Assembly: GCA_004321885.1 (NCBI GenBank)
Contig: SCQK01000007.1
Span: 64,001-128,000 of the forward strand
Length of the DNA: 64,000 bases
DNA from: Patescibacteria group bacterium
Lineage (GTDB): Bacteria > Patescibacteriota > Patescibacteriia > Magasanikbacterales > GWA2-37-8
Reading direction: 5' to 3'
The notes beneath the pieces are model-generated. The model did not search any database. It worked only from the letters and a program-made list of their open reading frames with translations, and was not told the DNA's origin. Made by a program: the position numbers and the translations under genes. Shown here piece after piece: positions 1-64,000 of the stretch (the stretch's first letter is position 1; each line of letters begins with the position of its first letter).

Positions 1-128
1 GTAACGCCGAAACGTGGAAAGACGAACAATTAAGAAGAATCGCGCCAAAACCGGTCGCGACAGAGTCGAAAGCCGACACTCCTATTTTCCAAACCCCCGC
101 TTCTCCGCCATCGCCGGTCACTTCTATT

Positions 129-671
129 TTGAATCTATCCGACGATTATTCAACTTATACATACAGCAAACTGGCCAATTCCTGCTCTTCCTATAAAAAC
201 AACATCTCTTCGAGCCAAGTGAGTTTGAGATGCGGAAACTCTTCGGCTCATTGGCGCGTGCATTGGGTTAAAAAAATCAACGTGTCCGGCTTTGACAAAC
301 TGCAAGTAAAGGCCGACCTGGTTTTGGACGACCACACTTCGTTTTTTAGCGAATGCGACGGCCACGGAGTGAAGTATGATAATTATGTTGATTTGATAAT
401 TGTCAATTCAGACCCCAACGCGACATTGAGCGCGGAATGCAATCGCGTCGTGTCAGACGCGGATTGGCCGAAATGCGCCGTCAATTATATTCATCCAACG
501 GCGATAACACATTGCGGCGTGCCCAAATGCGGCACGAGCAAAAGCTGCGACTTTGAGGTTGATGTTGCGGGCCGGGACGCGGTGTACCTGGTTTTCTACA
601 CCACCGACCCCTGGCTGGCTGACATTGAAGGAACCCTCTCTAACGCGAAAATTACTTTGATGTCAAAATAA
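129..671 (+). CDS. hypothetical Cys-containing protein
   Basis: 180-aa ORF with no recognisable motif; convergent with the next gene. Confidence 0.3.
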   Translation: MNLSDDYSTYTYSKLANSCSSYKNNISSSQVSLRCGNSSAHWRVHWVKKINVSGFDKLQVKADLVLDDHTSFFSECDGHGVKYDNYVDLIIVNSDPNATLSAECNRVVSDADWPKCAVNYIHPTAITHCGVPKCGTSKSCDFEVDVAGRDAVYLVFYTTDPWLADIEGTLSNAKITLMSK

Positions 672-672
672 T

Positions 673-2082
673 TTAATATTCAAACGCCCCGACGTCAAAC
701 CCGGCGCCGGCCGGACGCGCTTTGCCGGCAAAATCAACCGGCGGCGCGTCTGCGGCCGCTCCCTTGTCTATAGCCGGCGAGCCCGCAAGCAAACGAAAAT
801 CCGCCGCGGCCGCGTTCACAAACAGCGGGTCGCCTTCAACATAACCGGCGCCCCTCACCTCGTTGTCTTCGGTGTCGGCTTTGTACTCGTGGATTAAATT
901 ATTTTCCACGATAGTTTTCTGCGCCGCGGCGCTCAGCACGGATATTTCAAACGACCGGTTTTGACTGCATATATTGTTTCTAATGCGCACACCATCAGCC
1001 TCGGCGTTGTCCATCGCGATGCACCCGCCCCACTCGCCGCCGTTGTTGTAAAAAGTGTTGTTCGCGACAATGATGTCTTTCATCGGGTGGGGCCCGCCCT
1101 CGTCGCCGTTGTTCGTCACGGTCAGGCCGCGGAATTTATTGCCGTAGCCGATGTTGTTGTTAAAATTTATATTTTCCAAAAGTCCGCCCATTTCCGAAGC
1201 CACTTGATAGCCGTCGCTGTTGGAAATATTATAAACGACATTGCCGTACACTTTAATATTGTAGGTATGCTTCTCCCAGGCGTCTATATATATACCCGCG
1301 GCCGGTATATTATAAATCACGTTTTTATAAATCTTGCCGTTGCGCGAACCATCCTTTACAGTGATTCCCTCTTTATCTGTCGCAGCCGGAGAATCGTGCA
1401 CCTTATTATTAAAAATCGCGAACCCATCAGCGCCGCTTAGAGAAATCGCTTCCTGCATGGGCCCGACATTTGGTCTTACCACTTCATTGCCGCTGATAGT
1501 GATGTCCTGGCTATCCCACCAAACCCCGATACCCGAGGAGCGAGTATTATAGGTATAATTTTTTTCAATGATGACATGCGCGGAACGGCTGACAAAAATA
1601 CCGTTGCTCTCGTCGTCGCCTTTGGCGTTTATTATTCGCAGGCCAGAAACTTTGATATATGACTTGTCCACAATCTCAAACAATCCGTGCTGGTCCGAGG
1701 GCAGGGTGATGGAGGCGCCGTCTATGGTAACTTTTTCTCCCGGGTACGGCTTATAAGTGATATACTTATCGGCTGTTCCGGAATTTTGCGGCAAAACCCT
1801 TTCTTTATACGTACCTTTTCTGATGAGGACAGTGTCGCCGGCTTTTAGCTTTTTCGCGGCGTACGAAATAGTTTTCCAAGGTTTGGTCTTGGTGCCTGGA
1901 TTGGAATTTTTCCCGCCGGGCGAAACATAGTACGTCTTTCCGGTGGCGGCGACGGCAACCGCGCCGTTGGCCGGTTTGGGCTGCAGCACGAAAGAAAAAT
2001 ACAAAATCCCCAAAACGCCGGCGGCTAACAACGCGACACAAAATATGATGGTCTTTTTTTGCATATGATTGTATCTTATCAC
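673..2082 (-). CDS. secreted/anchored right-handed beta-helix repeat protein (pectate-lyase-like fold)
   Basis: N-terminal hydrophobic segment (IIFCVALLAAGVLGILYF); repeated Asn/Gly-rich beta-helix-like units (NNTFYNNGGEWGG, IRNNICSQN, ISGNEV). Confidence 0.55.
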   Translation of the reverse strand: MIRYNHMQKKTIIFCVALLAAGVLGILYFSFVLQPKPANGAVAVAATGKTYYVSPGGKNSNPGTKTKPWKTISYAAKKLKAGDTVLIRKGTYKERVLPQNSGTADKYITYKPYPGEKVTIDGASITLPSDQHGLFEIVDKSYIKVSGLRIINAKGDDESNGIFVSRSAHVIIEKNYTYNTRSSGIGVWWDSQDITISGNEVVRPNVGPMQEAISLSGADGFAIFNNKVHDSPAATDKEGITVKDGSRNGKIYKNVIYNIPAAGIYIDAWEKHTYNIKVYGNVVYNISNSDGYQVASEMGGLLENINFNNNIGYGNKFRGLTVTNNGDEGGPHPMKDIIVANNTFYNNGGEWGGCIAMDNAEADGVRIRNNICSQNRSFEISVLSAAAQKTIVENNLIHEYKADTEDNEVRGAGYVEGDPLFVNAAAADFRLLAGSPAIDKGAAADAPPVDFAGKARPAGAGFDVGAFEY

Positions 2083-2116
2083 AGAAGCAAAAAAGAGTAA
2101 ATGTTTCCCGCTTTCA

Positions 2117-2144
2117 TTGACTATCGCCCAATTTTTGCTATAAT
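2117..2144 (+). promoter_or_regulatory. sigma70-like promoter for tRNA-Ser
   Basis: TTGACT-16nt-TATAAT ending 9 nt before the tRNA 5' end. Confidence 0.5.
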
Positions 2145-2153
2145 ATCGCCGAT

Positions 2154-2245
2154 GGAGAGGTGGCCGAGTTGGCTGAAGGCGGCAGGTTGCTAACCTGTTG
2201 TAGGGCCTTAAAATCCTACCGTGGGTTCAAATCCCACCCTCTCCG
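2154..2245 (+). tRNA. tRNA-Ser (anticodon GCU), type II with long variable arm
   Basis: acceptor GGAGAGG/CCTCTCC; anticodon loop TTGCTAA; T-arm GTGGGTTCAAATCCCAC; long variable arm; 92 nt. Confidence 0.85.
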
Positions 2246-2365
2246 CTCAATGAGATGGAATTGAACGTTTGAGAACAGTGCTTGGAATGCGCGTTTATGC
2301 GCTCTTTCCTGCACTTTCAGCGTCACTGATTGAATAGAGACTGGGACTTCGAACCCACGAGGTGA

Positions 2366-2593
2366 TCAGGGCACTTCATCGAGGAATGGCACCTCTATCT
2401 GTCCACCGTCTGGGCTGATCGCGCCGACGCGCCACCCTTCACGCTTCCTTTTCAACATCCAACGATAGACCCGCACAGCGTCGTAGACGCCCTGTGTGAG
2501 CGGTTTTTCTCCGGAATGTGTGAGTTCTTCAGCCTCGTTCTGTTTGAGCCGAAGGTGAAGATCTATTGCCTTCTTGTCAGTCTTCATGGGCAA
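2366..2593 (-). CDS. hypothetical small basic protein (island cargo)
   Basis: 75-aa ORF in the GC-rich island; no clear motif. Confidence 0.3.
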   Translation of the reverse strand: MPMKTDKKAIDLHLRLKQNEAEELTHSGEKPLTQGVYDAVRVYRWMLKRKREGWRVGAISPDGGQIEVPFLDEVP

Positions 2594-2784
2594 AGACTTC
2601 TCCTAGAGTTATGTAGATCTCTCGATCGTAGTTCCAAGAAGTACCGGAGTCAAGCATATTTGTCACACCGGTGCGCGATGTGCTCCCTTGTGGGGGAGGA
2701 AATGGAACGCGCATGTTCGAAAATGTTCTTGACACATCCAATGCGGTTCCGGTACGGTAATACAAACAACCAAACGGAGGAGTC

Positions 2785-3678
2785 ATGGTCGGCAAGGTCG
2801 CGATCTTCGGGGTGTTTATGGGAACGTTCGCCGCTGGTTGTGGCGAACCGCTCGGCGGGAGCGATGACCAGGACGTCGAACAGGTCGTGCTTCAATATCT
2901 CCGGGATCACGATCCGGGCATCACGCGAGGGTCGCCGGAGTACATGGTCTTCCTTAAGGACATCCTGTGGGGTTTGCACCCCGACCTCTTGAATCACAGT
3001 CGCGGGACGAAGATTGGCGAGTTCGCCGCGGCGTATATTAGCAATGCTGTAGCGCCGCTATTGGATGATGAACAAGCTCCGAGGCCGACCATCCAGTCAC
3101 AGACTTCCGCCCTCACCAGCGGCTTCAACCGCAACGCCGTGGTGAACTATGCATATGCTTGGGCGAGCAACGGCGGCAAGAAAAGAAACGGTGCTTACGT
3201 CAGTTTCGACAATGACTGCACGAATTTCGCCAGTCAGGCGATCAAGGCCGGTGGAGTCCCGGCAATTGGTAGCGGCTCGTGCGGCTATGAGGAGACGACC
3301 TGGGAGTGGTACTCCCAGTTCTCCTTGGCTTGGTGGTGTCTCAAGAAGTGGGCCGTTTCCACCACGTGGGTCAGGGTCTCTGAGTTTTACCAGTACCACG
3401 TGCAGAACAAGCGTAACGCATCGACTGGCCTCTACTACCTTGGCAACCTGAACTCCTTGCGGTCTGCAGCTCGTCCGGGCGACATCATTCAGCTGCAGTT
3501 GGCTTCCAGCGGCACCCTGTTTCACTCGATGGTCGTGACCAAGAAGGACAGCACCGGCGAGATCTATTGCACCTATCACACCGGTCCCAACGGCTACGAT
3601 GTCGTTGACAAGCCGCTGGCCTCCATCGCAGCCAACTACGGGAACACGAGCTACTATCGTCTCAACAGGTTTGACTAG
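2785..3678 (+). CDS. putative amidase-domain (CHAP/NlpC-like Cys peptidase) lipoprotein
   Basis: GGAGG RBS 6 nt upstream; lipobox-like TFAAGC; 'NDCTNFASQAIKAGG' Cys motif typical of the putative amidase domain family. Confidence 0.55.
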   Translation: MVGKVAIFGVFMGTFAAGCGEPLGGSDDQDVEQVVLQYLRDHDPGITRGSPEYMVFLKDILWGLHPDLLNHSRGTKIGEFAAAYISNAVAPLLDDEQAPRPTIQSQTSALTSGFNRNAVVNYAYAWASNGGKKRNGAYVSFDNDCTNFASQAIKAGGVPAIGSGSCGYEETTWEWYSQFSLAWWCLKKWAVSTTWVRVSEFYQYHVQNKRNASTGLYYLGNLNSLRSAARPGDIIQLQLASSGTLFHSMVVTKKDSTGEIYCTYHTGPNGYDVVDKPLASIAANYGNTSYYRLNRFD

Positions 3679-3754
3679 CAAAGCGGCAACAACGCCCGCC
3701 CCGAAGCCCTATTCCACCTGCCCGTCGTCATTGTTTGTAAGTCGCACATATTCT

Positions 3755-4231
3755 ATGACATTTCGTCGTCGCATCGGTATCGTCTTCGTCTGCATCCTGC
3801 TCGGGTTCGTTGTTCTGTTCGTGGCAGGACCCGGTTTCATGGTGGTCGACAACAGGGACATCCGAGCCGCCGATGATGTCTCAGCGGAGGACATGGCCGC
3901 TTGGCTGGGAGATGCTGGCTGGCAGGCGGATGCTACAAAACATTACTATCTCATCAACGTATCGGGAGTTGTGCATTCTCTCTCGCCGCGATCGCTCAAA
4001 TACCTCGAGGCGCGCATCACAAATACCAAGGCGAATCTGCGCGTGTACGCCGTCACACCGTTATTGGGTTTTGTCGTTGAACCGTTTCGACTCGGAACGG
4101 TGAGCCTCCTGTTTCTGATAGAGACACCGGAAGAGCGAGACCTAGCGGACATCATGCGGCAGTTCAGCTTCTGTGTACGTCAAAGTGATCAGAGCGGGCT
4201 ATGTATGCCCGTGTTGTCGGGGACACGTTGA
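3755..4231 (+). CDS. hypothetical membrane-anchored protein (island cargo)
   Basis: ATG at 3755 followed by a TM helix (IGIVFVCILLGFVVLFVAG); the longer ORF call from 3599 is Ser/Thr/Pro-rich and an unlikely start. Confidence 0.35.
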   Translation: MTFRRRIGIVFVCILLGFVVLFVAGPGFMVVDNRDIRAADDVSAEDMAAWLGDAGWQADATKHYYLINVSGVVHSLSPRSLKYLEARITNTKANLRVYAVTPLLGFVVEPFRLGTVSLLFLIETPEERDLADIMRQFSFCVRQSDQSGLCMPVLSGTR

Positions 4232-5672
4232 ACTGGCCGGCTTCGGAGCGGAGCGACTGATCATACCCCGGCGCCAACGTGATCTGCGGCGATCCGGTGC
4301 TGAGCTCCACCTTGGCGACCACCGCCTCGATCACTGAGCGCCGTGTCACCGGGTCGTCGCTGGCCAGCTTGGCGTTCATGGATTCCACCACCTCAAGCAT
4401 GGTGGCTCCTCGCTCGTCATCCAACAGGTTCTCCGGTCTGTTCACCAAGAACCACTCGGTTGCCCGGATCTGCTGGAGGACTGCGCCGCGCTCCTGATCG
4501 TACTGGCTGTCGTCGACCAGGCCCCTGGCGTACTGACGAGCCAGATCCTTCAGCTTCTCGTCGAGCTCGCGCCGTTGCTGCCTGAGCAGGCGAATCCGCT
4601 CGCCCTGCTCCTTGCTTCTGGTCCGGCGTGCCTGGCGCTCCGCCCGGCGCAGGACAGGGACCATGGTGGCAGGCAAGTCCATTGCCAGCAGGTTGGCGCA
4701 GATCTCATTGTCAAGGTCGGCCGCTCGGGTGCAGAAGCTACAACCCTGCTGGTGGCAACGGTAGTAGTCGTGGATTCTGCCAGACTTCTTGATGTGTCGC
4801 TCGCCGGTCAGCGTCGCGGCGCACCTCGGGCATCTGACCTTGCCGGCCAGGACGAAGACCAGATGCTTCCGGCCGCCTCGCACACTGCCTCCGGCTTTTT
4901 GCCGAAAGACCTCCTGGCACCGGTCGAAGAGCTCTTTGGAAACCAAAGGTGGATGACTGCCCGGGTAGCTCCTGCCCCTGCTCATCATCACGCCGATGTA
5001 GAACGGATTCTTGAGCAGCCGGCACCATTGGTTAACCGGTACTTTCTTGCCGTGGACACCCACCAGGCCGCTGCTGTAGATCGTGTCCGCCAGCTGGCTG
5101 GCTGTCAGCTTTCCCGTAGCCCACAGTTCAAACGCTTCTCTCACCCTCGTTGCCCTCGCCGGATCCAGCACCACACGATCATTTTGCATCAAATAGCCCA
5201 GACAAGGGCGGCCGAACCATTTGCCCCGAAGAAGGCGCTCTTCGAGGCCCTTGCGAACCTCGGCCGAGAGGTTCGCGCTGTAGAACTCTGCTTGTGCTGC
5301 CATAATGTTTTCCAGAAACTCACCCATAGGGGTCGCTTCAAAGGATTCCACCACCGAAAACAGCTTTACTCCATATTCCTTGAGCTGGCCCTTCAAGATG
5401 AGATGATTAAAGACGTTGCGGGACAGCCGGTCGATCTTGTGGACGACGAGGCCACTGATGGACTTGTCCCGTTTGACGTGGCCGATGGCGGCCATGAGCC
5501 CCGGACGCCCGCGCAACTGCCTGCCCGAGCTGACGTCCTGGTACCTGGCGGCCACGATCAAACCACGTTCCTCGGCGTATCGCTGCATCAGCCGAAACTG
5601 AGCCGCGATGGAAAGCTCGCGTTCCGCCTGCCGAGTGGTGGAGACGCGAGCGTACAAAATGACTGCTGACAT
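4164..5672 (-). CDS. large serine recombinase (resolvase/invertase N-domain + recombinase domain + zinc ribbon)
   Basis: N-terminus MSAVILYARVSTTRQ with catalytic Ser; later C-x2-C ... C-x2-C Cys clusters; 502 aa. Confidence 0.85.
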   Translation of the reverse strand: MSAVILYARVSTTRQAERELSIAAQFRLMQRYAEERGLIVAARYQDVSSGRQLRGRPGLMAAIGHVKRDKSISGLVVHKIDRLSRNVFNHLILKGQLKEYGVKLFSVVESFEATPMGEFLENIMAAQAEFYSANLSAEVRKGLEERLLRGKWFGRPCLGYLMQNDRVVLDPARATRVREAFELWATGKLTASQLADTIYSSGLVGVHGKKVPVNQWCRLLKNPFYIGVMMSRGRSYPGSHPPLVSKELFDRCQEVFRQKAGGSVRGGRKHLVFVLAGKVRCPRCAATLTGERHIKKSGRIHDYYRCHQQGCSFCTRAADLDNEICANLLAMDLPATMVPVLRRAERQARRTRSKEQGERIRLLRQQRRELDEKLKDLARQYARGLVDDSQYDQERGAVLQQIRATEWFLVNRPENLLDDERGATMLEVVESMNAKLASDDPVTRRSVIEAVVAKVELSTGSPQITLAPGYDQSLRSEAGQFNVSPTTRAYIARSDHFDVHRS

Positions 5673-5763
5673 AGGAGAGGGGTTAAGAGTAACTCCACCT
5701 ATGGTCGCAGCGCCCGAGCTGCTTTACAACCAAAAGAGAAACCACTATAATTGAAGTGTTTTT

Positions 5764-7455
5764 ATGTTACTACATGCGGATAACACGCTGGGAGTCGGAC
5801 AACCGGAAGGAAACAACCGGGTACGAAGGACGTCCCAGAATCCCCGCATGCGCGCAGTTGCAAAAATTTTTCTTCTTCTGGCCGGCTGGCTTATCGTCGT
5901 TTCCATTGTTTCCAATTCGTTTGACAACGACCTGGGCTGGCATTTGCGCTTTGGCCAAGACGCCCTAAGCGGCGATTTTCAGTACACCGACAGTTATACC
6001 TGGGGCTTTGCCGGGCGCGAGTGGGTAAACCACGAATGGGGGGCCGATATTTTATTTTGGATTATTTACAGCCGCGTCGGCTACTTCGCCCTGGCGCTTC
6101 TCATCGGCACGGTAATCTGGGCGGCATTTGTGCTGGCGCCTCTTATTTTTGCGCGTTTCAGTTTAGGCGCTCTCGCGATTTCGCTGCTCATGGCCCTGGC
6201 CGCGGGCTTTACTTTTGTCACGCGCGTCTCCATGGCGGCGCCGCTGTTTTTTGTTTTGCTCTGGTTTTCGCTGGAAAGAAAAAAATATTTTTTCCTGTGG
6301 CCGATTTTATTCTGGGCGTGGTCTTTTCTGCATGGTAGTTGGATACTGGGATTTATTTTAATAAACATTTATTTGGTTGGAGAAATAATTCCCTCCACTA
6401 TTAGAGCCTGCCCTGAACTTGTTTCAGGGGGAGGGACAAAAGGTGGAGTTGGCAAGAAGCTCTGCTGGCAAATCATTTCCGCGGCCGCGATTCTTCTCAA
6501 TCCGTACGGCATAAAACTCTGGCGCGAGGTGCTCTCCTATTTTATATACAGCGACTACAAGCGGCTGATTATTGAATGGCTGCCAAGCTACAGTTACCCC
6601 ATTCGCTGGTGGCCCATAATTATCGCGGGAGCGGCCGGCGTTTTGCTTTACCTGGGGTGGAAAAACAAAAAAGCGTCTTTGACCCACGTATTGTTATTTT
6701 TGGCCATATTTTTAGCCGCCATGCAATACAAGCGCAACAATATTTTGCTGACGCTCGTTTGCGCGCCGATTTTCGCAATAGCTTTGGAAGAAACAAAGAA
6801 GAAACTACTCTCAATTGCCATTCCGAACCCGAAGGGTGAGGAATCCCTTCGCCTTACGAGTAAGTTTAAGGGATTCCTCGCTCCGCTCGGAATGACAACG
6901 GCGATTGTCCTCTTCGCCGTCTCAGCCGTTTATTACCTTCCCCGCCTGCGGGCGCAAAATGACGTCTGGCAGGACAAAAATTTTTTGACCCGGCACGGCT
7001 TTCCGGTCAAAGCCGTTGATTTTGTAAAAAAACTACCGGCCGGAGCGAAAATTTTCAACGAATTCGGCTGGGGCGGTTTTTTTATCTGGCAAACGCCGCA
7101 AGTAAAAATGTATTTTGACGGACGGGGCGCGGCCACCTGGCGCGACGCCAATGGCGAATTCATGCTTAAAAAATATCTGCGCTACCTTGGCGAAAAAAAA
7201 CAGTTGCCCGAATTAAGCAAAACTCCGGCTGAATATATTTTGCTGGAAAAAAACAGGCTGGCCCTGCCGCCGCCCGGCTGGAGCGACAAACTGTTTTTCA
7301 AAAAAGAAAACTTGGCAAAAATAATGGAGCGCAAGCCGCCGTTGCTTGAAACCGACCTGACGAAAAGCAGTGATTGGAAACTGATTTACAGCGACGAGAT
7401 GACGAACATTTGGAAAAGAACCGCGGACATGAATTCCGGCTCAAGCCCGGAATGA
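5764..7455 (+). CDS. polytopic membrane protein, possible GT-C-type glycosyltransferase
   Basis: at least 10 hydrophobic helices; D-N-D-containing first loop (SFDNDLGWHLRFGQ); contains in-frame palindromic repeats at 6391-6440 and 6838-6897; the true start may be the internal Met at about 5845. Confidence 0.45.
   Translation: MLLHADNTLGVGQPEGNNRVRRTSQNPRMRAVAKIFLLLAGWLIVVSIVSNSFDNDLGWHLRFGQDALSGDFQYTDSYTWGFAGREWVNHEWGADILFWIIYSRVGYFALALLIGTVIWAAFVLAPLIFARFSLGALAISLLMALAAGFTFVTRVSMAAPLFFVLLWFSLERKKYFFLWPILFWAWSFLHGSWILGFILINIYLVGEIIPSTIRACPELVSGGGTKGGVGKKLCWQIISAAAILLNPYGIKLWREVLSYFIYSDYKRLIIEWLPSYSYPIRWWPIIIAGAAGVLLYLGWKNKKASLTHVLLFLAIFLAAMQYKRNNILLTLVCAPIFAIALEETKKKLLSIAIPNPKGEESLRLTSKFKGFLAPLGMTTAIVLFAVSAVYYLPRLRAQNDVWQDKNFLTRHGFPVKAVDFVKKLPAGAKIFNEFGWGGFFIWQTPQVKMYFDGRGAATWRDANGEFMLKKYLRYLGEKKQLPELSKTPAEYILLEKNRLALPPPGWSDKLFFKKENLAKIMERKPPLLETDLTKSSDWKLIYSDEMTNIWKRTADMNSGSSPE
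6391..6440. repeat. composite palindromic repeat (CCCTGAAC-TTG-TTTCAGGG core) inside a CDS, in frame
   Basis: near-identical copy at 7738-7795 inside comFC. Confidence 0.8.
6838..6897. repeat. family-A-variant palindromic element (GAGGAATCCC...GGGATTCCTC...CGGAATGACA) in frame
   Basis: related half-copies at 14483-14520, 15248-15285 and 39070-39105. Confidence 0.75.
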
Positions 7456-7464
7456 CAATCGCGG

Positions 7465-8262
7465 CTAACCCCTGGCCAAAGTGAGCCAGTAAATTTTTTG
7501 CGCGCCGGCCGCTTTCAGCACGCGCGCGCATTCCTGCATGGTGGCGCCGGTGGTGTAGACATCATCAACCAGCAGAACGTATGCGGGCGCCGGAGCCGGT
7601 CCCTTCCACGCGAACGCGCCGGCCACGTTTTGCGTCCTTTCCTCTTTGCTTAACCTGGCTTGATGAGGAGTGTAGCGGGTGCGAACTAATACCCCCTCCT
7701 CTATCCTCCCCCTAATAGGGGGAGGGTTCTGTGTGAGTCCCTCCCCTTTTAGAGCCTGCCCTGAACTTGTTTCAGGGGGAGGGATACAGGGAGGGGTATT
7801 CAAAGAGTCCAAAAAAATTTTTGCCAACACTTTCGCCTGGTTAAAGCCGCGCTCGCGTTCGCGGCGCGGGTGCAGGGGAACTGGAAGAACTGACCAGCAT
7901 ATTGGCTCCACAGCCCCGACTAAGTCGGGGACTATGGAGCCAGCCACGCTAATTATCGTTCCGACCGAGCAGAGCGAACGGAGGAACCCCTTTTTCTCAC
8001 TTATTATTTTTTCAAAAACATTTTTAATGTCTTTGGCAAAGCCGTATTTGAATTGTTTTATCAGCCTGCCCACGGGCCCGTTTTCTTCATAAACAAAAAA
8101 AGACGCACCTCGGTCCAGGTGCGCGTCCGCGGGCCAAAGCGCGCACTCATTTTGGTGTTTGGCCCGGCAAAGCTTGCACCACCACTCCCCTTCCACGCCG
8201 CAATCCACGCACGAGACCGGGAAAAGAATATCTTTGAACCAGCGCGCGGAGGCGGCCAGCAT
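7465..8262 (-). CDS. comFC: ComF family protein (zinc ribbon + phosphoribosyltransferase fold)
   Basis: N-terminal C-x2-C...C-x2-C; RGFNQA and LLVDDVYTTGATM PRTase motifs; a 35-aa in-frame repeat-encoded insertion (7690-7800). Confidence 0.7.
   Translation of the reverse strand: MLAASARWFKDILFPVSCVDCGVEGEWWCKLCRAKHQNECALWPADAHLDRGASFFVYEENGPVGRLIKQFKYGFAKDIKNVFEKIISEKKGFLRSLCSVGTIISVAGSIVPDLVGAVEPICWSVLPVPLHPRRERERGFNQAKVLAKIFLDSLNTPPCIPPPETSSGQALKGEGLTQNPPPIRGRIEEGVLVRTRYTPHQARLSKEERTQNVAGAFAWKGPAPAPAYVLLVDDVYTTGATMQECARVLKAAGAQKIYWLTLARG
7690..7800. repeat. composite palindromic repeats (GC-hairpin C family + CCCTGAAC..TTCAGGG) in frame within comFC
   Basis: CCCTCC..GGGAGGG hairpins and a copy of the 6391-6440 element. 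Confidence 0.8.
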
Positions 8263-8263
8263 A

Positions 8264-8866
8264 CTATTGCCAGCTCACGGCGCCGACCAGCCACTCATTG
8301 CCGATTTTAAGCAAATTTACTTTATAGGAAACCTGTTTGGAAGACGTGGCGCCCGCTTTTTCCTCTACGCGCGTGGCCTGCAAAGCCACCCCGGCGCTGG
8401 CGCCGTCCCAGTCGCTAAGCGACGAAGCGATGACCTTGGTTGTAACGCCCAAAAATTCCACGGCCGGTTTTGTATTTTTAAGAGGCGCGCTGATTTTTTG
8501 CCACAAAACATCAGTTACCAAATTTTCCAGCTCGCGAATATTGTCATAATTATTGTCGGTGGAATATGTGCCATAGCGCTCCACGAAAATTTTGGCTATC
8601 TGCCTCACCCCGTTTTTTTGCGCTTCCAGCGACGTCGGTTTTTTCACCACCAGCGGCGTGGTGGTGGCCAAGGGATTTTGCACTCCCGCCGGCGTGCCGT
8701 CCGTGTAAGCCGCGGGTAAAACATTTTCAGTTTTGTTTTCTTCGGCCGGCGGCGCTGTCTCCGATTTTTTCTTTCCGGCATACGTTAAAAAAACGCTGAC
8801 ACCGATAATTATGATAACTATCGCTCCGACGAAAATGAAAATTCTGGCGCGTAGAGGCATATACAA
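8264..8866 (-). CDS. membrane-anchored hypothetical protein (T4SS-locus associated)
   Basis: N-terminal TM helix then Ala/Pro/Thr-rich linker; translationally adjacent to the VirB4-like gene. Confidence 0.45.
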   Translation of the reverse strand: MYMPLRARIFIFVGAIVIIIIGVSVFLTYAGKKKSETAPPAEENKTENVLPAAYTDGTPAGVQNPLATTTPLVVKKPTSLEAQKNGVRQIAKIFVERYGTYSTDNNYDNIRELENLVTDVLWQKISAPLKNTKPAVEFLGVTTKVIASSLSDWDGASAGVALQATRVEEKAGATSSKQVSYKVNLLKIGNEWLVGAVSWQ

Positions 8867-8875
8867 AATTTATTA

Positions 8876-10747
8876 TCACTGATTTTCTTTTTCAAATTCT
8901 TTTTTGGCCGCTTCAATGTCCAGCAACTGCTGGGGATTGGTGGTCACAATCTGGTCTTCGGTGTAGGAGGCCACCACTTTAATGGCCGCGTGCTTGTTGC
9001 CGGCGAAAAAAATCCCCTCACCCACAGCGCTTTCCAAAAGCAGATATTTTTCGCCCTCGGTTAAAATAAACACTTTTTGCACCAAATCAATGGCCGCCGG
9101 CGACTGACGCAACAAAAGTTGCAGGGCCGAGTTCGTCACAATCGCCTGACCGTATTGCGAGCGCAAAAAATCATTCACATCCTGCGTGATGGTGGTAACG
9201 CCCAAAAAATATTTGCGGCAGCGCTTGACCAGGGCGAAAATAAAGCGAGCGCTGTCCTCGTGCTGCATCAGCCACCAGGCCTCGTCTATGGCCAGAATCC
9301 TTTTCTTGCGCTCCGAACGCACAACGTTCCAAATATAGTTGACGATGGCGTAAATGGCCAGGGGGCGCAACTCGTCTTCCAAATCGCGCACCGAAAAAAC
9401 CACCAGCTGATTTTTCACGTCCACGTTGGTGGGCGAATTAAACAGACCGCTAAACGTGCCCTCGGTAAATTTTTTCAATTTCAAGACCAGCTCGTTTGAC
9501 CCTTCCATGCCCTCCAAAATTTCCTCCAAATCCTGCATAATGGGCGGCGTCACCTTGGTCAAATCCGCGTCCGGCGTGATATCTTTTTTGGCGTAAGTTT
9601 CTATGAGCGCGCGGTCAATGATGGAATCCTGCTCGGTGGTAAGCCCGCCCAGCATGATGCGCAACAGCCCCTTCACGGTAATGACCGCCCCGCGGATAAT
9701 ATCATCCACGGAAATTTCCTGACCCACGGGCCGCGGCAAATCAAAGGGGTTCACCTTGCTTTCCGAAGATAAAGAAATATTTATATAGGTGCCGCCCACG
9801 GCATCGCACAAATGCTTGTATTCCATTTCCGGGTCAATCACGATAATGTCCGTGCCCATCATCATGGTGCGCAAAATTTCCAGCTTGATGGCATAACTCT
9901 TGCCGGCGCCGGAAGTGGCGAACACCACCATATTGGCGTTTTGCAAAGAAAAGCGGTCAAACAAAATCAGGCTATTGTTGTGTCGGTTGATGCCGTACAA
10001 GATACCGTCATCCGAGGTGAGCTCGGCGGAAATAAACGGAAAACTGGCCGCGATGGGGCTGGAGTTCATGTTGAAAGCGACCGCGATTTCATCGTTGCAT
10101 AAGGGCAGGGTGGAATTAAAACCCTGCTCGGACTGATAAAAAACCTTGCGCGAATAAATGAGCTTGCCGCCAAAAACATTTTCAATGTCTTCGCAGGTCT
10201 GGTCCAGCTCTTCTTTGGTTTTGGCGTAAACCGTAACATAAAACGCAAACTGAAAAAAATGCTCGGTGCCCTGGGTGAGATTGTCGCGCAGTTCTTCTAT
10301 GTCGCGCAGGGCGGTTTCGCGAATCGGGTCGCGCGGCGCGCCTTTTTCCGCGTCGGCGTTTATCTGCGCTTCCAGGGCGCCGACTTTATTGCGCAACTGC
10401 TTCAAAATTATAGCTGACTTGACCGGATAAAAAAACATGCCGATGTCCATGGTCACGGACATATTAAGAATGGGCGAACTCCAGCCCACCGAAATATAGC
10501 GCGGATAGGTGATGACAAAAATGGTGCGGCAAAAAATATCGCCCAGCTTCACGAAGCCGGTCTCCACGTTGAAAGCCGAGGGCGCGATGATGTCCTTAAT
10601 GGAAACCGTGCCCTCGCGATAAGCCCGCTCTTCGGCCAAAATCATGGTCTCGGCCGCGGCTTTCTTTTTTACCGCCTCTTCTTCTTTGCGCAGGCGGCTC
10701 TCGTCGGGCTGGCCGGTTGGTTTTACGATTTTTGGTGCAAAAGCCAT
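8876..10747 (-). CDS. virB4: VirB4/TrbE-like conjugal transfer ATPase (C-terminal ATPase part)
   Basis: Walker A ATSGAGKS; Walker B ILAIDEAWWLM; 623 aa. Confidence 0.8.
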   Translation of the reverse strand: MAFAPKIVKPTGQPDESRLRKEEEAVKKKAAAETMILAEERAYREGTVSIKDIIAPSAFNVETGFVKLGDIFCRTIFVITYPRYISVGWSSPILNMSVTMDIGMFFYPVKSAIILKQLRNKVGALEAQINADAEKGAPRDPIRETALRDIEELRDNLTQGTEHFFQFAFYVTVYAKTKEELDQTCEDIENVFGGKLIYSRKVFYQSEQGFNSTLPLCNDEIAVAFNMNSSPIAASFPFISAELTSDDGILYGINRHNNSLILFDRFSLQNANMVVFATSGAGKSYAIKLEILRTMMMGTDIIVIDPEMEYKHLCDAVGGTYINISLSSESKVNPFDLPRPVGQEISVDDIIRGAVITVKGLLRIMLGGLTTEQDSIIDRALIETYAKKDITPDADLTKVTPPIMQDLEEILEGMEGSNELVLKLKKFTEGTFSGLFNSPTNVDVKNQLVVFSVRDLEDELRPLAIYAIVNYIWNVVRSERKKRILAIDEAWWLMQHEDSARFIFALVKRCRKYFLGVTTITQDVNDFLRSQYGQAIVTNSALQLLLRQSPAAIDLVQKVFILTEGEKYLLLESAVGEGIFFAGNKHAAIKVVASYTEDQIVTTNPQQLLDIEAAKKEFEKENQ

Positions 10748-10752
10748 AGGTA

Positions 10753-11433
10753 TTATTCTACCTGCATCTGATTCGCCGGCGCCAGGTATTGGCTAAACGC
10801 CACGTCCGGATTATACGTTGAATAAAATAATTCTATCAGGGATTGCGTGTCCAGGCGCGCCACTTCCAGGTTCATTGAAGCCAAACCCCCTTCCACCTGG
10901 CGCACGCGCGCGTCTAAATCTTTTTTTCTCTGCAAAAACCGGTCTTCTTTGAGAGTGATGATAGTAGCCGGATTAATCGTCTCCATCGCGCGCGGCCAAA
11001 AGCCGCGTTTTTTGTTAGAAAGCGGGTCGTAGGGCACAATCACGAAAAACTGTTTGCTCATGATTTTGCCGAGCGACACCAGCTCGGTGATAAACGAGCG
11101 GTAATCGGCCGTCTGCGCGCGTAAAAGCTCGTTGCTTTGCTCGCGCTCTTTGGTTAGTAATTTTTCCAGATAGGGCTTGATATATAACTGACGCGATTGC
11201 ACCACCACCTGCAGGGGAAAATCCAGGGAGTTCAAAAAAGAAACATACGACGACACCAGCGCGTTTTGCTCTTCCTCGCTTTTGAGCGCGAAATTAACGC
11301 TGGAAACCATCAGCAGGGCGCGCAGGGTGCCGTCTTTCATGACAACAGTGTCTGATTTGATTTCAGAAAAAGGCAGATGATTCTGCGCGGACGGAATAGC
11401 TCTTTTTTTGGCCAGCGTTTTTTTATTTTGCAT
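10753..11433 (-). CDS. VirB4 N-terminal-domain-like protein (split or frameshifted virB4?)
   Basis: 226 aa ending 5 nt before the ATPase ORF in a different frame; combined length about 850 aa matches Gram-positive VirB4 homologues. Confidence 0.45.
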   Translation of the reverse strand: MQNKKTLAKKRAIPSAQNHLPFSEIKSDTVVMKDGTLRALLMVSSVNFALKSEEEQNALVSSYVSFLNSLDFPLQVVVQSRQLYIKPYLEKLLTKEREQSNELLRAQTADYRSFITELVSLGKIMSKQFFVIVPYDPLSNKKRGFWPRAMETINPATIITLKEDRFLQRKKDLDARVRQVEGGLASMNLEVARLDTQSLIELFYSTYNPDVAFSQYLAPANQMQVE

Positions 11434-11477
11434 ATGTTTTTCCCTCCCCTTGCGAAGGGGAGGGTTAGGGAGGGGTC

Positions 11478-11906
11478 TTACTCGGGTTTGTAATATCCCC
11501 CGGTATTCACAATCAAAGACAAATCCCTGATTCTGTTATACGACAATCGCGGCATGGCCTTGGCCGCTTCTTCTATTTTTTTCTCCGCGTTCGCTTCGCG
11601 CAATTTTTTCAAATCGGCGTTGGAATATTTTTTCTGCCAGATGCGCAGGCTGGGCCGGCGCGCGGTGCCGGCGATATTTAGGATAAAATAATGAAACGGC
11701 TGGCCGTTGATTTTGACAAAAGCGAAGGTCAGCGACAAGCCGCCGAAAAGCGCGGTGAGGAAAATAAACAAAGCCATGTCGGCCAATTTGAAAGACAAAA
11801 ATATCAACAGACTGCCTGCGAGCAAAATGATAAACTGCCTGGTGGTGATGGGCCCAAAAATTTTGTCTTCCACGTCTATGAATTGCGGCACCGTGAATTG
11901 ATCCAT
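11478..11906 (-). CDS. PrgI-family small conjugation membrane protein (VirB3-like)
   Basis: MDQFTVPQFIDVEDKIFGPITTRQF start and two TM helices, characteristic of PrgI/TcpE-like proteins that accompany VirB4. Confidence 0.55.
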   Translation of the reverse strand: MDQFTVPQFIDVEDKIFGPITTRQFIILLAGSLLIFLSFKLADMALFIFLTALFGGLSLTFAFVKINGQPFHYFILNIAGTARRPSLRIWQKKYSNADLKKLREANAEKKIEEAAKAMPRLSYNRIRDLSLIVNTGGYYKPE

Positions 11907-11907
11907 A

Positions 11908-13101
11908 CTATAATTCTTTCTCCATCGCCACTATCGCTTTTATTTCTTCTATCTTTATCCCGCCTTTTTCCGTCGCTGTCTGCGCCAGGGTTTTTCTGTC
12001 GGCCAACGCGCCGCACACCGCGTCCATGTATTCCAAATAAAGAGGGCTCTGTTTCCAGGCGGCCTGCGCGTCCATATATAATAGGTAGGATTCGTCGCGC
12101 AGGTTGATGAATTTTTGTTTCAGGCGCTGGCCCGCCTCGGCGCAGTTTTGCGCCAAACGGCGAAAATCCGTCAGACTAATATATTTTACCTCATCTATGG
12201 GTCCCATTTCAACAGGCGGAGCGGAAATATCCCGCATGCTCTGTTTTACCGGCGCGCTTCCTAACTTGAACGACGAGGATTGTGTAGCCCCCTCCCCTCT
12301 TAGGGAAACCGTCATCTTCCCCTCCCCTTGATAAGGGGAGGGCTCGCCACCACACCAAAATTTTTGGTGTGGTGGCGAGGGAGGGGCAGTCGCAACCGGC
12401 TTCTCTTCAGGCGCCAAAAGCGCGTGCAAAAGCTCGTTGGCTTTTTTCTTGCTCTCGGGCACAGTTGGTCCCCCCCCTCCTTTAGAAGGAGGGGGCAAGG
12501 GGGTGGTCTTGACCTTTTCTGAATGTTCAAACGGGTTAAACGGAGTTGCTGTCGCCGGCAACAATACCTCTTCGCACGCTCCCGCCGCTTTCTCGGCCTG
12601 ATTGGCCGTAAAACCCATGCCACCGTCTTTTATGGAACGCAATAAAATATTTTTCGTTTCTTCGGGCGAGCGCACGTCTTTGAGGCGCAACTGAATAATA
12701 CTGCGCAAGCGATTGATAAAGTTGGGCGGCACTGGAAAATTTATTTTTTTGAGCGCCTGGTCCACCTGGCTTAGGCGCGGCTCGCTCAATTTCGGCGCGT
12801 CGCCCTTGGCCGGCGCCGGCTCTTCCAAAGGCGACCGAAAATCATTATTCGCTTTCTTCGTTCCCATCATCGGCGCCGTGGGATACGGCGGTCGTTTTGG
12901 CGCTACTTTCACTCCCTCCCCTTTTAGGGGAGGGGCAGGGAGTGGGGTATTGTGCGCCGCTTGTCTTACCTGCGACAAAGGCATGCGCACAAAACTGCCG
13001 TCGGCCTTTTTTACCAAAATTGTTGGTTCGTTTGGCATATTATTTACCCCTGCCTCCCTCCCCCTTAAATAAAGGGGGGGACAGGAGGGGGTATTATTCA
13101 C
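11908..13101 (-). CDS. Pro-rich hypothetical protein with four in-frame GC-hairpin repeat insertions
   Basis: the first 20 codons are encoded by a repeat, so the likely true start is MPNEP at about 13038; repeat-encoded segments at 12286-12345, 12470-12500 and 12912-12950. Confidence 0.45.
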   Translation of the reverse strand: MNNTPSCPPLYLRGREAGVNNMPNEPTILVKKADGSFVRMPLSQVRQAAHNTPLPAPPLKGEGVKVAPKRPPYPTAPMMGTKKANNDFRSPLEEPAPAKGDAPKLSEPRLSQVDQALKKINFPVPPNFINRLRSIIQLRLKDVRSPEETKNILLRSIKDGGMGFTANQAEKAAGACEEVLLPATATPFNPFEHSEKVKTTPLPPPSKGGGGPTVPESKKKANELLHALLAPEEKPVATAPPSPPHQKFWCGGEPSPYQGEGKMTVSLRGEGATQSSSFKLGSAPVKQSMRDISAPPVEMGPIDEVKYISLTDFRRLAQNCAEAGQRLKQKFINLRDESYLLYMDAQAAWKQSPLYLEYMDAVCGALADRKTLAQTATEKGGIKIEEIKAIVAMEKEL

Positions 13102-14425
13102 TAACTAATTTTAAGTCTTTCGCCACCTGCGCGGCCAAGGATTCCACGCTGTCAAATTTTTTGGGCAGGCGCAAATAACGTTCGGTGCGCGCTTCTATTT
13201 TTTTTCCATACAAATCGCCCGCAAAATTCAAAACATGAACTTCCAGGCAGTCTTTTTTTGTTAAAGAATTATATCCATAATATAGCAAGCCGGAATACCC
13301 CTTCCCCTGCCCCTCCCCTAAAAGGGGAGGGTGGCTATCGGTGGTTCCTCCCCTTTTTAGGGGGAGGACAAAGGAGGGGGTATTCGCAATGAAAGCGACG
13401 GAGCACGTATACAATCCCCTGGGCAAATTTTTGGCCAGCGCCACGTCCAAGTTGGCCGTGTGAATCCCTACTTTATCCCCTTGTCCATAGCCGGGCAAAA
13501 CCGCGCCGGCCACCACGCGCGAACGGTGTAAAAACACAATTCTGGTTACGGCCGCCGCCAGCGCCGCCGCTCCCAAAATTTGCGTGGCCGATAACGCGTT
13601 GCCATTTAAATAATAATCCAAAATAATGGCGGACACGGGCCAGGACAGCTCGCACAAAGTCGCCACCGAAGCGGTGATTTTTTTCAGGCCGAAATAGTAC
13701 AAAAACATGGCCGCGGCTCCGGATGTAAAAACTATAATGATTAAAGTCGTCCACTGGGCCGCGCCCACCGACGGCAGAGAGGAAAAATAGCGCGCCGCCG
13801 GAATCGCCATAATCAAAACCGTGAGCCCAAAGCGCAAAGCCGCCAGCAGGCCATAGCTGATATTTTTTAGGGAATATTTTCCAAAGGTGGTGGCCGAACC
13901 CCAGGCAAACGCGGCCAGCATGGAAAAACCGGCGGCAATGGGAACAGCCGACATCGCGCTAGAAACCGCGAACGGATTTTTGAAAGTAACAAAATATCCC
14001 GCGACCAGCGCGAGCGGGGCGTAAAAATAAAACGAGCGCGGAAATCGCTCGCGTAAAAATATGGCGGCCAAGATAATCGCGAAAATCGGCTGAAATTTTT
14101 GCAAAAGAATCACTACGGAAATATCTTTGAAGCCCGTGGCAAACAAGGCCTTGGTGATAAAAATCGTGCCCAAAGCCCCGCCAAACAAGGCCACCCAAAA
14201 AATTGCGACCCACTCTTTGCGTTTTATCAGTTTTAACTGGGCGCGGTAAACAACCAAAAACGGCAACAAGGCGACAAAACCGAGCAGGTGCTCCAAAAAC
14301 ACCAGCAAGGCCGGTTGCAAGGAATACAAACGGGGTCGCAAAAAAGTGCCGTCCAAACTCCACAGCAGAGCGGCCAGCGCCACGGCCATTGCCCCGATAA
14401 TCACGCTATTTTTTTTCATAATCAT
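13094..14425 (-). CDS. EamA/DMT-family transporter joined to a riboflavin-kinase-like C-terminal domain
   Basis: 10 TM helices, then GYGQGDKVGIHTANL ... LEVHVLNFAGDLYGKKIEARTERYLRLPKKFDSVESLAAQVAKD resembling the RibF kinase domain; a repeat-encoded insertion at 13305-13385. Confidence 0.5.
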   Translation of the reverse strand: MIMKKNSVIIGAMAVALAALLWSLDGTFLRPRLYSLQPALLVFLEHLLGFVALLPFLVVYRAQLKLIKRKEWVAIFWVALFGGALGTIFITKALFATGFKDISVVILLQKFQPIFAIILAAIFLRERFPRSFYFYAPLALVAGYFVTFKNPFAVSSAMSAVPIAAGFSMLAAFAWGSATTFGKYSLKNISYGLLAALRFGLTVLIMAIPAARYFSSLPSVGAAQWTTLIIIVFTSGAAAMFLYYFGLKKITASVATLCELSWPVSAIILDYYLNGNALSATQILGAAALAAAVTRIVFLHRSRVVAGAVLPGYGQGDKVGIHTANLDVALAKNLPRGLYTCSVAFIANTPSFVLPLKRGGTTDSHPPLLGEGQGKGYSGLLYYGYNSLTKKDCLEVHVLNFAGDLYGKKIEARTERYLRLPKKFDSVESLAAQVAKDLKLVSE

Positions 14426-14480
14426 TTGTCATGCTGAACCACCAGCTGGCGGTTGTTTCAGCATCTTCGCTTTCTTCGTC

Positions 14481-14596
14481 ACCCCACTGTCATTCCGAGC
14501 GGAGCGAGGAATCCCTTATACTACGTTAACAGTTTCTATATCCCCCTTCTTCAAATGCAACACAATCGCCAGCGCCTCGCACAGCCACGAGGCGCG
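14481..14596. repeat. about 115-bp direct repeat, copy 1 (remnant of the 3' end of gene 15271-16254)
   Basis: about 90% identical to 15236-15350; encodes ASWLCEALAIVLHLKKGDIETVNVV* on the minus strand. Confidence 0.8.
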
Positions 14597-14723
14597 TTGT
14601 CTCACACATTAATAATGATTGTGAATAAAAACTGTGGACAAAACGCCTTGACAAAAAACTCTTTTCTTGATATATTAGATTCGGATAGTAACGATGAAAA
14701 GACCCTCGTAAGAAGATACGTGC

Positions 14724-15248
14724 TTACGGGGTGCTTTTTTTATACTCAACTTTATTCCTCAAATCACTAACAAAACTAATTTTGCCGCCGGCCACTTTCC
14801 GCAATAAGTACGAGCAACTGGACGGCGCGGGCGCGATCAAGTGGCAAAACTTATTTTGTTTTCGCAAATAGTCAACTAAACAATGAAAATCACCATCGCC
14901 GCTGACAATTACGGCCTGATCATAATTCTGATATTCTATCATCGTGTGTAAAACCAATTCGGCGTCACAATTCCCTTTTACTTCACCGTCTTTCAATATT
15001 AGAGTTGGTTTAAATATCAAAATGTAACCAACCTCCTGAAGAAATTTATACAACTCCTCATTGCCAAATAAAAAACCAATGAACATAAACGCCTTCGCGA
15101 CGCTATATTTGTCTTTCAAATACCTGCGAAAACGAAAATAATCCAGCTTCCAACCAATGCGCTGCATACTGAAATATAGATTCTGACTGTCTATAAACGC
15201 GAAATTGTTTTCTTTCATACTTCGTTTCCCTCCCCGCCCCACTGTCAT
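14724..15248 (-). CDS. NYN/LabA-like domain protein (predicted RNase)
   Basis: FIDSQNLY...KGNCDAELV...SGDGDF motifs. Confidence 0.65.
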   Translation of the reverse strand: MTVGRGGKRSMKENNFAFIDSQNLYFSMQRIGWKLDYFRFRRYLKDKYSVAKAFMFIGFLFGNEELYKFLQEVGYILIFKPTLILKDGEVKGNCDAELVLHTMIEYQNYDQAVIVSGDGDFHCLVDYLRKQNKFCHLIAPAPSSCSYLLRKVAGGKISFVSDLRNKVEYKKSTP

Positions 15249-15350
15249 TCTGAGCGGAGCGAGGAATCCCTTACACTACGTTAACAGTTTCTATATCCCC
15301 TTTTTTCAAATGCAACACTATCGCCAGCGCCTCGCGCAGCCAAGAGGCAT
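15236..15350. repeat. about 115-bp direct repeat, copy 2 (authentic 3' end of gene 15271-16254)
   Basis: see copy 1. Confidence 0.8.
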
Positions 15351-16254
15351 AAGCCTCGCGCTCCTCTTGTCCGCGATAAATATTCTGCAAGAATTTTTCC
15401 GCCTCCAAAATTGCCGTGTCCTGATTGTAGCCACGGCCGGAAAAATCTTTGAGCAAAACCGATAATTTTCTGCTTTCATCTCCGGCATCGCTCGTCGGCA
15501 CGCTCTCGTTGCTTTGCTCCAACGATTGTATGATGTTCCGGCTCATGGCGTCAAAATCCGCGTCGCTCTTGCCGCCCAAAAATTCCCCCAGATAAAATCG
15601 CGCCGGCACGCCGGTCACGATGGCGCTATAAAAATAATTCTGCAATAAAAATTGTCTTTCATTCGCGCCAAACTGGCCAAACATCTTCCACACCGCCTGC
15701 AAGAGCATGGAAAAAATAAAAGCGTCATCCCAAAAATATTGTTTTTTAATATCTTCTGATTTCGAAACAGCGGGTAGTGTGCGCACAAACATTTCGCCGA
15801 TTTCTTTATCCGCGCCATTTCGCAAAAAATCCCCGAGCGTCGCCACAAAAACCAAATCATTATAAAATCCGCCTTCGCCTTTCAAAATAATTTTCAATTC
15901 TTCTTTTTCGTATGGCTTGACGCCAGCGCCCAAACCCAGAGCCGCTGAAATAAACGATAGCTGTAGCGCCAATGCGCCGGCGATTTCGCTATCGTCTGGC
16001 TTATCCATAAATTCGGCGACCAATTCGGAATCCAAAAACAAAATTATTTCTTTTTCAATCACGTCCATTGCTCCGGATAACTCTTCCTTAGTCGCTCGCG
16101 CGCCAATTTGCGAAGCGTAATCAAACATTTTCTCGTTTGCGCCCTTGGCAATCAAATCCGCTTTGGCTTTTTCCAATTCCAAAAACGCCTCGCGAACATC
16201 CTGCCACGAACACCTTCTAAACTCGCATACTTTGCGCCTGCCGAGGGTGAACAT
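15271..16254 (-). CDS. hypothetical protein (T4SS-locus)
   Basis: 327 aa, acidic, no motif recognised. Confidence 0.5.
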   Translation of the reverse strand: MFTLGRRKVCEFRRCSWQDVREAFLELEKAKADLIAKGANEKMFDYASQIGARATKEELSGAMDVIEKEIILFLDSELVAEFMDKPDDSEIAGALALQLSFISAALGLGAGVKPYEKEELKIILKGEGGFYNDLVFVATLGDFLRNGADKEIGEMFVRTLPAVSKSEDIKKQYFWDDAFIFSMLLQAVWKMFGQFGANERQFLLQNYFYSAIVTGVPARFYLGEFLGGKSDADFDAMSRNIIQSLEQSNESVPTSDAGDESRKLSVLLKDFSGRGYNQDTAILEAEKFLQNIYRGQEEREAYASWLREALAIVLHLKKGDIETVNVV

Positions 16255-16263
16255 AAAGCAATT

Positions 16264-16578
16264 TTATTCCTCTCCTTCGTCAGATTTATCAAAAAAATTT
16301 TCAACCAACTCTGACAAATCAAGACGCCTTCTTTCTTCTGCACTCTTTTTATTAAATTCTAAAACAGAATGCAAATCTTGTTGTTGCCTTGATGTCAAAT
16401 TTCGACTCTCCAGTTCTTTAACGACCAGTTCCGTCGGCGCCTTCAAATTATCATATATGTATCTTTCATTACTATTCGGGGCTACACGCGCGCATAACAT
16501 TCTAAAAACATCCTTAGTTGTATTTTTTTTGAGCTCTGATTTAAAATACCCTTCATTTTCTTTTGTATCGATAGTCAT
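16264..16578 (-). CDS. hypothetical protein
   Basis: 104 aa; tightly packed in the operon. Confidence 0.4.
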   Translation of the reverse strand: MTIDTKENEGYFKSELKKNTTKDVFRMLCARVAPNSNERYIYDNLKAPTELVVKELESRNLTSRQQQDLHSVLEFNKKSAEERRRLDLSELVENFFDKSDEGEE

Positions 16579-16600
16579 AATTATTTTTCATCTATAACTT

Positions 16601-17794
16601 TCAAGCAAGTGGTTGCGCGAAATTACTAAAAATAAAATCTTTCTTCTTTTCGTCAAAATATAATAATGGCTCTCCGGATTTATAATAATCCATATAAATA
16701 TCATTCACTTGCAGCAAATTTGAAAATAAAGGTTCGCTGTGGTAATCCGTTCCGTCCAATTTAATAACGGATTTAATGTAGGCCGCCGCCTGTTCGGCTG
16801 ACACCTTCGCGAACCATTTCTTTAAATTCCGCGTGTCTTCATCCGTAAGGGGAACATGCAAAATGGCATACGTTATGTCCGCAGTCAGATTTGATTTTGT
16901 TATATCAATGTTATTTATGTCAATCCCAATAATGCTTCCGTTCATTATATGCAAATATAACTTCAAGATAATTCCGATTATCAGGCCGTCCGCTTCGCTG
17001 GTCAAATTAAAATATTTATCATTACTCAAAAAATCTAAAAGTTGCATTTCGTTCAAATCCGACTGTGCAAAATTAACAAAGATGGTAATCCAAAAATGAA
17101 TCGTATATAAATCCATTTCATTCTGCGGACCGATTATTGTCTGATTGTCCAACAGAAAACCAGCTAATTCCAAACTGCGTTTGGTTCGAACATCAAACAA
17201 ACTGGAGTCGCTCTTAAGCATGTCCGCCAAAATCGCTTCAATATCAAACCCGATTTCAATCGCCAAGACGATCAAACTGCTATGTAAAAAATAATCTTGT
17301 TCCGTAGAATTAAGCCGGCCAAAAAAATAACAGCATAAAACGACATAAATCCGCCGCAAGAACGCGGCCAGTTCCGCATCTATTCCTTCAAAAAATAACC
17401 CGGCTGCGGAATTTTTTGCCAGCTGGCGTAATAAAATCAAAACCTCATTCTGCTTGCCGAAATTTATCGCTACATAAACCGTGCGAATTAATTTATCGCG
17501 CTGAAGCGAATCCTTCGTGTCGGTCGGTTTGAATTTTTTTATTTCTTCCAATGTCAATTCACCGACCGCGGGATTTCGGCCGCGCATTGTTTTTACCAGA
17601 TTTTCACAATCGCCAAAATTTTCCTTTTTCGTCGTGGAGGTCAGCGGATAAAACTGATACGCCAAAGCTTCTTCCCAGGGAAGTAAATCAAAACCTTTGA
17701 TTAGTTGCTCAAATTCGCTCTTGTCTTTCGCTGAAATATTAAGCAAACTAACAAAGGAAGACAGCGTAAAATTTTCTCTGACAATTTTAGCCAT
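16601..17794 (-). CDS. hypothetical protein
   Basis: 397 aa; no motif recognised. Confidence 0.5.
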   Translation of the reverse strand: MAKIVRENFTLSSFVSLLNISAKDKSEFEQLIKGFDLLPWEEALAYQFYPLTSTTKKENFGDCENLVKTMRGRNPAVGELTLEEIKKFKPTDTKDSLQRDKLIRTVYVAINFGKQNEVLILLRQLAKNSAAGLFFEGIDAELAAFLRRIYVVLCCYFFGRLNSTEQDYFLHSSLIVLAIEIGFDIEAILADMLKSDSSLFDVRTKRSLELAGFLLDNQTIIGPQNEMDLYTIHFWITIFVNFAQSDLNEMQLLDFLSNDKYFNLTSEADGLIIGIILKLYLHIMNGSIIGIDINNIDITKSNLTADITYAILHVPLTDEDTRNLKKWFAKVSAEQAAAYIKSVIKLDGTDYHSEPLFSNLLQVNDIYMDYYKSGEPLLYFDEKKKDFIFSNFAQPLA

Positions 17795-17801
17795 AAATTA
17801 A

Positions 17802-19649
17802 TTATTTTCTCTTTCGCGATTTCGGCTTTTTAGGAGGCGTTTGAACTTTAATATTATCTAACAATTGCCTCTTGGCTTCCGCGGAAAATAATTTTAACAT
17901 CTTAATAATTGCACCAATGCCCTCCGGCGGGCTCAATTGCGATACGCGCAGTATTAAACTGTCGTCGGCCTTGCCCAATAATTTTTCCAGGTATTCTTCC
18001 AAAACATAACGCTGGTTGTCTATGGTAATTTCCCCGGCCACTCCTTTTTCAAAATAAATCTCGGCCGCTTGCGCCGCATCATCGCCGAATAGCTTATTGA
18101 ATAGCCCGGTAAAATTTGTTAGCAGCTCATGGGATAAACTTTTAATTTCTTCTTCGCCTGCCTGTTCCTCGCCTTCTTCTCCCTCCTCCAACGCCTCTCT
18201 GGCCTGCTCCTCATCAGTGGCGCCCTTATGTTCCACCATGGCCGCCGCGTCCTTAATATCTCCCATTTTTACCCTCGCGTTTAAATAGGCGACGAGCTCT
18301 TTAATGTTATAAAAATATTGTTCTTCCACCGGAAAGCCTTCTCTTTCTTTTTTCAAATTCCTGCATCTTATCTTTAAGCATATTTTTTTATTCCCCCAGT
18401 CAAATCTCTCGTTGATCGCTTCGCCAGCAGTGAAAAAATCAGTGCCAGCGGCCTTGGCCAAGCACATCAGCCAATCGCGCGGATTATTGTATAAAAAAGG
18501 CGCGATAATATCCGTAAATATTTTATCATCGGCTTCATCCTGCTCAAGACCATAGCCCCTTATATCTCTTAAGGCTTCGTCATACGTGCTGTGCAGGCCT
18601 TGATAAATCTGACCGCGACGATTATTTCCAATGTCAATGATACGATAATCTTCTTTCGGGCCGTTTGTCCCGTCTTCCTTCGGCCTTTCCAATTTTTGCG
18701 TATAAACGACAAAATTTTCCTTTGGCCCCAGGGCCACGGCCGCGTTCTGAGTGCGGGCGAGGGTTCTCTCATGCTGTCTTTCGTTGGAAATATTTTTCCT
18801 GTGCATTTGCAATAATGGCAATTCAAATTCCACCGTGGTGCCGGTATATTCGTTAAATTTCCCTATCTCGTGCACGTGGCCTTCGGCCAAAAATGGAATG
18901 CCTTTTTTTCTAAGATCGGTCCGAGCATCATTTTTGGACATGGTCTCGCAAACCGGCAGCCATAAAAATTCAGCCGCTCCGTTCACCTTGGTTTCTCCGC
19001 TGGCAAGAAATAACGTATGCGAAGCATTTTCAATGTGGTGCTTATCCAAAGCGCTATCGCGCAAGCCGCCAATGTACTGAAAGCCAATCTGATTTGCCCT
19101 GATTTTATCCAGATACCCCTGTGTATCAAAATCAACCAAAGTGTCAAGCGGACATTTTTCGCGCAGGTCAATCGGCCCTTTTTTTGATTGCACGACGAGC
19201 TCTTCACCGTTAAAATATTTTTCTATTAGCGTCTGGTCGTTAATCTTGTTCAGTCCAAGCATTCTATTCATTTCTCTTATGCACGCAAGCTGGGCCAATT
19301 GGCGCAGGTCTGCTTTTAGCTTTTTGCCCGCGACCTCAATCTTTACCGTCATTTCAGCTTTGTCGGCAATGCCTTGATATATATCCGCGGGGTTGTAGCC
19401 GCCGCGCCAGATTTCGTTCGCTTCTAAAAAGTCGCGCATGCGATGGTGCTCCACCAAAAAATCCGAATCATAGCCGGTCATTGATAATAATTCAACATCA
19501 GCCACTTTCGCCGTATCCGAGGTGGCGTTTTTCCAGCCTATTTTTTCGCCCAACTTATGATAAATATGGTCCATGATGGAACCGGTTTTCCCTTCCGATG
19601 CCGGGCGCTGTTTTTTTTCAACTTCTGGGTTATGTATTTCGCTAGCCAT
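17802..19649 (-). CDS. hypothetical protein with acidic C-terminal tail
   Basis: 615 aa; EGHVHE His cluster; Glu-rich tail; no confident domain call. Confidence 0.5.
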   Translation of the reverse strand: MASEIHNPEVEKKQRPASEGKTGSIMDHIYHKLGEKIGWKNATSDTAKVADVELLSMTGYDSDFLVEHHRMRDFLEANEIWRGGYNPADIYQGIADKAEMTVKIEVAGKKLKADLRQLAQLACIREMNRMLGLNKINDQTLIEKYFNGEELVVQSKKGPIDLREKCPLDTLVDFDTQGYLDKIRANQIGFQYIGGLRDSALDKHHIENASHTLFLASGETKVNGAAEFLWLPVCETMSKNDARTDLRKKGIPFLAEGHVHEIGKFNEYTGTTVEFELPLLQMHRKNISNERQHERTLARTQNAAVALGPKENFVVYTQKLERPKEDGTNGPKEDYRIIDIGNNRRGQIYQGLHSTYDEALRDIRGYGLEQDEADDKIFTDIIAPFLYNNPRDWLMCLAKAAGTDFFTAGEAINERFDWGNKKICLKIRCRNLKKEREGFPVEEQYFYNIKELVAYLNARVKMGDIKDAAAMVEHKGATDEEQAREALEEGEEGEEQAGEEEIKSLSHELLTNFTGLFNKLFGDDAAQAAEIYFEKGVAGEITIDNQRYVLEEYLEKLLGKADDSLILRVSQLSPPEGIGAIIKMLKLFSAEAKRQLLDNIKVQTPPKKPKSRKRK

Positions 19650-19650
19650 A

Positions 19651-22600
19651 TTATGTTAATTTTTTCAATTGTTCGCTGTCCAATCCTCTAATTAGCTTGA
19701 ATAGCTCCTGAATGTTCTTGATTCCCTGATCCCTTAGCCCCTGATCGTTTTGGGCGTTATTACGGTGCTGAAGTTCAATTTTACTGGACTCCGTCACATT
19801 AAATTCTTTAATATGCCTGACCGCCTCGGCCCCAAGATTATATTTTTGCAAGAAACCTTTAATGGCGGCGGCTTGTTCGTTATTAAGCAACGTAGCGCTG
19901 GCCCGCATTGTTTTGCGCACGCTTTCAATTACTTGTTGCGCTTCTCCACCAAAAGTAGTAGCGACTTCCTGCGCCAGCATATTCATTGTGGCGTCATCAA
20001 TCCAACTTTGTTCAAATAAGCCTTTCAAAATTGTCTGGGCCACCATTTTATCTTCCCAGGTCTGCTTGCCTTTCCCTTTAAGTGTAACATGGTTCATATG
20101 CCCGCGATGCGCCTGGAGCAACTGGTCGTAATTCATGTCCTTGAAATTCTTGAAAAATCCTTCCACCACGGCTTCTTCGGCGGCGGTGTTTGGCACATCA
20201 ATGCCCATATTGCCCCAAATATTCGCTTGCCCGGCCTTAGAAATCATGTCCTGGCGCGTGCCGCGATACAAAGTGTATTGATGATCGCGCAAGGCCAGCT
20301 GATGAGCCGCGTAAAGAGCGGGGTTGGCCGCGCCAGCTTTTCCCCAAACCGCGCTTAATTGTCCGCGCGACTGGGTGAGCGATCCCGACAAAGACTTGCC
20401 GATTTCTTCGACATTAGCCGCCGATCCGGCTTGCCGGAGCTGGCCCAATATTTGCTGTAATACATTGATTTCGGTTTTGGCTAAAAAATTTTCATCCATT
20501 TGCTGTTTGCCAAAAAGGACCTTAAAATTATTTTCAAGAGCGGTACCTTTCGTTGAACTAAGAAATGCTTGCGCGGCTGTTGCGTCAATTTTGCCGCCGA
20601 CTTTAATTTTTTCCATTGCCTTTGTCAGAGTTTCCAAACTCGCGGCCAATTCCTGTATTTTTTGTTGATTGGCGCCGCCGCTAAAAATACCGGCCGCGCT
20701 TTCCATCCCCTTCAATTTATTTTCATCAGCTTCTATTTCAGATTCTAAATTTCCAATCTCGTCAGCCAGCCTAACCCCTCTTTCAGTTTCATCGTCCGTC
20801 GGATTCGCTTTATTATTCAATACACCATACTCTCTTTTCATTTCTTCTAATGCACTCTTTTTAGAATCCAGACCAGTTCTCATTCCTTCAGCTTTTTCCC
20901 CGGCCGCCAACGCGGAAGCCACGCCCTGCAAAGATTGAATTCGCGTTTCGATGGGAGCCGATTCCGCTTCCAGCTTTCCCTTCCCTTTTTCATTTAACGC
21001 GCTTTGCGCGGCCAAAAGATTCTTCTCCTCTTCCGAACTTAATCCTTCTTGTTCAGACTTACTGCGCGCCAAGGCGCTAACATATTGTTCGCCCTGACTG
21101 GTATTTATCAGCCCGCCCCTAACGCTCGCTTCAATAAATTTAATCAGCTCCTCGGCAATTTGCCCGCCCAGTTCGCCCATTTTTTTAGCTTCCACTGTGT
21201 GCCGAAATCTTTGGAAAAACGCCGCCCTATTTCTCTTCGCTCCCATTTCTTCCAACCCGATTTCCGCCTCGGCCCGCGCTTTATGCGCCTGAATTTGTTC
21301 GCTGACTGTTCCCAAACCATATTTGTCTTTTTCACCAATTTGGAATTCGCCGTTCTTAAATCGCGCATTGCCTTTCACCGCGCGGCGGCCGTATGCCTTG
21401 TATTCGGTGGTTTTTTCTTCCGAACGCGCTTGTTCTGCCTCAAGCATGCCCTTTTCTATGCGATCCAACGCGTTAATGGACGGCCCTTCAAAGGCCTGAA
21501 ATAAATATTTTGGATCGGCGCTGATTCTTTTGTCCATCAATTCTTCGCGCACCTTGGCGAACTCCTGCACTCTCTTCAATTGTTTCCGGCTGCGCAAAAG
21601 CTTTTCGTGCCTCCCATGGAAGAAACGCTGAAACGGACCGCGACCCTCGTCAACGACCTGCTCTGTGTACCATTCATCCCCCTCTCGCACAAGCTTCGCG
21701 CCTTTTTTAATATCGGCCGCGGCCGCTTTTTTCGCCTCCTCTTCTGTCGCCACGGCTACTCCGCTTTTGTCGGTAATAAGATTTTTTTTCTTCTTAAAAT
21801 CATACTTCATCTGCGTTATCGCCTTACCATTCTCATCATATAATTTTCCGCTCTCATCGGCTGTTACACGAGCATTTTGTTCATCTTCGGTCAAAGCGTC
21901 TTTAGAATCTACTATTTTATTATTCTCGTCACGCTTAACTTTATGCCATGCTTTGCTTTTTTCGTCATATTCCATCTTATAACCCATCAATTCTTCATTT
22001 CTGGACAACCTGGATTTAATGTTCAATTCTTCCTCCTTCGTTTCCAACCGCGGCCCGCCGGCACGCCAGGCTCGCCAGCCCTCCACAATTGACCTTTGCA
22101 AATCGCCTTTGATTCTTTCAACTCTATTAGCCAATAAACCCTGATACAATCCTTTTCCTGTTAATTTTGCCAAACCAATCCCCGCTTTCTTAGCCCCCTC
22201 AACCCCCTTTTTCGCCGCCCAGCGCGCCGCGGTGTACCCGCTCGCCACCGCCGCCACCTTCTTGCCGAAGTCCGTCACTTTGCCCATCATGGCCCCGCCG
22301 GTTACGCCCAGCGCCTGGGTCACTTTCGCCCCAATCAAAAGCATGCCAATGGCAATGGCGAAGTTGGCCATGGCCGGCCATGTCATTGCCGCCGTAATTC
22401 CGGCGCTCTGGCCGCCAACTTTAATGTTTGACGCGCCCGCTGATTCAATGCCCTCATCGGTAATTTGAACCGGAACCGAATTATTGCTGGGGTCAGCTAT
22501 CTCTTTGCTTACTGTCCCGGACCCCACCACGGCAAAAGACAACCAAAGAAAAAACGCCAAAATCGGCCCGACAATCACGTGATTGCCAAACTCGGTCCAC

Positions 22601-23415
22601 CACTGGCTGGCGTATTTTTGCGTTTGCGGTATGACATTCAAAACAAAAGCCAAAGGGGATAAAATGATAAGCACCCAAAGCACAATCATACGCGCCAAAA
22701 GAATCACCAGATAAACACCCATGGTCACCATAGCCATCCCCGCAAAAGCGACTGCGGCAACCGAAGCCATAAATATGCCGGACATCTTGTAATTCTCCGG
22801 TTGCGTGCCGCCGGCAAATCTTTGTATATCATTAAAATTGAAGGCGTTTATAAGATTGCCGCCGGCCGTGGCCGCCACGCCATTGATAAAAGTTATCATC
22901 ACCACCTGGGCCAGGTCTATAATCAACCCGGCAATGGTGCGGCTGAAATTTACAAGTATCGCGGCAAACAATAATTTCACCAGTAATTTTTTGTATTCAT
23001 ATTGCTCTATGCCCAAAATTGTGCCAAAGGCGATAACGAGCAGGATAATTACAAAAAACATGTTGGTAACATCGCGCACCAACACCCACCCAGTAGTTAC
23101 CGCCGTTGAATCTATAAATCCATTGTATCCCCCAATTTGAATGGTAAAACGCAGAATGAAAATTGTAATCTTCATGAACAACGCCGCCATCCACATGGTA
23201 AAAGTAGTGCCGGCGCTCATTATGGCATCAAAAAATCCATCAGCCTGCGCCACTTCGGCGCCCATCACCCACATCAACAAAACAGTCGTGGCCACCATCA
23301 CAAACGAAACCATGCCCAACTTCCTGCTGGGTTTCAAAAATCGCAAAACAGCGCTCGCGGCCGCGCGCGCTTTTACGCAAACTTTACTCGCCTTTTTCCA
23401 AAGGGAGACAAGCAT
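19651..23415 (-). CDS. VirB6/TrbL-like polytopic membrane protein with a roughly 900-aa charged coiled-coil C-terminal extension
   Basis: about 380-aa N-terminal multi-TM domain, then a Lys/Glu-rich low-complexity region; context with VirB4 and PrgI. Confidence 0.55.
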   Translation of the reverse strand: MLVSLWKKASKVCVKARAAASAVLRFLKPSRKLGMVSFVMVATTVLLMWVMGAEVAQADGFFDAIMSAGTTFTMWMAALFMKITIFILRFTIQIGGYNGFIDSTAVTTGWVLVRDVTNMFFVIILLVIAFGTILGIEQYEYKKLLVKLLFAAILVNFSRTIAGLIIDLAQVVMITFINGVAATAGGNLINAFNFNDIQRFAGGTQPENYKMSGIFMASVAAVAFAGMAMVTMGVYLVILLARMIVLWVLIILSPLAFVLNVIPQTQKYASQWWTEFGNHVIVGPILAFFLWLSFAVVGSGTVSKEIADPSNNSVPVQITDEGIESAGASNIKVGGQSAGITAAMTWPAMANFAIAIGMLLIGAKVTQALGVTGGAMMGKVTDFGKKVAAVASGYTAARWAAKKGVEGAKKAGIGLAKLTGKGLYQGLLANRVERIKGDLQRSIVEGWRAWRAGGPRLETKEEELNIKSRLSRNEELMGYKMEYDEKSKAWHKVKRDENNKIVDSKDALTEDEQNARVTADESGKLYDENGKAITQMKYDFKKKKNLITDKSGVAVATEEEAKKAAAADIKKGAKLVREGDEWYTEQVVDEGRGPFQRFFHGRHEKLLRSRKQLKRVQEFAKVREELMDKRISADPKYLFQAFEGPSINALDRIEKGMLEAEQARSEEKTTEYKAYGRRAVKGNARFKNGEFQIGEKDKYGLGTVSEQIQAHKARAEAEIGLEEMGAKRNRAAFFQRFRHTVEAKKMGELGGQIAEELIKFIEASVRGGLINTSQGEQYVSALARSKSEQEGLSSEEEKNLLAAQSALNEKGKGKLEAESAPIETRIQSLQGVASALAAGEKAEGMRTGLDSKKSALEEMKREYGVLNNKANPTDDETERGVRLADEIGNLESEIEADENKLKGMESAAGIFSGGANQQKIQELAASLETLTKAMEKIKVGGKIDATAAQAFLSSTKGTALENNFKVLFGKQQMDENFLAKTEINVLQQILGQLRQAGSAANVEEIGKSLSGSLTQSRGQLSAVWGKAGAANPALYAAHQLALRDHQYTLYRGTRQDMISKAGQANIWGNMGIDVPNTAAEEAVVEGFFKNFKDMNYDQLLQAHRGHMNHVTLKGKGKQTWEDKMVAQTILKGLFEQSWIDDATMNMLAQEVATTFGGEAQQVIESVRKTMRASATLLNNEQAAAIKGFLQKYNLGAEAVRHIKEFNVTESSKIELQHRNNAQNDQGLRDQGIKNIQELFKLIRGLDSEQLKKLT

Positions 23416-23428
23416 TCCAGTGTGATTA

Positions 23429-23791
23429 TTATGCGACTATATTATACCACAAAAAAAGCTCCGTAACAACGAAGCTGGGGATAAAAATACACGGGAAGCA
23501 GCCCGAGAGCTGAATGGGAGACGAGCCGTCGTTCCAGTCAATCTTTACATCTCGTATGGGCATCTGGTTCATGTCGGCATAAGCGTAAAATTTGAGGGTA
23601 ACGCGGGAGGGAGAGACGGGTATTGTTACGTCAGCGCTGGTTTTGTCGTTGATGGTGAGGCCTTCGGCGCCCTCAAAACAGATGCCGTTCCGGCAATTTA
23701 CCGCATCCAAGCTGTATACATTGTTTAATTTGGCAAACAAATAATTCAAATCGTTAAACAACCCTTTTTCCACCTGGCACTGGCTTTGCAC
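23429..23791 (-). pseudogene. orphan fragment of the giant-protein 3' region
   Basis: 120 aa; 23520-23700 is about 95% identical at nucleotide level to 27040-27240 and about 85% to 29285-29450. Confidence 0.6.
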
Positions 23792-23885
23792 GCAGAGGTT
23801 GTTTCTACAAATACCGGTGATGATGTCACGATCGGATTTGCTTTTTTGAAAAAATAATGTATAGTATAATTACTGTTAAAATTTT

Positions 23886-24284
23886 ATGACTGATTTAGCC
23901 AGGCAACTGGAATTTTGGCTTTCGTCGGCCTCAAAAAATTGGCAGACCGCACTTTCTCTGTATAAATTAGGCCATTATGACATGTGCTTATTTTGCTGTC
24001 ATTTGACTTTAGAGAAAAAACTTAAAGCTATTATTGTCTACCTATTGAAAAAAGTACCACCGCCGATTCACGATTTAAATCGTTTAGCGCAAATCGCGGG
24101 GTTAAATGTTTCTCTCACACAACAAGAACAGCTTAATGAAATAACGAAATTTAATATCCAAGCCCGTTACGATGATATAAAATTGGCTTTTTACAAAAAA
24201 GCTACCAAATTATTCGCAAAAAAATATTTGGAAATAACACAAGAATTAATTTTATGGCTGGAAAAAAAATCGGGCGAGAAGTAA
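23886..24284 (+). CDS. HEPN-domain protein (TA-like partner of MNT)
   Basis: 132 aa alpha-helical; overlaps the downstream nucleotidyltransferase by 31 nt. Confidence 0.55.
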   Translation: MTDLARQLEFWLSSASKNWQTALSLYKLGHYDMCLFCCHLTLEKKLKAIIVYLLKKVPPPIHDLNRLAQIAGLNVSLTQQEQLNEITKFNIQARYDDIKLAFYKKATKLFAKKYLEITQELILWLEKKSGEK

Positions 24285-24592
24285 TGGAAAAAGTCGGTAA
24301 ATTAAAAAAATCTATTGAAGCGGACGGCATAAAAGTGCACAGTATATTTGTGTATGGCTCGTATGCGAAAGGGAATGCGCACAAATGGAGCGACATAGAT
24401 GTTTGTGTCGTTTCAAAAAATTTTGGGACAAAAATTAAAGAGCCGCAGAATTATTTATGGTCTAAGCGCGTAGTTTTACACGATTATTCTTTAGAACCGA
24501 TTGGATTTAGCTATAAAGATTTTAGATTTAGTAATTCACCTTTAATTAGCGAGGTACGTCGTACTGGCGTAAATATCGGCGATAAGGTATGA
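24254..24592 (+). CDS. minimal nucleotidyltransferase (MNT)
   Basis: VYGSYAKGNAHKWSDIDVCV (GS-x9-DxD). Confidence 0.7.
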   Translation: MAGKKIGREVMEKVGKLKKSIEADGIKVHSIFVYGSYAKGNAHKWSDIDVCVVSKNFGTKIKEPQNYLWSKRVVLHDYSLEPIGFSYKDFRFSNSPLISEVRRTGVNIGDKV

Positions 24593-24713
24593 ATCAACAA
24601 TTCTTGCGCCAGGTAATGATTGGCAGGGGCGACGGCTCGACACCGGTTCAACTTGACGGCTGCTTCCTCAATCATCTGTGGAAATTTATCCACCGAAATT
24701 ATGTATAGGCTAA

Positions 24714-24950
24714 GATACTCCCAAAATTCACAACCTCGTCAGACTTTTATTTTTGACGGAACTCCACATACCGCAGTATATCAAGTGTCAAATTGAGGAT
24801 TTAAATCCGCATTATCTTATACCTCGTTATCCTGATTTGGAATTCAAACCAAAATTTAGTTTTACCCACAACGAAAAGAACGCGAAAAAAATAATTAATT
24901 CCGCCGAAAAAATTGTAGTATGTCTAAAAAGCAAGTTAGAAAGATACTAA
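24714..24950 (+). pseudogene. degraded HEPN-like remnant paired with the second MNT
   Basis: only a short ORF with a non-ATG start; same 31-nt overlap geometry with the next MNT; resembles the C-terminal half of HEPN. Confidence 0.3.
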
Positions 24951-25249
24951 CAAAATTTGAAAATGAATTATCCAAAAAAATCAAAGTGGATAATATTTTT
25001 ATTTTTGGCAGCGCTGCCAGAGGCGAAATGACCAGAGACAGTGACTTGGATTTAATTGTCATTTCCAACAATTTCGACAAAATGGACTTCATGAAACGGT
25101 TGCAATTATTGTCGCGGGCCAGCGCGTGCTGCGCCGACAAGATTGCGATGGACGTGGTTGGATACACAATCAAAGAATTTAGGGACATGGACAAAGTTGA
25201 ATCGTTATCCTTAAAGAGAATCATGCGCGAAGGATATTTTGTGCGATGA
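24920..25249 (+). CDS. minimal nucleotidyltransferase (MNT), second copy
   Basis: IFGSAARGEMTRDSDLDL motif. Confidence 0.7.
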   Translation: MSKKQVRKILTKFENELSKKIKVDNIFIFGSAARGEMTRDSDLDLIVISNNFDKMDFMKRLQLLSRASACCADKIAMDVVGYTIKEFRDMDKVESLSLKRIMREGYFVR

Positions 25250-25327
25250 GATAAGTTGTGAAACTCATTAAAAAACTTATCCACTCTTTTTTCTTGACAC
25301 CGCTTGGCTAAAAATGCGACAATACCC

Positions 25328-25356
25328 TTGACAAAAGGGTGTTTTTGTGTTATGTT
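25328..25356 (+). promoter_or_regulatory. sigma70-like promoter of the lipoprotein module
   Basis: TTGACA-17nt-TATGTT; mirrored at 28574-28602 on the minus strand. Confidence 0.45.
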
Positions 25357-25433
25357 GTATGGTTCTTTCACAAAGTGCTAAGTAGGCCAGTATATGGCCT
25401 GGTTAGCCACAAAAGAAGGTTTGGGTAAAGAGT

Positions 25434-25572
25434 GTCATTGCGAGAAGGGAGCGTAAGCGACCGACGCCTGTCCGCCTCTGGCGGAAAGCAATCCCAGTCA
25501 ATTACGAAAGGCCTGCCTGTCGGCAGGCAGGGATTGCCGCGTCGCTCACTGCGTTCGCTCCTCGCAATGACA
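25434..25572. repeat. family-A palindromic element (GTCATTGCGAG...GCAATCCC...GGGATTGC...CTCGCAATGACA) in the 5' leader
   Basis: 139-bp near-perfect inverted repeat; copies at 28358-28496, 36856-36937, 51831-51911, 52934-53009 and 54239-54314. Confidence 0.8.
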
Positions 25573-25613
25573 AACAACGTTTTTCCCCGCTTCGGCGGGG
25601 AAGGAGAAAGTCC

Positions 25614-26009
25614 ATGCTGAAGAAATTGATCGCCACCCTCCTCTGCGTCGCGTTCGCGATGCTCGCCGCGTCCTGCGGCGATGATGGCAAGACCCCGCCC
25701 CCGTCCGACGCGCGGGTCTCGCCCGAACTCCGCGCGGACGGTTGTCCGCCCGGACGAAAAAGGGACAACGTGTCCGGCGAGTGCGTGCTCGCCGACGGGC
25801 TTGTGCCAGACACGAAGAAACCCACGCCGGATACGGGTGTGTGCCCCACACTGCCGAAGGAGGAGGTTGCGTGCAAATTGGGCAAAACCACTGTCGTCAG
25901 TTGCACACTGACAAAGTGGAAACCTGGTGGCTGTGTCGACGTGTGGTGCGCGTGCAACACCGACCCTGGTTGTAACGGGTGGTGGCGCCGCGCTGACTGC
26001 GGCCTCTAA
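25614..26009 (+). CDS. small Cys-rich lipoprotein (GC about 65%)
   Basis: signal peptide + lipobox LAASCG; 10 Cys; a paralogue at 27894-28316 on the minus strand. Confidence 0.6.
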   Translation: MLKKLIATLLCVAFAMLAASCGDDGKTPPPSDARVSPELRADGCPPGRKRDNVSGECVLADGLVPDTKKPTPDTGVCPTLPKEEVACKLGKTTVVSCTLTKWKPGGCVDVWCACNTDPGCNGWWRRADCGL

Positions 26010-26019
26010 CCTTCAAAAA

Positions 26020-26050
26020 CTGCACTGAGCAAGACGTTCGGTGCAGTAAA
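26020..26050 (+). terminator. possible terminator hairpin
   Basis: CTGCAC...GTGCAG stem followed by an A/T-rich tract; large loop. Confidence 0.3.
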
Positions 26051-26089
26051 AATTGTATTCTTTAAAAGAAGAACCTAAAAAGAAGAAAC

Positions 26090-26455
26090 TTACAAGACGA
26101 ACTTTAAAAGATTTTTTAATTCTTTTTCCTCTTCTATAAACTTTTTTTTCATCCTGCGAGCGGCGGCATAGCTGATTTGAAAGTCATTTTTTAATTGACG
26201 GGCGGTGTAATTTGAATCGCTTAAATAATTTTCAAACGCGGATAACCATTTTACCAAAGGTATTCTTGTCTTGTGGAATACTACCTCGGAGATGTCGGAA
26301 AATCTCCTTAAACAATTTTGACAAGTGTATTTTTTTATTTTCCTTTTATCTCTAATGGTGTAAACTCTCTTTGAGAAACAATCAGGACAAACCAGACCGC
26401 GAGGCCAATTCATTCTGCGCAGTGCCTGAAGGATTTGCGTTTCAGAATATATCAT
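26090..26455 (-). mobile_element. IS1595/ISXO2-family transposase N-terminal zinc-ribbon domain only (truncated remnant)
   Basis: WPRGLVCPDCFSKRVYTIRD...YTCQNCLRRFS...FHKTRIPLVKWLSAF matches the IS1595 Tnp N-domain; no DDE domain follows. Confidence 0.6.
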
Positions 26456-26456
26456 A

Positions 26457-27842
26457 TCATTTCGGAGCTACAATGATGGATTTGGGAGAGGAGCCGCCGA
26501 AGGGGGTCCAGGCACCACTATCTAAAGGAAAACATTCATCATCGTAAGTATTCCCGGTGATTTGTCTTCTATCATAACACCCCGTCTTCCCCGGGCTATT
26601 CGCGTCACCGCACACCCCATTACACCACCCCCAATTATCCTTGACCTGTACCTTGGGGGTGTATTTGCAACAGCCTTCTTTGAAAGCGAGGTCGGACGGG
26701 CATTGAGAAGCCGGAACAAAGTTGGCGCTGTCTTTGACGCACTGATAGGAATAGTCGGCGCGGAAGTACGCGTTGTCGCAGGTTTTGTCCACAATCTGGC
26801 CGAAGTTGGGGGCGATGTTTTCCGGCAGGCATTGGTCTATGTTTTTGCAGTCATTCACTGACTGGCACTCTTTGTTTGTTGGTTTCTCAGTACCATACAC
26901 TTCTTTGTGCGTCACGGTATTATAAGAAGCTGTTTTTATATAGCAATATTTCTTGGCGTTAAATTCCCCGCCAACGGATTGGAAATCGCATTTCGTGCCT
27001 GTGGTTTTGCCTCGGTGATTGCGGAAGTAGCCCGAGAGCTGAATGGGAGACGAACCATCGCCCCAGTCAATTTTTACATCTCGTATGGGCATCTGGTTCA
27101 TGTCGGCATAAGCGTAAAATTTGAGGGTAACGCGGGAGGGAGAGACCGGTATTTTCACGTCATCACTGGTTTTGTCGTTGATGGTGAGGCCTTCGGTGCC
27201 CTCAAAACAAATGCCATTCCGGCAATTTACCGCTAAAATTTTCGGAGCCAAAGCCGCAGAAGATTGCTCGGTCGCATTGAAAAGATTATTTTGCGAAGAA
27301 ACGCGCGCCTGATAAACTCCAGCCTCATCCAAGCTGTATACATTGTTTAATTTGGCAAACAAATAATTCAAATCGTTAAACATCCCTTTTTCTATCTGGC
27401 TGTCCGAAAGCTGGCTTAGCAGCGGAGGCGCCGGCCTGGAAAAATCAAGCGTGCCGTCCACGGCGCCGCTCGCGGTCTTGTTCGTCTGCCCGCCTGGATT
27501 GATATTTTTGGAACTGTAAGGCGCGCCGGTCACAGTTTGGCTGGTGTTTTGCTGGCGAGGGCCGTACAGTAATTTAATATCTTCCTTATCCGTTAAAGGA
27601 GGATTAGTGATATTTAGACTGCCAAACGGAGACATCAGGGTTTTGAAAATATAGTCGGCCAATTTATCCACACCTGTCGGCGAGGTATGCAAATTAACAG
27701 TAAAATTTCCGCCTTCCCAAATTCTGTTTGTTTTGGCCGTATTGGCCCTGTAAGCCGCGTCCGCGATTTGCATAAATTTTCTTAAAGTAGTATTGCGTAT
27801 TCTCTTGAAAAGAGAAGGGATTCTCTGCTCAAGGGAACGCAC
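26457..27842 (-). CDS. orphan paralogue of the C-terminal ~480 aa of the giant protein (possibly silent cassette)
   Basis: collinear with the giant protein C-terminus; 26560-26860 is about 90-95% nucleotide-identical to 28780-29060. Confidence 0.6.
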   Translation of the reverse strand: MRSLEQRIPSLFKRIRNTTLRKFMQIADAAYRANTAKTNRIWEGGNFTVNLHTSPTGVDKLADYIFKTLMSPFGSLNITNPPLTDKEDIKLLYGPRQQNTSQTVTGAPYSSKNINPGGQTNKTASGAVDGTLDFSRPAPPLLSQLSDSQIEKGMFNDLNYLFAKLNNVYSLDEAGVYQARVSSQNNLFNATEQSSAALAPKILAVNCRNGICFEGTEGLTINDKTSDDVKIPVSPSRVTLKFYAYADMNQMPIRDVKIDWGDGSSPIQLSGYFRNHRGKTTGTKCDFQSVGGEFNAKKYCYIKTASYNTVTHKEVYGTEKPTNKECQSVNDCKNIDQCLPENIAPNFGQIVDKTCDNAYFRADYSYQCVKDSANFVPASQCPSDLAFKEGCCKYTPKVQVKDNWGWCNGVCGDANSPGKTGCYDRRQITGNTYDDECFPLDSGAWTPFGGSSPKSIIVAPK

Positions 27843-27893
27843 CGCGAGGCGATGCGTGAGAAGGTTAGGATGGGTGGGCGAGGTGGGGCGACG

Positions 27894-28316
27894 TCACTGC
27901 TTGGTGCAGGTGACATACTTGTCAGCTGTTTGACAAGATGTCGACTGTGCCGAAGCACAGGGAGCAACCGCCCCCCCCCCGTTCGTACAAGGGAAACGAC
28001 AGCCAGAGCCGTCTTTGTTCTCTGTCCCATCTGGAGAACATTGACGGATTTCTGATCCGGTGCACACCCACGTACCACCTTTCGGGCACTTCCCAGACGT
28101 GGTGTCCGGCGTGGGCGTTCCCTTGTCGCACTTCCCCTGCGCCGAGACGACGCAGGTAGGAAACGAGTCGCCGACGAGCCCGTCGGCGCGGAGAGTGTCC
28201 GCAATGCGCGCGTCGGACGGGGGGGCGGAGCCGGTGTCATCGCCGCAGGACGCGGCGAGCGTCGCGAACGCGACGAGCGTCGCGCAAAGGAGGATAGCGT
28301 TCAATTTCTTCAGCAT
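27894..28316 (-). CDS. small Cys-rich lipoprotein paralogue (GC-rich)
   Basis: MLKKLNAILLC...LAASCGDD lipobox; 12 Cys. Confidence 0.6.
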   Translation of the reverse strand: MLKKLNAILLCATLVAFATLAASCGDDTGSAPPSDARIADTLRADGLVGDSFPTCVVSAQGKCDKGTPTPDTTSGKCPKGGTWVCTGSEIRQCSPDGTENKDGSGCRFPCTNGGGAVAPCASAQSTSCQTADKYVTCTKQ

Positions 28317-28357
28317 GTTCCTTCTCCTTCCCCACCGAAGCGGGGGTTTCGTTGTTT

Positions 28358-28496
28358 GTCATTGCGAGGAGCGAACGTAGTGAGCGACGCGGCAATCCCT
28401 GCCTGTCGACAGGCAGGCTTTTCGTAATTGACTTGGATTGCTTTCCGCCAGAGGCGGACAGGCGTCGGTCGCTTACGCTCCCTTCTCGCAATGACA
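28358..28496. repeat. family-A palindromic element in the leader (inverted copy of 25434-25572)
   Basis: sequence identity. Confidence 0.8.
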
Positions 28497-28573
28497 CCCA
28501 TTACCCAAACCTTCTTTTTGTGGCTAACCAGGCCATATACTGGCCTACTTAGCACTTTGTGAAAGAACCACAC

Positions 28574-28602
28574 CTTATACCACAAAACTGGGGTTTTGTC
28601 AA
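28574..28602 (-). promoter_or_regulatory. sigma70-like promoter (TTGACA-17nt-TATAAG) of the minus-strand lipoprotein module
   Basis: mirror image of 25328-25356. Confidence 0.45.
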
Positions 28603-28698
28603 CCTCGCCAAGAGGCCCCGCCTCCGGCAGGGTCAAGGGTATTGTCGCATGGCGGAGTGAACTCGTCAAGAAAAGATGTGATAAGTGACGATGTTTTT

Positions 28699-31600
28699 TT
28701 ATTTGGGAGCCACGATGATGGATTTGGAGAAAGAAGTAAATGCACCAGTATCATCTGTACACTCATCTTTTCCTCCATTCCAAAAACCCTGATAACACCC
28801 CCCGTCCTTCCCACCCGGACAACTCCCGTTACACCACCCCCAGTTATCCTTGACCTGCACCTTGGGGGTGTATTTGCAACAACCTTCTTTGAAAGCGAGG
28901 TCGGACGGGCATTGAGAAGCCGGGACAAAGTTAGCACTGTCTTTGACGCACTGGTAGGAATAATCAGCTCGGAAGTAGGCGTTGTCGCAGGTTTTGTCCA
29001 CAATCTGGCCAAAGTTGGGGGCGATGTTTTCCGGCAGGCATTGGTCGATGTTTTTGCAGTCGGTATCAGAACCGACTGTCTGGCAGGTTTTCGTCATGGG
29101 CCTCCTTATCTCGTGTTTATCTTCCGGCTGCACATAGGCGTCGGTTACAATGGTGCAGCGATTTTCTTTCACATCCTGATTAAGCGGATTGGGTACACTC
29201 TCACATTTGCCATCCACCTTCCCTCGGTGATTGCGGAAGTATCCATCAAGGACAACCGGCGCCGAGCCATCGTTCCAGTCTATCTTTACATTCCTGATGG
29301 GCATTTGGTTCATATCGGCATAGCCGTAAAATTTGAGGGTAACGCGGGAGGGAGAGACCGGTATTTTTACGTCAGCGCTGGTTTTGTCGTTGAGGGTGAT
29401 GCCGGCTGGCCCTTCGGTGCAAATGCCGCCCTGACAGTTGACAGACAGGACTTTGGGGGCTTTGAGAAAATTACTTAATGTCTCGGTGCGGTTAATTCCT
29501 TTGACTTCGTATGCATCTGAATTATATCGCTTATATATACCGAGATTATCTAGAGCAAATAAATTGTTGACTTTGGCGAATAGACTGTCAAGACGCGACA
29601 CGGAATTTATGCCTGCCGGCAAACCCGCGGGGGCTGGTTTGGTGAAATCAAGAGTGCCGTCCGGATTGCCACTAATTGTTCTGTTGACATAGCCGCCCGC
29701 ACCTGTGCTGCTTTTCGCGCCATACGGAGCGCCCACAATGCTCTGGATGGCATTCTGCTGGCGCGGGCCATAAAGTAACCGCAGGTCTTCTTTTTCCAAA
29801 GAAGGAGGATTGTTGATGTTGAGAGAGCCAAATGGTTCGGTGAGAGTTTTGAAGATGTAATCCGAGCCAGAGCCGGAAAAAGAGACGGAATATTTGCTTC
29901 CCTCCCAAATCCGGTTGGTCCAGGCCGTGCTCTGCCTGTCGGCAACATCGGCGATTTGGTCGCAGTATTCTCTTAATCGCGCCGTCACTTTTATATTTAT
30001 TGGAAAATAAGATTGGCCCGACTGCTCCTCATTTGGCCACCAGCCAGGACCGCCGCCGGCCAAACATTTTGCCACACCGACTTTAATCAGCTTTTTGTCT
30101 TTGTCAAACACCAAAACCACTTCCAAAGATTGCTGTCTGTCTTCTTTGCCGTTATCGCACAAATCGCCGGCGTCTTTGGCGGTCACCTGCATAACACTGT
30201 CTTTCAAACTATCTCCGTATTCGGGAAAAAATCCGGACTGGTCTTTAATGTAGTCGCGTTGCAGAACCCCGGCTCCCGCGTCCCGGTTATCGGAGAAAAA
30301 TCTCATTATGGTGTAATCGTTAAATTGTTTGATGCGCGTTTCCGCCAGCGGCGGCCGCGTGTTGATGGGTTTCTCAAATATTAAAGAATGTTCTTTTTCC
30401 GTATCACACAGTTCGGTTGAGTTGTAAGCGTCTCCTTTCAGCGAACCATCCGCGTTTTCTTCCGCCACCACGCATCCTGATTTGCCCGCCTGGTCAATGT
30501 AATTTTTTCCGTACAATGTTCTGACCCGTTTCGTAATATCGCTCTTGGCGCCATTACGGATAATATATGTGCCGCGCACCACATTATTGTCACCGCCGAT
30601 ATTTATGAACATGTCGGCCTCAATTTCCACCTGGTCTATATCATACAAATGAATGTCGTAATCAGCCACTTGTGAAAAAGTAACTCTGTTAAATAGACTG
30701 CCATATTTCCAAGACGCGGGATTGGGGTCTTTATGGCCGGGAAAATTAAACTCCTGCGGGTCATCTGCTTTGGCGAACGGCGTATAACCGACCATTTTTG
30801 ATGAAACAGAACCTGGTTTGATTATCGTCTCTGCCTTCAATGAATAAACAATGCCCTGGGGCACGAGTGTTCTGCTAAACGGAGACGGCATCAATGGCAA
30901 AAGAGACACGCCATAGCATTCTGACGGGTCGCAAAAATAATGTGCGTCATCGCTATTTGTAAAATATTGACGCGGCTGTTGGTCGCTGCCGGGGACTTGA
31001 TTATAGAGCGACTCTCCGATTTTTGGATTCACAGTGCTATTGATTGTAAGGTCGTTGGAATAAAAGGCGACTATTTGGCCTACTACACTTTTATAAATAG
31101 TGGCGCATCTTTGAATCTTTTCCTTGCTACAAAACCTTCCAAAAAAAGTCGGATAAGCGCTGTAATCGCCCCTATTCCCCGCTTCTCTGGCGCAATAATA
31201 CCGTCCATAGGCCGCGGGCTTGTAGCCGGCTTCGTCAAACTGGTTGTCCACGTCCAATGCCCCATTCAAGGTCTGCACCGGCAGCCAGGACAGGCACTGA
31301 AAGTTGGTCTGCTCGGAATTTATCGGGCGAGACATATCTTTTTCCAGACAAAAACCACGCCAGCCGATGAAGCGGTTTTCTTTTTTCTTGATTTCGCAAG
31401 TGCCGGATGTCTGGCCCGCGCAATCATCGTCAGTCGCGCAGGGCTTGGTGTCATAAGAGCCGCCCAGACAATAGCCCTGGGGCACGGCATTACCTTTGTT
31501 CGGATTGGTGTAGCCCCAGTATTTTACAGTGCTGTCTCCGTAATTTACCTTCGTGTAATCGCATTCGCAGGCAGAAGCGGTTTTGGTGTCCGTGGTTTCA

Positions 31601-34600
31601 ATAGCGCCGCTCTCATTGCACTTGTTGGCATTGACAAAGGCCTGGGATTTTACCAGATTGGCGGTGTTGGGATAGGGCGATTCTTTTTCCGGATAGGCGC
31701 GGCAGGTGTGGTTGGGCGCCTGGTCCATGATATTGCTGTCCGGGCCAGACGGGCTTTGCATACAGAGGTTGTTTTTGCAAATGCCGGCGCTGTTTTTGCC
31801 GCAGGGTTTGTTGTTGGCGCCCTGGGCGCAATTATAATCATTTGGCTTGGCCGGGTCTTTGCAGTTTAGCCCGCCGCAAGGAATCATTTTCACCAAACGC
31901 CAGTCCGGATTTTTGCTGTCGCCTAAATTGCGCTGGTCCAATTCTTCGGGCGGATACAAGCCCAGCAAACTAAAACCAGAATAGTCCAGTCCCTTCCACG
32001 AGGTGTCGCGGCCGCGGTAAATGTTGTCGCTTAAAACCTGGCCCGTGTATTCATGGTCAAAATCCACCCACTTTTTACAGTTGGTAATGTCGCCTTCCGC
32101 GGCTTTTTCCGGGGCCTGGGCGCACCGGCCAATGCCGTCGCAGACTTCTTTGAACTTGCTTTCTTTTTCGCTCCACACGCGGTGCGATGACTTGCATTGC
32201 AGCCACTCGCCGCACTCGCGGTCGCGCACCACTTTGAGCACGGTGTTGGCGTTGTTTACCCCGCCTTTCTTGGAAACATCTATGGGTTGAACCAGCGCGT
32301 AATTTTTGGCCGCGCTGTCGGCATAGGTGGCGGCCGTGTCATAGAGCTTGTTTGGCCAGTCGGTTTTGTCAAATAAAACACAGCCGGCTTTTTCGCTCAC
32401 TTGTCCAACGCATTCTTTAGCCGCGGATTTTAATTTTTCATCGTTGATGATGTAATAGGCCTTGTCGCTGTCGTTGTGGTCCACATACTCGGTGCAGCCG
32501 CTTTGCTGAGCCGGACATTCGCCCACGAAATTTTTGTACCGGCCTTTGTCGCCGTAAGACCACAGGTCATAAAGATTCCCGGCTTTCAAATAATCCGGAT
32601 AGCAGGGCGACAAATCCTTGTCAACGCATTTCGGGGTCGGGTCGGTCGGAGTTAGTGTGATGCCTTTGGCGCAATCGCTGTCGCTGACGCAATATTTTTC
32701 CAGATTGGTCTTGCTGTTCCCGTCGCACTGGCCCACACCTTTCCAAAACCAGCCGCTCGCTTTATTGCCAGCTCCCCCGGGCAAGGTTACATCAGCGCGA
32801 TAAGAACAAATTTTCTGCCCAATAACAACCGGGTCTTTGAAATAGACCGTGCCGTCCGGAGAATTATATTCGTCACAACCCTCGGCCTCGCTTTGGCAAA
32901 GATTTTTGTCATAGCCATCGGGGTCGTTTTTTACAAGAACCGTTTCGTAAGCATCGCCAGACGGAGTGGATTTTTTCTTACCGGCGTAAGTACAGCCGAC
33001 GTCAATCTCGTTGCAGTGGGCTGATTTGTCCGCCACCAAATATATGGGCTTGTCGGCCCGGGTGTCGGGGGGAATGAAAACCGTGGAAGCGGTGACTGTT
33101 CCGCCCGCGGTTTTGATGTCAGCTAATTCATATCCAAACACATTGACATAACAGCCCTTTTCTCCGACTGGAACCTGACAGGAAAATTCCTGGCTGGCCT
33201 GGATTCCTGCTTGCGCAGGAATGACAATTTTTACCTTTGTCCCCTCGGCTCCGGACAGCCACACATTGTACGCGCGCGGGCCCGAGTCCTCGGGCGTGTT
33301 GTATGTGTCGTACAGCGCAGTACAGCCAATGGCGTTTTCGCGGCACAAATTGCTAAAGCCCGTGAGATAAAACGGCGTATTGCGGGAATTGGCGTAAGCT
33401 GAACAGCCCAGGGCTTCGCCCGGCAGATTATCCGTGGGGTCGCTGTCGCAAATCTGGTCAACCTTGAGGGTTTTTTTGACCAGATAAATATAGTCGGTAA
33501 CTTCTTTCAAAGAAATGTTGTCTAAAAATACGCTGCCGACGTTGGCAAAGGAAAAAGTAAGGCTGGCCGCGTCTGTCTCGTTGACTTCCACTGGGCCGAG
33601 ATGATAATAGCGCCAGACATCGCTGACGCTCACCGCGCCCAGCGCGAATGAGGCAGTCTTGCCCAAAGCAACCGCAAGAGTAAGCGCGCCCGAGGACTTG
33701 GCCCAGAAAGTCAAATCATAACTCTTGCCGGTTTTGAGCGCCACATCTTTTACCGCTGTGCCGGCTGTGCCGCCGCCTGAATTTAAGACAGAAAATCCCA
33801 ATGAGTGCCCGCCCGGCCTGGTTGACTCGGCAGAAATGGCAATGGAACTGTTGCCCCCCGCCCAGCCAGTCAGGGCCGCGGCCTGAACTCCGGCTTCAAA
33901 TTCTTCGTAAAACACATTGCGCGTATTGTTGCCGGCATTGCCCTTGTACTCGCGGCAGGAGTTGTGCTGGGCCTGGCACGATAGGCTGATGCCGGCGGTG
34001 TTGTAGGCCGAGCCAGGCAGGCCATAGTAAAAGCAGGCGCCGTCTTTGTATTCGCCGTTTTGAAAACAATTAGCGCCATTGTAAAATTCCGGCTCGTTTA
34101 GGCGATACGGGGCGCAGGACTTGTCCACCGGAATGGTTTTGGCCAGCAGGCGGTAATAGACCGCGCCCTTGTCATCGTTGAATTGACGGCAGTCGGCGTC
34201 GGCCGTGCCGGCCTTGTAAAGCGCTTCGCTGCATTTCGCGTCATAACCAGTCAATTCGGCCTGGGTTTTGTACCAGTACTTTGGCGCCCCGGCCGCGACC
34301 GCATCTTCCACCAGGGTGTAGGTTTTTAATTGAAACCCGCCATAGGTGGAGCCTTCGTAGGTAAAGAAAACCTTGCCCTTGTCTTTTTCGGGCAAAACGC
34401 ACGGCCGCAAATAGGAAAAAAATTCCACCTGCTCGGTAAGACCGGCCGTGGTGGTGGACAGATTGGTAAAACTAGCGCACCCGGTCGCGGCCGACGGGCA
34501 CGAGGCGCCGGAGGCAGGAATAATATAAGCCAGGTCTTGGCCGGCCGAATAATTGCTGGGCATCTCGCGATAGCTGGCATAGCCCACGCACTTGGCATCG

Positions 34601-36885
34601 CACTGGTCGTTCCAGGTGATTTCGCCCTCGGTAATTGTAGCGGCCGTAAACTGGCCGGGCACGCGGTCGCCTAAATAGCTTTGCGGGCTATACCAGTCGC
34701 ACCCCACTTCGCTGGGCAAACACACCTGGGCATAGTTAACGCAATCTTTCTCCGGTTTGATGTTGGTCAAGTCAGCCACGGTTTCGGGCCAGTCTGTTGG
34801 CGGGGTGCCCGGGTTGGCATCGTAGCACTTCAAATAGTACGGCGCTTTTTTTAGAGACAATTTTTCAGTGGTACTAACGGTCTTGAAAATGGCACAGCCG
34901 GCTGAATTGGCCGAACAGCCCGAGGAGCCGGAGGATAAATTTTTATTGAAATAAATCGCGGAATTTTCGCCGATAGTTAGGTCGTCTGTGTTTTGCGCCA
35001 GCCAGGTGGACGAGGCGGCCGGGGTCTCTGCGCTTTTTTTCAGGCTATAAGCAGAACAGCCCACATTGTCTTTTTCACAATAGCCCGTGTCCAAGGTGCG
35101 CTGTAAATAGGCTGTTTGCGCGCCCGTGGTTTTGTTGGTAAAGGCCAGACAGGTGCGGTTTTGCGGCTTGCATTGGCCCGCGTCAAAACGCCAGACATTT
35201 TTCTCGCGCGAGCAATAGCCATAGGTGGCACAGTTGCCGTCTTTGTCATAGGCCACGCACGCAGACAAGTCCACGCATTCTTCCATTCTTTCGGGGCCGT
35301 CGGCCATCAGCAGATTGGGGCCGCTGGCCAGGGCGTTACAGCGCGAGGCCGGCGCTTTCAGCACCCAGTTCGGGTCTATCAAACGGCAAAAAGGCTTATT
35401 CACCGGGTCGTTGTCAATGACTCCGGAGCTGTTTTTATTGCAGTCATTAAACCCGTCCACCACTTGTTTTAATGTCCAAGGCTTGTCCGGATTGCTGTTT
35501 AAGGCCGCGATTTCAAAACCAAGCGGCAGGACGCGCGCCTTGCGCAGTTTTTTGATGTTGGAATAGCAGTAGGCCTGCTGATAACAGGCACGGTCCGTGT
35601 CTAAGGAATTATCCGGCGGAATCAGCTTCCAGTCGCCGTGCAGGCCCGGCCCGCCGGCTCCTCTTTGCAGGGCTTCGGCAATGGTGAGGGGCTTGCCGCC
35701 GCTGGCCTCCTGGGCCGCGCCCACCAGGCCCTCGTCGGCCGCGCAATTGTTTTGCGCCGGAGATTCCGGACAGCTGGAGAGCTCGGCCAGGATGTTGTAG
35801 CGCTCTTGCACCGTGGTTTTGGGCGTGAGCAATTCGCTGTACATTGTCTCGGCTTGGCGGCGGTCGCTTTGCCCGCCCACCGCGATAAAGTTCTCCGCGC
35901 TTGGACCGGCGCCGCCACCGCCGCCCTCATCGTAGCCGATGCCAAACGGAAACATGCCCTTGGACAGAAAATTTTTCACCATTTCCCCGGCCAGGGTGTT
36001 TAAGAACATTGAGATGGTGGAAGGAATAATTTGGAAAGTGCCTGAACCAATGGCCTGGCCCGCCATTTGCTGGCTCATTTTTTGCTGTTCCGATGGGGTC
36101 AAATTTTCCATTGTTTTTTTGGTGGCCTGGGCCGGCGTTTTTATTGCTCCGGAAATTAAAGACTCCACTCCCTTCATACCCTGACCCTCCTGGCGCTTCA
36201 AAAGAGCTTCATTTTTTTCTTCCATTATTATATTATCTATTTTCGCCCTTGAATCCATGTAAAGGCCGAGGTCGGTTTCTTCCACTTTAAGCGAGGCGTT
36301 GAAAACCTGGTCAAAGTTGCCCTCGGCCAGACCGCCGTAGCGGCTTTTCCAGGCCTCGCCGCCCCAATTTTTGACAAAGGAATTGAAATCGCAGGCCGGT
36401 TTGGCCGGTTCGCCATATTGAAATTTCAGCCCGATGCGAAAAGCCAGGTCAATTTTTATGTCCGGAATTTTGCACAAATTCAAACCAAGGGGCTTGCCCA
36501 ATTCTTCTATGGCCTTGCCAAACGCGTTGCCCCCGACGTTTTTCATATAGCTTCCCCAGCCGTCTTTGAAAGCCAGGCCGCTTTGGCCCTTGCCCCCGGC
36601 GGCCAGATACACAGCCGTGTCATAAGCAATTTTGCGCATGAAATATGAGGTAGCTTGCATGGCCGCGCTCATCACAGCCACCTGGGTGCCCTTTATTATT
36701 TTATCTTTTATTTGTTTGGCCAAATCCGGAATGTCTTTGGTGATAATGGCGGGCCACGCGGCTTGGGCCGTGCGCGGAAACAAAAAAGAACCGGCGAGGG
36801 TGGTAGCCAGCAGAATTACTGCAAGTATTGTGGCGCTGATTTTTTTCATACATTTGTCATTGCGAGGAGTGGAGCGACGAAGCAA
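28699..36885 (-). CDS. giant secreted Cys-rich surface protein (2728 aa)
   Basis: signal peptide MKKISATILAVILLATTLAGS...AQA; uninterrupted 8.2-kb ORF; many Cys/Gly/Asn-rich segments. Confidence 0.8.
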   Translation of the reverse strand: MLRRSTPRNDKCMKKISATILAVILLATTLAGSFLFPRTAQAAWPAIITKDIPDLAKQIKDKIIKGTQVAVMSAAMQATSYFMRKIAYDTAVYLAAGGKGQSGLAFKDGWGSYMKNVGGNAFGKAIEELGKPLGLNLCKIPDIKIDLAFRIGLKFQYGEPAKPACDFNSFVKNWGGEAWKSRYGGLAEGNFDQVFNASLKVEETDLGLYMDSRAKIDNIIMEEKNEALLKRQEGQGMKGVESLISGAIKTPAQATKKTMENLTPSEQQKMSQQMAGQAIGSGTFQIIPSTISMFLNTLAGEMVKNFLSKGMFPFGIGYDEGGGGGAGPSAENFIAVGGQSDRRQAETMYSELLTPKTTVQERYNILAELSSCPESPAQNNCAADEGLVGAAQEASGGKPLTIAEALQRGAGGPGLHGDWKLIPPDNSLDTDRACYQQAYCYSNIKKLRKARVLPLGFEIAALNSNPDKPWTLKQVVDGFNDCNKNSSGVIDNDPVNKPFCRLIDPNWVLKAPASRCNALASGPNLLMADGPERMEECVDLSACVAYDKDGNCATYGYCSREKNVWRFDAGQCKPQNRTCLAFTNKTTGAQTAYLQRTLDTGYCEKDNVGCSAYSLKKSAETPAASSTWLAQNTDDLTIGENSAIYFNKNLSSGSSGCSANSAGCAIFKTVSTTEKLSLKKAPYYLKCYDANPGTPPTDWPETVADLTNIKPEKDCVNYAQVCLPSEVGCDWYSPQSYLGDRVPGQFTAATITEGEITWNDQCDAKCVGYASYREMPSNYSAGQDLAYIIPASGASCPSAATGCASFTNLSTTTAGLTEQVEFFSYLRPCVLPEKDKGKVFFTYEGSTYGGFQLKTYTLVEDAVAAGAPKYWYKTQAELTGYDAKCSEALYKAGTADADCRQFNDDKGAVYYRLLAKTIPVDKSCAPYRLNEPEFYNGANCFQNGEYKDGACFYYGLPGSAYNTAGISLSCQAQHNSCREYKGNAGNNTRNVFYEEFEAGVQAAALTGWAGGNSSIAISAESTRPGGHSLGFSVLNSGGGTAGTAVKDVALKTGKSYDLTFWAKSSGALTLAVALGKTASFALGAVSVSDVWRYYHLGPVEVNETDAASLTFSFANVGSVFLDNISLKEVTDYIYLVKKTLKVDQICDSDPTDNLPGEALGCSAYANSRNTPFYLTGFSNLCRENAIGCTALYDTYNTPEDSGPRAYNVWLSGAEGTKVKIVIPAQAGIQASQEFSCQVPVGEKGCYVNVFGYELADIKTAGGTVTASTVFIPPDTRADKPIYLVADKSAHCNEIDVGCTYAGKKKSTPSGDAYETVLVKNDPDGYDKNLCQSEAEGCDEYNSPDGTVYFKDPVVIGQKICSYRADVTLPGGAGNKASGWFWKGVGQCDGNSKTNLEKYCVSDSDCAKGITLTPTDPTPKCVDKDLSPCYPDYLKAGNLYDLWSYGDKGRYKNFVGECPAQQSGCTEYVDHNDSDKAYYIINDEKLKSAAKECVGQVSEKAGCVLFDKTDWPNKLYDTAATYADSAAKNYALVQPIDVSKKGGVNNANTVLKVVRDRECGEWLQCKSSHRVWSEKESKFKEVCDGIGRCAQAPEKAAEGDITNCKKWVDFDHEYTGQVLSDNIYRGRDTSWKGLDYSGFSLLGLYPPEELDQRNLGDSKNPDWRLVKMIPCGGLNCKDPAKPNDYNCAQGANNKPCGKNSAGICKNNLCMQSPSGPDSNIMDQAPNHTCRAYPEKESPYPNTANLVKSQAFVNANKCNESGAIETTDTKTASACECDYTKVNYGDSTVKYWGYTNPNKGNAVPQGYCLGGSYDTKPCATDDDCAGQTSGTCEIKKKENRFIGWRGFCLEKDMSRPINSEQTNFQCLSWLPVQTLNGALDVDNQFDEAGYKPAAYGRYYCAREAGNRGDYSAYPTFFGRFCSKEKIQRCATIYKSVVGQIVAFYSNDLTINSTVNPKIGESLYNQVPGSDQQPRQYFTNSDDAHYFCDPSECYGVSLLPLMPSPFSRTLVPQGIVYSLKAETIIKPGSVSSKMVGYTPFAKADDPQEFNFPGHKDPNPASWKYGSLFNRVTFSQVADYDIHLYDIDQVEIEADMFINIGGDNNVVRGTYIIRNGAKSDITKRVRTLYGKNYIDQAGKSGCVVAEENADGSLKGDAYNSTELCDTEKEHSLIFEKPINTRPPLAETRIKQFNDYTIMRFFSDNRDAGAGVLQRDYIKDQSGFFPEYGDSLKDSVMQVTAKDAGDLCDNGKEDRQQSLEVVLVFDKDKKLIKVGVAKCLAGGGPGWWPNEEQSGQSYFPINIKVTARLREYCDQIADVADRQSTAWTNRIWEGSKYSVSFSGSGSDYIFKTLTEPFGSLNINNPPSLEKEDLRLLYGPRQQNAIQSIVGAPYGAKSSTGAGGYVNRTISGNPDGTLDFTKPAPAGLPAGINSVSRLDSLFAKVNNLFALDNLGIYKRYNSDAYEVKGINRTETLSNFLKAPKVLSVNCQGGICTEGPAGITLNDKTSADVKIPVSPSRVTLKFYGYADMNQMPIRNVKIDWNDGSAPVVLDGYFRNHRGKVDGKCESVPNPLNQDVKENRCTIVTDAYVQPEDKHEIRRPMTKTCQTVGSDTDCKNIDQCLPENIAPNFGQIVDKTCDNAYFRADYSYQCVKDSANFVPASQCPSDLAFKEGCCKYTPKVQVKDNWGWCNGSCPGGKDGGCYQGFWNGGKDECTDDTGAFTSFSKSIIVAPK

Positions 36886-36937
36886 TCCCTTGCGTTATGT
36901 CTGGGATTGCTTCGGCCTTTCAGGCCTCGCAATGACA
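36856..36937. repeat. family-A palindromic element
   Basis: GTCATTGCGAGGAG...CGCAATGACA between the TSP3-repeat gene and the giant gene. Confidence 0.8.
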
Positions 36938-37561
36938 CTATTGTTTTAACATACTCGCCGCGGCGCTCGTGGTGGAATTCATTATTTCTTGCACTGTGGC
37001 GAGCAAGTCATTGTCGGAAATTTTATCCAATATGTCTTTGTCCATCCCGGCCGCTGTCAGCATTTCGCGCAATTGCTTGGGGTCGCTTAGGGCCTTGTTG
37101 ATATCAAGCAAAGCCGTGCTTGTGGCCGGCGGTTCGGCCCCCAAAGCCGCGGGCGCGGCCGGCAAGGCCTCGCCGGCGCTCATCAGAGAACAATCTTTGC
37201 CCTCGGCGCAATTTGGATTGGCGCCCTTGTCAATCTCTTGTTTGTCGCTGGCGCCGTCGGAATCGCTGTCGGCCAAATACGGGCTGGTTTGATAAATATA
37301 CAGCTCATCAAAATCGTTTAAGCCATCTTTGTCTGTGTCGCGAAAACGCAGGGTTTCTATGCTAATCGTGTCGTGCGCTTGAAAAGGAGGAATTTTGCTG
37401 TTTAAGGCAAACGGCGCCAGCATGGTATTGCGCAACTGCAAATAGCCAAGCCCCACGGCGAGAAGCGCAAAAATAGATAGCAGTAACAACCCTATCTTTT
37501 GGTGTCTGGATAAGTGTTTTTGAAAATCTACCGGCGATTGTTCGTCCGGCATAGTAATCAT
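36938..37561 (-). CDS. membrane-anchored protein with thrombospondin-type-3-like Ca-binding repeats
   Basis: N-terminal TM helix; DTDKDGLNDFDE and DSDSDGASDKQE (DxDxDG) repeats. Confidence 0.55.
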   Translation of the reverse strand: MITMPDEQSPVDFQKHLSRHQKIGLLLLSIFALLAVGLGYLQLRNTMLAPFALNSKIPPFQAHDTISIETLRFRDTDKDGLNDFDELYIYQTSPYLADSDSDGASDKQEIDKGANPNCAEGKDCSLMSAGEALPAAPAALGAEPPATSTALLDINKALSDPKQLREMLTAAGMDKDILDKISDNDLLATVQEIMNSTTSAAASMLKQ

Positions 37562-37563
37562 CT

Positions 37564-37624
37564 GTCATGCTGAACTTGTTTCAGCATCTCCACTGGGGAT
37601 CCTGAAACAAGTTCAGGATGACAA
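37564..37624. repeat. tandem family-E palindromes (GTCATGCTGAACTTGTTTCAGCAT / ATCCTGAAACAAGTTCAGGATGACA)
   Basis: related copies at 14440-14475 and 45716-45745. Confidence 0.7.
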
Positions 37625-37636
37625 TGGTTTACATTA

Positions 37637-38662
37637 TTATACCACAAAATTGTCTCGCAGTAATGTGGATAACTGTTTCCACTGCTCTACGGATAATTCT
37701 TGAGCGCGAATGTTTGGGCCAATACCCATTTCAGTAAAAATTTTTTCCAATTTTTCTTTAGCGCCCTCATTGTCATTCCCCCGACTAAGTACGGGGGAAT
37801 CCAGCAACGGCTGTAAATTCTTTATCAATAATTTGCGTTTTTGCGCGAATCCGGCTTTGACCACTTTGAAGAACCACTGTTCATTGTCATCATCGCTGTC
37901 ATCGCTGGCTCCATAGTCCCCCAAAGGGGGCTGTGGAGCCAGAGTGCCGGCCGACATCACGGCTCCATAATCCCGGTCGCCTGCGGCGACCGTGGAACTA
38001 TGGAGCCAGCGATGTTGCTCCATTCCTCGCAATGACAATTTTATCACCGCGCTGTCCACCTTGGGTTCGGGCCAAAAAAATGTTTTCGGCACTTTCATTA
38101 TTATTTCCGGCTCGGCGTAATATTGAACGGAAACAGCAAGCAAAGACATATCCCCCGGCCCAGCGCAAATTCTTTCGGCCACTTCTTTTTGCACCATGAG
38201 TACCATCACGGACGGACTGTCCGCTTCTCCCGCAACAGCGGGATCCCGCTCGCCGCGGGACAAAAATTTACGCAACACGTTGGAAGTGATTTGATACGGC
38301 AGATTGGCCACAACTTTGTATTCTTTATTCCCCATTCCTAATTCTCTATTTTTCAACACATTTCCCCACGCAATTTCCACGTTCTTATGTTTCTTCACTT
38401 GCTCTTCCCAATACGGCTGGAGTTTTTTTTCAATTTCATAGGCAATGACTTTGCCGGCGCGCTCGGCCAGCGCAAAGGTGAGCGCGCCAAAACCCGGGCC
38501 GATTTCAACCACCGTGTCTTTTTTGGAAATTTCCGCCGCCGCGAGCATCTTTTCTATTGGCTCTTCGCGCAACAAAAAATTCTGCCCGTATCGTTTGCTG
38601 GGAGTGAGGCGATACTTGGAGCAGAGATATTTTAAGTGTGAGGTAGCAAATAAGATGGACAT
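37637..38662 (-). CDS. rsmA: 16S rRNA (adenine1518/1519-N6)-dimethyltransferase with two in-frame repeat insertions
   Basis: RYGQNFLL, EIGPGFGALT and VVANLPYQITS motifs; insertions encoded by the family-F repeat (37895-38032) and the family-B repeat (37772-37805). Confidence 0.7.
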   Translation of the reverse strand: MSILFATSHLKYLCSKYRLTPSKRYGQNFLLREEPIEKMLAAAEISKKDTVVEIGPGFGALTFALAERAGKVIAYEIEKKLQPYWEEQVKKHKNVEIAWGNVLKNRELGMGNKEYKVVANLPYQITSNVLRKFLSRGERDPAVAGEADSPSVMVLMVQKEVAERICAGPGDMSLLAVSVQYYAEPEIIMKVPKTFFWPEPKVDSAVIKLSLRGMEQHRWLHSSTVAAGDRDYGAVMSAGTLAPQPPLGDYGASDDSDDDNEQWFFKVVKAGFAQKRKLLIKNLQPLLDSPVLSRGNDNEGAKEKLEKIFTEMGIGPNIRAQELSVEQWKQLSTLLRDNFVV

Positions 38663-38752
38663 AAGCGATAGGCGATATTCACTTTGCCCCGCCCTTCAAC
38701 CAGCAATCCGAAATATACCTATTAATAAAACTTTTGATATTGAACCATACTT

Positions 38753-39376
38753 CTATCGCTTATCGCTTATCTTCACGCACCCTTGCCTGATAATTTTAAT
38801 TTTTTCAAACTTCACGCTTACTATCGTACTTGGTTTTCTGCGCGGCAGTTTGCCGGCGTCCAGCAAAAAATCCGGCGCGTATTTTTTGCCGGCGAACTTT
38901 TTTATGATATCGCTACTATTATATATATCCCCTTCTCCGCCTATATTGGCCGAGGTGGCGACGAGCGGCCGGCCGAGCGCGGCGCATAATTTTTTGGCCA
39001 ATGGATGCGACGTGACGCGCAGGGCGAGGGTGTTGTTTGATACGACACCGGCGGCCAGACGAAAAGGGATTCCTCGCCGCGCTCGGAATGACAATGAAGC
39101 GACAATCGTGAGCGGGTCGTGCCAATATTGTTTTGCCAATTTTCCAATCGTCTTGTTCCAAACTAAATATTCTTTCGCCATGGCGACAGAAGACGCGACA
39201 ACCAAAAGCGGTTTGCTCTTTGGCCGCTTTTTTATCTTAAAAATTTTATCCACTGCTTTTTGATTCGCCGCGTCGCAACCCAAACCATACGAGGTCTCGG
39301 TGGGGAAAACGACAATTTGACCACTCTTCAAGGCAATAAAAATTTTTTCTATCTCACTTTTTTTCAAGATTATCAT
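38753..39376 (-). CDS. tsaC: L-threonylcarbamoyladenylate synthase (YrdC/Sua5 family)
   Basis: FPTETSYGLGCDA...KIKKRPKSKPL; an in-frame family-A half-element at 39070-39105. Confidence 0.7.
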   Translation of the reverse strand: MIILKKSEIEKIFIALKSGQIVVFPTETSYGLGCDAANQKAVDKIFKIKKRPKSKPLLVVASSVAMAKEYLVWNKTIGKLAKQYWHDPLTIVASLSFRARRGIPFRLAAGVVSNNTLALRVTSHPLAKKLCAALGRPLVATSANIGGEGDIYNSSDIIKKFAGKKYAPDFLLDAGKLPRRKPSTIVSVKFEKIKIIRQGCVKISDKR

Positions 39377-39436
39377 AATCGATTAGATAAGCGATACGCG
39401 ATAGGCGAAGAGCAAATATCGCATATCGCTTATCGC

Positions 39437-40507
39437 TTATTTTTTAATCCACCTCAAATACGCCTCGCAGAGCGGCAGCAGCTCCCCTTCCAGCACCCCC
39501 TCAGGGTCGCTGGATTCGTACTCGGTGCGGTGGTCTTTTACCATGTGATAGGGGTGCAAAACATACGAGCGTATCTGATTCCCCCACTCGGCCGATTTAT
39601 ACTCCCCGCGCAATTCCTGTTTTTCTTTCGCCAGCTTCTCCTGCTCCAGCCGGTGCAGTTTCGCTTTCAAAACCTTCATGGCCGTTTCCTTATTCTGTTG
39701 TTGCGAGCGTTCGTTCTGGCACTGCACGCTGATGCCGGTGGGCGCGTGCACAATGCGCACGGCTGAATAAGTGGTGTTGACGCTTTGGCCCCCGTGCCCG
39801 CCGGACATAAAAGTATCAATGCGCAAATCCTTGGGGTCAATGGCAATTCTTACATCCTCGTCCAACTCGGGCAAAACCTCCACCAGGGCGAAAGAAGTGT
39901 GGCGCATTTTCTCGGCGTCAAAAGGCGAAATGCGCACCAGCCGGTGCACGCCGTGTTCGGATTTTAGATAGCCATAGCCGTAGCGGCCTTTCACTTCAAA
40001 CATGACTGACTTAAAGCCGGCTTCGGCCCCGCGCGATTCTTCCAATACTTTTGTTTTCCAGCCGCGCTTTTCGCAAAAACGCAGCAGCATGCGCGTGAGC
40101 ATGGCGGCCCAGTCCTGGGCCTCGGTGCCGCCGCTGCCGGCATGTATGGCAACGATGGCGTTGTTCTTGTCATAAAGGCCGGAGAGCAGTAAATAAAATT
40201 CATACTCGGTGAAATCTTTTTCCAACTGCGCGGTTTGCTTTTCCACTTCTTCGGTTAGCGAATCATCGGCCGAGAGTTCAAGCAAATCATCGGCCTTGTT
40301 TTCTATCTGTTCCCACTTTTCCAATTCTTTTTTTATGTCCTGGTAATCCTGCGCCACGGCCTGGGCGTTTTCCTGGTCGCGCCAAAAATCCGGCGCCTCC
40401 ATTTGCGCCGCCAGCTTTTCGGACTTTTTTTTCAGCTCATTTAGTTTCAACAATTTTTTTGTCCGCCCTATTTTTTCTTTTAATTCCGATAATTTTTTAC
40501 TAACCAT
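39437..40507 (-). CDS. prfB: peptide chain release factor 2
   Basis: GGQ motif and SPF tripeptide; 356 aa in a single frame with no apparent programmed frameshift. Confidence 0.85.
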   Translation of the reverse strand: MVSKKLSELKEKIGRTKKLLKLNELKKKSEKLAAQMEAPDFWRDQENAQAVAQDYQDIKKELEKWEQIENKADDLLELSADDSLTEEVEKQTAQLEKDFTEYEFYLLLSGLYDKNNAIVAIHAGSGGTEAQDWAAMLTRMLLRFCEKRGWKTKVLEESRGAEAGFKSVMFEVKGRYGYGYLKSEHGVHRLVRISPFDAEKMRHTSFALVEVLPELDEDVRIAIDPKDLRIDTFMSGGHGGQSVNTTYSAVRIVHAPTGISVQCQNERSQQQNKETAMKVLKAKLHRLEQEKLAKEKQELRGEYKSAEWGNQIRSYVLHPYHMVKDHRTEYESSDPEGVLEGELLPLCEAYLRWIKK

Positions 40508-40528
40508 AGAATAACTGACGGAATTTTT

Positions 40529-41014
40529 TTAAAAAATTTTATCCAGCCCGACGGTCAAAACCGCGATTACCAGATTGGCGATAACCGTACCGACAAAAAG
40601 ATAAGGCCATGATTTTTTGAAAGGCAAACCGAGAATAAAAGCGATGAGCGAAGCCGTATAGCCGCCGTTTACCGGCAGAGGAATGGCCATAAAAATCAAA
40701 AGGCCTATAAGTTCGTATTTTTGATAACGGGCAAATTTTTTTTGCGCATGGGCCAGCGCCTTCAGCCACGCTTTGCCAAAAAATCCGGAATTCTGCGAAA
40801 CCCATTTGTGAAATTTGTCGGCCACCAGCAGAATCGCCGTAATCGGAATCATATTTCCCGCGATAATCAAAATCATCGCTTCCCAAACGGGCAAGCGATA
40901 CGCGACTATCGCCACCGGCAAAGCCACTCTTTCCACGAGCGGCAAAGCGGACATGATGATAGTAGCCAGAACCGGCGGAAACGAGGAAAAAAAATGGATG
41001 AATGCTTGAGTCAT
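40529..41014 (-). CDS. small integral membrane protein (COG2426-like)
   Basis: 161 aa, four TM helices. Confidence 0.4.
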   Translation of the reverse strand: MTQAFIHFFSSFPPVLATIIMSALPLVERVALPVAIVAYRLPVWEAMILIIAGNMIPITAILLVADKFHKWVSQNSGFFGKAWLKALAHAQKKFARYQKYELIGLLIFMAIPLPVNGGYTASLIAFILGLPFKKSWPYLFVGTVIANLVIAVLTVGLDKIF

Positions 41015-41123
41015 AAATCATGGCGACAGACCCATCATACATCAAAATATCCATATTGACAATCAGGAACGATTGCCATACTATATTTGAAACTCAAGGC
41101 TCATTCCCCCAAGGAGGGATTAT

Positions 41124-41285
41124 ATGAAAACTCTGTTGTGGGTGATAATGATGGGCGGGCCATTTCTGATTCTGTGTAAGGACAGGTGGCTCATCTTCGT
41201 TGGCGCCATGATTATCGGCGCCTGGATTGTCGGCATTCTGGGTGCGGGCGTGGCCAGCGGACGCTCGCCGCAAGACCCGGAATAG
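41124..41285 (+). CDS. small membrane protein (53 aa)
   Basis: AAGGAGGG RBS 6 nt upstream of ATG; two hydrophobic helices; followed by a terminator. Confidence 0.45.
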   Translation: MKTLLWVIMMGGPFLILCKDRWLIFVGAMIIGAWIVGILGAGVASGRSPQDPE

Positions 41286-41299
41286 TCTCTATCGTTCGT

Positions 41300-41330
41300 G
41301 CCTCGCGCCACCCCGCGAGGCGTTTTTTTT
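41300..41330 (+). terminator. rho-independent terminator
   Basis: CCTCGCG-CCACC-CCGCGAGG followed by T8. Confidence 0.6.
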
Positions 41331-41337
41331 AAATAAA

Positions 41338-41368
41338 TATCCCTCCCCTTCTAGGGGAGGGATAGGGG
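41338..41368. repeat. family-C GC hairpin (CCCTCCCC-TTCTA-GGGGAGGG)
   Basis: part of a bidirectional terminator region downstream of groEL; other copies at 11443-11470, 13055-13095, 49612-49650, 50937-50975, 55803-55835 and 58826-58868. Confidence 0.7.
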
Positions 41369-41395
41369 GGAAGAGCGCCTTGTTTTCTGCTCTTG

Positions 41396-43064
<1,669 letters not shown>

Positions 43065-43075
43065 TTCATTAATTT

Positions 43076-43366
43076 TTATTCAACTATCGCCAAGATGTCC
43101 TCCTGGGATAAAATTTTATATTCTTCTTTGCCGAGCTCAACCTTGTCGCCGCCCCAGGTTTTGAAAATCACATGGTCGCCGACTTTCACTTCCATTTTGG
43201 AGCGCTCACCGGATTCAAGCAGCTTGCCCGGGCCCACAGCTACCACATCGCCTTCGGCCTTTTTTCTTTCTTCCTCTGTCTTTGTTAAAACCAAACCAAA
43301 GGAAGTAACTTCTTCCTCTTTTGTCTGTTTGACCAATACATGGTCGCCTAATGGTTTTATCTGCAT
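43076..43366 (-). CDS. groES: co-chaperonin GroES
   Basis: 96 aa, MQIKPLGDHVLVK. Confidence 0.9.
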   Translation of the reverse strand: MQIKPLGDHVLVKQTKEEEVTSFGLVLTKTEEERKKAEGDVVAVGPGKLLESGERSKMEVKVGDHVIFKTWGGDKVELGKEEYKILSQEDILAIVE

Positions 43367-43399
43367 ATATTATTCTGTCATTCCCCCGACTAAGTCGGG
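43367..43399. repeat. family-B palindrome in the groES 5' region
   Basis: identity to the other copies. Confidence 0.85.
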
Positions 43400-43494
43400 G
43401 GAATCCAGTTATAATTAAAAAAAAGACGCATATTATCACTCTAAATACCAGAGTGATAACTGTGCACCTCATCTTACCATTTTCTCAAAAAATG

Positions 43495-44889
43495 TCAAGA
43501 CCTTCTGCGCCCAACCACCAAACCCCACACTCCCCACCAAAAAACCTGTCCCACGTACAATGACCACAAAAAGTGTTCAAAGAGCGCGGCCGCGAGCAGA
43601 GTAGCCAACACCGGAATGAAGACGCGATTATTCGCTGAAACAAACTGGCAGAGTTTTCTGTGGATTAAATAAAAAATAATAAAACCGAACAAGCCCAGCT
43701 CGGCAAACACCAAAACATAAGTATTATGGACCGGCAAAGAGTACAGGCTATGCGTGGCCGCCGCCAACCTGATTGGGTAAAAACCGGGGCCAACACCAAA
43801 CAAAGGATATTTTTTAATAAAAGCAAAGGCGTATTCATATTGATTTTGACGCTCGGAAATGGAGCGGGTTTCCAGCCGGGTATTGGCGCGAATGCGGGTG
43901 GCGAAGACAGGCCATAAGATGATGACAAAAGCAAAAATAACAAGCAAGCTATATGTAATTTGCTTAAAAATAAGCGAGGGGATTCTTCCGCGCGCCCCTT
44001 CAGGGCCTGGTCGAAATAACACCACTAACCAAAAAACCATTCCAACTGCCGCGGCAATCCACGCCCCGCGCGAAAACGATAAAATCAATCCGCTCAAAAC
44101 AAACGTCTGCCCAATGGAAAAAAGGATTTTGCGTCCGCCTTTTTCTATACGCGAATACAATACCAACCCCAGCACAAAAATCACCGCCAAATAAATTCCA
44201 AAAGGATTTGGCCCGCCCAAACTGCCGTACGGACGCAGAAGACGCGCGCCGGCAAACTCAATCACTCCGGCCCCGACGTCATAAGACGCGTGCCCTGCAA
44301 TTCCCAGCCACTTGCTCGCGAACACCCCTTGAACACAAAATTGATACAAGCCCAAAATCGCTTGCCCCACCCCGCCGAGCCATAACGCGCCCAGTGCCCC
44401 CCCCTTTATACTTCGTATTTGCTTGTTCGCTCGGAAGAAAAACTTCATTTTTCTTCTCTCGCTCACTTCGCAAATAAGGGGGGGCGACGGGGGGGTAAAG
44501 GCGACGACCACCCCGAGCGCCATGGCCTCAAGTAATTTGAAAACAAAATAAAAAGAAATACCCTTGTCAAAACTCTTCAAAACGCCGATTCCCAAAATAG
44601 CCAAAAAAATAATTAAATATAAAAGCGCTCGTTTTCTATTTTTCGCCCGCGCAAAAAAATCCCGTCGCGCTTCCTTGCTCCAAAATTTCTCCAGTAAAAA
44701 CAAAAGCAAAATAATCCAGAACAAAATTTCCGTGGCGTATAAGCTCACGGTTCCATATTCCCAAAATTGCCCGTTCAGTTCCCCGTATTTCCAGATATAA
44801 CGGGTTTGCCAAGGCAGGAGAAAGAAGAAAAGGAGTAAGAGGTAATACCGAATTCGTGAAATTAACATAAACAGAATGGCAAAATCCAA
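43495..44889 (-). CDS. O-antigen ligase (Wzy_C)-family membrane protein
   Basis: about 10 TM helices; FSRGAWIAAAVGM motif. Confidence 0.55.
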   Translation of the reverse strand: MDFAILFMLISRIRYYLLLLFFFLLPWQTRYIWKYGELNGQFWEYGTVSLYATEILFWIILLLFLLEKFWSKEARRDFFARAKNRKRALLYLIIFLAILGIGVLKSFDKGISFYFVFKLLEAMALGVVVAFTPPSPPLICEVSERRKMKFFFRANKQIRSIKGGALGALWLGGVGQAILGLYQFCVQGVFASKWLGIAGHASYDVGAGVIEFAGARLLRPYGSLGGPNPFGIYLAVIFVLGLVLYSRIEKGGRKILFSIGQTFVLSGLILSFSRGAWIAAAVGMVFWLVVLFRPGPEGARGRIPSLIFKQITYSLLVIFAFVIILWPVFATRIRANTRLETRSISERQNQYEYAFAFIKKYPLFGVGPGFYPIRLAAATHSLYSLPVHNTYVLVFAELGLFGFIIFYLIHRKLCQFVSANNRVFIPVLATLLAAALFEHFLWSLYVGQVFWWGVWGLVVGRRRS

Positions 44890-44892
44890 ATG

Positions 44893-44960
44893 CTTAAATT
44901 TGACATTGGGAATTGAATATTGGACATTGATTGGTCATTGGTAATTGGTAATTTTTAATT
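44893..44960. repeat. about 70-bp repeat (TTTGACATTGGGAATTGAATATTGGACATTGATTGGTCATTGGTAATTGG)
   Basis: inverted copy at 49290-49365. Confidence 0.7.
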
Positions 44961-45972
44961 TCCACTCTTCTCTATATTTCGCCCTGGTGTCATTCTCGTG
45001 AAATTTCAAAATGCCGTCGGAAATCACCACGCTCTTGTCGCCCGCGGCGGCTTTTTCTTTCAAAGAGAACATAAGCCGAGCCATCTGAAGCGCTTTTACC
45101 TGCCCTTCAATCAAATCGCCATACGTTCCGGCCCACATTTTTTCCCAAATTGTTTTCCAAATTTTGCCAAGCCGTGAATCGCGCAAACGCAAGCGCGAAA
45201 CAACTTCAAATCGCGCCAAGGCATTGGGCAAGTATTTTTTTGTCCACGAATTCGCGGCCAAAAAATTGGCGTAATAATTGCCGGGGTCGTATATCGGAAT
45301 CATCTGGTGTATCCAATAAGCAAAATGTATGTCATCATCGGCCACGCGTAAATTTTCCAAATTTAAGTGTTCGCTGTCCGCGTAAAACGACAAACAGACG
45401 CGATTTTTGTGCTTTTGGCCATACACGCGCAAACCCCACAATCGCAAAATTAAATTGGTAAAAAACCGCGCCAACCAGACGCGGCGCGGGGCGGCGACGA
45501 TGAAAAAATCAATGTCGCTTTCTTCCTTCGCCTGCTCCATACCCACGCTGTTGCAGACAAAAACCGCTTTCACAAACGGCGCCGAACGGATTTTTTTGGC
45601 GGCCCGGCGCGCGATTTTTAATTTCTTCTCCGTTTCCGCCAGCCGCGCCCGCCGCGCCTCAACTGTCCCCGCTCGCCCGGGAAGAAAATAATAACTGAAT
45701 TTTGTTTCAACCTTTCTGTCATCCTGAACTTGCTTCAGGATCTCTAAAAATTGCGCAAACCCCATCGCCGGCGCCTGCCCCCACACCAAAGAATTTGGTG
45801 TGGGGGGCGTCCACAAAAAAGAATACACCTCTTCGCGCGTCAGAGGATAATCGGCCGAATCAAAATAAGCCAGAGTTTTCTGAATACTTTCAAGAAGAGC
45901 TTTTTCCATAGGGCTCTTTGTCTGAAATTTCCGCCGCACAAATTGCCAAGCCCTTGTTGCCAATTTCCACAA
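44935..45972 (-). CDS. nucleotidyltransferase-domain protein (Pol-beta-like NTase superfamily)
   Basis: NSVGMEQAKEESDIDFFIV; contains in-frame family-D (CCCACACCAAAGAATTTGGTGTGGGGG) and family-E palindromes. Confidence 0.45.
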   Translation of the reverse strand: MWKLATRAWQFVRRKFQTKSPMEKALLESIQKTLAYFDSADYPLTREEVYSFLWTPPTPNSLVWGQAPAMGFAQFLEILKQVQDDRKVETKFSYYFLPGRAGTVEARRARLAETEKKLKIARRAAKKIRSAPFVKAVFVCNSVGMEQAKEESDIDFFIVAAPRRVWLARFFTNLILRLWGLRVYGQKHKNRVCLSFYADSEHLNLENLRVADDDIHFAYWIHQMIPIYDPGNYYANFLAANSWTKKYLPNALARFEVVSRLRLRDSRLGKIWKTIWEKMWAGTYGDLIEGQVKALQMARLMFSLKEKAAAGDKSVVISDGILKFHENDTRAKYREEWKLKITNYQ

Positions 45973-46546
45973 GTGTTACGCCTTCAATCGTACCACTGAC
46001 GGTATGCCCGTTTTTCTTCAGCATATCCACAATTTTTTTCGCCTCAGCCGGATCTGTGACAAAAAAACGTTCTGCCGGCCTATTTTGCGGGTTTCCTGAT
46101 AGGCTTGTGTTAAGTTTGGAATTTTGGAACAATTCTTTGAATTTCGGAACATTGAAATCCGAAATATTTTTTAATTCAAAAATTTTTGACGTTTGCGAGT
46201 TTTTGAAAACAGACGGATTGGTTAAATTCAACATTTCATTTTCAAATTCAATCAGGCCCTTTGTCGCTTCGGCTGATTTTAATGTCGCCTTCTTGGCCAA
46301 CTCCCCTTTTTCTTCAACGCTGAATTTTGATCTGCCGAAGGAATTAACTACGTTTTGTTCGGTTTCCTGGACTTTGCCGCTAATCTGGCCCAGCAGTTTA
46401 ACGTAATCTTTCGGGTTTACGGGCTTAACATCCATTTTCTGACCGGCTACTGTCGCGAACCAACTGCCGCTCACAGTCGTTTCAGCCGCTTTTCCCGGCG
46501 CTCTTTCCTTTTCAAATTTTTTAATCCCTTCTCCTCTCTCCAGCAT
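45890..46546 (-). CDS. hypothetical protein downstream of yidC
   Basis: 218 aa, Lys-rich; overlaps the previous ORF by about 80 nt, so the start is uncertain. Confidence 0.35.
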   Translation of the reverse strand: MLERGEGIKKFEKERAPGKAAETTVSGSWFATVAGQKMDVKPVNPKDYVKLLGQISGKVQETEQNVVNSFGRSKFSVEEKGELAKKATLKSAEATKGLIEFENEMLNLTNPSVFKNSQTSKIFELKNISDFNVPKFKELFQNSKLNTSLSGNPQNRPAERFFVTDPAEAKKIVDMLKKNGHTVSGTIEGVTLVEIGNKGLAICAAEISDKEPYGKSSS

Positions 46547-46555
46547 AAAATTTTC

Positions 46556-47314
46556 TTAAACCACCTTTCCTTCGATGACATTGGGCGAAGCCGGTGGATT
46601 TTTCTTGAAGAGATAAACTTGTTGAAGAGCCATCAGCAGGGTGCTGAAAAACCAATACAAAGTAAGACCGGCCGGCAAACTCATGCCGATAAGCACGGTC
46701 ATCAGCGGCATAAAATACAGCATCTGCTTATTCATCATGCTCATCATGGCTTCATCTTTGCTGCCGACTCCGGCGCCGGCCGGAGGCTTCTTGCCCTTGT
46801 TCATTGTCTTGGCCTGCCAAAACTGGGCCGCGCCGGCCAATACCGCCAAAATCACATTGGGCTTGGCCATATCAAAAAACCCGAAAGAAATCGGATTGAT
46901 TTTTCCCGGATTGGACACGAACGGATAAAGCCATTGACCCAAGTTGGCCGAAACCAAAGCATCGCGCAGAACCATGTACAAGGCGATTAAAATTGGCAGT
47001 TGGATAAGAATCGGCAAACACGAAGCGAACGGGTTCACTTTGTTGGTTTTGTACAATTCCATTATGGCCTGGGTCTGTTTTTGCTTGTCATCGGCGTACT
47101 GTTTTTTTATGGCCTCCATTCTCGGCTGAAGCTCTTGCAAAGAGCGCTGGGCCCTGATGGATGAAGTGGTAAGCGGCCACAAAGCCAGCCGCACCAAAAT
47201 CGTAATCGCCAAAATCACCAGACCGACGTCGTGGCCCGGCAGAATATCATAAAGGCCGACAAAGATATTGAAGATGGGCTGGTAAAGTACGGTGCGAAAG
47301 AGGGTGGAAAACAT
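46556..47314 (-). CDS. yidC: membrane protein insertase YidC (short form)
   Basis: YKTNKVNPFASCLPILIQLPILIALY. Confidence 0.8.
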   Translation of the reverse strand: MFSTLFRTVLYQPIFNIFVGLYDILPGHDVGLVILAITILVRLALWPLTTSSIRAQRSLQELQPRMEAIKKQYADDKQKQTQAIMELYKTNKVNPFASCLPILIQLPILIALYMVLRDALVSANLGQWLYPFVSNPGKINPISFGFFDMAKPNVILAVLAGAAQFWQAKTMNKGKKPPAGAGVGSKDEAMMSMMNKQMLYFMPLMTVLIGMSLPAGLTLYWFFSTLLMALQQVYLFKKNPPASPNVIEGKVV

Positions 47315-47318
47315 ATTT

Positions 47319-48560
47319 TTATTCTTTAGTTTCTTCTACTGGCTCTTCTTTGCTTTCCCCAACCTTTTCCTCAATCGGTTCAGCCGCCGCTTCTTCGCTG
47401 GACATTTCCTGAGTGCCGCCCTTTTCTTTCACATTGATGCCCCAGCCCGTAAGCTGGGCCGCCAGGCGCACGTTTTGCCCGCCGCGGCCAATGGCCAAAG
47501 AAAACTGGTCCGGCGCGACATACGCCGAAGCCGTTTTGCTGGCTTCGTCCAATTCCACTTCCGCCACTTTGGCTGGAGACAGCGCGTTGGCAATATAGTT
47601 GACCGGACTTTCGCCATAACGGATGATATCTATTTTTTCTCCGCCCAGCTCTTCTATTATAGTATTGATGCGTCCACCGCGCTGGCCAATGCACGAACCG
47701 ATGGGGTCTATCTGCTCGTCGTTCGCGTCCACAGCCACCTTGGAACGGTAGCCGGGCTCGCGCGCGATGCCTTTTATTTCAATCAGTCCTTCTTTAAGCT
47801 CGGGAATTTCCTGCTTGAAAATTTCCCGCACCAAACCCGCGTCGGCGCGCGATAAAATTATCTCGGGTCCGCGCGGCCCCATCTGCACCGACTGCACCAA
47901 AAATTTCAGCTTGCTCCCGGAACGATAAAAATCGCGGCTGTTTTGCTGTTCCGCGGGCATAATGCCAGTAACTTTGCCCAAATCAACCAAAGTTTTTCTG
48001 CCTTCCACGCGCTGAATCGTGCCGACAATTACCTGACCTTCCTGACCCTTGAAGTCGTCAAACACCATACTGCGCTCGGCTTCGCGCACCTTTTGGATTA
48101 TCACCTGCTTGGCGGTCTGCGCGGCCATGCGTCCGAAATCGCCCCCAGCCTCCAGCTCAATTTCCAGCACCTCGCCGGCCCGGGCGCCTTTTTTGATTTT
48201 TTTCGCCTCCGAGAGCATCATTTCCAGCTTGGGATTAAAGCGCGGCAAATCAGCCACTTCTTCCTCGGTGAGCTCGCGGCCTTCCTCTTTGGCCTTTTCA
48301 CGCCGCTTGGTCAATTCTTCCTGGGCCGCGACCAGCGCCTCCTCGGCAGTATCTTCCACCACGATTTTCACGTCCCACGCTTTCATATCGCCGGTCTCGG
48401 GGTCAAATTTCACCTTGATGTTCTGTTGTTTGTTGCCAAAATCCTTGCGATAAGCCGCGGCCAGCGCCACTTCTATGGCCTCAAGCACCGCCTCGTAGGG
48501 CAGATTTTTTTCCTCGCACAAAAATTGTATGGCCTTGCTGATTTCCGACATAGTTGTCAT
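47319..48560 (-). CDS. nusA: transcription termination/antitermination factor NusA
   Basis: N-terminal domain + S1 + KH architecture, 413 aa. Confidence 0.9.
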   Translation of the reverse strand: MTTMSEISKAIQFLCEEKNLPYEAVLEAIEVALAAAYRKDFGNKQQNIKVKFDPETGDMKAWDVKIVVEDTAEEALVAAQEELTKRREKAKEEGRELTEEEVADLPRFNPKLEMMLSEAKKIKKGARAGEVLEIELEAGGDFGRMAAQTAKQVIIQKVREAERSMVFDDFKGQEGQVIVGTIQRVEGRKTLVDLGKVTGIMPAEQQNSRDFYRSGSKLKFLVQSVQMGPRGPEIILSRADAGLVREIFKQEIPELKEGLIEIKGIAREPGYRSKVAVDANDEQIDPIGSCIGQRGGRINTIIEELGGEKIDIIRYGESPVNYIANALSPAKVAEVELDEASKTASAYVAPDQFSLAIGRGGQNVRLAAQLTGWGINVKEKGGTQEMSSEEAAAEPIEEKVGESKEEPVEETKE

Positions 48561-48588
48561 TCCCCCGACTTAGTCGGGGGAATCCAGT
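48556..48588. repeat. family-B palindrome abutting the nusA start codon
   Basis: identity. Confidence 0.85.
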
Positions 48589-48667
48589 TATATTAAATTA
48601 AAGAGCCCTTCTTCCGAAGCGCTCTCTTAACAATCAAACCTTGGAATTAAGCATACACCTGTCTGAT

Positions 48668-49306
48668 TCAAATGTCAAGGGCCTTGGCGATATTTTGCGG
48701 CACATGGTGCGGGGTTTTGCCAAATACAACCACTTCATCGCCCGCTTCCAAAAAATTATATAATTTTTCCGCGTTTTTGTAAGCGATGTTCACACAGCCG
48801 TGACTCATGGGTTTTTTGCCAAACTGGTTGTGCCAATACGCGCCGTGGAGATAATAGTGCCTTTTGAATTCCAAATTCCACTTGGTATTGGGCAGGTTGT
48901 AACCGGGCCCGATATAATTCACCACCGGGACTTTGCGCATTATCGTGAATTTGCCCTTGGGCGTGGGCATGCTAACCAGACCGGTGGAAACCGGCATGGC
49001 GCCGATTTTTACATTATTGTAAAAATAATATAACTGCTGTTTGGCCAAATCTACCTCCACGCGGCGCGCGGAGGTTTTTTCTTTGTCCGGCGACAGCGGG
49101 TCGTGTCCGGTGTAAACCTCTTGTCCGTCTTTATAGCCGTCGGCGTCCGAGTCCGGATTGTTCAAATCCGTGCCCAAAGATGTCTCCAGCGCATCGGACA
49201 GGCCGTCTTTGTCTATATCCAAAACGGCCGCGAAAGTGGAGATGGGCAGTAGAATAAAGAATATAATGATTAATATTGTGTACCGCATAAAATTTTCAAT
49301 TACCAA
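48668..49306 (-). CDS. L,D-transpeptidase (YkuD) with N-terminal TSP3-like Ca-binding repeats
   Basis: DIDKDGLSDALE and DSDADGYKDGQE repeats; catalytic SHGCVNI. Confidence 0.75.
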   Translation of the reverse strand: MVIENFMRYTILIIIFFILLPISTFAAVLDIDKDGLSDALETSLGTDLNNPDSDADGYKDGQEVYTGHDPLSPDKEKTSARRVEVDLAKQQLYYFYNNVKIGAMPVSTGLVSMPTPKGKFTIMRKVPVVNYIGPGYNLPNTKWNLEFKRHYYLHGAYWHNQFGKKPMSHGCVNIAYKNAEKLYNFLEAGDEVVVFGKTPHHVPQNIAKALDI

Positions 49307-49365
49307 TGACCAATTTCCAATAAATGTTCAATATCCAATTCCCGATGTCAAAATTTGACATTTGA
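49290..49365. repeat. inverted copy of the 44893-44960 repeat
   Basis: about 85% identity by eye. Confidence 0.7.
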
Positions 49366-49396
49366 ACTTTATTATTGATTTGACATTTGTAATTTG

Positions 49397-50290
49397 TCAT
49401 TTCATAATTATATCTCCAATTTCGTCCGTTCGTAAAATTTCCGCGGCCGCACGTTCTAATTTTTTCAACACTCGCAAAGAGGGATGACCGTACCTATTTT
49501 TTCCCACGGAAATTATCGCTTTATCCGCGTTTACGGCTCGCAAAAACTCGGCGCTGGTGGAACTATCGCTGCCATGATGCCCGACTTTCAAAATATCGGA
49601 CCTCAACGCTGTACACCCCTCCCCTATTAGGGGAGGAACAGGGGGAGGGGTATTTTGGCTAGAACAATACTTCGCCAGCAACGCCTGCTCCAGCGGTTCC
49701 TCCATATCGCCGGTAAACATTATAGTCGTACTCGCTCTGGAAAGCCGGAAAACAATTGAACGATTGTTATAATCCCCATCTTTTGTATCTATGCCCAGGG
49801 CCGGGTCCGGGGCCAAAAAATTCAGCTCTGAACCGGCGAACGCCAGCTCTTTCGGGCCGCTTATCACGCTTGCAACCGCCCTCTCTTCCTGCTGGTATCT
49901 GTACCAAACCTGCCAGTACGCGTCAAATTCTTTCTTGGCTCCATTGGTGATAATATTTTTTACCTCGTATCTTTTTAAAACATCCGCACAGCCGCCGTAA
50001 TGGTCCAGGTCAGGATGCGTAATCAGCAAATAATCAATGGTGCGGTCGTAAAACGGCAGATACTTGCCCAGTTTAGTCAGCACTTTGCGATTGGGTCCGC
50101 AATCCACCAGCATTTTTGCGCCGTCATCAAACTGTATCAGCGCCGAGTCGCCCTGACCCACGTCAAAAAAAATAACGCGAAAACCTTTTTCCGCGAAAAA
50201 AAACAAATTAAAAAGCAAACCGAGAATTATTATCAGGCAACCAACCAGGGCCGAAACTACTTTCTTGCGCATAAAATCTGATTCACCCAC
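49397..50290 (-). CDS. MBL-fold hydrolase corresponding to the ComEC C-terminal domain (stand-alone, TM-anchored)
   Basis: FFDVGQGDSALIQ...DCGP...ITHPDLDHYGG...VGHHGS; an in-frame GC hairpin at 49612-49650. Confidence 0.65.
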   Translation of the reverse strand: MGESDFMRKKVVSALVGCLIIILGLLFNLFFFAEKGFRVIFFDVGQGDSALIQFDDGAKMLVDCGPNRKVLTKLGKYLPFYDRTIDYLLITHPDLDHYGGCADVLKRYEVKNIITNGAKKEFDAYWQVWYRYQQEERAVASVISGPKELAFAGSELNFLAPDPALGIDTKDGDYNNRSIVFRLSRASTTIMFTGDMEEPLEQALLAKYCSSQNTPPPVPPLIGEGCTALRSDILKVGHHGSDSSTSAEFLRAVNADKAIISVGKNRYGHPSLRVLKKLERAAAEILRTDEIGDIIMK

Positions 50291-50928
50291 TGTTCGTTTT
50301 CTTTGACAAAAATTTCTTTTTCCACGCCAAAAGATAGCTCTTCCAAGAACGCGCGGATTTTTTCCGGACGATGATAATATGATTCAATGAGCACTTCCAC
50401 CCCGCCGGTTTTCACGAGCGGCGGGTCTTTTTGGTTGATATTGGTCACCACAAAAATTCCGCCGTCTTTGAGCACGCGATAGACCTCGTCAAAAAACCGG
50501 CGCGGATCTTTTAGGTGCGCGATAAGAAAAGCGGCCAGCACGATGTCAAAGGTTTCGTTTGCAAACGGCAAATTTTCCGCGTCGCCCACCACTGTCGTAA
50601 TGTCATACTGAATTTGTTTCATTATCTCCGGTCGCAAAATTTTTCGCTTCAGCATCTCCAGCATCTTGGGCGAGATGTCCAAAGCGGTCACGCACGCTCC
50701 CCGCTTGGCCAAATACAAAGAGGCCCGCCCGGTGCCCGCGCCGACATCCAAAATTTTTTTGCCCGCCACCACACCAAAATTTTTAGTGTGGTGGCCGGAC
50801 ACGTCGCCGAGCATGGAAAATAATTTTCCCTGTTCAAAACTGTTCAGGTATTTTTCTTTTTCATCGTAATACTTGGCCGCCAAATTATATCCTTCGGCCG
50901 ATGACAGAACCTGTATTTTTTTGGTCAT
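50257..50928 (-). CDS. class I SAM-dependent methyltransferase
   Basis: ILDVGAGTGRASLYLAKRG motif I; a family-D palindrome in frame (50765-50800). Confidence 0.7.
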   Translation of the reverse strand: MTKKIQVLSSAEGYNLAAKYYDEKEKYLNSFEQGKLFSMLGDVSGHHTKNFGVVAGKKILDVGAGTGRASLYLAKRGACVTALDISPKMLEMLKRKILRPEIMKQIQYDITTVVGDAENLPFANETFDIVLAAFLIAHLKDPRRFFDEVYRVLKDGGIFVVTNINQKDPPLVKTGGVEVLIESYYHRPEKIRAFLEELSFGVEKEIFVKENEQWVNQILCARK

Positions 50929-52463
50929 AGATGTTTACCCCTCCCTAACCCTCCCCTTATAAAGGGGAGGGCAATAATAATATACAACAATATCGTCATC
51001 CACCAGCTGATTCGTATTTCCAGCGCGGCCCAGCCCTGTTTTCCAAACCATTCCACTAACATTATAACATACCCAAGTCCGACGCCAACAATCCAGGCCA
51101 CTATCTGTCCCAAAGGAAAAAATATGAAACCGAGCATGACCGCGGCGAATCCAAAAAGCATCAGCCACGGGATAATCCACAGCACCAGCAAATTCACGAG
51201 CGGCGCAACGATAGAGAGGCGGCCGAATTGAAACAGCATCAAAGGCAAAGTGGCGATGATGGCGGAAAGGGTTTGCACCAATGTTTGAAAGAAAAAATTA
51301 ATACTGTCATTGCGAGGAGCCGGAAGCGACGAAGCAATCCCAAGCGATAAATATACGAGTCCCAAAGTCGCTAAAAAAGACAGTTGAAACCCCGCGTCCC
51401 ACACCAGCACGTACGGATTAAAAAGCAACATCAGCGCCGCGGTCAGCGCCAGCACATTGCCCACGCGCGACAAGCGACCCATTTGTTGCGCCAGCAAAAC
51501 AATCACGCCCATTATTCCGGCGCGCACCACCGAAGCCGAGGCGCCGGTAAAGAGCACGAATAAAATTATGCCAACGACCACGGCCCAAAACGCGCGAGGG
51601 CGCGACAGCCCGGCCAGAATAAAAAAACTCATCAGCGCCAAGGCGATGATACTAATGTTGTATCCGGATATGGCGATAATATGAGTGATGCCCGAACGAT
51701 TAAAATCCTCCAGCAGCTCCGTCGGCAGGCCGCTACGCGCGCCGTAGAGCAGTCCGGCCATCAAACTGCTCTTCGGCTCTGGCCAAAGTTTGTCCACCTG
51801 ATTCGCGACAGCCGATTTAAGGCGTAACATGTCATTGCGAGCGACCGTAGGGAGCGCGGCAATCCCATTCTTTGCAAGGGATTGCTTCGTCGTTTCACTC
51901 CTCGCAATGACAGGATTCCCGCACACCGACCAAATCCCATAGCGCGCCAAATACTGGTCATAGCGAAATCCGTCCGGGCTCGCTTTTGGCTCTTGCAATA
52001 CACAAGACAAATTCAACTCCTCTCCATACTCATAGCGCGGATACAGTGGCAGCCAAAAAATAATTTTACCGGAAATATTTTTTGGACAAACAAACGACTG
52101 CCCCGCGCAACTTTTTACTTTCGCCACGTATTTCACGTTGCTTATCCCCGCTTCCGGCTCTTCGCTTACAGCCGCCGTCACTTCCATTTTCTCGCCGTTG
52201 TAATATTTGATACTGCTCGGCGTGATTTTCGGCACGCTGATTAAAAAACGCAAGCCGCCCAAAATAAAAAACAACGCGCAAAGCAGGGCGAAGCGCCAAA
52301 CTTTTTTCTGCCACAGCATTACGGCGAAAAAAAGCGCGGCAAACGCCGCGATAAACAAAGGAAACTGCCAATCACTATTTTCCTGAAGCGAAAACAAACT
52401 CACGCCGGCTATAAAACAAAAGCAAAACGCGAGAAACGTTTTGCTTTTAGAGTGCATTGTCAT
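50925..52463 (-). CDS. comEC: ComEC/Rec2 competence channel protein (N-terminal + competence domains)
   Basis: IIAISGYNISIIAL ... SASVVRAGIMG ... GFQLSFLATLG; start placed at MTMHSK (52463), because the longer ORF call would overlap leuS by 220 nt; two family-A elements in frame. Confidence 0.7.
   Translation of the reverse strand: MTMHSKSKTFLAFCFCFIAGVSLFSLQENSDWQFPLFIAAFAALFFAVMLWQKKVWRFALLCALFFILGGLRFLISVPKITPSSIKYYNGEKMEVTAAVSEEPEAGISNVKYVAKVKSCAGQSFVCPKNISGKIIFWLPLYPRYEYGEELNLSCVLQEPKASPDGFRYDQYLARYGIWSVCGNPVIARSETTKQSLAKNGIAALPTVARNDMLRLKSAVANQVDKLWPEPKSSLMAGLLYGARSGLPTELLEDFNRSGITHIIAISGYNISIIALALMSFFILAGLSRPRAFWAVVVGIILFVLFTGASASVVRAGIMGVIVLLAQQMGRLSRVGNVLALTAALMLLFNPYVLVWDAGFQLSFLATLGLVYLSLGIASSLPAPRNDSINFFFQTLVQTLSAIIATLPLMLFQFGRLSIVAPLVNLLVLWIIPWLMLFGFAAVMLGFIFFPLGQIVAWIVGVGLGYVIMLVEWFGKQGWAALEIRISWWMTILLYIIIALPFIRGGLGRGKHL
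51831..51911. repeat. family-A palindromic element in frame inside comEC (a half copy at 51305-51341)
   Basis: encodes ...IAALPTVARNDM... Confidence 0.8.
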
Positions 52464-52474
52464 TTTAAACACGC

Positions 52475-55012
52475 TCACACAACTATACTCACCAACTTTC
52501 CTTTCACGTAAATCACTTTCTTGGGTTGTTTGCCTTCCAGCCATCTCTGAATTTTTTCGCTGGCGAGCGCGCGGCTCTTCGCCTCTTCTTCGGAGATTCC
52601 CGCCACCACTTCCAAAGTGTCGCGCAACTTGCCATTCACCTGCACGGCCAGAGTGATTTCTTTTTCTTTGGCCAGCTCGGGGTCGTACTTCGGCCACGGT
52701 TCAAATGTGATGGATTTTTTATGTCCCAATAGCGACCACAACTCTTCGCACATGTGCGGAGCGAAGGGCGAAAGAATTTTTACGAATAATTCAAAATTCG
52801 CGATGGAAATTTTTGCCTGCTTTGAAAATTCATTACTCAATTCCATCATTTTCGCTATGGCCGTATTAAATCTCATCGCTTCAATATCTTCGGTGACTTT
52901 TTTGATTGTTTGGTGAAGTAGCTGCGTCATGCTGTCATTGCGAGGAGCCGAAGGCGACGTGGCAATCCCTTTCTTTGTTTGGGATTGCTTCGCTTCGCTC
53001 GCAATGACATTGAGCCCCCACACCCTCTCCAAAAACCTACGCACCCCTATCAATCCATTCGTATCCCACTCCACGGCCTGGTCAAACGGCCCCATGAACA
53101 TTATATACGTGCGCAAAGAATCCGCGCCGAATTTTTCCACCATTTCGTCCGGGTTTACCACGTTGCCTTTTGATTTACTCATTTTTTCTCCGCCTTTGGC
53201 TAAAATCATGCCGTGGCTGGTGCGTTTTTTGTACGGCTCACGCGTGGGCACAGCGCCGATGTCAAACAAAAACTGATTCCAAAAACGGGAATACAACAAA
53301 TGTAGAACCGTGTGCTCCATGCCGCCATTATACCAATCCACGCCGCCTTCGCCCGGCTTCGCGGGCTTCGGCGGGCAAAGCCAATATTTTAGCTTTTCCA
53401 TTGAGGCCAATTTCTTATCGTTTTTCGGGTCGCAGTAGCGCAAAAAATACCAACTGCTTCCGGCCCAATTCGGCATGGTGTCTGTTTCGCGCCGAGCCGG
53501 GCCGCCACATTTCGGGCATTTTGTTTTCACCCATTTTTCCATCGCGGCCAAGGGCGATTCGCCTGTGTCGGTCGGCTCATATTTTTTCACTTTCGGCAAT
53601 TCCAAAGGCAAATCTTCTTCCGCCAGCGGAATCCATCCTGGATTCAATCGCTCACCATCGTTTGGAAATTGGAAATTGGAAATTGGAAATTCCGCTTGTT
53701 TTTCGCACGCGGGACAAAAAACAAGCGGGATGGGTTCGCCCCAATAGCGCTGTCGCGAAAACACCCAATCGCGGAGTTTGTATTGCACTTTTTTCTCGCC
53801 AATCTTTTTTTCTTCCAGCCACTTCATTATTTTTTCCATCGGCTCGGGCACGATTTCCTTTATCGGCAAATTAAATTTCTTGGCAAACTCACTGTCGCGC
53901 TCGTCGTGCGCGGGCACGGCCATAATGGCGCCGGTGCCATAACCGGCCAAAACATAATCCGCTACCCACACCGGAATTTCCTTACCCGTGGCCGGGTTAA
54001 TCGCTTTGATACCCTTCAATTCCACGCCTGTTTTCTCTTTTTGAAGCTCTGTCCTCTCTAAATCCGATTTTTTCTTAGCTGATTCAACATATTTTTTTAC
54101 TTCGTCTATATTTGGAAATTGGAAATTGGAAATTGGAAATTTGAGGAGCGAAGCGACGAGTTCATGTTCGGGCGCGACAACCATGTACGTGGCGCCGAAG
54201 AGAGTGTCGGGGCGAGTGGTGAAGACCTCAAGCACACTGTCATTGCGAGGAGCCGAAGGCGACGTGGCAATCCCTTTCTTTGTTTGGGATTGCTTCACTT
54301 CGTTCGCAATGACAAATTTAATCATCGCGCCTTCGCTTCTGCCAATCCAATTTTCCTGCTGGACTTTTGCGCGTTCAATATAATCCACCTCTTTCAAGCC
54401 CTCCAGTAATTTATCCGCGTACTTGGTAATCGCCAGCATCCATTGCTCCTTATTGCGCCGCTCCACCGGCGTACCACAGCGCTCGCACTTGCCGTCCACC
54501 ACTTCCTCGTTGGCTAAGCCGATTTTACACGACGGGCACCAGTTTATGGGCATGGCTTTTTTGTAAGCCAAACCGTGCTTGAAAAGCTGTAAAAAAATCC
54601 ACTGGGTCCATTTGTAATATTTCGGGTCCGTGGTATCCACCTGCCGCGACCAATCAAAACTTAAACCGAGCGATTTTAGCTGGCGCGTGAAATTGGAGAT
54701 GTTTTTTTTCGTCACCTCGGCCGGGGGTTTGCCGGTCTTGATAGCAAAATTTTCCGTCGGCAGGCCGAAAGCGTCAAATCCAATAGGATACAAAACATTG
54801 TAGCCCTCCATGCGGCGCTTGCGCGAAATAATATCCATGGCCGTGTAGGCGCGCGGATGTCCCACGTGCAAACCCTCGCCGCTCGGATACGGAAACTCAA
54901 TCAAAGAATAAAACTTCTTTTTTTTCTTATCTTCTTTAACCTCAAAAGTCCCGTTCTCTTCCCAAAACTTCTGCCACTTTTTTTCAATTTTTTTCGGGTC
55001 GTATTTTGGCAT
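52475..55012 (-). CDS. leuS: leucine--tRNA ligase
   Basis: HVGHPRAYT (HIGH) and KMSKS motifs, 845 aa; in-frame family-A elements twice ([20 protein letters not shown] duplicated) and (GGAAATT)n runs twice. Confidence 0.9.
52934..53009. repeat. family-A palindromic element in frame in leuS
   Basis: copy at 54239-54314. Confidence 0.85.
53663..53691. repeat. (GGAAATT)x4 heptamer microsatellite in frame in leuS
   Basis: second run at 54107-54140; encodes [10 protein letters not shown] twice. Confidence 0.85.
54239..54314. repeat. family-A palindromic element in frame in leuS
   Basis: near-identical to 52934-53009. Confidence 0.85.
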
Positions 55013-55013
55013 A

Positions 55014-55790
55014 TTATTTAAACAACTCCAATAATTTTTTATGCAAAACCGGATTGGCGACTATAATATCACACTCGCCTCTCTTCCACTCCTCTCCAAA
55101 ACTGTTTGTCCATTTGGCTCCGGCTTCGGTGGCGATAACATACGGCGCCAAAAAATCATGATAAAAACCGGCGTTGGTCACGACCGCGTCTATGCGGCCC
55201 GCGGCCAAATGGCACATGGTTAAAATTGTCCCCATATTATGTAGCCAGCACCCGGTGTCGCCGTTTATATTATTCCAAAAACGCACATAATCCTTAAATC
55301 TTTTTTGCCCGTTTCCGCAACCCACCGCGCCCTGGCTGAAAATCAAAAAACAATGCTCCACCTTATCGTAATTTCCAACTTTAATCCGCTCCCCGTTCAA
55401 GTACGCCCCCTCGCCTTTTTGCGCCCAAAACAATTCATCATTCATGGCATCGTAAATCGCGCTCAAGTATGGCGTTCCATTTTTTGTCAGGCCGACCATC
55501 ACGCACCACATCGCCACATGGTTGGCGAAGTTACGTGTGCCGTCTATTGGGTCTATCACCCAGGTATGCTCGGCCCCCGGATTTATTTCCTCTTTTCGTT
55601 CTTCGGAAATTATTCCGTGGTCCGGATATTTTTCCAAGATTTTTTCTATCAAAAATTTCTCCACTTCCGTGTCCGCTTCGGTAATTACGTCCGACGGATT
55701 TGATTTGACGCCGCTTTTGACCCCTTTCAAATAATATCCCTTGGCCAAATACCCGGCTTCTTTAATGGTGGATTTTACAAATTCAAGCAT
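55014..55790 (-). CDS. inositol monophosphatase-family protein
   Basis: [12 protein letters not shown] motif. Confidence 0.75.
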
Positions 55791-55895
55791 ACTTTATACC
55801 CCACCCTGTGTCCCTCCCCTAAAAGGGGAGGGGAATGTTTGCGTGCCTACATTTTATCGCAAACAGGGCTAAAAATCAAATTACGCCCGGATAAA

Positions 55896-55924
55896 TTGAC
55901 CTAACTGCCCAGTTCGTTTATACT
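55896..55924 (+). promoter_or_regulatory. sigma70-like promoter (TTGACC-17nt-TATACT)
   Basis: well-spaced hexamers on the plus strand in a minus-strand gene neighbourhood. Confidence 0.5.
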
Positions 55925-55930
55925 ATTGCT

Positions 55931-56182
55931 AAGCGTGGTGTGCTGTCTGTCGCTTATCAGCGGCTGAAAGCCCCACACAACACTCCAACGAGGAGGAACA
56001 ATGAAAGTCGGCAACAGAGCAGGCCCGGCCCAGAGCCGAGCCAACAACACGCGCTGATCGCAGAAGCCAACCGCCTCTTCGGGGCAGGAGGTGAAAATGC
56101 ACTGGCCGTGACAAACACGGACGGCGTAGGCACTGTGACGGAGCAGGACCAGGGGGCGGTCTCGACGACGCCCCTTTTTTTA
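55931..56182 (+). ncRNA. candidate small RNA or micro-ORF transcript (GC about 62%)
   Basis: promoter, then about 250 nt containing SD-ATG micro-ORFs (56001-56057 encoding MKVGNRAGPAQSRANNTR; 56097 encoding MHWP), ending in a GGGGCG...CGCCCC-T7 terminator at 56152-56182. Confidence 0.4.
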
Positions 56183-56192
56183 ATCTCAGCTA

Positions 56193-56313
56193 AATTAAAA
56201 CGGAGGGTATATATAATTTTTGTAGCGGCCATCGCACCCCCGCGGGGCAGCGGTCGCCGCAGGCGACCCTGTTTGGCCGCAAAAAAATTATATATACCCT
56301 CCGTTGTTTTAAT
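56193..56313. repeat. long hairpin element with conserved about 55-bp core (GCGGCCATCGCACCCCCGCGGGGCAGCGGTCGCCGCAGGCGACCCTGTTTGGCCGC) and 28-bp perfectly paired outer arms
   Basis: abuts the trxA stop; a second copy at 56698-56804 has the same core but different, still perfectly complementary arms. Confidence 0.7.
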
Positions 56314-56634
56314 TTACGCGTACTTCTCCAGCATCTCTTTCAACTTCTCTTTCTGCACCCCGCCCGTCAGCTGGTCCACTATCTGGCCGTCCTTGAAAAC
56401 CATAAACGAAGGGATACTCAACACACTATACTGCGCGGCCGTGTCGCCGTTCTCGTCCACATTCATCTTGCCGATTTTAATGTTCTTGCCCTCAAATTCC
56501 TTGGCCAATTCTTCCACTATCGGCCCCATCATCTGGCACGGCCCGCACCACGGCGCCCAAAAATCCACAAACACCGGCTGTTTGGATTGCAAAACCTCCT
56601 CGTTAAAATTTTTGTCGGTAAACACGTTGTCCAT
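56314..56634 (-). CDS. trxA: thioredoxin
   Basis: WAPWCGPCQ active site, 106 aa. Confidence 0.9.
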   Translation of the reverse strand: MDNVFTDKNFNEEVLQSKQPVFVDFWAPWCGPCQMMGPIVEELAKEFEGKNIKIGKMNVDENGDTAAQYSVLSIPSFMVFKDGQIVDQLTGGVQKEKLKEMLEKYA

Positions 56635-56648
56635 ATTTATTTTTTTCT

Positions 56649-56682
56649 GGATTCCCCCGTACTTAGTCGGGGGAATGACAGC
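56649..56682. repeat. family-B palindrome in the trxA 5' region
   Basis: identity. Confidence 0.85.
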
Positions 56683-56697
56683 TTGTGTTTAATTATT

Positions 56698-56804
56698 AGC
56701 AAAGTTTTGTGATTTTTTTCGCAGCGGCCATCGCACCCCCAAGGGGCAGTGGTCGCCGCAGGCGACCCTGTTTGGCCGCAAAAAAAAATTCACAAAACTT
56801 TGCC
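56698..56804. repeat. second copy of the conserved-core hairpin element (between the infB stop and trxA)
   Basis: see 56193-56313. Confidence 0.7.
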
Positions 56805-56805
56805 T

Positions 56806-58824
56806 TTAACTTAACACCAACTTTTTCTCCTTTTCCTCTTCCTTGTAACACTCCAGCACATCATCTATCTCCAATTTTAATTTACCCTCAAACTGCGCCC
56901 CGCACTCGCTACCCTCGGGCACTTCGTTCAAAATCTGCTTGGCCACCTGCAACTGCGACAACTTACCCAAGCCGATAATCTCTTCCCCGCGCTTTACTCG
57001 CGCTTTACAGCCCTTCTGCAGTTTGCCCTGTTCCACGCGGCCGCCGACTATCATATTGCCCTTGCCGGTGCGGAAAATCGCCACCACCTTGAACACCCCG
57101 AGTTCAGTAGTAATTTTTTCCGGACTCAACAACTTGCCCATTTCTTCTTTGACGAAATCCAGCAGGTCGTAAATTATTTTGTACTCATTATACACTAATT
57201 TTTTATCGCGCGCCATTTCTTGCGCCACCGGGTTGATGGTAACATTAAAAGCAAAAAGCATGGCGCCGGCGGCTTCGGCCTTGGCCACGTCATCTACCGT
57301 CACATTGCCCAGGCCCTTGCCCACCACGCGCACGCCCACCTCGTCATTTTTAATTTTTCCCAGCGAACCGATAATCGCTTCCAGCGAGCCGAGCGTATCG
57401 CCCTTCACCACCACGTTCAAAACCTTCTTTTGCTCGTCGCTTTCAGCCGCGCCCAGGGCAAAAGTTTCTTTTTCCGCGCCCATCTGCTTATTTTTTTTCT
57501 CTTTTATGTCAATGGCCTTGGCCCCGGCGGCCGCGGCCACGTCCAAAATATCCCCCACGGCCGGCGCCACCTTAAATCCCAGAATGCGCGCCGGACAGCT
57601 GGGCGGGGCCGTCAGCAAATTTTCTCCTTTGTGATTTTTCATGGCCCGCACCTTGCCGTAAATCTCGCCGTTTATCACCAGCGGGTCGTTCACGCGCAAA
57701 GTGCCGGTCTGCACCAAAATCGTGGCCACCGGGCCTTCGCCCTTGTCCACGTGCGCCTCAATGACCGTGCCCGCGGCCGAGCGGTCCGGATTGGCTTTAA
57801 TGCTGTCGGCATGCACGTCGGCCACTAAAAGCAACACATCAAGTAGCTTATCTATGTGCAAATTCTGTTTGGCGGAAATTTCCACCATGGGCGTGTCCCC
57901 GCCCCACTCCTCGCCTATCACTCCGTTTTGCGACAAATCAACGCGCACCTTTTGCGGGTCAGCTCCCTCTTTGTCAATTTTATTGAGCGCCACCACGGTC
58001 GGAATTTTGGCGGCCTTGATAATGTTTATCGCTTCCAAGGTTTGGGGCTTGACGCTGTCGTCGGCCGCCACCACCAGAATGGCGATGTCAGCCACCTTGG
58101 TGCCGCGGCTGCGCATCACCGTAAAGGCCTCGTGCCCGGGAGTGTCTATAAATGTCAGGGGGGATTTTTCTTTGGTTTTGGGATTGGTCCAAATCACCTG
58201 ATAAGCGCCGATGTGCTGGGTAATGCCACCAGCCTCGGATTCCATGACATTGGTGCGTCGAATAGCGTCTAACAATTTTGTTTTACCGTGGTCAACGTGC
58301 CCCATCACCACGATAACGGGCGGGCGGCGCGTGGTAGCGTCCGCGGCCAAAATTGATTCCAAATTATTTTCGTGCGCCGAGACTGCTTCGGTTTTTTGCT
58401 CGGGTTCGCGCACGGTAAAACCGAATTCCTGCGCCATCAGCACGGCCGTGTCATGGTCCAGGCGCTCGTTTTGCGCAGCCAAAATTCCGTTTTTCATGAG
58501 TTCAACGATAAGGCCGGTAACCGGCATCTGCAAAATATCGGCGAATTGGCGCACGGTCAGCTGGTTTGGTATGGCCACGCTGGCGCCGCTCGTCTGGCGC
58601 GCCTCTTTTTCCAGCTCTTTTTGTTTTTCTTTTTCCTTGCGCTCGCGCTCTTCCAGCACGAACTTTATCCGTTTCCAGGCGCGCTGAATCTGCTGGGCCA
58701 CGCGGTCATCCACTTTCACGGCCCGAGCGCCGATATCAAAACCAAACTCTGGCAAAATTTGCAAAAGTTTTTGGGGGTGGACTCGGAGTTGTCTGGCCAG
58801 TTCGCTTACGTTCATAAAGCTCAA
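56806..58824 (-). CDS. infB: translation initiation factor IF-2
   Basis: GHVDHGKT, DTPGHEAF and NKID GTPase motifs, 672 aa. Confidence 0.9.
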   Translation of the reverse strand: MSFMNVSELARQLRVHPQKLLQILPEFGFDIGARAVKVDDRVAQQIQRAWKRIKFVLEERERKEKEKQKELEKEARQTSGASVAIPNQLTVRQFADILQMPVTGLIVELMKNGILAAQNERLDHDTAVLMAQEFGFTVREPEQKTEAVSAHENNLESILAADATTRRPPVIVVMGHVDHGKTKLLDAIRRTNVMESEAGGITQHIGAYQVIWTNPKTKEKSPLTFIDTPGHEAFTVMRSRGTKVADIAILVVAADDSVKPQTLEAINIIKAAKIPTVVALNKIDKEGADPQKVRVDLSQNGVIGEEWGGDTPMVEISAKQNLHIDKLLDVLLLVADVHADSIKANPDRSAAGTVIEAHVDKGEGPVATILVQTGTLRVNDPLVINGEIYGKVRAMKNHKGENLLTAPPSCPARILGFKVAPAVGDILDVAAAAGAKAIDIKEKKNKQMGAEKETFALGAAESDEQKKVLNVVVKGDTLGSLEAIIGSLGKIKNDEVGVRVVGKGLGNVTVDDVAKAEAAGAMLFAFNVTINPVAQEMARDKKLVYNEYKIIYDLLDFVKEEMGKLLSPEKITTELGVFKVVAIFRTGKGNMIVGGRVEQGKLQKGCKARVKRGEEIIGLGKLSQLQVAKQILNEVPEGSECGAQFEGKLKLEIDDVLECYKEEEKEKKLVLS

Positions 58825-58904
58825 CTACCCTCTCCTGTTAGGGGAGGGATAAAGGGATGGGGTATCCACTCAATATCCCTAAAATCTTACTCTCTTACAC
58901 TGAA

Positions 58905-59015
58905 TTAGTCAAATACGGGAATATCGCTGGCTCCATAGTGCCCGACTTAGTCGGGGCTGTGGAGCCGTAATGCACTCTGGCTCCACGCACAGCATGGAGC
59001 CAGCGACATTTGACA
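58905..59015. repeat. family-F composite palindrome (GGCTCCATAG..CCCGACTTAGTCGGGG..CTGTGGAGCC..)
   Basis: related copies at 7895-7950 and 37895-38032. Confidence 0.7.
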
Positions 59016-59063
59016 CGCGCCCGATTTTGTGATAAAGTGATTTCACAATTAAAATAATAATTC

Positions 59064-59095
59064 TGGATTCCCCCGACTTAGTCGGGGGAATGACA
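59064..59095. repeat. family-B palindrome upstream of rny
   Basis: a second copy at 59204-59234. Confidence 0.85.
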
Positions 59096-59332
59096 GATGA
59101 GATTTTTGAGGGAATTTTTTAAGAGGAAACTCGTATGGCTCGTGCGGCTGAAACTGCCAAAAATACGCTAACGAAAACACTTTCAAGCGCTATCCGTGTG
59201 TGGGTTCCCCCGTACTTAGTCGGGGGAATGACAAACGAATCGGCCATCACTTCGGCTTTGTTTGCGTTCGTAAAATAAACAAGGCCTCTCTTCTTAAAAT
59301 TTTCGCCCGCAAAAATCGCGGAAATTTTTTGT

Positions 59333-60862
59333 ATGACTAAAGAACTGCTCTGGGCGGTTATAACCGCTCTAATTACCGGCGCCGGCATCGCGCTCGGCTA
59401 TTTTTTGCGCAAAAAAATCGCCCAGGCCCAGGCCAATTCCATAGAAGCCAAGGCGGAAAAAATTCTGACCGAGGCCAAAACTAAACAACAAGAATTTATC
59501 CTGCAGGCCAAGGAAAAAGCCGAACATATCATAGACGAAGCCAAGCGCGAAGAAAAACAACTCCGCGCCGAATTGCACAACCTGCAACAGCGGCTGGAGC
59601 GGCGCGAAAGCATGTTTGACCAAAAACTTTTGGAATTTCAGGACAAACAGCAAAAGTTGCAGGAAAAGGTGGAGCGCGTCCAGCAGATAAAGCAAGAATT
59701 GGAACGAGCGCGCGAACAGGAAATGGTGAAATTACAGGAGCTGGCCGGCCTGACGCGCGATGAAGCCAAAACCGAATTGCTGAACCGCGTGGAACAGCAA
59801 AGCAAAGACGACCTGATGTTGCGCATAATGAAGCTGGAAAAAGAAAACAACGACGCCTTCCAGGAAAAAGCCAGGGATATAATCACCGAGGCCATTCAAC
59901 GTTGCGCGTCTTCGCACGCGGCCGACATCACTTCCACGACAGTAGCGCTGCCGAGCGAAGACATGAAAGGCCGAATCATCGGCAAGGAAGGCCGCAACAT
60001 CAAGACCATAGAAAAACTGACCGGTTGCGAACTGGTAATAGACGACAGCCCGGACACGATTATGGTTTCGGGCTTCTCGCCCATCCGCCGGCAAATCGCC
60101 AAGCTGGCGCTGGAAAAGCTGATGGCCGACGGCCGCATCCAGCCGGCGCGCATTGAAGAATTTATAGAAAAAGCCAAGCAGGATTTGGCTTTGGACATAA
60201 AAAAGGCGGGCGAAGAGGCCCTGTATAAAATGGGCATCACCGGCATTGACCCCAAACTGGTCGGCATCGTGGGACGGCTGAAATACCGTACCAGCTACGG
60301 CCAAAACATCCTAAACCATTCTATGGAAGTAGGCTACTTGTCGGGCCTTATCGCCAGCGAGCTGGGGCTGGACGCGGCCAAAGCCAAAAAGTGCGGCTTT
60401 TTCCATGACATCGGCAAGTCCGTGGACCAGGAAACCCAGGGCACTCACCCGGAAATCGGCGGGGTTATTCTGAAGAAATTCAACATGGACGAGGACCTGG
60501 TGCAGGCCGCGCAAACCCACCACAACGACAAACCATACAATATCTATTCTTCCATCGTCAAAGCCGCCGATGCCATTTCCGGCGCGCGCGTCGGGGCGCG
60601 CAAAGACAGCTACGAAGCCTTTGTGGCGCGCCTGGAAGAGCTGGAAAAAACCGCCGCGGCTTTTCCGGGCATTGAAAAAGTCTACGCCATTCAGGCCGGA
60701 CGCGAGGTGCGCGTGTTTGTGAAGCCCAATGAAATAGACGACTACTCGGCTTTTCAGCTGGCCAAAGACATTGCCCGCAAGATTGAGCAGGACTTGCAGT
60801 ACCCGGGCGAAATCCGCGTCAGCATTATCCGCGAAACCCGCGTGGTGGAATACGCCAGATAA
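59333..60862 (+). CDS. rny: ribonuclease Y
   Basis: N-terminal TM helix, coiled coil, KH domain, and an HD domain (FFHDIGK). Confidence 0.85.
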   Translation: MTKELLWAVITALITGAGIALGYFLRKKIAQAQANSIEAKAEKILTEAKTKQQEFILQAKEKAEHIIDEAKREEKQLRAELHNLQQRLERRESMFDQKLLEFQDKQQKLQEKVERVQQIKQELERAREQEMVKLQELAGLTRDEAKTELLNRVEQQSKDDLMLRIMKLEKENNDAFQEKARDIITEAIQRCASSHAADITSTTVALPSEDMKGRIIGKEGRNIKTIEKLTGCELVIDDSPDTIMVSGFSPIRRQIAKLALEKLMADGRIQPARIEEFIEKAKQDLALDIKKAGEEALYKMGITGIDPKLVGIVGRLKYRTSYGQNILNHSMEVGYLSGLIASELGLDAAKAKKCGFFHDIGKSVDQETQGTHPEIGGVILKKFNMDEDLVQAAQTHHNDKPYNIYSSIVKAADAISGARVGARKDSYEAFVARLEELEKTAAAFPGIEKVYAIQAGREVRVFVKPNEIDDYSAFQLAKDIARKIEQDLQYPGEIRVSIIRETRVVEYAR

Positions 60863-60984
60863 TCAACTGTCATTTCACGGCCTTTACTGTCATTCCAGCG
60901 CAGGCGGGAATCCACGGTGGTCAAAACAATTATTTTGTGTTAGAGTTATCCATATGCCTAACTTCAACCGAAAGGGGGTGACTT

Positions 60985-61263
60985 ATGAATAAAGCAGAAT
61001 TAGCCCAGAAACTGGCGGAAAAATTGAATGTCGCCAAGAAACAGGCCGAAGATATGTTGAATACTTTCACTGACCTGGTTACCGAAGCGCTCAAAAAAGG
61101 CGAAGAGGTGGTGCTTACTGGTTTCGGCGCTTTCAGCGCCAAACAGCGCGCCGCCCGCCAAGGCGTCAATCCGCAGAACCCTTCGCAGAAAATCAGCATC
61201 CCGGCTGTCACCGTGCCGAAATTCAAAGCCGGCAAGGCCCTGAAAGACGCTTTGAAACAGTGA
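60985..61263 (+). CDS. hup: HU-family DNA-binding protein
   Basis: MNKAELAQKLAEKLN...GFGAFSAKQRAARQGVNPQ. Confidence 0.85.
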   Translation: MNKAELAQKLAEKLNVAKKQAEDMLNTFTDLVTEALKKGEEVVLTGFGAFSAKQRAARQGVNPQNPSQKISIPAVTVPKFKAGKALKDALKQ

Positions 61264-61307
61264 TTATTTTGAGCAAAAAGGCCCCCGCCGCAAACGGAGG
61301 GCTTTAT

Positions 61308-61379
61308 GGCCCCATCGTCTAATGGTTAGGACGCTGCCCTTTCAAGGCGGAAATCCGGGTTCGATTCCCGGTAGGGTCA
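61308..61379 (+). tRNA. tRNA-Glu (anticodon UUC)
   Basis: anticodon loop CTTTCAA; T-arm CCGGGTTCGATTCCCGG; acceptor stem has one C-A mismatch at pair 6; 72 nt, CCA not encoded. Confidence 0.7.
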
Positions 61380-61398
61380 CACACTTCAATACTTCAAA

Positions 61399-61428
61399 TT
61401 GTAAAATTATTGTACAGCTGATATAATA
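61399..61428 (+). promoter_or_regulatory. possible promoter (TTGTAA-17nt-TATAAT)
   Basis: AT-rich hexamers about 30 nt upstream of the 61457 ATG. Confidence 0.35.
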
Positions 61429-61456
61429 CATATATTAATATATCATCAGTACAAAT

Positions 61457-62149
61457 ATGCGCAAGCTAAAAAAACAGCAGGCTATTTTGTTACGGCGACA
61501 AGGAAAAAGCTACAACGAAATAAGGAAGATCCTCGATCTCCCCTCAAAAGGAACACTGAGCGTCTGGTTCAAAGATATGGCGCTGTCGCCGGAAGCCAAA
61601 AAGAGATTGGCACGCAATGTAAATCTGGCGCGCAAACGAGGACTGTTTCGTTTCAATCGAGAACGCACCAAACTTTGTCAGGCCGAAAACAAACGCTTGA
61701 GGAAAGAAGCTCAAAAAGTCATCAGGAAACTTACCCCGCGAGAACTCTTGCTAACTTGTGTGGCCCTTTATTGGGGTGAGGGGTATAAAAGTCACAATCA
61801 GCCGAAATTAAGCCTGACCAATACCGAACCTGAACTCATTGCTTTGTTCATGCGTTTTATCCGCGAAATCCTACGAATTCCGGACGAACGCATTCGCACG
61901 CATATTCATATCCATCCCAACGTTAATATCCAGAGGGCAATAAAATTTTGGTCGCAAGTGACCCGATTGCCAATGGAAAATTTTCGCGTAATAATGGCGG
62001 CAAGTCGTGCTAGCCTAGGTAAACGTCCTGTTAATTCTCTGCCTTACGGAACACTTGATGTTCGTGTGCATGCCAGACAAACTTTTTTTACCATGATGGG
62101 CTATATTGATTCGCTCAAAAAAGAAAGTAAAATTAGCAAAATCCATTAA
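61457..62149 (+). CDS. HTH-containing protein with a possible LAGLIDADG-like endonuclease-type domain
   Basis: N-terminal HTH (LLRRQGKSYNEIRKIL); LYWGEGYKS motif; lies in an AT-rich segment directly 3' of tRNA-Glu. Confidence 0.35.
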   Translation: MRKLKKQQAILLRRQGKSYNEIRKILDLPSKGTLSVWFKDMALSPEAKKRLARNVNLARKRGLFRFNRERTKLCQAENKRLRKEAQKVIRKLTPRELLLTCVALYWGEGYKSHNQPKLSLTNTEPELIALFMRFIREILRIPDERIRTHIHIHPNVNIQRAIKFWSQVTRLPMENFRVIMAASRASLGKRPVNSLPYGTLDVRVHARQTFFTMMGYIDSLKKESKISKIH

Positions 62150-62304
62150 TCGTTTCTGCTATCTATCAGGCATTGGTTGCTCTAGGGAATCGAACGCCGG
62201 AGCGATGTCGCGCGAGCTTGCGGGCGAGCGCGACCGCGAGGCGGTGGCCAGCCCGAGCGAGCGGAAGCGAGCGAGAGGCGAGGCCGATTCCCGTTGGGGC
62301 TACG

Positions 62305-62340
62305 AAAAAATCCCCCCGATTAAATCGGAGGGATTTTTTT
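62305..62340. terminator. bidirectional rho-independent terminator
   Basis: A6-TCCCCCCGATT-AA-ATCGGAGGGAT-T7 between convergent genes. Confidence 0.6.
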
Positions 62341-62351
62341 GCCAGAAATTA

Positions 62352-63332
62352 TTATTGGCAGTTGGCTTTGACCGTCAAACTGTTATCTTCTTTTGTGGTT
62401 TCTTTTATAAAATCGTCTTTTGCCACTTGCACCCCCACATCCGCCCCACAAACCGCTTTCTTCCAGGTAAACTCAAACTCCTGCTTTTGACCAGGCCCCA
62501 GGGCCATAAAAATATAATACCATGTGCTCACATAGCCATTGACATACATGGTCGCGCCCGGTCCTTTTTTAGTGTTAAAATTTAACCCGCCCACGGCGTA
62601 AGCCGCTCCTTCGTTTGTCACGGTCGCGATTACTTTAACTTTTTGGCCTTCGCTAAATTGACTCGGTTCAAACCTGATATCGGTTAAAACCAAATTAGGC
62701 AATAATTCAATTTTGGAGAAATCAACCAAACCGCTTATCAACCTCGCGTACCAAGGCCGCTTCACCGTCGTTATGGCGTTGGTATCGGCCGCGATATCCA
62801 CCCGGCTTTTCACCTTGAAAGGAATAAAACCAAATAGCTTGCCTTCTTCTTCCACCCTGGCTCTATAAATCGGTTTATTATTTTCCACTTTCAATTCCAG
62901 GCCTTTGAGCGCGCCGCCCGGCAACCCCTTCTTTTCCACCACCTTATTTAAACTTTTGTAGACAACGGCCGGCTCCATTTTTAAGGTATAAGTGGCGCTG
63001 TTGATTTCACCGCTCAAAATCAAACTGCCGTTCTTCACGGCTACATCTGTTTCCGCTTCTATGTTTTTCAACTCGGCGCTTTTTAGCTGGTTATCAGACG
63101 GCGTTGGGGACGGCGGCGGATCAGGGTCGCCAAGTTCCGTTAGCAAGGCGGGGTTTGACCGCGCCGCGCCGGGCAATGGCGGCTCCGGCTGAGGATTGAG
63201 CTGATTTCCTTCCACCGGTGCCACGGTCTTGGCCGGCGTTACGGACCGAACCGGAGTGAGATAAACCGCGCTGGCGGCTGACGTCGCGCCAAAAAGCAAT
63301 CCCGCGACAATTAGAACTTGTATTTTATGCAT
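62352..63332 (-). CDS. secreted protein with a C-terminal CARDB-like beta-sandwich domain
   Basis: signal peptide MHKIQVLIVAGLLFGATSAASA; Pro-rich linker; VIATVTNEG...YVNGYV pattern. Confidence 0.45.
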   Translation of the reverse strand: MHKIQVLIVAGLLFGATSAASAVYLTPVRSVTPAKTVAPVEGNQLNPQPEPPLPGAARSNPALLTELGDPDPPPSPTPSDNQLKSAELKNIEAETDVAVKNGSLILSGEINSATYTLKMEPAVVYKSLNKVVEKKGLPGGALKGLELKVENNKPIYRARVEEEGKLFGFIPFKVKSRVDIAADTNAITTVKRPWYARLISGLVDFSKIELLPNLVLTDIRFEPSQFSEGQKVKVIATVTNEGAAYAVGGLNFNTKKGPGATMYVNGYVSTWYYIFMALGPGQKQEFEFTWKKAVCGADVGVQVAKDDFIKETTKEDNSLTVKANCQ

Positions 63333-63540
63333 ACAAAATTATTTAACATTTGCGGAGCGTAAGCATCCGCTATCCGCAGGTATCTTAACACAAATGGATT
63401 AAATACGCTACTTTCAAGTATAACATGGTATAAAAAATTCCGCTGAATGGAGCTTGTGGACTGTTAAAAAAAACTGTAATTGGTCAACAAATAAAAATAG
63501 TGGTATAATATAGAAAATTAATTTAAATAATTAAATTATT

Positions 63541-64000
63541 ATGCCAAAACTAAAACCCCAGCTACTCCTCATTGCTTTAGCAACTATTTTAATATCGTCT
63601 GGTTTTGTTTTTGCGGTAAAAAAAATTCTAACTGTATCTGCAGTCAATAAGACGGCTTCTCTTGCCGAATTTAGCCCTCTTATTCCAACTTCTTCAGCGC
63701 AAGCGGATATCCCCACGGAACAAATACAAAAACTCCAGATTAAGAATTTTAAGAATGGAGCGAAATCTATCGAGCAAGATATTAAAGTGTTAAAAAAACA
63801 ACTATCTGCGTTGGCGCGGCGGAAAGTGGCCATACCATCGTTTTCTCCCGAAGGTATTTCAAATAACTTAACTAAACTGAAAACGCTAATTAAACAAATT
63901 AAAGCCATGCAAAGTTGGGGGGAATTAAATGTGTTAAAGCGGGAGATGAGTGAGCCGATGCGCCAACTATCTATAGATAGCCATCAAGTAGAGGTTTTAG
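63541..64000 (+). CDS. hypothetical membrane-anchored protein (3' partial, runs off the window)
   Basis: ATG preceded by a TGG-TATAAT extended -10 about 35 nt upstream; N-terminal TM helix; the ORF is open to the window end. Confidence 0.4.
   Translation, partial: MPKLKPQLLLIALATILISSGFVFAVKKILTVSAVNKTASLAEFSPLIPTSSAQADIPTEQIQKLQIKNFKNGAKSIEQDIKVLKKQLSALARRKVAIPSFSPEGISNNLTKLKTLIKQIKAMQSWGELNVLKREMSEPMRQLSIDSHQVEVL

Follow-up and report, generated by a model that had tools for sequence, protein, structure and literature searches.

The closest described relatives of the repeat reported here are the Escherichia coli elements known as BoxC, PIT (potential intrastrand triplex) or TMECO (Hoyne/Maher 2000; PMC4666352). 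A TMECO oligonucleotide folds, by NMR and CD, into a triplex with 18 imino signals and not into a G-quadruplex (PMC4666352, Holder et al. 2015), while DMS footprinting in E. coli gave no detection of the triplex in vivo (PMC4666352). The same study places the E. coli copies at 10–310 nt from ORFs, with no trend, and calls them "always intergenic"; in Maher's work, as that paper cites it, PIT elements have neither terminator nor promoter activity.

How does the repeat in our 64-kb window—the whole stretch of Patescibacterial DNA analyzed here—compare with these elements? It is a new member of this known bacterial repeat class, in a candidate-phyla-radiation (CPR) bacterium and mostly in frame within genes. 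The unit, CCCTCCCC-TTWWA-GGGGAGGG-N2-5-GGG[A/T]GGGG-TATT, is ~40 nt long and has three arms, which on the G-rich strand follow the order pyrimidine arm, loop, purine arm, short loop, and second purine arm. Arms 1 and 2 are Watson–Crick complementary (the computed DNA fold of CCCTCCCC-TTWWA-GGGGAGGG is ~-10 kcal/mol), and the constant arm 3, GGG[A/T]GGGG, lies 2–5 nt 3' of the hairpin and mirrors arm 2. The original prediction described the hairpin correctly but overlooked the third arm, whose end it had recorded as a "(GTATT)" tail, and with it the triplex architecture by which the family is recognized. We aligned the window copies with the four TMECO sequences in Table 1 of PMC4666352. The two sets have in common the pyrimidine, purine, mirrored purine arm order, a total length of 34–40 nt, the loop sizes, a TTA second loop (window copies 11440 and 50935), A or T facing the A-T pair, and a dispersed, multicopy distribution with inverted pairs and no linked transposase or terminator tail. 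They differ in host (a Patescibacterium versus E. coli), in arm length (8 nt with one A, CCCTCCCC, versus 9 nt with two non-G positions, CCCTCNCCC), in location (10 of 16 window copies in frame within genes, whereas BoxC is only intergenic), in the hairpins nested within some window copies, and in the adjacency of intergenic window copies to start codons. Overall, we put the probability that the window repeats are a dispersed triplex-forming family of the same kind as BoxC/PIT/TMECO at roughly 70%.

The arm geometry, as far as sequence can tell, is that of a class II, purine-motif intrastrand triplex. Once the G-rich strand is single-stranded, arms 1 and 2 would pair as a Watson–Crick hairpin, and arm 3 would turn back into the major groove to lie antiparallel to arm 2, forming G·G-C plus A·A-T or T·A-T triples. 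Opposite an A-T pair, the bases that the purine motif permits are A and T. A central T appears suited to a purine motif on the G-rich strand and would be noncanonical if the C-rich strand formed a pyrimidine-motif triplex. Because RNA forms no purine-motif triplexes (PMC4666352), it is the G-rich DNA strand that is implicated.

How abundant is the repeat? On both strands of the window, CCCTCCCC occurs 24 times against 1.72 expected, a count reached by none of 100 shuffles. A copy profile trained on 12 copies and then run across the window yielded 15 full copies and one partial copy (Table 1). Every coordinate first proposed for the family holds a copy, and three more (6395, 7688, and 7738) lie upstream of the range originally given. 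The dispersed GC-rich hairpin family is thus real, in its abundance as in its behavior as inserted DNA relative to homologues. Apart from a nested 26-mer, no two copies are identical, and the G-rich strand is the plus strand in 11 of the 15 full copies, an orientation bias that is not significant. Some copies carry extra hairpins nested in loop 1 or loop 2. The 26-nt hairpin in loop 1 is common to copies 6395 and 7738, and a "D" hairpin occupies loop 2 of copy 12318. The D family, predicted as a related group, exists but is small: it consists of this hairpin (12347–12375), which is not independent because it is nested in a three-arm copy, a second copy, and a variant. As a lead only, the nesting of D in loop 2 and of the 26-mer in loop 1 resembles that of the very small, hairpin-associated dispersed repeats that Elhai and coworkers reportedly described in 2008 as inserted within other cyanobacterial repeats.

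Table 1. Repeat copies and D hairpins in the 64-kb window (nested features are given with the copy that holds them)
Feature	Position	Strand	Context and details
Three-arm variant	6395..6455	+	Nested 26-nt hairpin 6404-6429 in loop 1; in frame in 563-aa membrane protein
Three-arm, (5,2) register, CCTCCCCC / GGGGGAGG / GGAGGGGG	7688..7726	-	39 nt; in frame in ComF
Three-arm	7738..7801	+	Nested 26-nt hairpin 7752-7777 in loop 1; in frame in ComF
Three-arm, loop 2 TTA as in E. coli type A	11440..11480	+	Entire spacer between PrgI stop and 226-aa gene; ATG 6 nt on
Partial: arm 1, loop, beginning of arm 2	12287..12305	+	Within 376-aa protein
Three-arm	12318..12390	+	Loop 2 holds D hairpin CCACCACACC..GGTGTGGTGG (12347-12375); in frame in 376-aa protein
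Three-arm, (2,5) register, CCCCCTCC / GGAGGGGG / GGGGGTGG	12471..12510	+	In frame in 376-aa protein
Canonical three-arm	12912..12951	+	In frame in 376-aa protein; peptide NTPLPAPPLKGEG
Three-arm	13056..13095	+	Junction of flavokinase stop and 376-aa gene; 17 nt before ATG at 13038
Three-arm	13294..13333	-	In frame in flavokinase domain; peptide HPPLLGEGQGKGY; same site and orientation in relative L244
Three-arm, (5,2) register	13346..13385	+	In frame in flavokinase domain; absent from all aligned homologues
Arm 3 decayed	41339..41371	+	24 nt past GroEL stop; sole copy followed by T tract on transcribed strand
Three-arm	49615..49654	+	In frame in ComEC-type metallo-beta-lactamase (MBL) domain; 13-residue gap there in solved homologues
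Three-arm	50935..50973	-	Codes last 15 codons of ComEC; ends 6 nt before MTase ATG; loop 2 TTA
Three-arm, arm 3 GGGTGGGG	55795..55834	-	150-nt divergent spacer; ends 4 nt before inositol-monophosphatase (IMPase) ATG
Three-arm, somewhat decayed	58826..58864	+	Immediately upstream of infB start; 509-nt divergent spacer
Second D hairpin, 1 mismatch	50766..50794	+	In frame in methyltransferase, just ahead of SAM-binding motif
Variant D hairpin CCCCCACACC..GGTGTGGGGG	45776..45812 (approximate)	+	Within ORF 44935-45972

Do the two purine arms evolve together? A change in the position of the single A of arm 2 is matched by a mirror-wise change in arm 3, in the window as well as at ~240 loci in at least seven phyla. 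The window alone has three such registers: GGGGAGGG is partnered by GGGAGGGG, GGGGGAGG by GGAGGGGG (copies 7688 and 13346), and GGAGGGGG by GGGGGTGG (copy 12471). The combination of hairpin and third arm was found in Bacteroidota, Cyanobacteriota (including Vampirovibrionales), Alpha-, Beta-, and Gammaproteobacteria, Planctomycetota, Chloroflexota, Bacillota, and Patescibacteria. Of 80 copies with G4AG3 hairpins, 76 have four residues in the distal G-run of arm 3; of 115 with G5AG2 hairpins, 97 have five (Fisher p = 1e-38, although such p-values overstate the number of independent events because the copies are related by descent). The two G-run pairs correlate with Spearman rho of 0.83 and 0.73 in 43 copies that the scan patterns had not selected, and arms with two A residues are mirrored too (GGAGAGGGGG..GGGGGAGAGG and GGAGAGGGGG..GGGGGTGAGG). 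When the scan accepted A, T, or C at the center of arm 3, C was present in 15 arms versus 78 with A or T in the canonical set and in 3 versus 113 in the G5AG2 set; we attribute the C-centered arms to a different cyanobacterial arm. T is common at this center, and the base next after arm 3 is T in 76% of copies. Across phyla, arm 3 accompanies about 70–80% of hairpins, and loop 2 tolerates inserted GC hairpins.

Ten of the 16 window copies are in-frame insertions within the coding sequence of real genes, including those already predicted in the flavokinase (RibF-like) and MBL domains and in the Pro-rich protein. Two of the three flavokinase and MBL copies are missing from homologues or solved relatives—flavokinase homologues of ~415 aa lack the 28-aa insert, and solved ComEC-type MBL domains show a gap of 13 residues where the element lies—and the third is common to a relative. 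The 376-aa protein is a member of a conserved family, and its four copies fall in variable linkers. Essentially no copies are present in 21 kb of a 66%-identical relative, and the repeat expansion appears to be lineage specific. The frames in use are stop free and read NTPxPxPPLKGEG or PPLLGEGxG.

Rickettsia palindromic elements (RPE) are ~100–150 bp long and Rickettsia specific. Reportedly described by Ogata and coworkers in 2000, they resemble the window copies as putatively selfish palindromic DNA lying in frame in genes of a small, compact genome, at surface loops or linkers. Membership in that family was rejected: in-frame insertion is common to both, but the element is ~40 nt versus 100–150 bp, and RPE are not known to be related in sequence or to have the triplex architecture.

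Between genes, placement within the window is nonrandom with respect to gene boundaries, as had been proposed. Six of 15 copies are intergenic, against 10% noncoding sequence (P = 0.003), and a start codon follows five of these six within 20 nt (10.5% expected, P = 7e-5). The gene contexts first described for the repeat hold up, with copies at the PrgI/226-aa, flavokinase/376-aa, and ComEC/MTase junctions and ahead of the IMPase and infB starts. This adjacency to starts, which extends to the 150- and 509-nt spacers, is not predicted by a purely selfish model. Might the repeats be portable translation-initiation or coupling modules, in which the purine arms act as Shine–Dalgarno (SD) sequences and the hairpin ties initiation to ribosomes terminating upstream? 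Within the window the association with starts that underlay this proposal stands: the start codon is 1–17 nt past the end of the five copies, arm 3 of G-sense copies is predicted to be unpaired in the mRNA 8–10 nt before the ATG (e.g., 50935), and three junctions have no spacer other than the element, which also overlaps the stop codon of the upstream gene. A general SD role, however, is not supported. Coding sequence holds 10 of the 16 copies, and most window genes lack a strong SD. In the predicted mRNA folds (about -21 to -31 kcal/mol), pairing often hides the SD-like arm, with GGGGAGGG locked in a stable hairpin where the C-rich strand is in the mRNA. A sharp start-codon peak 5–15 nt from the element was sought among 199 elements from other taxa and was absent, their spacing not being fixed; the E. 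coli elements show no trend across their 10–310 nt either (PMC4666352). The mirror covariation of arm 3 would also be left unexplained, and we consider it unlikely that this role accounts for the family.

Alternatively, the hairpin alone might matter, with the third arm as a passenger, if the copies were rho-independent terminators or REP-type mRNA-stabilizing hairpins. The hairpin is indeed stable in DNA (about -10 kcal/mol) as in the mRNA folds above, and a GC stem-loop followed by a T/U tract, the mark of an intrinsic terminator, is present after GroEL (41338–41364). Such a tract is lacking from the remaining 15 of 16 copies, most copies lie in coding sequence, and arm 3, which most hairpins retain across phyla, covaries with arm 2. 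The terminator function once suggested for the repeat finds no counterpart in PIT elements either, according to the Maher work cited in PMC4666352; the repeat is probably not a terminator. REP and REPIN sequences are mobilized by RAYT (TnpA-REP) tyrosine transposases (PMC2817692, PMC8266576). They are likewise short, GC-rich, hairpin forming, and highly repeated, form inverted pairs in many cases, lack target-site duplications, and are presumed to act as single-stranded DNA. They are, however, extragenic, and the window copies have no GTAG head but a constant mirror-symmetric third arm, with no RAYT gene among the window ORFs scanned. We give very little credence to a terminator or an mRNA-stabilizing hairpin as the explanation of the family.

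Homopurine/homopyrimidine mirror repeats and G-tracts are also features of H-DNA and G-quadruplex (G4) motifs. Unlike H-DNA, the three-arm element needs no duplex partner because all three triplex strands lie on one DNA strand. A selected G4 that competes with the hairpin and is built from the four G-tracts of arms 2 and 3 fits the canonical copies, which read G4-A-G3-N2-5-G3-A/T-G4, a textbook motif with four tracts of at least three G. But the common registers G5AG2..G2[A/T]G5 and G2AG5..G5TG2 keep the mirror rule without four such tracts, which argues against a G4; conservation extends to the C-rich arm, which is complementary to arm 2; and NMR of the E. coli relative gave triplex signals and no G4 (PMC4666352). 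A G4 as the selected structure thus seems highly improbable. Protein-level selection on a repeated PPLKGEG-like peptide, with no DNA element involved, deserves next to no weight: five C-sense coding copies do encode NTPxPxPPLKGEG-like peptides from one common reading frame, but it is in this frame alone that TAA and TAG stops are absent, intergenic spacers hold the same DNA, which also appears in either orientation and in other frames, and the element is found in unrelated proteins of many phyla.

As a triplex-forming family, the repeats would spread as selfish, nonautonomous, structured single-stranded DNA via a trans-acting copying activity. They would persist only at tolerated sites which, because the genome is 90% coding, are gene junctions and disordered protein loops or linkers, in stop-free frames. 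The family would then be mobile. Against this, the scanned window ORFs include no Y1/HUH or DDE transposase, copies identical to one another are lacking apart from the nested 26-mer, and no target-site duplication was found at the 14 copies checked; assignment as a MITE was rejected on this last count and on the asymmetric, three-armed form of the element. Effects on expression would be by-products of the purine arms, with a stable mRNA hairpin everywhere, and in G-sense copies just before starts a free GGGAGGGG may act as a ribosome-binding site.

What might copy such elements? The mirror covariation in at least seven phyla, the frequent central T, and the T after arm 3 together suggest that the folded single-stranded DNA triplex could serve as substrate for a widely conserved enzyme, still to be discovered, that copies the elements, perhaps a structure-specific single-stranded DNA transposase, a nuclease, or a primase-type activity. 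We offer this as speculation with the odds well against it. If true, the repeats would constitute a new class of structure-defined mobile DNA, through which compact CPR genomes would gain in-frame remodeling of their proteins and a supply of ribosome-binding sites.

How abundant is the repeat, and how far does its unit extend? Counting both strands, the 64-kb window has 24 occurrences of the octamer CCCTCCCC, against 1.72 in dinucleotide-preserving shuffles, and none of 100 shuffles approached this number. Once the flanks of twelve aligned copies were displayed, the unit proved longer than a hairpin, and a profile made from this alignment recovered 16 copies from the window, 15 of them full and one partial. 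The search bore out every hairpin coordinate of the original prediction, although the predicted range of 11443-58868 was too short, with three further copies upstream, and the two-arm hairpin described there is present but incomplete, the aligned unit having a third arm. The G-rich strand is the plus strand in 11 full copies and the minus strand in 4, numbers too small for interpretation. At the gathering threshold, Rfam matched two tRNAs only, and no RNA family covered the repeats.

Repeat copies and 'D' hairpins in the window, by position
Feature	Position	G-rich strand	Found by	Remarks
Three-arm copy	6395-6455	+	profile	26-nt hairpin nested in loop 1
Three-arm copy	7688-7726	-	profile	
Three-arm copy	7738-7801	+	profile	same 26-nt hairpin nested in loop 1
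Three-arm copy	11440-11480	+	profile	
Partial copy	12287-12305	+	profile	
Three-arm copy	12318-12390	+	profile	contains 'D' hairpin
'D' hairpin	12347-12375			in ORF; nested in loop 2 of copy 12318-12390
Three-arm copy	12471-12510	+	profile	
Three-arm copy	12912-12951	+	profile	
Three-arm copy	13056-13095	+	profile	
Three-arm copy	13294-13333	-	profile	
Three-arm copy	13346-13385	+	profile	
Repeat copy	41339-41371	+	profile	downstream of GroEL
Variant 'D' hairpin	~45776-45812			in ORF
Three-arm copy	49615-49654	+	profile	
'D' hairpin	50766-50794			in methyltransferase ORF, just before SAM-binding motif; 1 mismatch
Three-arm copy	50935-50973	-	profile	
Three-arm copy	55795-55834	-	profile	
Three-arm copy	58826-58864	+	profile	

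The 26-kb stretch 15300-41300 holds no copy, yet both of its flanks are dense. Parts of it combine low G+C (0.385 at 16-18 kb) with strong negative GC and AT skew, and it has very large ORFs of 1254 aa (19651-23415, with no Pfam match) and 2728 aa (28699-36885); the whole may be an island gained by horizontal transfer. On the other strand from the main operons, a HEPN-domain ORF (23886-24284) and the small ORF that follows it (24254-24592) overlap, and the two may form a toxin-antitoxin or defence pair. At 15218-15248, closely upstream of where an NYN-domain gene probably has its true start, a lone CCCTCCCC / GGGGCGGGGAGGG stretch may be either a partial copy that has decayed or a native ribosome-binding site.

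Read on the G-rich strand, the unit totals about 40 nt and runs CCCTCCCC - TTWWA - GGGGAGGG - 2-5 nt - GGG[A/T]GGGG - TATT, that is, a pyrimidine arm 1, loop 1, a purine arm 2, loop 2 and an arm 3. Three registers occur in the window: the canonical one (arms 1 to 3 being CCCTCCCC, GGGGAGGG and GGGAGGGG), that of copies 7688 and 13346, named here by start coordinate (CCTCCCCC, GGGGGAGG and GGAGGGGG), and that of copy 12471 (CCCCCTCC, GGAGGGGG and GGGGGTGG). Because these registers differ, a mirror image, a direct copy and a complement can be told apart, and in the window arm 3 is arm 2 mirrored, neither its direct copy nor its complement. Judged from sequence, the geometry is that predicted for an intramolecular purine-motif triplex, in which the third strand would lie antiparallel to the hairpin's purine strand, with G over G-C and A or T over A-T. 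We infer that the central T of arm 3 fits only a purine motif on the G-rich strand.

Does the mirror rule hold in other taxa? A scan of GTDB species, each represented by a single genome, gave at least 116 loci with the exact hairpin CCCTCCCCTWWWAGGGGAGGG. Among the matches listed were Bacteroidota, Cyanobacteriota (including Vampirovibrionales), Alpha-, Beta- and Gammaproteobacteria, Planctomycetota, Chloroflexota, Bacillota and Patescibacteria/Magasanikbacteria, and 86 of the 122 hairpins among them (70%) carried a third arm, 2-5 nt off or farther behind an inserted GC hairpin. For a register test, the shifted hairpin CCTCCCCCTWWWAGGGGGAGG was sought in viral contigs and metagenome contigs. 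The distal G-run of arm 3 was four in 76 of 80 copies with G4AG3 hairpins and five in 97 of 115 with G5AG2 hairpins (Fisher's exact test, p = 1e-38; since copies share descent, p-values count copies, not independent events). In 43 distinct copies outside the scan patterns, with other loops or registers, Spearman correlations for the two G-run pairs were 0.83 and 0.73. Two-A arms with asymmetric positions were likewise mirrored at two Patescibacteria loci (GGAGAGGGGG..GGGGGAGAGG and GGAGAGGGGG..GGGGGTGAGG). The rule is kept in four registers and several phyla; the (2,5) hairpin pattern matched just two unrelated long palindromes in viral contigs. With A, T or C allowed at the centre of arm 3, the canonical set had T in 57 copies, A in 21 and C in 15, and the G5AG2 set 65, 48 and 3, respectively; the C-centred arms are attributed to a different cyanobacterial arm (GGCGGGGAG). 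A T directly follows arm 3 in 76% of copies.

Could other architectures account for the third arm? Inverted pairs, as a truncated four-arm palindrome would have them, do occur (e.g., at ~13044-13095, and among the scanned hairpins in 7-18 cases), but they leave the mirroring of arm 2 by arm 3 unexplained, and we reject this reading. That arm 3 directly repeats arm 2 is rejected because the distal G-run of arm 3 tracks the first G-run of arm 2, not the second. G4 formation as the selected constraint is very unlikely, given the G5AG2 and G2AG5 registers and published NMR.

To our knowledge, BoxC/PIT/TM repeats, familiar since the 1990s, have remained without an explanation of their function and mode of spread. 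The E. coli element was called, in order, BoxC, PIT (potential intrastrand triplex; Hoyne and Maher 2000) and TMECO (Holder et al. 2015, PMC4666352); it follows the pattern 5'-CCCTCNCCC N3-6 GGGNGAGGG N3 GGGNGAGGG and is a class II purine-motif intrastrand triplex, of which 262 proteobacterial genomes yielded 3610 copies, while many G/C-rich triplex motifs were found in cyanobacteria (PMC4666352). By CD and NMR, the isolated TMECO strand forms a very stable triplex and not a G-quadruplex, in vivo DMS footprinting of the E. coli element showed no protection, no linked transposase was found for it, and loci bearing the motif show raised instability (PMC4666352). Maher's work, as cited in that paper, found no promoter or terminator activity. 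Window copies align with four TMECO sequences from Table 1 of PMC4666352 with equal architecture and length, two of them sharing the TTA second loop, so that the window family agrees with the class in every sequence feature by which membership is judged; the difference is in its arms, which are 8 nt long and have a single A. We consider it probable (roughly 0.7) that the window repeats belong to the BoxC/PIT/TM class. The literature on palindromic in-frame elements in Patescibacteria, and on the raw motif, did not yield these repeats.

Whereas E. coli BoxC/PIT copies are reported to be strictly intergenic ("always intergenic" in E. coli K-12; PMC4666352), those in the window lie mostly in frame inside genes (10 of 16). 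The window encodes PrgI, a VirB4/TraG-like ATPase, ComF, ComEC, GroEL, LeuRS, IF-2, RNase Y, RF-1 and KsgA, a content that fits Patescibacteria, and copies are hosted by, among others, ComEC, ComF, a riboflavin kinase fusion and one protein whose gene lies beside those of PrgI and the VirB4/TraG-like ATPase. Compared with homologues, three of four directly checked copies are absent and the fourth is common to one relative. Copies 13294 and 13346, in an EamA-flavokinase fusion, encode a 28-aa segment absent from ~415-aa homologues; the protein of 13094-14425 has 100% identity to NCBI locus tag EPN28_01850. A 68%-identical flavokinase relative (L244, 1059-1097) has only copy 13294, at the same site, codon position and orientation, which suggests that the copy is long-lived, that copies are homogenised or that the site is an insertion hot spot that can be reused. 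At copy 49615, in a ComEC-type metallo-beta-lactamase domain, solved homologues have a 13-residue gap exactly there, and four copies lie in variable linkers between the conserved blocks of a 376-aa protein from a conserved Patescibacterial family. The five C-sense copies in minus-strand genes, where the mRNA carries the C-rich strand, have one stop-free frame, giving NTPxPxPPLKGEG-like peptides. Copies are essentially absent from 21 kb of a 66%-identical relative, so the expansion is lineage-specific. Of the elements in other taxa, about one in five has a frame that stays open for 150 nt to either side, which suggests that genic copies are not confined to this genome. ComEC itself is split in the window into a competence/DUF4131 part (50925-52697) and a ComEC-type metallo-beta-lactamase ORF (49397-50290), and a class I methyltransferase gene (50257-50928) separates the two.

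Are intergenic copies tied to start codons? The original prediction took the hairpins for possible mobile Shine-Dalgarno (SD) or terminator modules, and the first idea stands in part: five of the six intergenic copies end 1-17 nt upstream of a start codon, compared with 10.5% of intergenic bases equally near one (P = 7e-5 on a crude gene list; ~0.003 by hand estimate if true intergenic sequence is halved). Two of the five lie in 150- and 509-nt spacers, so crowding at tight junctions does not explain those. In G-sense copies, where the mRNA carries the G-rich strand, arm 3 stays unpaired 8-10 nt upstream of the ATG. However, most genes in the window lack a strong SD, the GGGGAGGG beside the ATG of C-sense copies is locked in the hairpin, and candidate start codons around 199 elements of other taxa are widely scattered and show no peak at 5-15 nt (crude ORF calls, no matched control); no family-wide fixed spacing to starts was found. 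The association in the window is real and may reflect selection or opportunistic ribosome-binding site use; it is not the family's defining function and leaves the third arm unexplained. The terminator reading is rejected, as a T tract follows just one copy, that after GroEL (41338-41364). Adjoining this copy, a strong hairpin at 41298-41323 (CCTCGCG..CGCGAGG), with an A run before it and T8 after it on the plus strand, may be a bidirectional terminator.

The predicted second hairpin family, 'D', is real, though small, with three members in the window and the pattern CCACCACACC-A4T5-GGTGTGGTGG. Hairpin insertions in loop 2 are common in other taxa, and 12347-12375 is the example in the window. 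Loop 1 of copies 6395 and 7738, which sit in two different genes, holds an identical 26-nt GAGCCTGCCCTGAACTTGTTTCAGGG, itself a small hairpin (6404-6429 and 7752-7777); it is either the mark of a composite subfamily or a second tiny loop-targeting element.

How might the triplex-type repeat act and spread? Its G-rich DNA strand, when single-stranded in replication, repair or transcription, would fold into a hairpin with a Hoogsteen third strand. Purine-motif triplexes do not form in RNA, according to literature cited in PMC4666352, which favours DNA over mRNA as the form under selection. That the fold is constrained suggests recognition of the folded strand itself, at element copying or by a host process. 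Selection would sift the repeat into junctions and protein linkers, and effects on translation would be incidental. The repeat is most likely selfish, non-autonomous, structure-defined DNA, and we hold its mode of spread with less confidence than its class. A MITE with target-site duplication is rejected, as no duplication was found at any of 14 copies. Neither a Y1/HUH nor another plausible transposase was found in the window; the candidates there were limited to a large serine recombinase at 4164-5672 and a fragment with an IS1595 zinc ribbon at 26090-26455, both implausible as mobilisers. The former (502 aa, with Resolvase, Recombinase and zinc-ribbon domains) adjoins a tRNA gene (2154-2245) in the segment with the window's highest G+C (0.586), and together they look like an element integrated at a tRNA. 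The latter is a 121-aa ORF whose sole domain is the IS1595-type transposase zinc-ribbon, probably an IS remnant.

This kind of element is already known; new are the phylum of its host, the finding that in-frame genic copies predominate, the nesting of hairpins, the covariation under register shifts, which lends a triplex comparative support, and the local crowding at start codons. The register shifts are comparative evidence that triplex geometry, and not the hairpin alone, is constrained across phyla, and with the in-frame genic copies and the start-codon crowding they make the BoxC/PIT/TM question more tractable. For annotation, the repeats inflate the "Pro/Gly-rich" segments of CPR proteins, and their hairpins may pass wrongly for terminators or ribosome-binding sites.

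Follow-up and report, generated by a model that had tools for sequence, protein, structure and literature searches.

A putative mobile module of a NYN nuclease gene and a predicted antisense RNA between duplicated ends of a host gene in a Patescibacteria genome

The window, which is the whole stretch of 64,000 nucleotides analysed here (contig SCQK01000007.1, positions 64,001 to 128,000, from a Patescibacteria group bacterium), carries a series of minus-strand genes in the order 327-aa gene, NYN gene, EamA-riboflavin kinase gene, 397-aa gene, PrgI, TraC-like gene and VirB4-like gene. The 327-aa gene has no Pfam or NCBIfam match. The features of the locus are the following.

13094 to 14425, minus strand: EamA transporter fused to a riboflavin kinase; the gene adjoins the 327-aa homologue in the empty-site relative L002
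14465 to 14593, minus strand: repeat copy 1, a dead remnant of the 3' end of the 327-aa gene, just upstream of the EamA-riboflavin kinase gene
14594 to 14647, no strand: unique spacer of 54 nt between copy 1 and the small RNA promoter, the right end of the putative inserted unit
14648 to 14676, plus strand: sigma-70-type promoter of the predicted small RNA (TTGACA, 17 nt, TG-TATATT; 11/12 matches), facing the 3' end of the NYN gene
14683 to 14744, plus strand: predicted small RNA of about 60 nt, antisense to the 3' end of the NYN gene, with a 5' tail, a hairpin and a U-tract
14724 to 15218, minus strand: NYN gene (LabA-like, PF01936), 164 aa, with a likely start at ATG 15218 and GGGAGGG 8 nt upstream
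15220 to 15348, minus strand: repeat copy 2, functional, comprising the 3'-terminal 26 codons of the 327-aa gene, its stop codon (15271-15273) and 51 nt downstream
15271 to 16254, minus strand: 327-aa gene of a T4SS-like operon, whose 3' end is the duplicated target

The two repeat copies form a two-copy direct-repeat family of 129 nt in the repeat search, with 90% identity and a spacing of 755 nt, in agreement with the preliminary description of the locus, which had placed direct repeats around the NYN gene at coordinates off by only 2-16 nt. The ungapped BLAST core of the repeat covers 112 nt at 93.8% identity (E=1.6e-44), and in a pairwise alignment a fainter similarity extends about 20 nt past the main match, as far as the NYN ATG, and at copy 2 it reaches about 15200. 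On the minus strand, copy 2 encodes ...ASWLREALAIVLHLKKGDIETVNVV, the true end of the 327-aa open reading frame, and copy 1 encodes ...ASWLCEALAIVLHLKKGDIETVNVV with no gene body attached; the two peptides are the same except for one R to C change, and 13 differences separate the two DNA copies. These translations bear out the earlier distinction between a true gene end and a dead remnant, and the position of the NYN open reading frame confirms that it lies between the two. In each copy, about 30 nt belong to a REP-like palindrome (15240-15270 in copy 2, 14485-14515 in copy 1), a dispersed motif with two further copies in the window (6870-6900 and 39066-39096), and the other approximately 100 nt are found in the two copies only. 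The 54-nt spacer shows no conservation in other loci. A separate Logan assembly (SRR8426592, locus L040, 3838 nt) is 100% identical to window positions 14489-18326 and covers copy 2, the NYN gene and nearly all of copy 1, including the copy-specific differences; since this independent assembly reproduces the arrangement, the repeat structure is not an assembly artefact.

The NYN gene is an intact gene for a predicted NYN/PIN-like nuclease, as judged from its sequence and a structural model. The match to PF01936 scores 54.1 bits against a cut-off of 24.2 (E=3.3e-14) and spans residues 18-152 of an alternative 174-aa reading that starts at 15248. That start, adopted in the preliminary description, lies 10 codons too early, given that the homologues and an independent Logan gene call both begin at MKENNFAFID (ATG 15218) and that the 10 extra codons fall inside the repeat; the start is thus probably 15218. 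In an alignment of 30 NYN homologues the residues D10, N13, D85, E87 and G107-D108-G109-D110 are invariant, so the catalytic acidic residues that had been proposed as a check are present, and they align with those of the nearest solved relative of the window protein, VPA0982 (PDB 2QIP), whose function is unknown. The modelled fold is a PIN-like alpha/beta/alpha arrangement and the model is a confident one. No promoter of the gene's own was found at the window locus, and the gene is probably transcribed by read-through from the operon; in a subset of loci a -10 box precedes the NYN ATG by 4-8 nt, which implies a leaderless NYN mRNA there.

The inserted nuclease gene of the preliminary description is accompanied by a second gene that the description had overlooked, as the cassette also carries a convergent gene for a predicted small RNA (sRNA) directly 3' of the NYN gene. 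Its promoter (14648-14676) is the top-scoring one in a 4-kb scan, and in the predicted RNA a single-stranded 5' tail, GGAUAGUAACGAUGA, leads into a long hairpin (14696-14739) with a U-tract; this terminator overlaps the NYN gene at its last codons and stop codon (14724-14726). The fold has an energy of -18.8 kcal/mol (z = -3.1). L001, with the closest NYN protein (72% identity), has the promoter, 5' tail and hairpin as well, and the changes in the stem are compensatory. A covariance model, described below, gives a weak match at 14685-14746 on the plus strand (16.5 bits, E=0.27), the model being derived from another subfamily than the one to which the window sRNA belongs; the assignment of the window sRNA is based chiefly on its promoter and fold and on the comparison with L001 and L007, and the RNA is presumably transcribed. 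Rfam 15 returned two tRNAs only for the whole window at the gathering score, and nothing credible at E<=10 for the sRNA region of the window and of L005. Several other identities for the RNA were considered and rejected. For hammerhead (CUGAUGA/GAAA), C/D-box, K-turn and sarcin-ricin-loop mimicry, inspected by eye, the seeming matches lie in stem positions that covary or are missing the second box; a mini-ORF in the sRNA (MKRPS in the window) is not conserved across subfamilies; and the resemblance of the sRNA tail to the NYN start region is a same-sense similarity, not a complementarity, and does not recur in other loci.

The pairing of the two genes extends far beyond this genome. About 100 of 118 related loci, belonging to more than 10 phyla, have the NYN+sRNA pair. 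A set of 35 genome loci comes from Omnitrophota, Patescibacteria, Saccharibacteria, Armatimonadota, Elusimicrobia, Chloroflexota, proteobacterial MAGs and others, and in 30 of these the same succession of promoter, tail, hairpin and U-tract lies directly past the NYN stop codon. The shared promoter, on the strand opposite to NYN, has the form TTGACA/T, 16-18 nt and a TATAAT-like box, and the shared RNA combines a tail near AUCACGAUGA with two stems, an outer one of 7 bp and an inner one closed by GGUUUCGUCC, an internal loop between them, and a U-tract. A covariance model was built from 14 of the layout-bearing sequences. When searched against 39 sources (the window and 38 earlier loci), it gave 30 matches, all on the strand opposite to NYN and directly after it; among 82 further loci (80 metagenomic, 2 viral) it gave 73 matches, 72 of them opposite in strand and directly after the NYN gene, with two matches at L120, one per tandem module, and a single weak match (E=0.8) located elsewhere. 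The NYN proteins themselves are 55-72% identical across Patescibacteria, Omnitrophota, Chloroflexota, Armatimonadota, Elusimicrobia, proteobacterial and other MAGs, and the tight subfamily accounts for 7611 database matches.

Support for a conserved RNA structure comes from base-pair substitutions. In alignment A5, 90.4% of the cells are paired and there are 65 double-sided changes, and in alignment A7, with 69 distinct sequences, 92.8% are paired and there are 124 such changes, the paired percentages being biased towards the model because both alignments were fitted to it; none of 500 shuffles reached these values in either alignment, and slid controls gave far lower pairing in both. The excess of G-U over A-C cells (28 : 5 in A5, 67 : 11 in A7), like the fixed strand and position of the matches, is independent of model fitting, and the total of 95 G-U pairs versus 16 A-C marks the strand antisense to NYN as the RNA strand. 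At most loci the hairpin has no U-tract in the NYN direction, so that NYN transcripts should cross the RNA gene and would be fully complementary to the RNA. Literature searches for a published NYN-associated antisense RNA, toxin-antitoxin pair or mobile element gave nothing relevant; no description of the NYN+sRNA pairing or of its repeat-flanked insertions was found within the literature and databases searched.

The genomic contexts of the module are diverse. Its neighbours elsewhere include topA/xerC, sppA/glyA, asd, efp, ftsH, priA and defence genes; no recurring protein partner was found among them, and the sRNA gene alone recurs. In four Patescibacteria (the window, L001, L007 and L030) the NYN gene lies just upstream of a g397b-PrgI-TraC-VirB4 block, and the modules of L001, L007 and L030 occupy the equivalent operon position without long repeats. 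Related operons at L002 and L003 lack the NYN gene. L002 carries homologues of the 1254-, 615-, 397- and 327-aa genes and then the EamA-riboflavin kinase gene, in the order of the window, and the stop codon of its 327-aa homologue lies 8 bp from the EamA-riboflavin kinase gene. This distant relative lacks NYN, as the preliminary description had proposed to look for, and together with the intact 327-aa gene of the window it supports an insertion or duplication event; a closer empty-site relative was sought without success, the 327-aa protein having two homologues only (35-36% identity) in 5.8 billion proteins. What has to be modified is the notion of one simple recent event, given the modules of L001, L007 and L030 without long repeats and the second, decayed module of L007. 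Empty sites are also available for L009, whose relatives L123 and L124 share its divergent TPR and GNAT genes and have, in the intergenic region, a single copy of the repeat core that is duplicated around the L009 NYN gene.

Signs of accretion and decay are seen at other loci. Tandem modules occur at L007, L049 and L120, and at L007 the full module is followed by a second, decayed NYN gene (residues 4-64) that retains its own sRNA; truncated NYN genes also stand beside a kept sRNA at L039, L036 and L038. On the other hand, synteny of the NYN gene is stable in Chloroflexota and some Alphaproteobacteria, and a Chloroflexota syntenic group has the module between a PLD+SNF2 helicase and an Eco57I-like methyltransferase. 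Origins in known mobile replicons were rejected: a search of 2.9 M viral contigs gave 2 matches, GenBank phage records gave none, and plasmids of cultured bacteria carry NYN genes of only about 30% identity.

The duplication seen in the window has counterparts at other modules. Flanking direct repeats of at least 30 nt, tight around the module, are present in 8 of 79 testable loci versus 1 of 280 shifted control placements taken in the same loci (Fisher p=3e-5), a count that leaves aside L012, L056, L068 and L120, which fall outside the test geometry; overall, about 10-15% of modules have repeats. The duplications differ in kind and in length (23 to about 330 nt). At L012 the 3' end of a convergent hydrolase gene is duplicated (49 codons and about 180 nt), at L106 a stretch of 66 codons close to the 5' end of a DegV-like gene, and at L102, L077 and L042 codons of the downstream gene (the first 15, codons 3-17 and codons around 29-40, respectively), so that at L077 and L102 host start regions are duplicated in front of NYN; at L009 the repeat is intergenic DNA and 100% identical over 41 nt. 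The flanking repeats are host DNA and not element ends, and in each of these loci one copy is still joined to the gene body, so that the host gene survives. The limits of the unit between the repeats are consistent: in most cases the left repeat stops 0-45 nt before the NYN ATG and the right one starts 15-90 nt past the sRNA -35 box, which results in a unit of about 600-640 bp, at whose ends no conserved terminal motif, inverted repeat or target motif was found. Integration targeted to tRNA genes was considered because of a T-arm/CCA-like repeat at L068 and L084, but neither ARAGORN nor Rfam detects a tRNA at these loci. A tRNA lies directly upstream of the module at L055 only.

Taken as a whole, the locus is probably, though by no means certainly, the product of a mobile two-gene module (NYN and antisense RNA) with a type I toxin-antitoxin-like architecture that was inserted with target duplication. 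Positions 14594-15219 would be the inserted copy of this compact, horizontally mobile module, which would have entered 78 nt before the stop codon of the 327-aa gene; some 130-150 bp of host DNA would have been duplicated, so that the upstream gene kept its whole 3' end (copy 2) and the dead copy 1 was left on the far side. The duplication may have been made in situ at insertion, by widely staggered breaks or template switching. Repeats of 23-46 nt, or 100% identical as in L009, fit such an in-situ duplication, and one kind of event suffices. Against the main reading, the NYN gene stands at the same operon position in four Patescibacteria, which could also mean an old vertical presence followed by later local rearrangement. 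The 10% divergence of the window repeats means that the insertion is not very recent; it nevertheless took place long after the divergence from L001, where the flanking proteins share 40-84% identity with those of the window. The unit contains no DDE, HUH, Ser or Tyr transposase, NYN being the sole supported open reading frame (NCBIfam gave no match and PADLOC weak NYN matches only), and neither the terminal inverted repeat nor the fixed-length short target duplication that are hallmarks of insertion sequences was found. No known recombinase is encoded in the module, and the enzyme behind the insertion is a matter of inference.

The first rival is a Campbell- or att-type integration, in which a circle of about 755 bp, carrying the host gene end from a related genome, was integrated by homologous recombination or by an integrase acting in trans, so that the two repeat copies would be allelic variants brought together from separate genomes and not an in-situ duplication. 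It is unlikely in our estimation, and several observations speak for it: in the window and L012 it is a flanking gene's 3' end that is duplicated, as at the att sites of integrative elements, the remnants are free of frameshifts, homology-directed targeting would explain the NYN gene at the homologous site in related Patescibacteria, and tandem modules fit repeated integration into a resident copy. Moreover, the codon differences between copies lean towards synonymous ones (5:1 in the window, 4:3 in L012, 6:6 in L106, 15:10 in total), the expectation being about 40% synonymous if only the live copy is constrained (binomial p about 0.03 overall, 0.16 for the window alone). This excess is weak, however, and the in-situ route is therefore kept in the main explanation; no integrase was found between or next to the window repeats, the first insertion would still have to come by another route, and the loci that duplicate 5' gene ends or intergenic DNA, the lengths of 23-46 nt and the identical 41 nt favour a fresh duplication made in situ. 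It is quite unlikely that the module mobilises itself, with the NYN/PIN-like nuclease nicking the target at a wide stagger or homing and the antisense RNA only limiting expression, given that conserved element ends or a target motif are absent, that repeats flank only about 10-15% of modules and that the strong purifying selection on NYN across phyla is unlike that of typical homing endonucleases; to our knowledge, no NYN/LabA-like protein cuts DNA for transposition or homing. Its boldest form, which we consider very unlikely, would make NYN and its antisense RNA a new autonomous mobile element whose PIN-like nuclease, in place of a DDE, HUH, serine or tyrosine enzyme, drives insertion with long and variable target duplications, hijacking host promoters just inside gene ends, the duplication keeping the host gene whole.

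The preliminary description had also linked the nuclease functionally to the DNA-uptake or T4SS-like operon, and the position upstream of the g397b-PrgI-TraC-VirB4 block in four Patescibacteria could indeed mean that NYN is a working part of that operon which processes incoming nucleic acid, the repeats being a by-product of rearrangement. Such a role is highly improbable, since the related operons of L002 and L003 do without NYN, most modules stand in unrelated contexts, the same module occurring in more than 10 phyla with unrelated neighbours of housekeeping or defence function, and only the sRNA gene travels with NYN. An artefact, or a plain local tandem duplication with no insertion, has a virtually negligible probability. 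The sequence does come from a metagenome-assembled genome and the repeat is partly a dispersed REP-like motif, but the independent assembly is 100% identical across the repeats including their 13 differences, the unit between them has homologues in more than 100 other loci, and Tandem Repeats Finder reports no tandem repeats in the region 14300-15500.

Returning to the inserted two-gene module, a possible function may be outlined by comparison with known systems. A constitutive antisense RNA would pair with the 3' end of the nuclease mRNA, or bind the protein, and thereby restrain the nuclease; this restraint would make the cassette hard to lose and the pair would work as a toxin-antitoxin or abortive-infection system. 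The strong promoter would serve the short structured RNA, and the NYN gene would have weak signals of its own or borrowed ones. From sequence and analogy, we infer that NYN may be toxic or an RNase and that the sRNA may neutralise it. The cross-phylum spread, the unrelated neighbours, the tandem copies and the truncated NYN genes with a kept RNA fit a selfish addiction or defence module, and the defence-island context in Chloroflexota, together with the weak PADLOC matches of NYN, is compatible with an abortive-infection role. The stable synteny in Chloroflexota and some Alphaproteobacteria fits a domesticated or host-beneficial role as well, and the mean column identity of 63% among the 30 NYN homologues, an unusually high conservation for a toxin, counts against the toxin reading.

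Type I toxin-antitoxin systems offer the closest architecture. The Bacillus subtilis pairs txpA/RatA and bsrG/SR4 are type I pairs with convergent, 3'-overlapping antisense RNAs, and the classical type I toxins are small membrane peptides. The module resembles these pairs in its convergent protein and sRNA genes, the RNA's own strong promoter, the 3' overlap via a shared terminator, the small, self-contained and scattered nature of the units and the decayed toxin genes beside retained RNA genes; it differs in having a predicted soluble NYN nuclease of 164 aa instead of a membrane peptide under 60 aa, and a protein far more conserved than known type I toxins. An antisense RNA in cis, with a promoter of its own and overlapping the mRNA, as type I membership demands, is found here at the sequence level, and since the protein is a 164-aa nuclease, the pair is type I-like in architecture and not a strict type I member. 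Type III systems (ToxIN, CptIN) likewise combine an endoribonuclease-type protein with a structured RNA in place of a protein antitoxin, and a defence role would be plausible for both. The type III antitoxins, however, are arrays of tandem repeats that precede the toxin on its own strand, and ToxN-type toxins have a different fold; the window has one convergent RNA and no repeat array, and so the pair is not type III. VapC, of the type II systems, is also a PIN-like metal-dependent nuclease in a small, mobile, addiction-type module, but it is neutralised by the VapB protein encoded upstream in its operon, and no such gene is present here.

As for the protein family, the LabA-like NYN proteins of COG1432/PF01936, including VPA0982 (2QIP), share the domain, the four acidic residues and the fold with the window protein. 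A classification of PIN-like domains from 2017 lists this group (NYN.COG1432, including 2QIP) as being of unknown function and mentions neither an antisense RNA nor mobility for it (PMC5499597).

Integrative elements and cis-mobilisable elements (CIMEs) have att repeats on either side, in which a target gene's 3' end is duplicated. The window module is like them in that its direct repeats duplicate a gene 3' end and keep the gene intact, and modules of this family, as CIMEs do, accrete in tandem at one site. Unlike them, it has no integrase in or beside the unit, which measures only about 0.6 kb, and at other loci the repeats (23 to about 330 nt) are copies of 5' gene ends or intergenic DNA, the att-like duplication of 3' ends being seen in the window and L012.

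The main interest of the locus lies in a conserved nuclease/antisense-RNA module with an unusual insertion footprint. For annotation, the module accounts for 'dead gene-end' remnants as a class and draws attention to an RNA gene that has gone unannotated beside many NYN genes. The recurrent host duplications point to insertion without a known recombinase, which bears on the cross-phylum spread of small selfish cassettes. Bacterial LabA-like NYN proteins are a very large family, and the module is common in uncultured lineages (CPR/Patescibacteria, Omnitrophota, Chloroflexota); if it is true that NYN pairs with a conserved antisense RNA, the two would make up a directly testable nuclease/RNA system, for which toxin-antitoxin activity, abortive infection and an RNA-controlled RNase are candidate roles.

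The T4SS-like operon of the window carries other features besides the NYN nuclease module. A single ORF encoding an EamA-type transporter fused to a riboflavin kinase lies inside the operon both in the window and in the empty-site relative L002, and is absent from the operons of L001 (the closest NYN relative), L003 (also without NYN) and L030, a distribution that marks this gene, too, as a lineage-specific insertion. The closest related operon, that of L001, holds a further small insertion, and in the window a GC-rich hairpin of 30 nt separates repeat copy 1 from the start of the fusion gene.

Features in and near the T4SS-like operon
Window 13094-14425, minus strand: EamA-riboflavin kinase fusion, one ORF (two EamA repeats plus riboflavin kinase domain)
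Window 14433-14462: GC-rich hairpin, GCTGAACCACCAGCTGGCGGTTGTTTCAGC
L001 5091-5438: 23S rRNA intervening-sequence protein family (PF05635) gene, between the g397b homologue and PrgI

Short palindromic (REP-like) repeats of two families are also dispersed through the window. The first, GGGATTCCTCGC..GCTCGGAATGAC, was observed four times against 0 expected (6870-6900, 14485-14515, 15240-15270 and 39066-39096). For the second, CCCTCCCCT-N4-AGGGGAGGG, 12 matches were counted where 0.06 would be expected; they fall at about 8 distinct sites, several of them overlapping on both strands (sites include 7705, 11442, 12319, 12914, 13310, 13347, 50949 and 55812). Several of these repeats are in frame within ORFs, as seen for 'KGFLAPLGMTT' in the 563-aa ORF at 5764-7455, and for stretches reading 'PPLKGEG'/'PLKRGG', which occur both in the 397-aa gene and in the riboflavin kinase part of the fusion gene.

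The sequences preceding the NYN gene are diverse among the compared loci. A subset carries a TATAAT-like box ending 4-8 nt 5' of the NYN ATG (L013, at 3942-3992, L047, L116, L112, L077, L027, L042 and L065), a proximity implying that the NYN mRNAs of these loci would be leaderless. In other loci the NYN gene has no promoter of its own and is located behind duplicated host start regions. In L068 and L084, only 6 nt separate the NYN start from a preceding sequence resembling the T-arm plus acceptor end of a tRNA (GTCAGTTCGAATCTGACCGTTGGCTCCA; L068 2932-2982, L084 about 2770-2826), with a second copy 1060 nt downstream in L068 (3992-4042); ARAGORN and Rfam found no complete tRNA or tmRNA at these sites.

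In Chloroflexota, the module of NYN and antisense sRNA genes lies between genes for 1076-aa and 1098-aa proteins (L017 754-7859), of which the first is read from its motifs as a putative PLD+SNF2 helicase and the second as a putative Eco57I-like N6-adenine methyltransferase. Such a context also occurs in L023, which shares long flanking homology with L017, and in L069, L085, L092, L105 and L109, five loci that have the upstream gene's end sequence in common. These surroundings look like a defence island.

An intact sRNA gene also stands beside NYN genes that are reduced to the N-terminal 61 codons or to the last 29 codons, or that have lost the N-terminal third.

Truncated NYN genes with an intact sRNA gene
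L007 5122-5407
L039 2532-2661
L036 1015-1372
L038 4001-4339

The sRNA genes kept in these four loci resemble orphan antitoxins.

What the first reader, a model, noticed from the sequence alone, without database searches (positions are those of the whole stretch)
23429..36937. Giant 2728-aa secreted protein gene followed by orphan, highly nucleotide-similar copies of its 3' end, with a transposase remnant
The 8.2-kb minus-strand gene 28699-36885 has a signal peptide and is Cys-rich. Two partial copies lie downstream on the same strand. The first is 26457-27842 (461 aa), collinear with the last ~480 aa. The second is 23429-23791 (120 aa), a chimera of a mid-gene segment near 31760 and the C-terminal region. 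Conserved blocks are about 90-95% identical at nucleotide level by eye: 28780-29060 matches 26560-26860, and 29285-29450 matches 27040-27240 and 23520-23700. The extreme C-terminal ~40 aa differ apart from a shared terminal SIIVAPK. An IS1595-type transposase N-domain remnant (26090-26455) abuts the first orphan copy. This layout resembles silent-cassette antigenic variation, or polymorphic-toxin loci with orphan C-terminal modules. In either case segmental gene conversion could swap the C-terminal domain of a surface or effector protein.
Basis: seen in the sequence. Interest (0 to 1): 0.85.

Follow-up and report, generated by a model that had tools for sequence, protein, structure and literature searches.

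The report
Displaced 3'-end copies of giant gene
A giant secreted protein gene next to the type IV secretion genes of an ultrasmall (CPR/Patescibacteria) bacterium is followed by three partial copies of its own 3' end that traded sequence with it in the past; they look more like leftovers of earlier versions of the gene than like a working switching system.

Summary
The gene at 28699-36849(-) encodes a 2716-aa, signal-peptide-bearing protein with 102 Cys. Downstream on the same strand lie O1 (26457-27842, open to the native stop) and O2 (23429-23845, deleted and chimeric). I also found a third scrap, O3 (24589-24675, + strand).

G and O1 are saturated at synonymous sites (pS 0.79) except in two tracts (pS 0.31-0.38; Fisher P=5e-12). 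Those tracts are saturated against orthologues, so recombination or gene conversion occurred. An independent Logan assembly reproduces three of the novel junctions at 100% identity.

The gene is a conserved, syntenic member of the T4SS-like cluster of ABY1-class Patescibacteria (65 related loci). Only 2 of 52 related loci with enough flank carry an orphan.

The C-terminal module is a PKD-like Ig domain plus a Cys-rich domain with no match among solved structures. No toxin fold or family was detected. The hypervariable part of the family lies upstream of what the orphans cover.

Best reading (about 0.55): serial displacement of the 3' end, together with a neighbouring lipoprotein gene, leaving relics that decay. 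An active cassette system is not excluded (about 0.2). A polymorphic-toxin reading is not supported. Interest is moderate.

The parts
28699..36849 (-). Expressed giant gene G (2716 aa from the ATG; the ORF extends to a TTG at 36885). It has a Sec signal peptide and 102 Cys. aa 1-1900 are conserved in 43 orthologues, aa ~1900-2290 are unalignable (hypervariable), and aa 2292-2716 form the module copied in the orphans.
29980..31152 (-). Hypervariable segment of G (aa ~1900-2290). It is not represented in any orphan.
   Evidence: (1-3% of orthologues alignable)
29325..29394 (-). Tract 1: near-identical core shared by G, O1 and O2, at the start of the PKD-like domain. The 42-codon tract has pS 0.38, against 0.79 elsewhere.
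28815..29061 (-). Tract 2: 93% identical to O1 26608-26852. Within the 78-codon conserved block there are 14 synonymous and 0 non-synonymous differences (pS 0.31).
28207..28587 (-). Inverted-repeat arm R: promoter-like site, ~250-nt 5'UTR with a nested palindromic element, Shine-Dalgarno sequence and signal peptide of lipo140.
27894..28316 (-). lipo140: small Cys-containing lipoprotein gene (LAASCGDD lipobox), 62% GC, on the same strand as G. This orientation is atypical.
26457..27842 (-). Orphan O1: 5'-truncated copy of G aa 2292-2716 (homology 26460-27785). It is open to the native stop and has no signal peptide.
26090..26455 (-). IS1595-type transposase stub (Zn ribbon only). Its ATG lies 1 nt after the O1 stop codon.
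25614..26009 (+). lipo131: paralogous lipoprotein gene, convergent with O1. This is the arrangement seen downstream of the giant gene in related loci.
25343..25714 (+). Inverted-repeat arm L (promoter, 5'UTR and signal peptide of lipo131).
24589..24675 (+). Orphan O3: inverted, degenerate 87-nt scrap (MNQQFLRQVMIGRGDGSTPVQLDGCFLNH vs G aa 2513-2541).
   Evidence: E=7.6e-4; 73-75% nt identity to O1/O2
23886..25249 (+). Filler: a HEPN (23886-24284) / nucleotidyltransferase (24254-24592) pair, a HEPN fragment (24753-24950) and a second nucleotidyltransferase (24920-25249).
23429..23845 (-). Orphan O2: a mid-gene scrap (23783-23845), block B (23701-23778) and block A (23494-23704), 93-95% identical to O1, with internal deletions. 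The tail 23429-23493 is the regulatory region of the next gene.
19651..23415 (-). Next conserved gene of the cluster (1254 aa, polytopic membrane N-terminus plus coiled coil). In relatives it starts 0.2-2 kb after the giant gene; here the distance is 5.28 kb.

Best explanation
G encodes a conserved, Sec-exported, Cys-rich giant protein. It sits at the head of the type IV secretion-like cluster of an ABY1-class (Magasanikbacteria-like) Patescibacterium and is probably a cell-surface or host-contact component (inferred).

Its last ~430 aa are a poorly ordered linker, a PKD-like Ig domain and a Cys-rich terminal domain ending in IIVAP. This module exists as deeply diverged versions.

The spacer between G and the next cluster gene normally holds one convergent lipoprotein gene. 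Here it has grown to 5.3 kb and holds leftovers of other versions of that 3' end. O1 is still open, O2 is deleted and chimeric, and O3 is an inverted scrap. The spacer also holds a second lipoprotein gene copy, an IS1595 stub and HEPN/nucleotidyltransferase genes.

The most likely history is repeated replacement of the 3' end, together with its neighbouring lipoprotein gene. The incoming DNA may have been taken up from outside or duplicated within the genome. Each event left the previous 3' end downstream, where it decays by deletion; the most distal copy is the most decayed.

The G and O1 lineages also exchanged sequence by homologous recombination or gene conversion at the two most conserved segments.

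Shown: the copies, the mosaic, purifying selection during the divergence of the copies, the junctions, rarity in relatives, and the fold.
Inferred: the order of events, the displacement mechanism and the surface role.
For: - Copies and mosaic.
- Synonymous divergence: G-O1 pS is 0.79 outside the tracts and 0.31-0.38 inside them (Fisher P=5e-12). The same codons are saturated against six orthologues (pS 0.73-1.0), so the low values are not a nucleotide-level constraint.
- G and O1 are each other's closest relatives even with the tracts masked.
- O1 and O2 are sisters with dS 0.157 and dN 0.043. The copies therefore diverged under purifying selection, as expressed alleles would.
- Decay gradient: O1 is intact, O2 is chimeric and deleted next to the 1254-aa gene, and O3 is an 87-nt inverted scrap.
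- The spacer is 5.28 kb, against 0.2-2 kb in most of the ~40 related loci where both genes are seen (a few reach 2.6-7.5 kb). The O1 -> <- lipo131 pairing reproduces the usual 'giant 3' end, convergent lipoprotein' layout.
- IS stub and HEPN/MNT genes mark a plastic spot.
- Orphans occur in only 2 of 52 other loci, L006 and L059.
- The L006 orphan has the structure expected from a single crossover. A ~120-nt tract with dS ~0.08 sits at its 5' edge and the rest has dS ~0.5. The 5.6 kb of housekeeping genes between the copies are found next to the giant gene in no other locus.
- ComEC is encoded in the window. ABY1 T4SS loci are reported to carry competence and recombination genes (PMC12102498).
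- Junctions are confirmed by an independent assembly.
Against: - O1 has no stop in 443 homologous codons. If it had drifted neutrally for even 0.08 substitutions per site, the probability of that is ~0.02. Displacement must therefore be very recent, or O1 is kept by selection.
- The IS stub starts 1 nt after O1's native stop, leaving the O1 C-terminus untouched.
- Orphans recur in three distantly related genomes. Four of five orphan 5' boundaries cluster within ~50 codons at the PKD-like segment, and that segment is also the low-dS tract in both the window and L006. This looks more regular than random debris.
- The same-strand orientation of lipo140, and the inverted repeat it creates, are not explained by simple stacking.
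- No donor allele or close strain is available. The nearest other C-terminal sequence is 35-41% identical.
Confidence: 0.55

Rival explanations
1. Working cassette reservoir. O1, and formerly O2, would be silent donors that still convert segments of the 3' end of G. This would change the loops of a host-contact domain, as in Neisseria pilE/pilS or Mycoplasma genitalium mgpB/MgPar.
For: - Variable segments are bracketed by tracts conserved at nucleotide level.
- O1 is 5'-truncated, co-oriented with G and open to the native stop, and has evolved under purifying selection.
- The same layout occurs in L006 and L059. In L006 the differences concentrate in the same loops.
- The longest identical runs of 41-43 nt are probably long enough to support homologous recombination (my assumption about the minimal length).
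Against: - Only one usable donor exists.
- The exchanged tracts are old (dS ~0.33), and G has no segment identical to O1 longer than 43 nt.
- Second-order selection on a rarely used donor should not keep it intact.
- O2 and O3 were allowed to decay.
- 50 of 52 related loci have no donor.
- The family's truly hypervariable segment is not covered by the orphans.
- No dedicated recombinase is nearby.
Confidence: 0.2
2. O1 is an independent, expressed gene. It would be co-transcribed with lipo140 and the Zn-ribbon ORF from the lipo140 promoter and make a free C-terminal-domain protein with its own role.
For: - O1 has an intact 461-codon ORF under purifying selection.
- It starts 51 nt after the lipo140 stop, with a promoter-like site upstream of lipo140 and no convincing terminator between them.
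- It was annotated as a protein in the source record (EPN28_01920).
- Lack of a Shine-Dalgarno sequence is normal in this genome.
Against: - It has no signal peptide, although the domain is Cys-rich and otherwise always sits at the end of a Sec-exported giant protein.
- No stand-alone homologue on a long contig was found. P0002 is a frame-split giant gene. P0012 is the L006 orphan.
- Homology to G starts abruptly inside the protein.
Confidence: 0.12
3. Polymorphic toxin locus. G would deliver a C-terminal toxin, the lipoproteins would be immunity proteins, and O1/O2 would be orphan toxin-immunity modules.
For: - 5'-truncated C-terminal copies lie downstream of a giant secreted protein.
- Each larger copy has a small, highly variable lipoprotein gene next to it.
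Against: - The tip carries family-invariant motifs (DNWGWCNG, IIVAP) instead of being the hypervariable part.
- The lipoprotein gene is on the opposite strand in all 12 related loci examined, and is probably absent from the loci whose spacer is only 0.2-0.4 kb (inferred from spacer length).
Confidence: 0.05
4. Assembly artefact: co-assembled strain variants of the 3' end were stitched in series.
For: - The source is a metagenome-assembled genome.
- The orphans of L006 and L059 sit at contig ends.
Against: - Three Logan contigs from run SRR8426592 match the window at 100% across unique junctions and break only inside the repeats.
- Each copy has unique, non-homologous flanks.
- The copies are 50-60% identical over most of their length, far too different to be collapsed or duplicated strain variants.
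Confidence: 0.03

Closest known systems
Orphan C-terminal modules of Rhs / CdiA / MafB polymorphic toxin loci (from general knowledge)
   Same: A giant exported protein is followed, on the same strand, by 5'-truncated copies of its 3' end. Each larger copy has a small variable gene beside it. The most distal copy is the most decayed, consistent with successive displacement of older ends.
   Different: No toxin domain was found. The tip is conserved rather than hypervariable. There is no demarcation motif of the VENN or PxxxxDPxGL type. The small neighbour is a lipoprotein that is usually encoded on the opposite strand.
Mycoplasma genitalium mgpB/mgpC with MgPar partial copies; Neisseria pilE/pilS (from general knowledge)
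   Same: In a reduced-genome, host-attached bacterium, truncated promoterless copies of part of an adhesin-like gene share conserved tracts that bracket variable segments. There is evidence of segmental exchange.
   Different: Those systems have many donors and frequent, ongoing, mostly unidirectional conversion. Here there is one intact donor, the tracts are old, and 50 of 52 relatives have none.
Helicobacter pylori CagY (T4SS component varied by recombination; structural review PMC10706595 listed, not read)
   Same: A very large T4SS-associated protein whose sequence is changed by homologous recombination.
   Different: As I recall it, CagY rearranges internal direct repeats in frame. Here the partners are external partial copies, and the protein is unrelated in sequence.
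Phage Mu G segment / R64 shufflon (invertible alternative C-termini; from general knowledge)
   Same: Alternative C-terminal modules of a binding protein lie next to a partner gene, and an inverted repeat is present in the locus.
   Different: The repeat arms lie in the lipoprotein genes, not in the giant gene. O1 and O2 are co-oriented with G. There is no adjacent invertase.
Patescibacterial T4SS loci (PMC12102498)
   Same: A chromosomal T4SS-like cluster with a VirB4-type ATPase (8876-10747). PrgI and TraC-like genes are seen in L001. ComF-like and ComEC genes lie nearby, as described for class ABY1.
   Different: That survey reports no adhesin in Patescibacterial T4SS loci. The giant Cys-rich protein family described here is not mentioned in the passages I read.

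Membership tests
Polymorphic toxin system with orphan modules (Rhs/CdiA-like) | C-terminal tip is a toxin domain of a recognisable family or fold | tested here: not met
Polymorphic toxin system with orphan modules (Rhs/CdiA-like) | Conserved body, then a sharply demarcated hypervariable tip | tested here: not met
   In 43 orthologues the unalignable part is aa ~1900-2290. The last 200 aa are 34-46% identical and carry near-invariant motifs.
Polymorphic toxin system with orphan modules (Rhs/CdiA-like) | Cognate immunity gene immediately downstream on the same strand | tested here: not met
   The small lipoprotein gene is on the opposite strand in all 12 related loci examined. Several other loci have spacers of only 0.2-0.4 kb, too short for such a gene (inferred). 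Only lipo140 is co-oriented.
Polymorphic toxin system with orphan modules (Rhs/CdiA-like) | 5'-truncated orphan copies of the 3' end downstream | tested here: met
   O1, O2 and O3.
Silent-cassette antigenic variation (pilE/pilS, vlsE, MgPar) | One expression site plus several promoterless truncated donors | tested here: inconclusive
   There is one intact donor (O1) and two decayed ones. O1 may be read through from the lipo140 promoter.
Silent-cassette antigenic variation (pilE/pilS, vlsE, MgPar) | Variable segments bracketed by tracts shared at nucleotide level | tested here: met
   There are two tracts with pS 0.31-0.38, against 0.79 elsewhere. The orthologue control is saturated.
Silent-cassette antigenic variation (pilE/pilS, vlsE, MgPar) | Ongoing, frequent segmental conversion seen as mosaics within a population | not testable with these tools
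   No read data are available and the metagenome scan failed. Indirectly, tract dS is ~0.33 and the longest identical run is 43 nt, which argues against recent events.
Silent-cassette antigenic variation (pilE/pilS, vlsE, MgPar) | System conserved across related strains or species | tested here: not met
   Orphans occur in 2 of 52 related loci with at least 1.5 kb of downstream flank. No same-species strain is available.
Invertible C-terminal switch (Mu Gin / shufflon) | Inverted repeats at the constant/variable junction inside the gene, alternative ends in opposite orientation, invertase adjacent | tested here: not met
   The repeat arms are the lipoprotein 5' regions. O1 and O2 are co-oriented with G. 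The only recombinase found in the window is a large serine recombinase at 4164-5672, about 18 kb from O2; three of the ORFs of 230 aa or more in the window (56806-58824, 59333-60862, 62352-63332) were not scanned.
Diversity-generating retroelement | Template/variable repeat pair with adenine-specific mismatches, and a reverse transcriptase | tested here: not met
   The 14 mismatches in tract 2 are mostly C<->T at third codon positions and all are synonymous. No reverse transcriptase appeared among the scanned ORFs.
IS1595 transposase | N-terminal Zn ribbon plus DDE catalytic domain (~300 aa) | tested here: not met
   The Zn ribbon is present (PF12760, E=6.8e-10). Only the first 49 of 215 positions of the IS1595 transposase model (NF033547) are matched, in a 121-aa ORF. 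It is a stub.
PKD / Ig-like domain | Beta-sandwich fold with a WxxGDG-type motif | tested here: inconclusive

The most novel reading that the evidence does not exclude
ABY1-class Patescibacteria may have a recurrent, recombination-based way to exchange the binding end of their T4SS-associated giant surface protein. A conserved ~40-codon PKD-like segment would act as the crossover anchor. Downstream 5'-truncated copies would be kept as alternative ends, possibly each with a cognate lipoprotein. Swapping them would alter host or partner recognition of an episymbiont. The window, L006 and L059 would be three snapshots of this process.
Probability: 0.17. Interest if true: 0.8.

Novelty: new variant of a known kind. 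Interest (0 to 1): 0.45.

Why it matters
Patescibacteria live attached to other microbes, and their T4SS-like cluster has been reported as essential for that lifestyle in the one strain tested. A recent phylum-wide survey reports no adhesin for these systems (PMC12102498).

The gene studied here belongs to a conserved, syntenic, uncharacterised family of giant Cys-rich exported proteins at the head of that cluster in class ABY1. The family has an internal hypervariable segment and a recombining C-terminal module.

If the partial copies are used, this would be a first candidate for cassette-type variation of a host-contact protein in these bacteria. If they are relics, they still record that the 3' end of this gene turns over by recombination. 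That points to the C-terminal domain and its neighbouring lipoprotein as likely specificity determinants.

Tried and rejected
No strain-level comparison was possible.
- Exact-protein look-ups of O1 and O2 (P0001, P0018) found nothing. Look-ups of lipo140, the IS stub and HEPN gave Logan contigs that only confirm the assembly.
- The afdb50 fold library was unavailable.
- PDB sequence search of the whole giant protein found no hit.
- tblastn of the last 266 aa against the phage and plasmid collections found no match. A first attempt had a frame error.
- DGR idea: rejected on the mismatch spectrum.
- Invertible-segment idea: the inverted repeat is real but lies in the lipoprotein genes. Inversion would only flip O1 and exchange the lipoprotein 3' parts; it would not join O1 to G.
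- Integrative-element idea (the 3' end as an attachment site): no integrase lies between the copies, and in L006 the intervening genes are housekeeping genes.
- A possible second small conversion between G and O2 (positions 161-179 of the three-way block) is not a clean tract and was not claimed.
- Literature searches found no description of this protein family or of orphan cassettes in CPR.

Full report
**What is there**

The window comes from a Patescibacteria (CPR) metagenome-assembled genome. O1 and O2 are annotated in NCBI as EPN28_01920 and EPN28_01885 on a 214.5-kb contig. The surrounding genes are chromosomal housekeeping genes: GroEL, RF-1, NusA, YidC, LeuRS, KsgA, Sua5 and ComEC.

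The ORF at 28699-36885(-) is real. Its probable start is the ATG at 36849. The product is 2716 aa with an N-terminal signal peptide and 102 cysteines.

- 26608-26852 vs 28815-29061: 93% over 247 nt.
- 23494-23704 vs 27023-27233: 93% over 211 nt.
- 23522-23662 vs 29263-29403: 91% over 142 nt.
- 27007-27191 vs 29219-29403: 84% over 187 nt.
- 23701-23778 vs 27323-27400: 95% over 78 nt.
Between these blocks the copies are only 50-60% identical.

O1 (26457-27842) is collinear with giant aa 2292-2716 and open to the native stop...KSIIVAPK*.

O2 is a chimera with three parts. The first is a mid-gene scrap at 23783-23845 that matches giant aa 1689-1699. The second is two C-terminal blocks with a deletion between them. 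The third is a non-homologous tail that carries the terminator- and promoter-like sites of the next gene.

I found a further, inverted and degenerate scrap, O3, at 24589-24675 on the + strand. The 121-aa ORF at 26090-26455 is an IS1595 Zn-ribbon stub.

**Not an assembly artefact**

Three contigs from an independent Logan assembly of run SRR8426592 match the window at 100% identity:
- L067 covers 28464-27353 (lipo140 into O1).
- L068 covers 26648-25465 (the O1 end, the IS stub and lipo131).
- L069 covers 23731-25389 (the O2 5' part, the HEPN/nucleotidyltransferase genes and O3).
They end only inside the repeated tracts.

**The exchange between copies is real**

In a codon alignment, G and O1 are saturated at synonymous sites (pS 0.79, dN 0.26-0.78) except in two tracts. 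Tract 1 has 42 codons with pS 0.38. Tract 2 has 78 codons with pS 0.31, made up of 14 synonymous and 0 non-synonymous differences. The contrast gives Fisher P=5e-12.

The same codons are saturated (pS 0.73-1.0) between G and six orthologues. The low values therefore reflect recombination or gene conversion, not a nucleotide-level constraint. The mismatches are third-position transitions, not adenine-specific, so this is not a DGR.

O1 and O2 are sisters, with dS 0.157 and dN 0.043. G and O1 are each other's nearest relatives among all family members, even with the tracts masked.

**Context**

The giant gene is a conserved, syntenic gene. A genome scan found 65 related loci, mostly Magasanikbacteria with some Falkowbacteria and other Patescibacteria. 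The usual order is KsgA, a ~200-aa TSP3-repeat protein, the giant gene, and then a homologue of the 1254-aa membrane/coiled-coil protein.

In L001 the cluster continues with PrgI and TraC-like genes. The window has a VirB4/TraG-type ATPase at 8876-10747 and a weak phosphoribosyltransferase-domain hit that may be ComF-like at 7465-8262. This is the T4SS-like cluster of class ABY1 described in PMC12102498. That paper also states that no adhesin was detected in Patescibacterial T4SS loci.

Among 43 full-length orthologues, aa 1-1900 are conserved (38-63% identity), aa ~1900-2290 are unalignable, and aa 2300-2716 are 29-46% identical. The orphans therefore cover the conserved C-terminal module, not the hypervariable segment.

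In relatives, the giant stop and the next gene are mostly 0.2-2 kb apart. Where the spacer is about 1 kb or more, it holds one small, GC-richer, Cys-containing lipoprotein gene on the opposite strand in the 12 loci examined. In the window the spacer is 5.28 kb.

The window has two such lipoprotein genes. lipo131 is convergent with O1, as in relatives. lipo140 is on the same strand as G. They share an almost identical promoter, ~250-nt 5'UTR and signal peptide, and then diverge. This creates the 384-nt inverted repeat that brackets O1 and the IS stub.

**Fold**

**How common it is**

I searched every related locus with the window's C-terminus and with its own 3' end. Only L006 and L059 have an orphan, out of 52 loci with at least 1.5 kb of downstream flank.

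L006 has a 700-nt copy 5.6 kb downstream, 82-91% identical. Overall it has dS 0.52 and dN 0.11, and its first 40 codons have dS ~0.08. Its differences concentrate in the same loops as in the window. The intervening genes are housekeeping genes not found near the giant gene in any other locus.

L059 has a copy that starts at TDPNAGP... and runs to the contig end. It includes a 90-nt tract at 94% identity.

Four of five orphan 5' boundaries (the O2 block, O3, L006 and L059) fall within about 50 codons at the PKD-like segment. That segment is also the low-dS tract in both the window and L006.

**Interpretation**

The copies diverged under purifying selection, yet two of the three are visibly decaying. 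The most distal is the most decayed. The spot carries an IS stub and HEPN/nucleotidyltransferase genes.

This fits serial displacement of the 3' end, with its neighbouring lipoprotein gene, by recombination, leaving earlier ends behind. ComEC in the window makes uptake of foreign alleles plausible, though this is an inference.

The L006 structure is what a single crossover of a circularised fragment at the PKD-like segment would give. This too is an inference.

The main difficulty is that O1 is fully open. Under neutral drift of 0.08 substitutions per site, the chance of having no stop is ~0.02, and at 0.16 it is ~0.0007. Either displacement was very recent, and the low-dS tracts date from recombination between alleles before displacement, or O1 is maintained in place.

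An active cassette system is therefore not excluded. It is weakened by several points:
- There is a single usable donor.
- The exchanged tracts are old.
- O2 and O3 have been left to decay.
- Orphans are rare among relatives.
- No recombinase lies nearby. The only one found is a large serine recombinase about 18 kb from O2.

The polymorphic-toxin reading fails three of four defining features.

**Verdict**

This is a new variant of a known kind: orphan 3'-end copies with gene conversion, in an undescribed CPR protein family. Interest is moderate, at 0.45.

Noticed in passing
window 52933-53009, 54237-54314 (LeuRS); 51830-51912, 51303-51341 (ComEC); 36855-36937; 25411-25579; 28350-28518: A ~79-nt palindromic element (TGTCATTGCGAGG...CCTCGCAATGACA) is inserted in frame inside the essential genes LeuRS (twice, peptide VIA[SN]E[AV][20 protein letters not shown]) and ComEC (twice). 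It also lies just upstream of the giant gene's ATG and, as a larger nested palindrome, in both lipoprotein 5'UTRs. This resembles the behaviour of Rickettsia palindromic elements.
   Followed up: partly
window 37766-37810, 43019-43080, 43364-43426, 48548-48604, 56644-56686, 59047-59101, 59194-59234: A second family of short (35-55 nt, 90-97% identical) dispersed repeats, mostly in intergenic positions.
   Followed up: no
window 14482-14593 and 15237-15348: A 112-nt direct repeat (94%) brackets the NYN-domain gene at 14724-15248 inside the T4SS-like cluster.
   Followed up: no
window 4164-5672 (-), 2154-2246: A large serine recombinase (Resolvase + Recombinase + Zn ribbon) sits in a 58.6% GC block near tRNA-Ser. 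This may be an integrated element. It is about 18 kb from O2.
   Followed up: no
window 25343-25613 and 28317-28587: Both lipoprotein genes carry an almost identical ~250-nt structured 5'UTR and a strong AGGAG Shine-Dalgarno sequence, whereas most genes of this genome have none. The genes are 62-64% GC in a ~48% GC genome. The lipoprotein-containing spacer is also GC-richer than the locus as a whole in the related loci.
   Followed up: partly
window 23886-25249: A HEPN / nucleotidyltransferase (MNT-type) pair, a HEPN fragment and a second nucleotidyltransferase fill the spacer between O2 and the inverted repeat.
   Followed up: partly
L001 3726-11446 (and L002): The orthologous giant gene is split into 2100-aa and 481-aa ORFs that overlap by 28 nt. 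This is a frameshift or a sequencing error, and it explains why a 'stand-alone' 481-aa homologue (P0002) appears in the protein database.
   Followed up: partly
L059 10001-12084: In this Falkowbacteria genome the expressed C-terminus lacks the family-invariant DNWGWCNG block, while the downstream orphan keeps it. The orphan looks more 'ancestral' than the expressed end.
   Followed up: partly
window 29980-31152 (giant aa ~1900-2290): A ~400-aa segment of the giant protein is unalignable among 43 orthologues, while both flanks are conserved. This internal hypervariable region is not covered by any orphan.
   Followed up: partly
window 673-2082 (-), 2785-3678 (+), 48668-49306 (-), 36938-37561 (-): Other likely envelope or surface proteins in the window: a right-handed beta-helix protein, an Amidase_6 protein, a YkuD L,D-transpeptidase with a TSP3 repeat, and a TSP3-repeat protein immediately upstream of the giant gene.
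   Followed up: no
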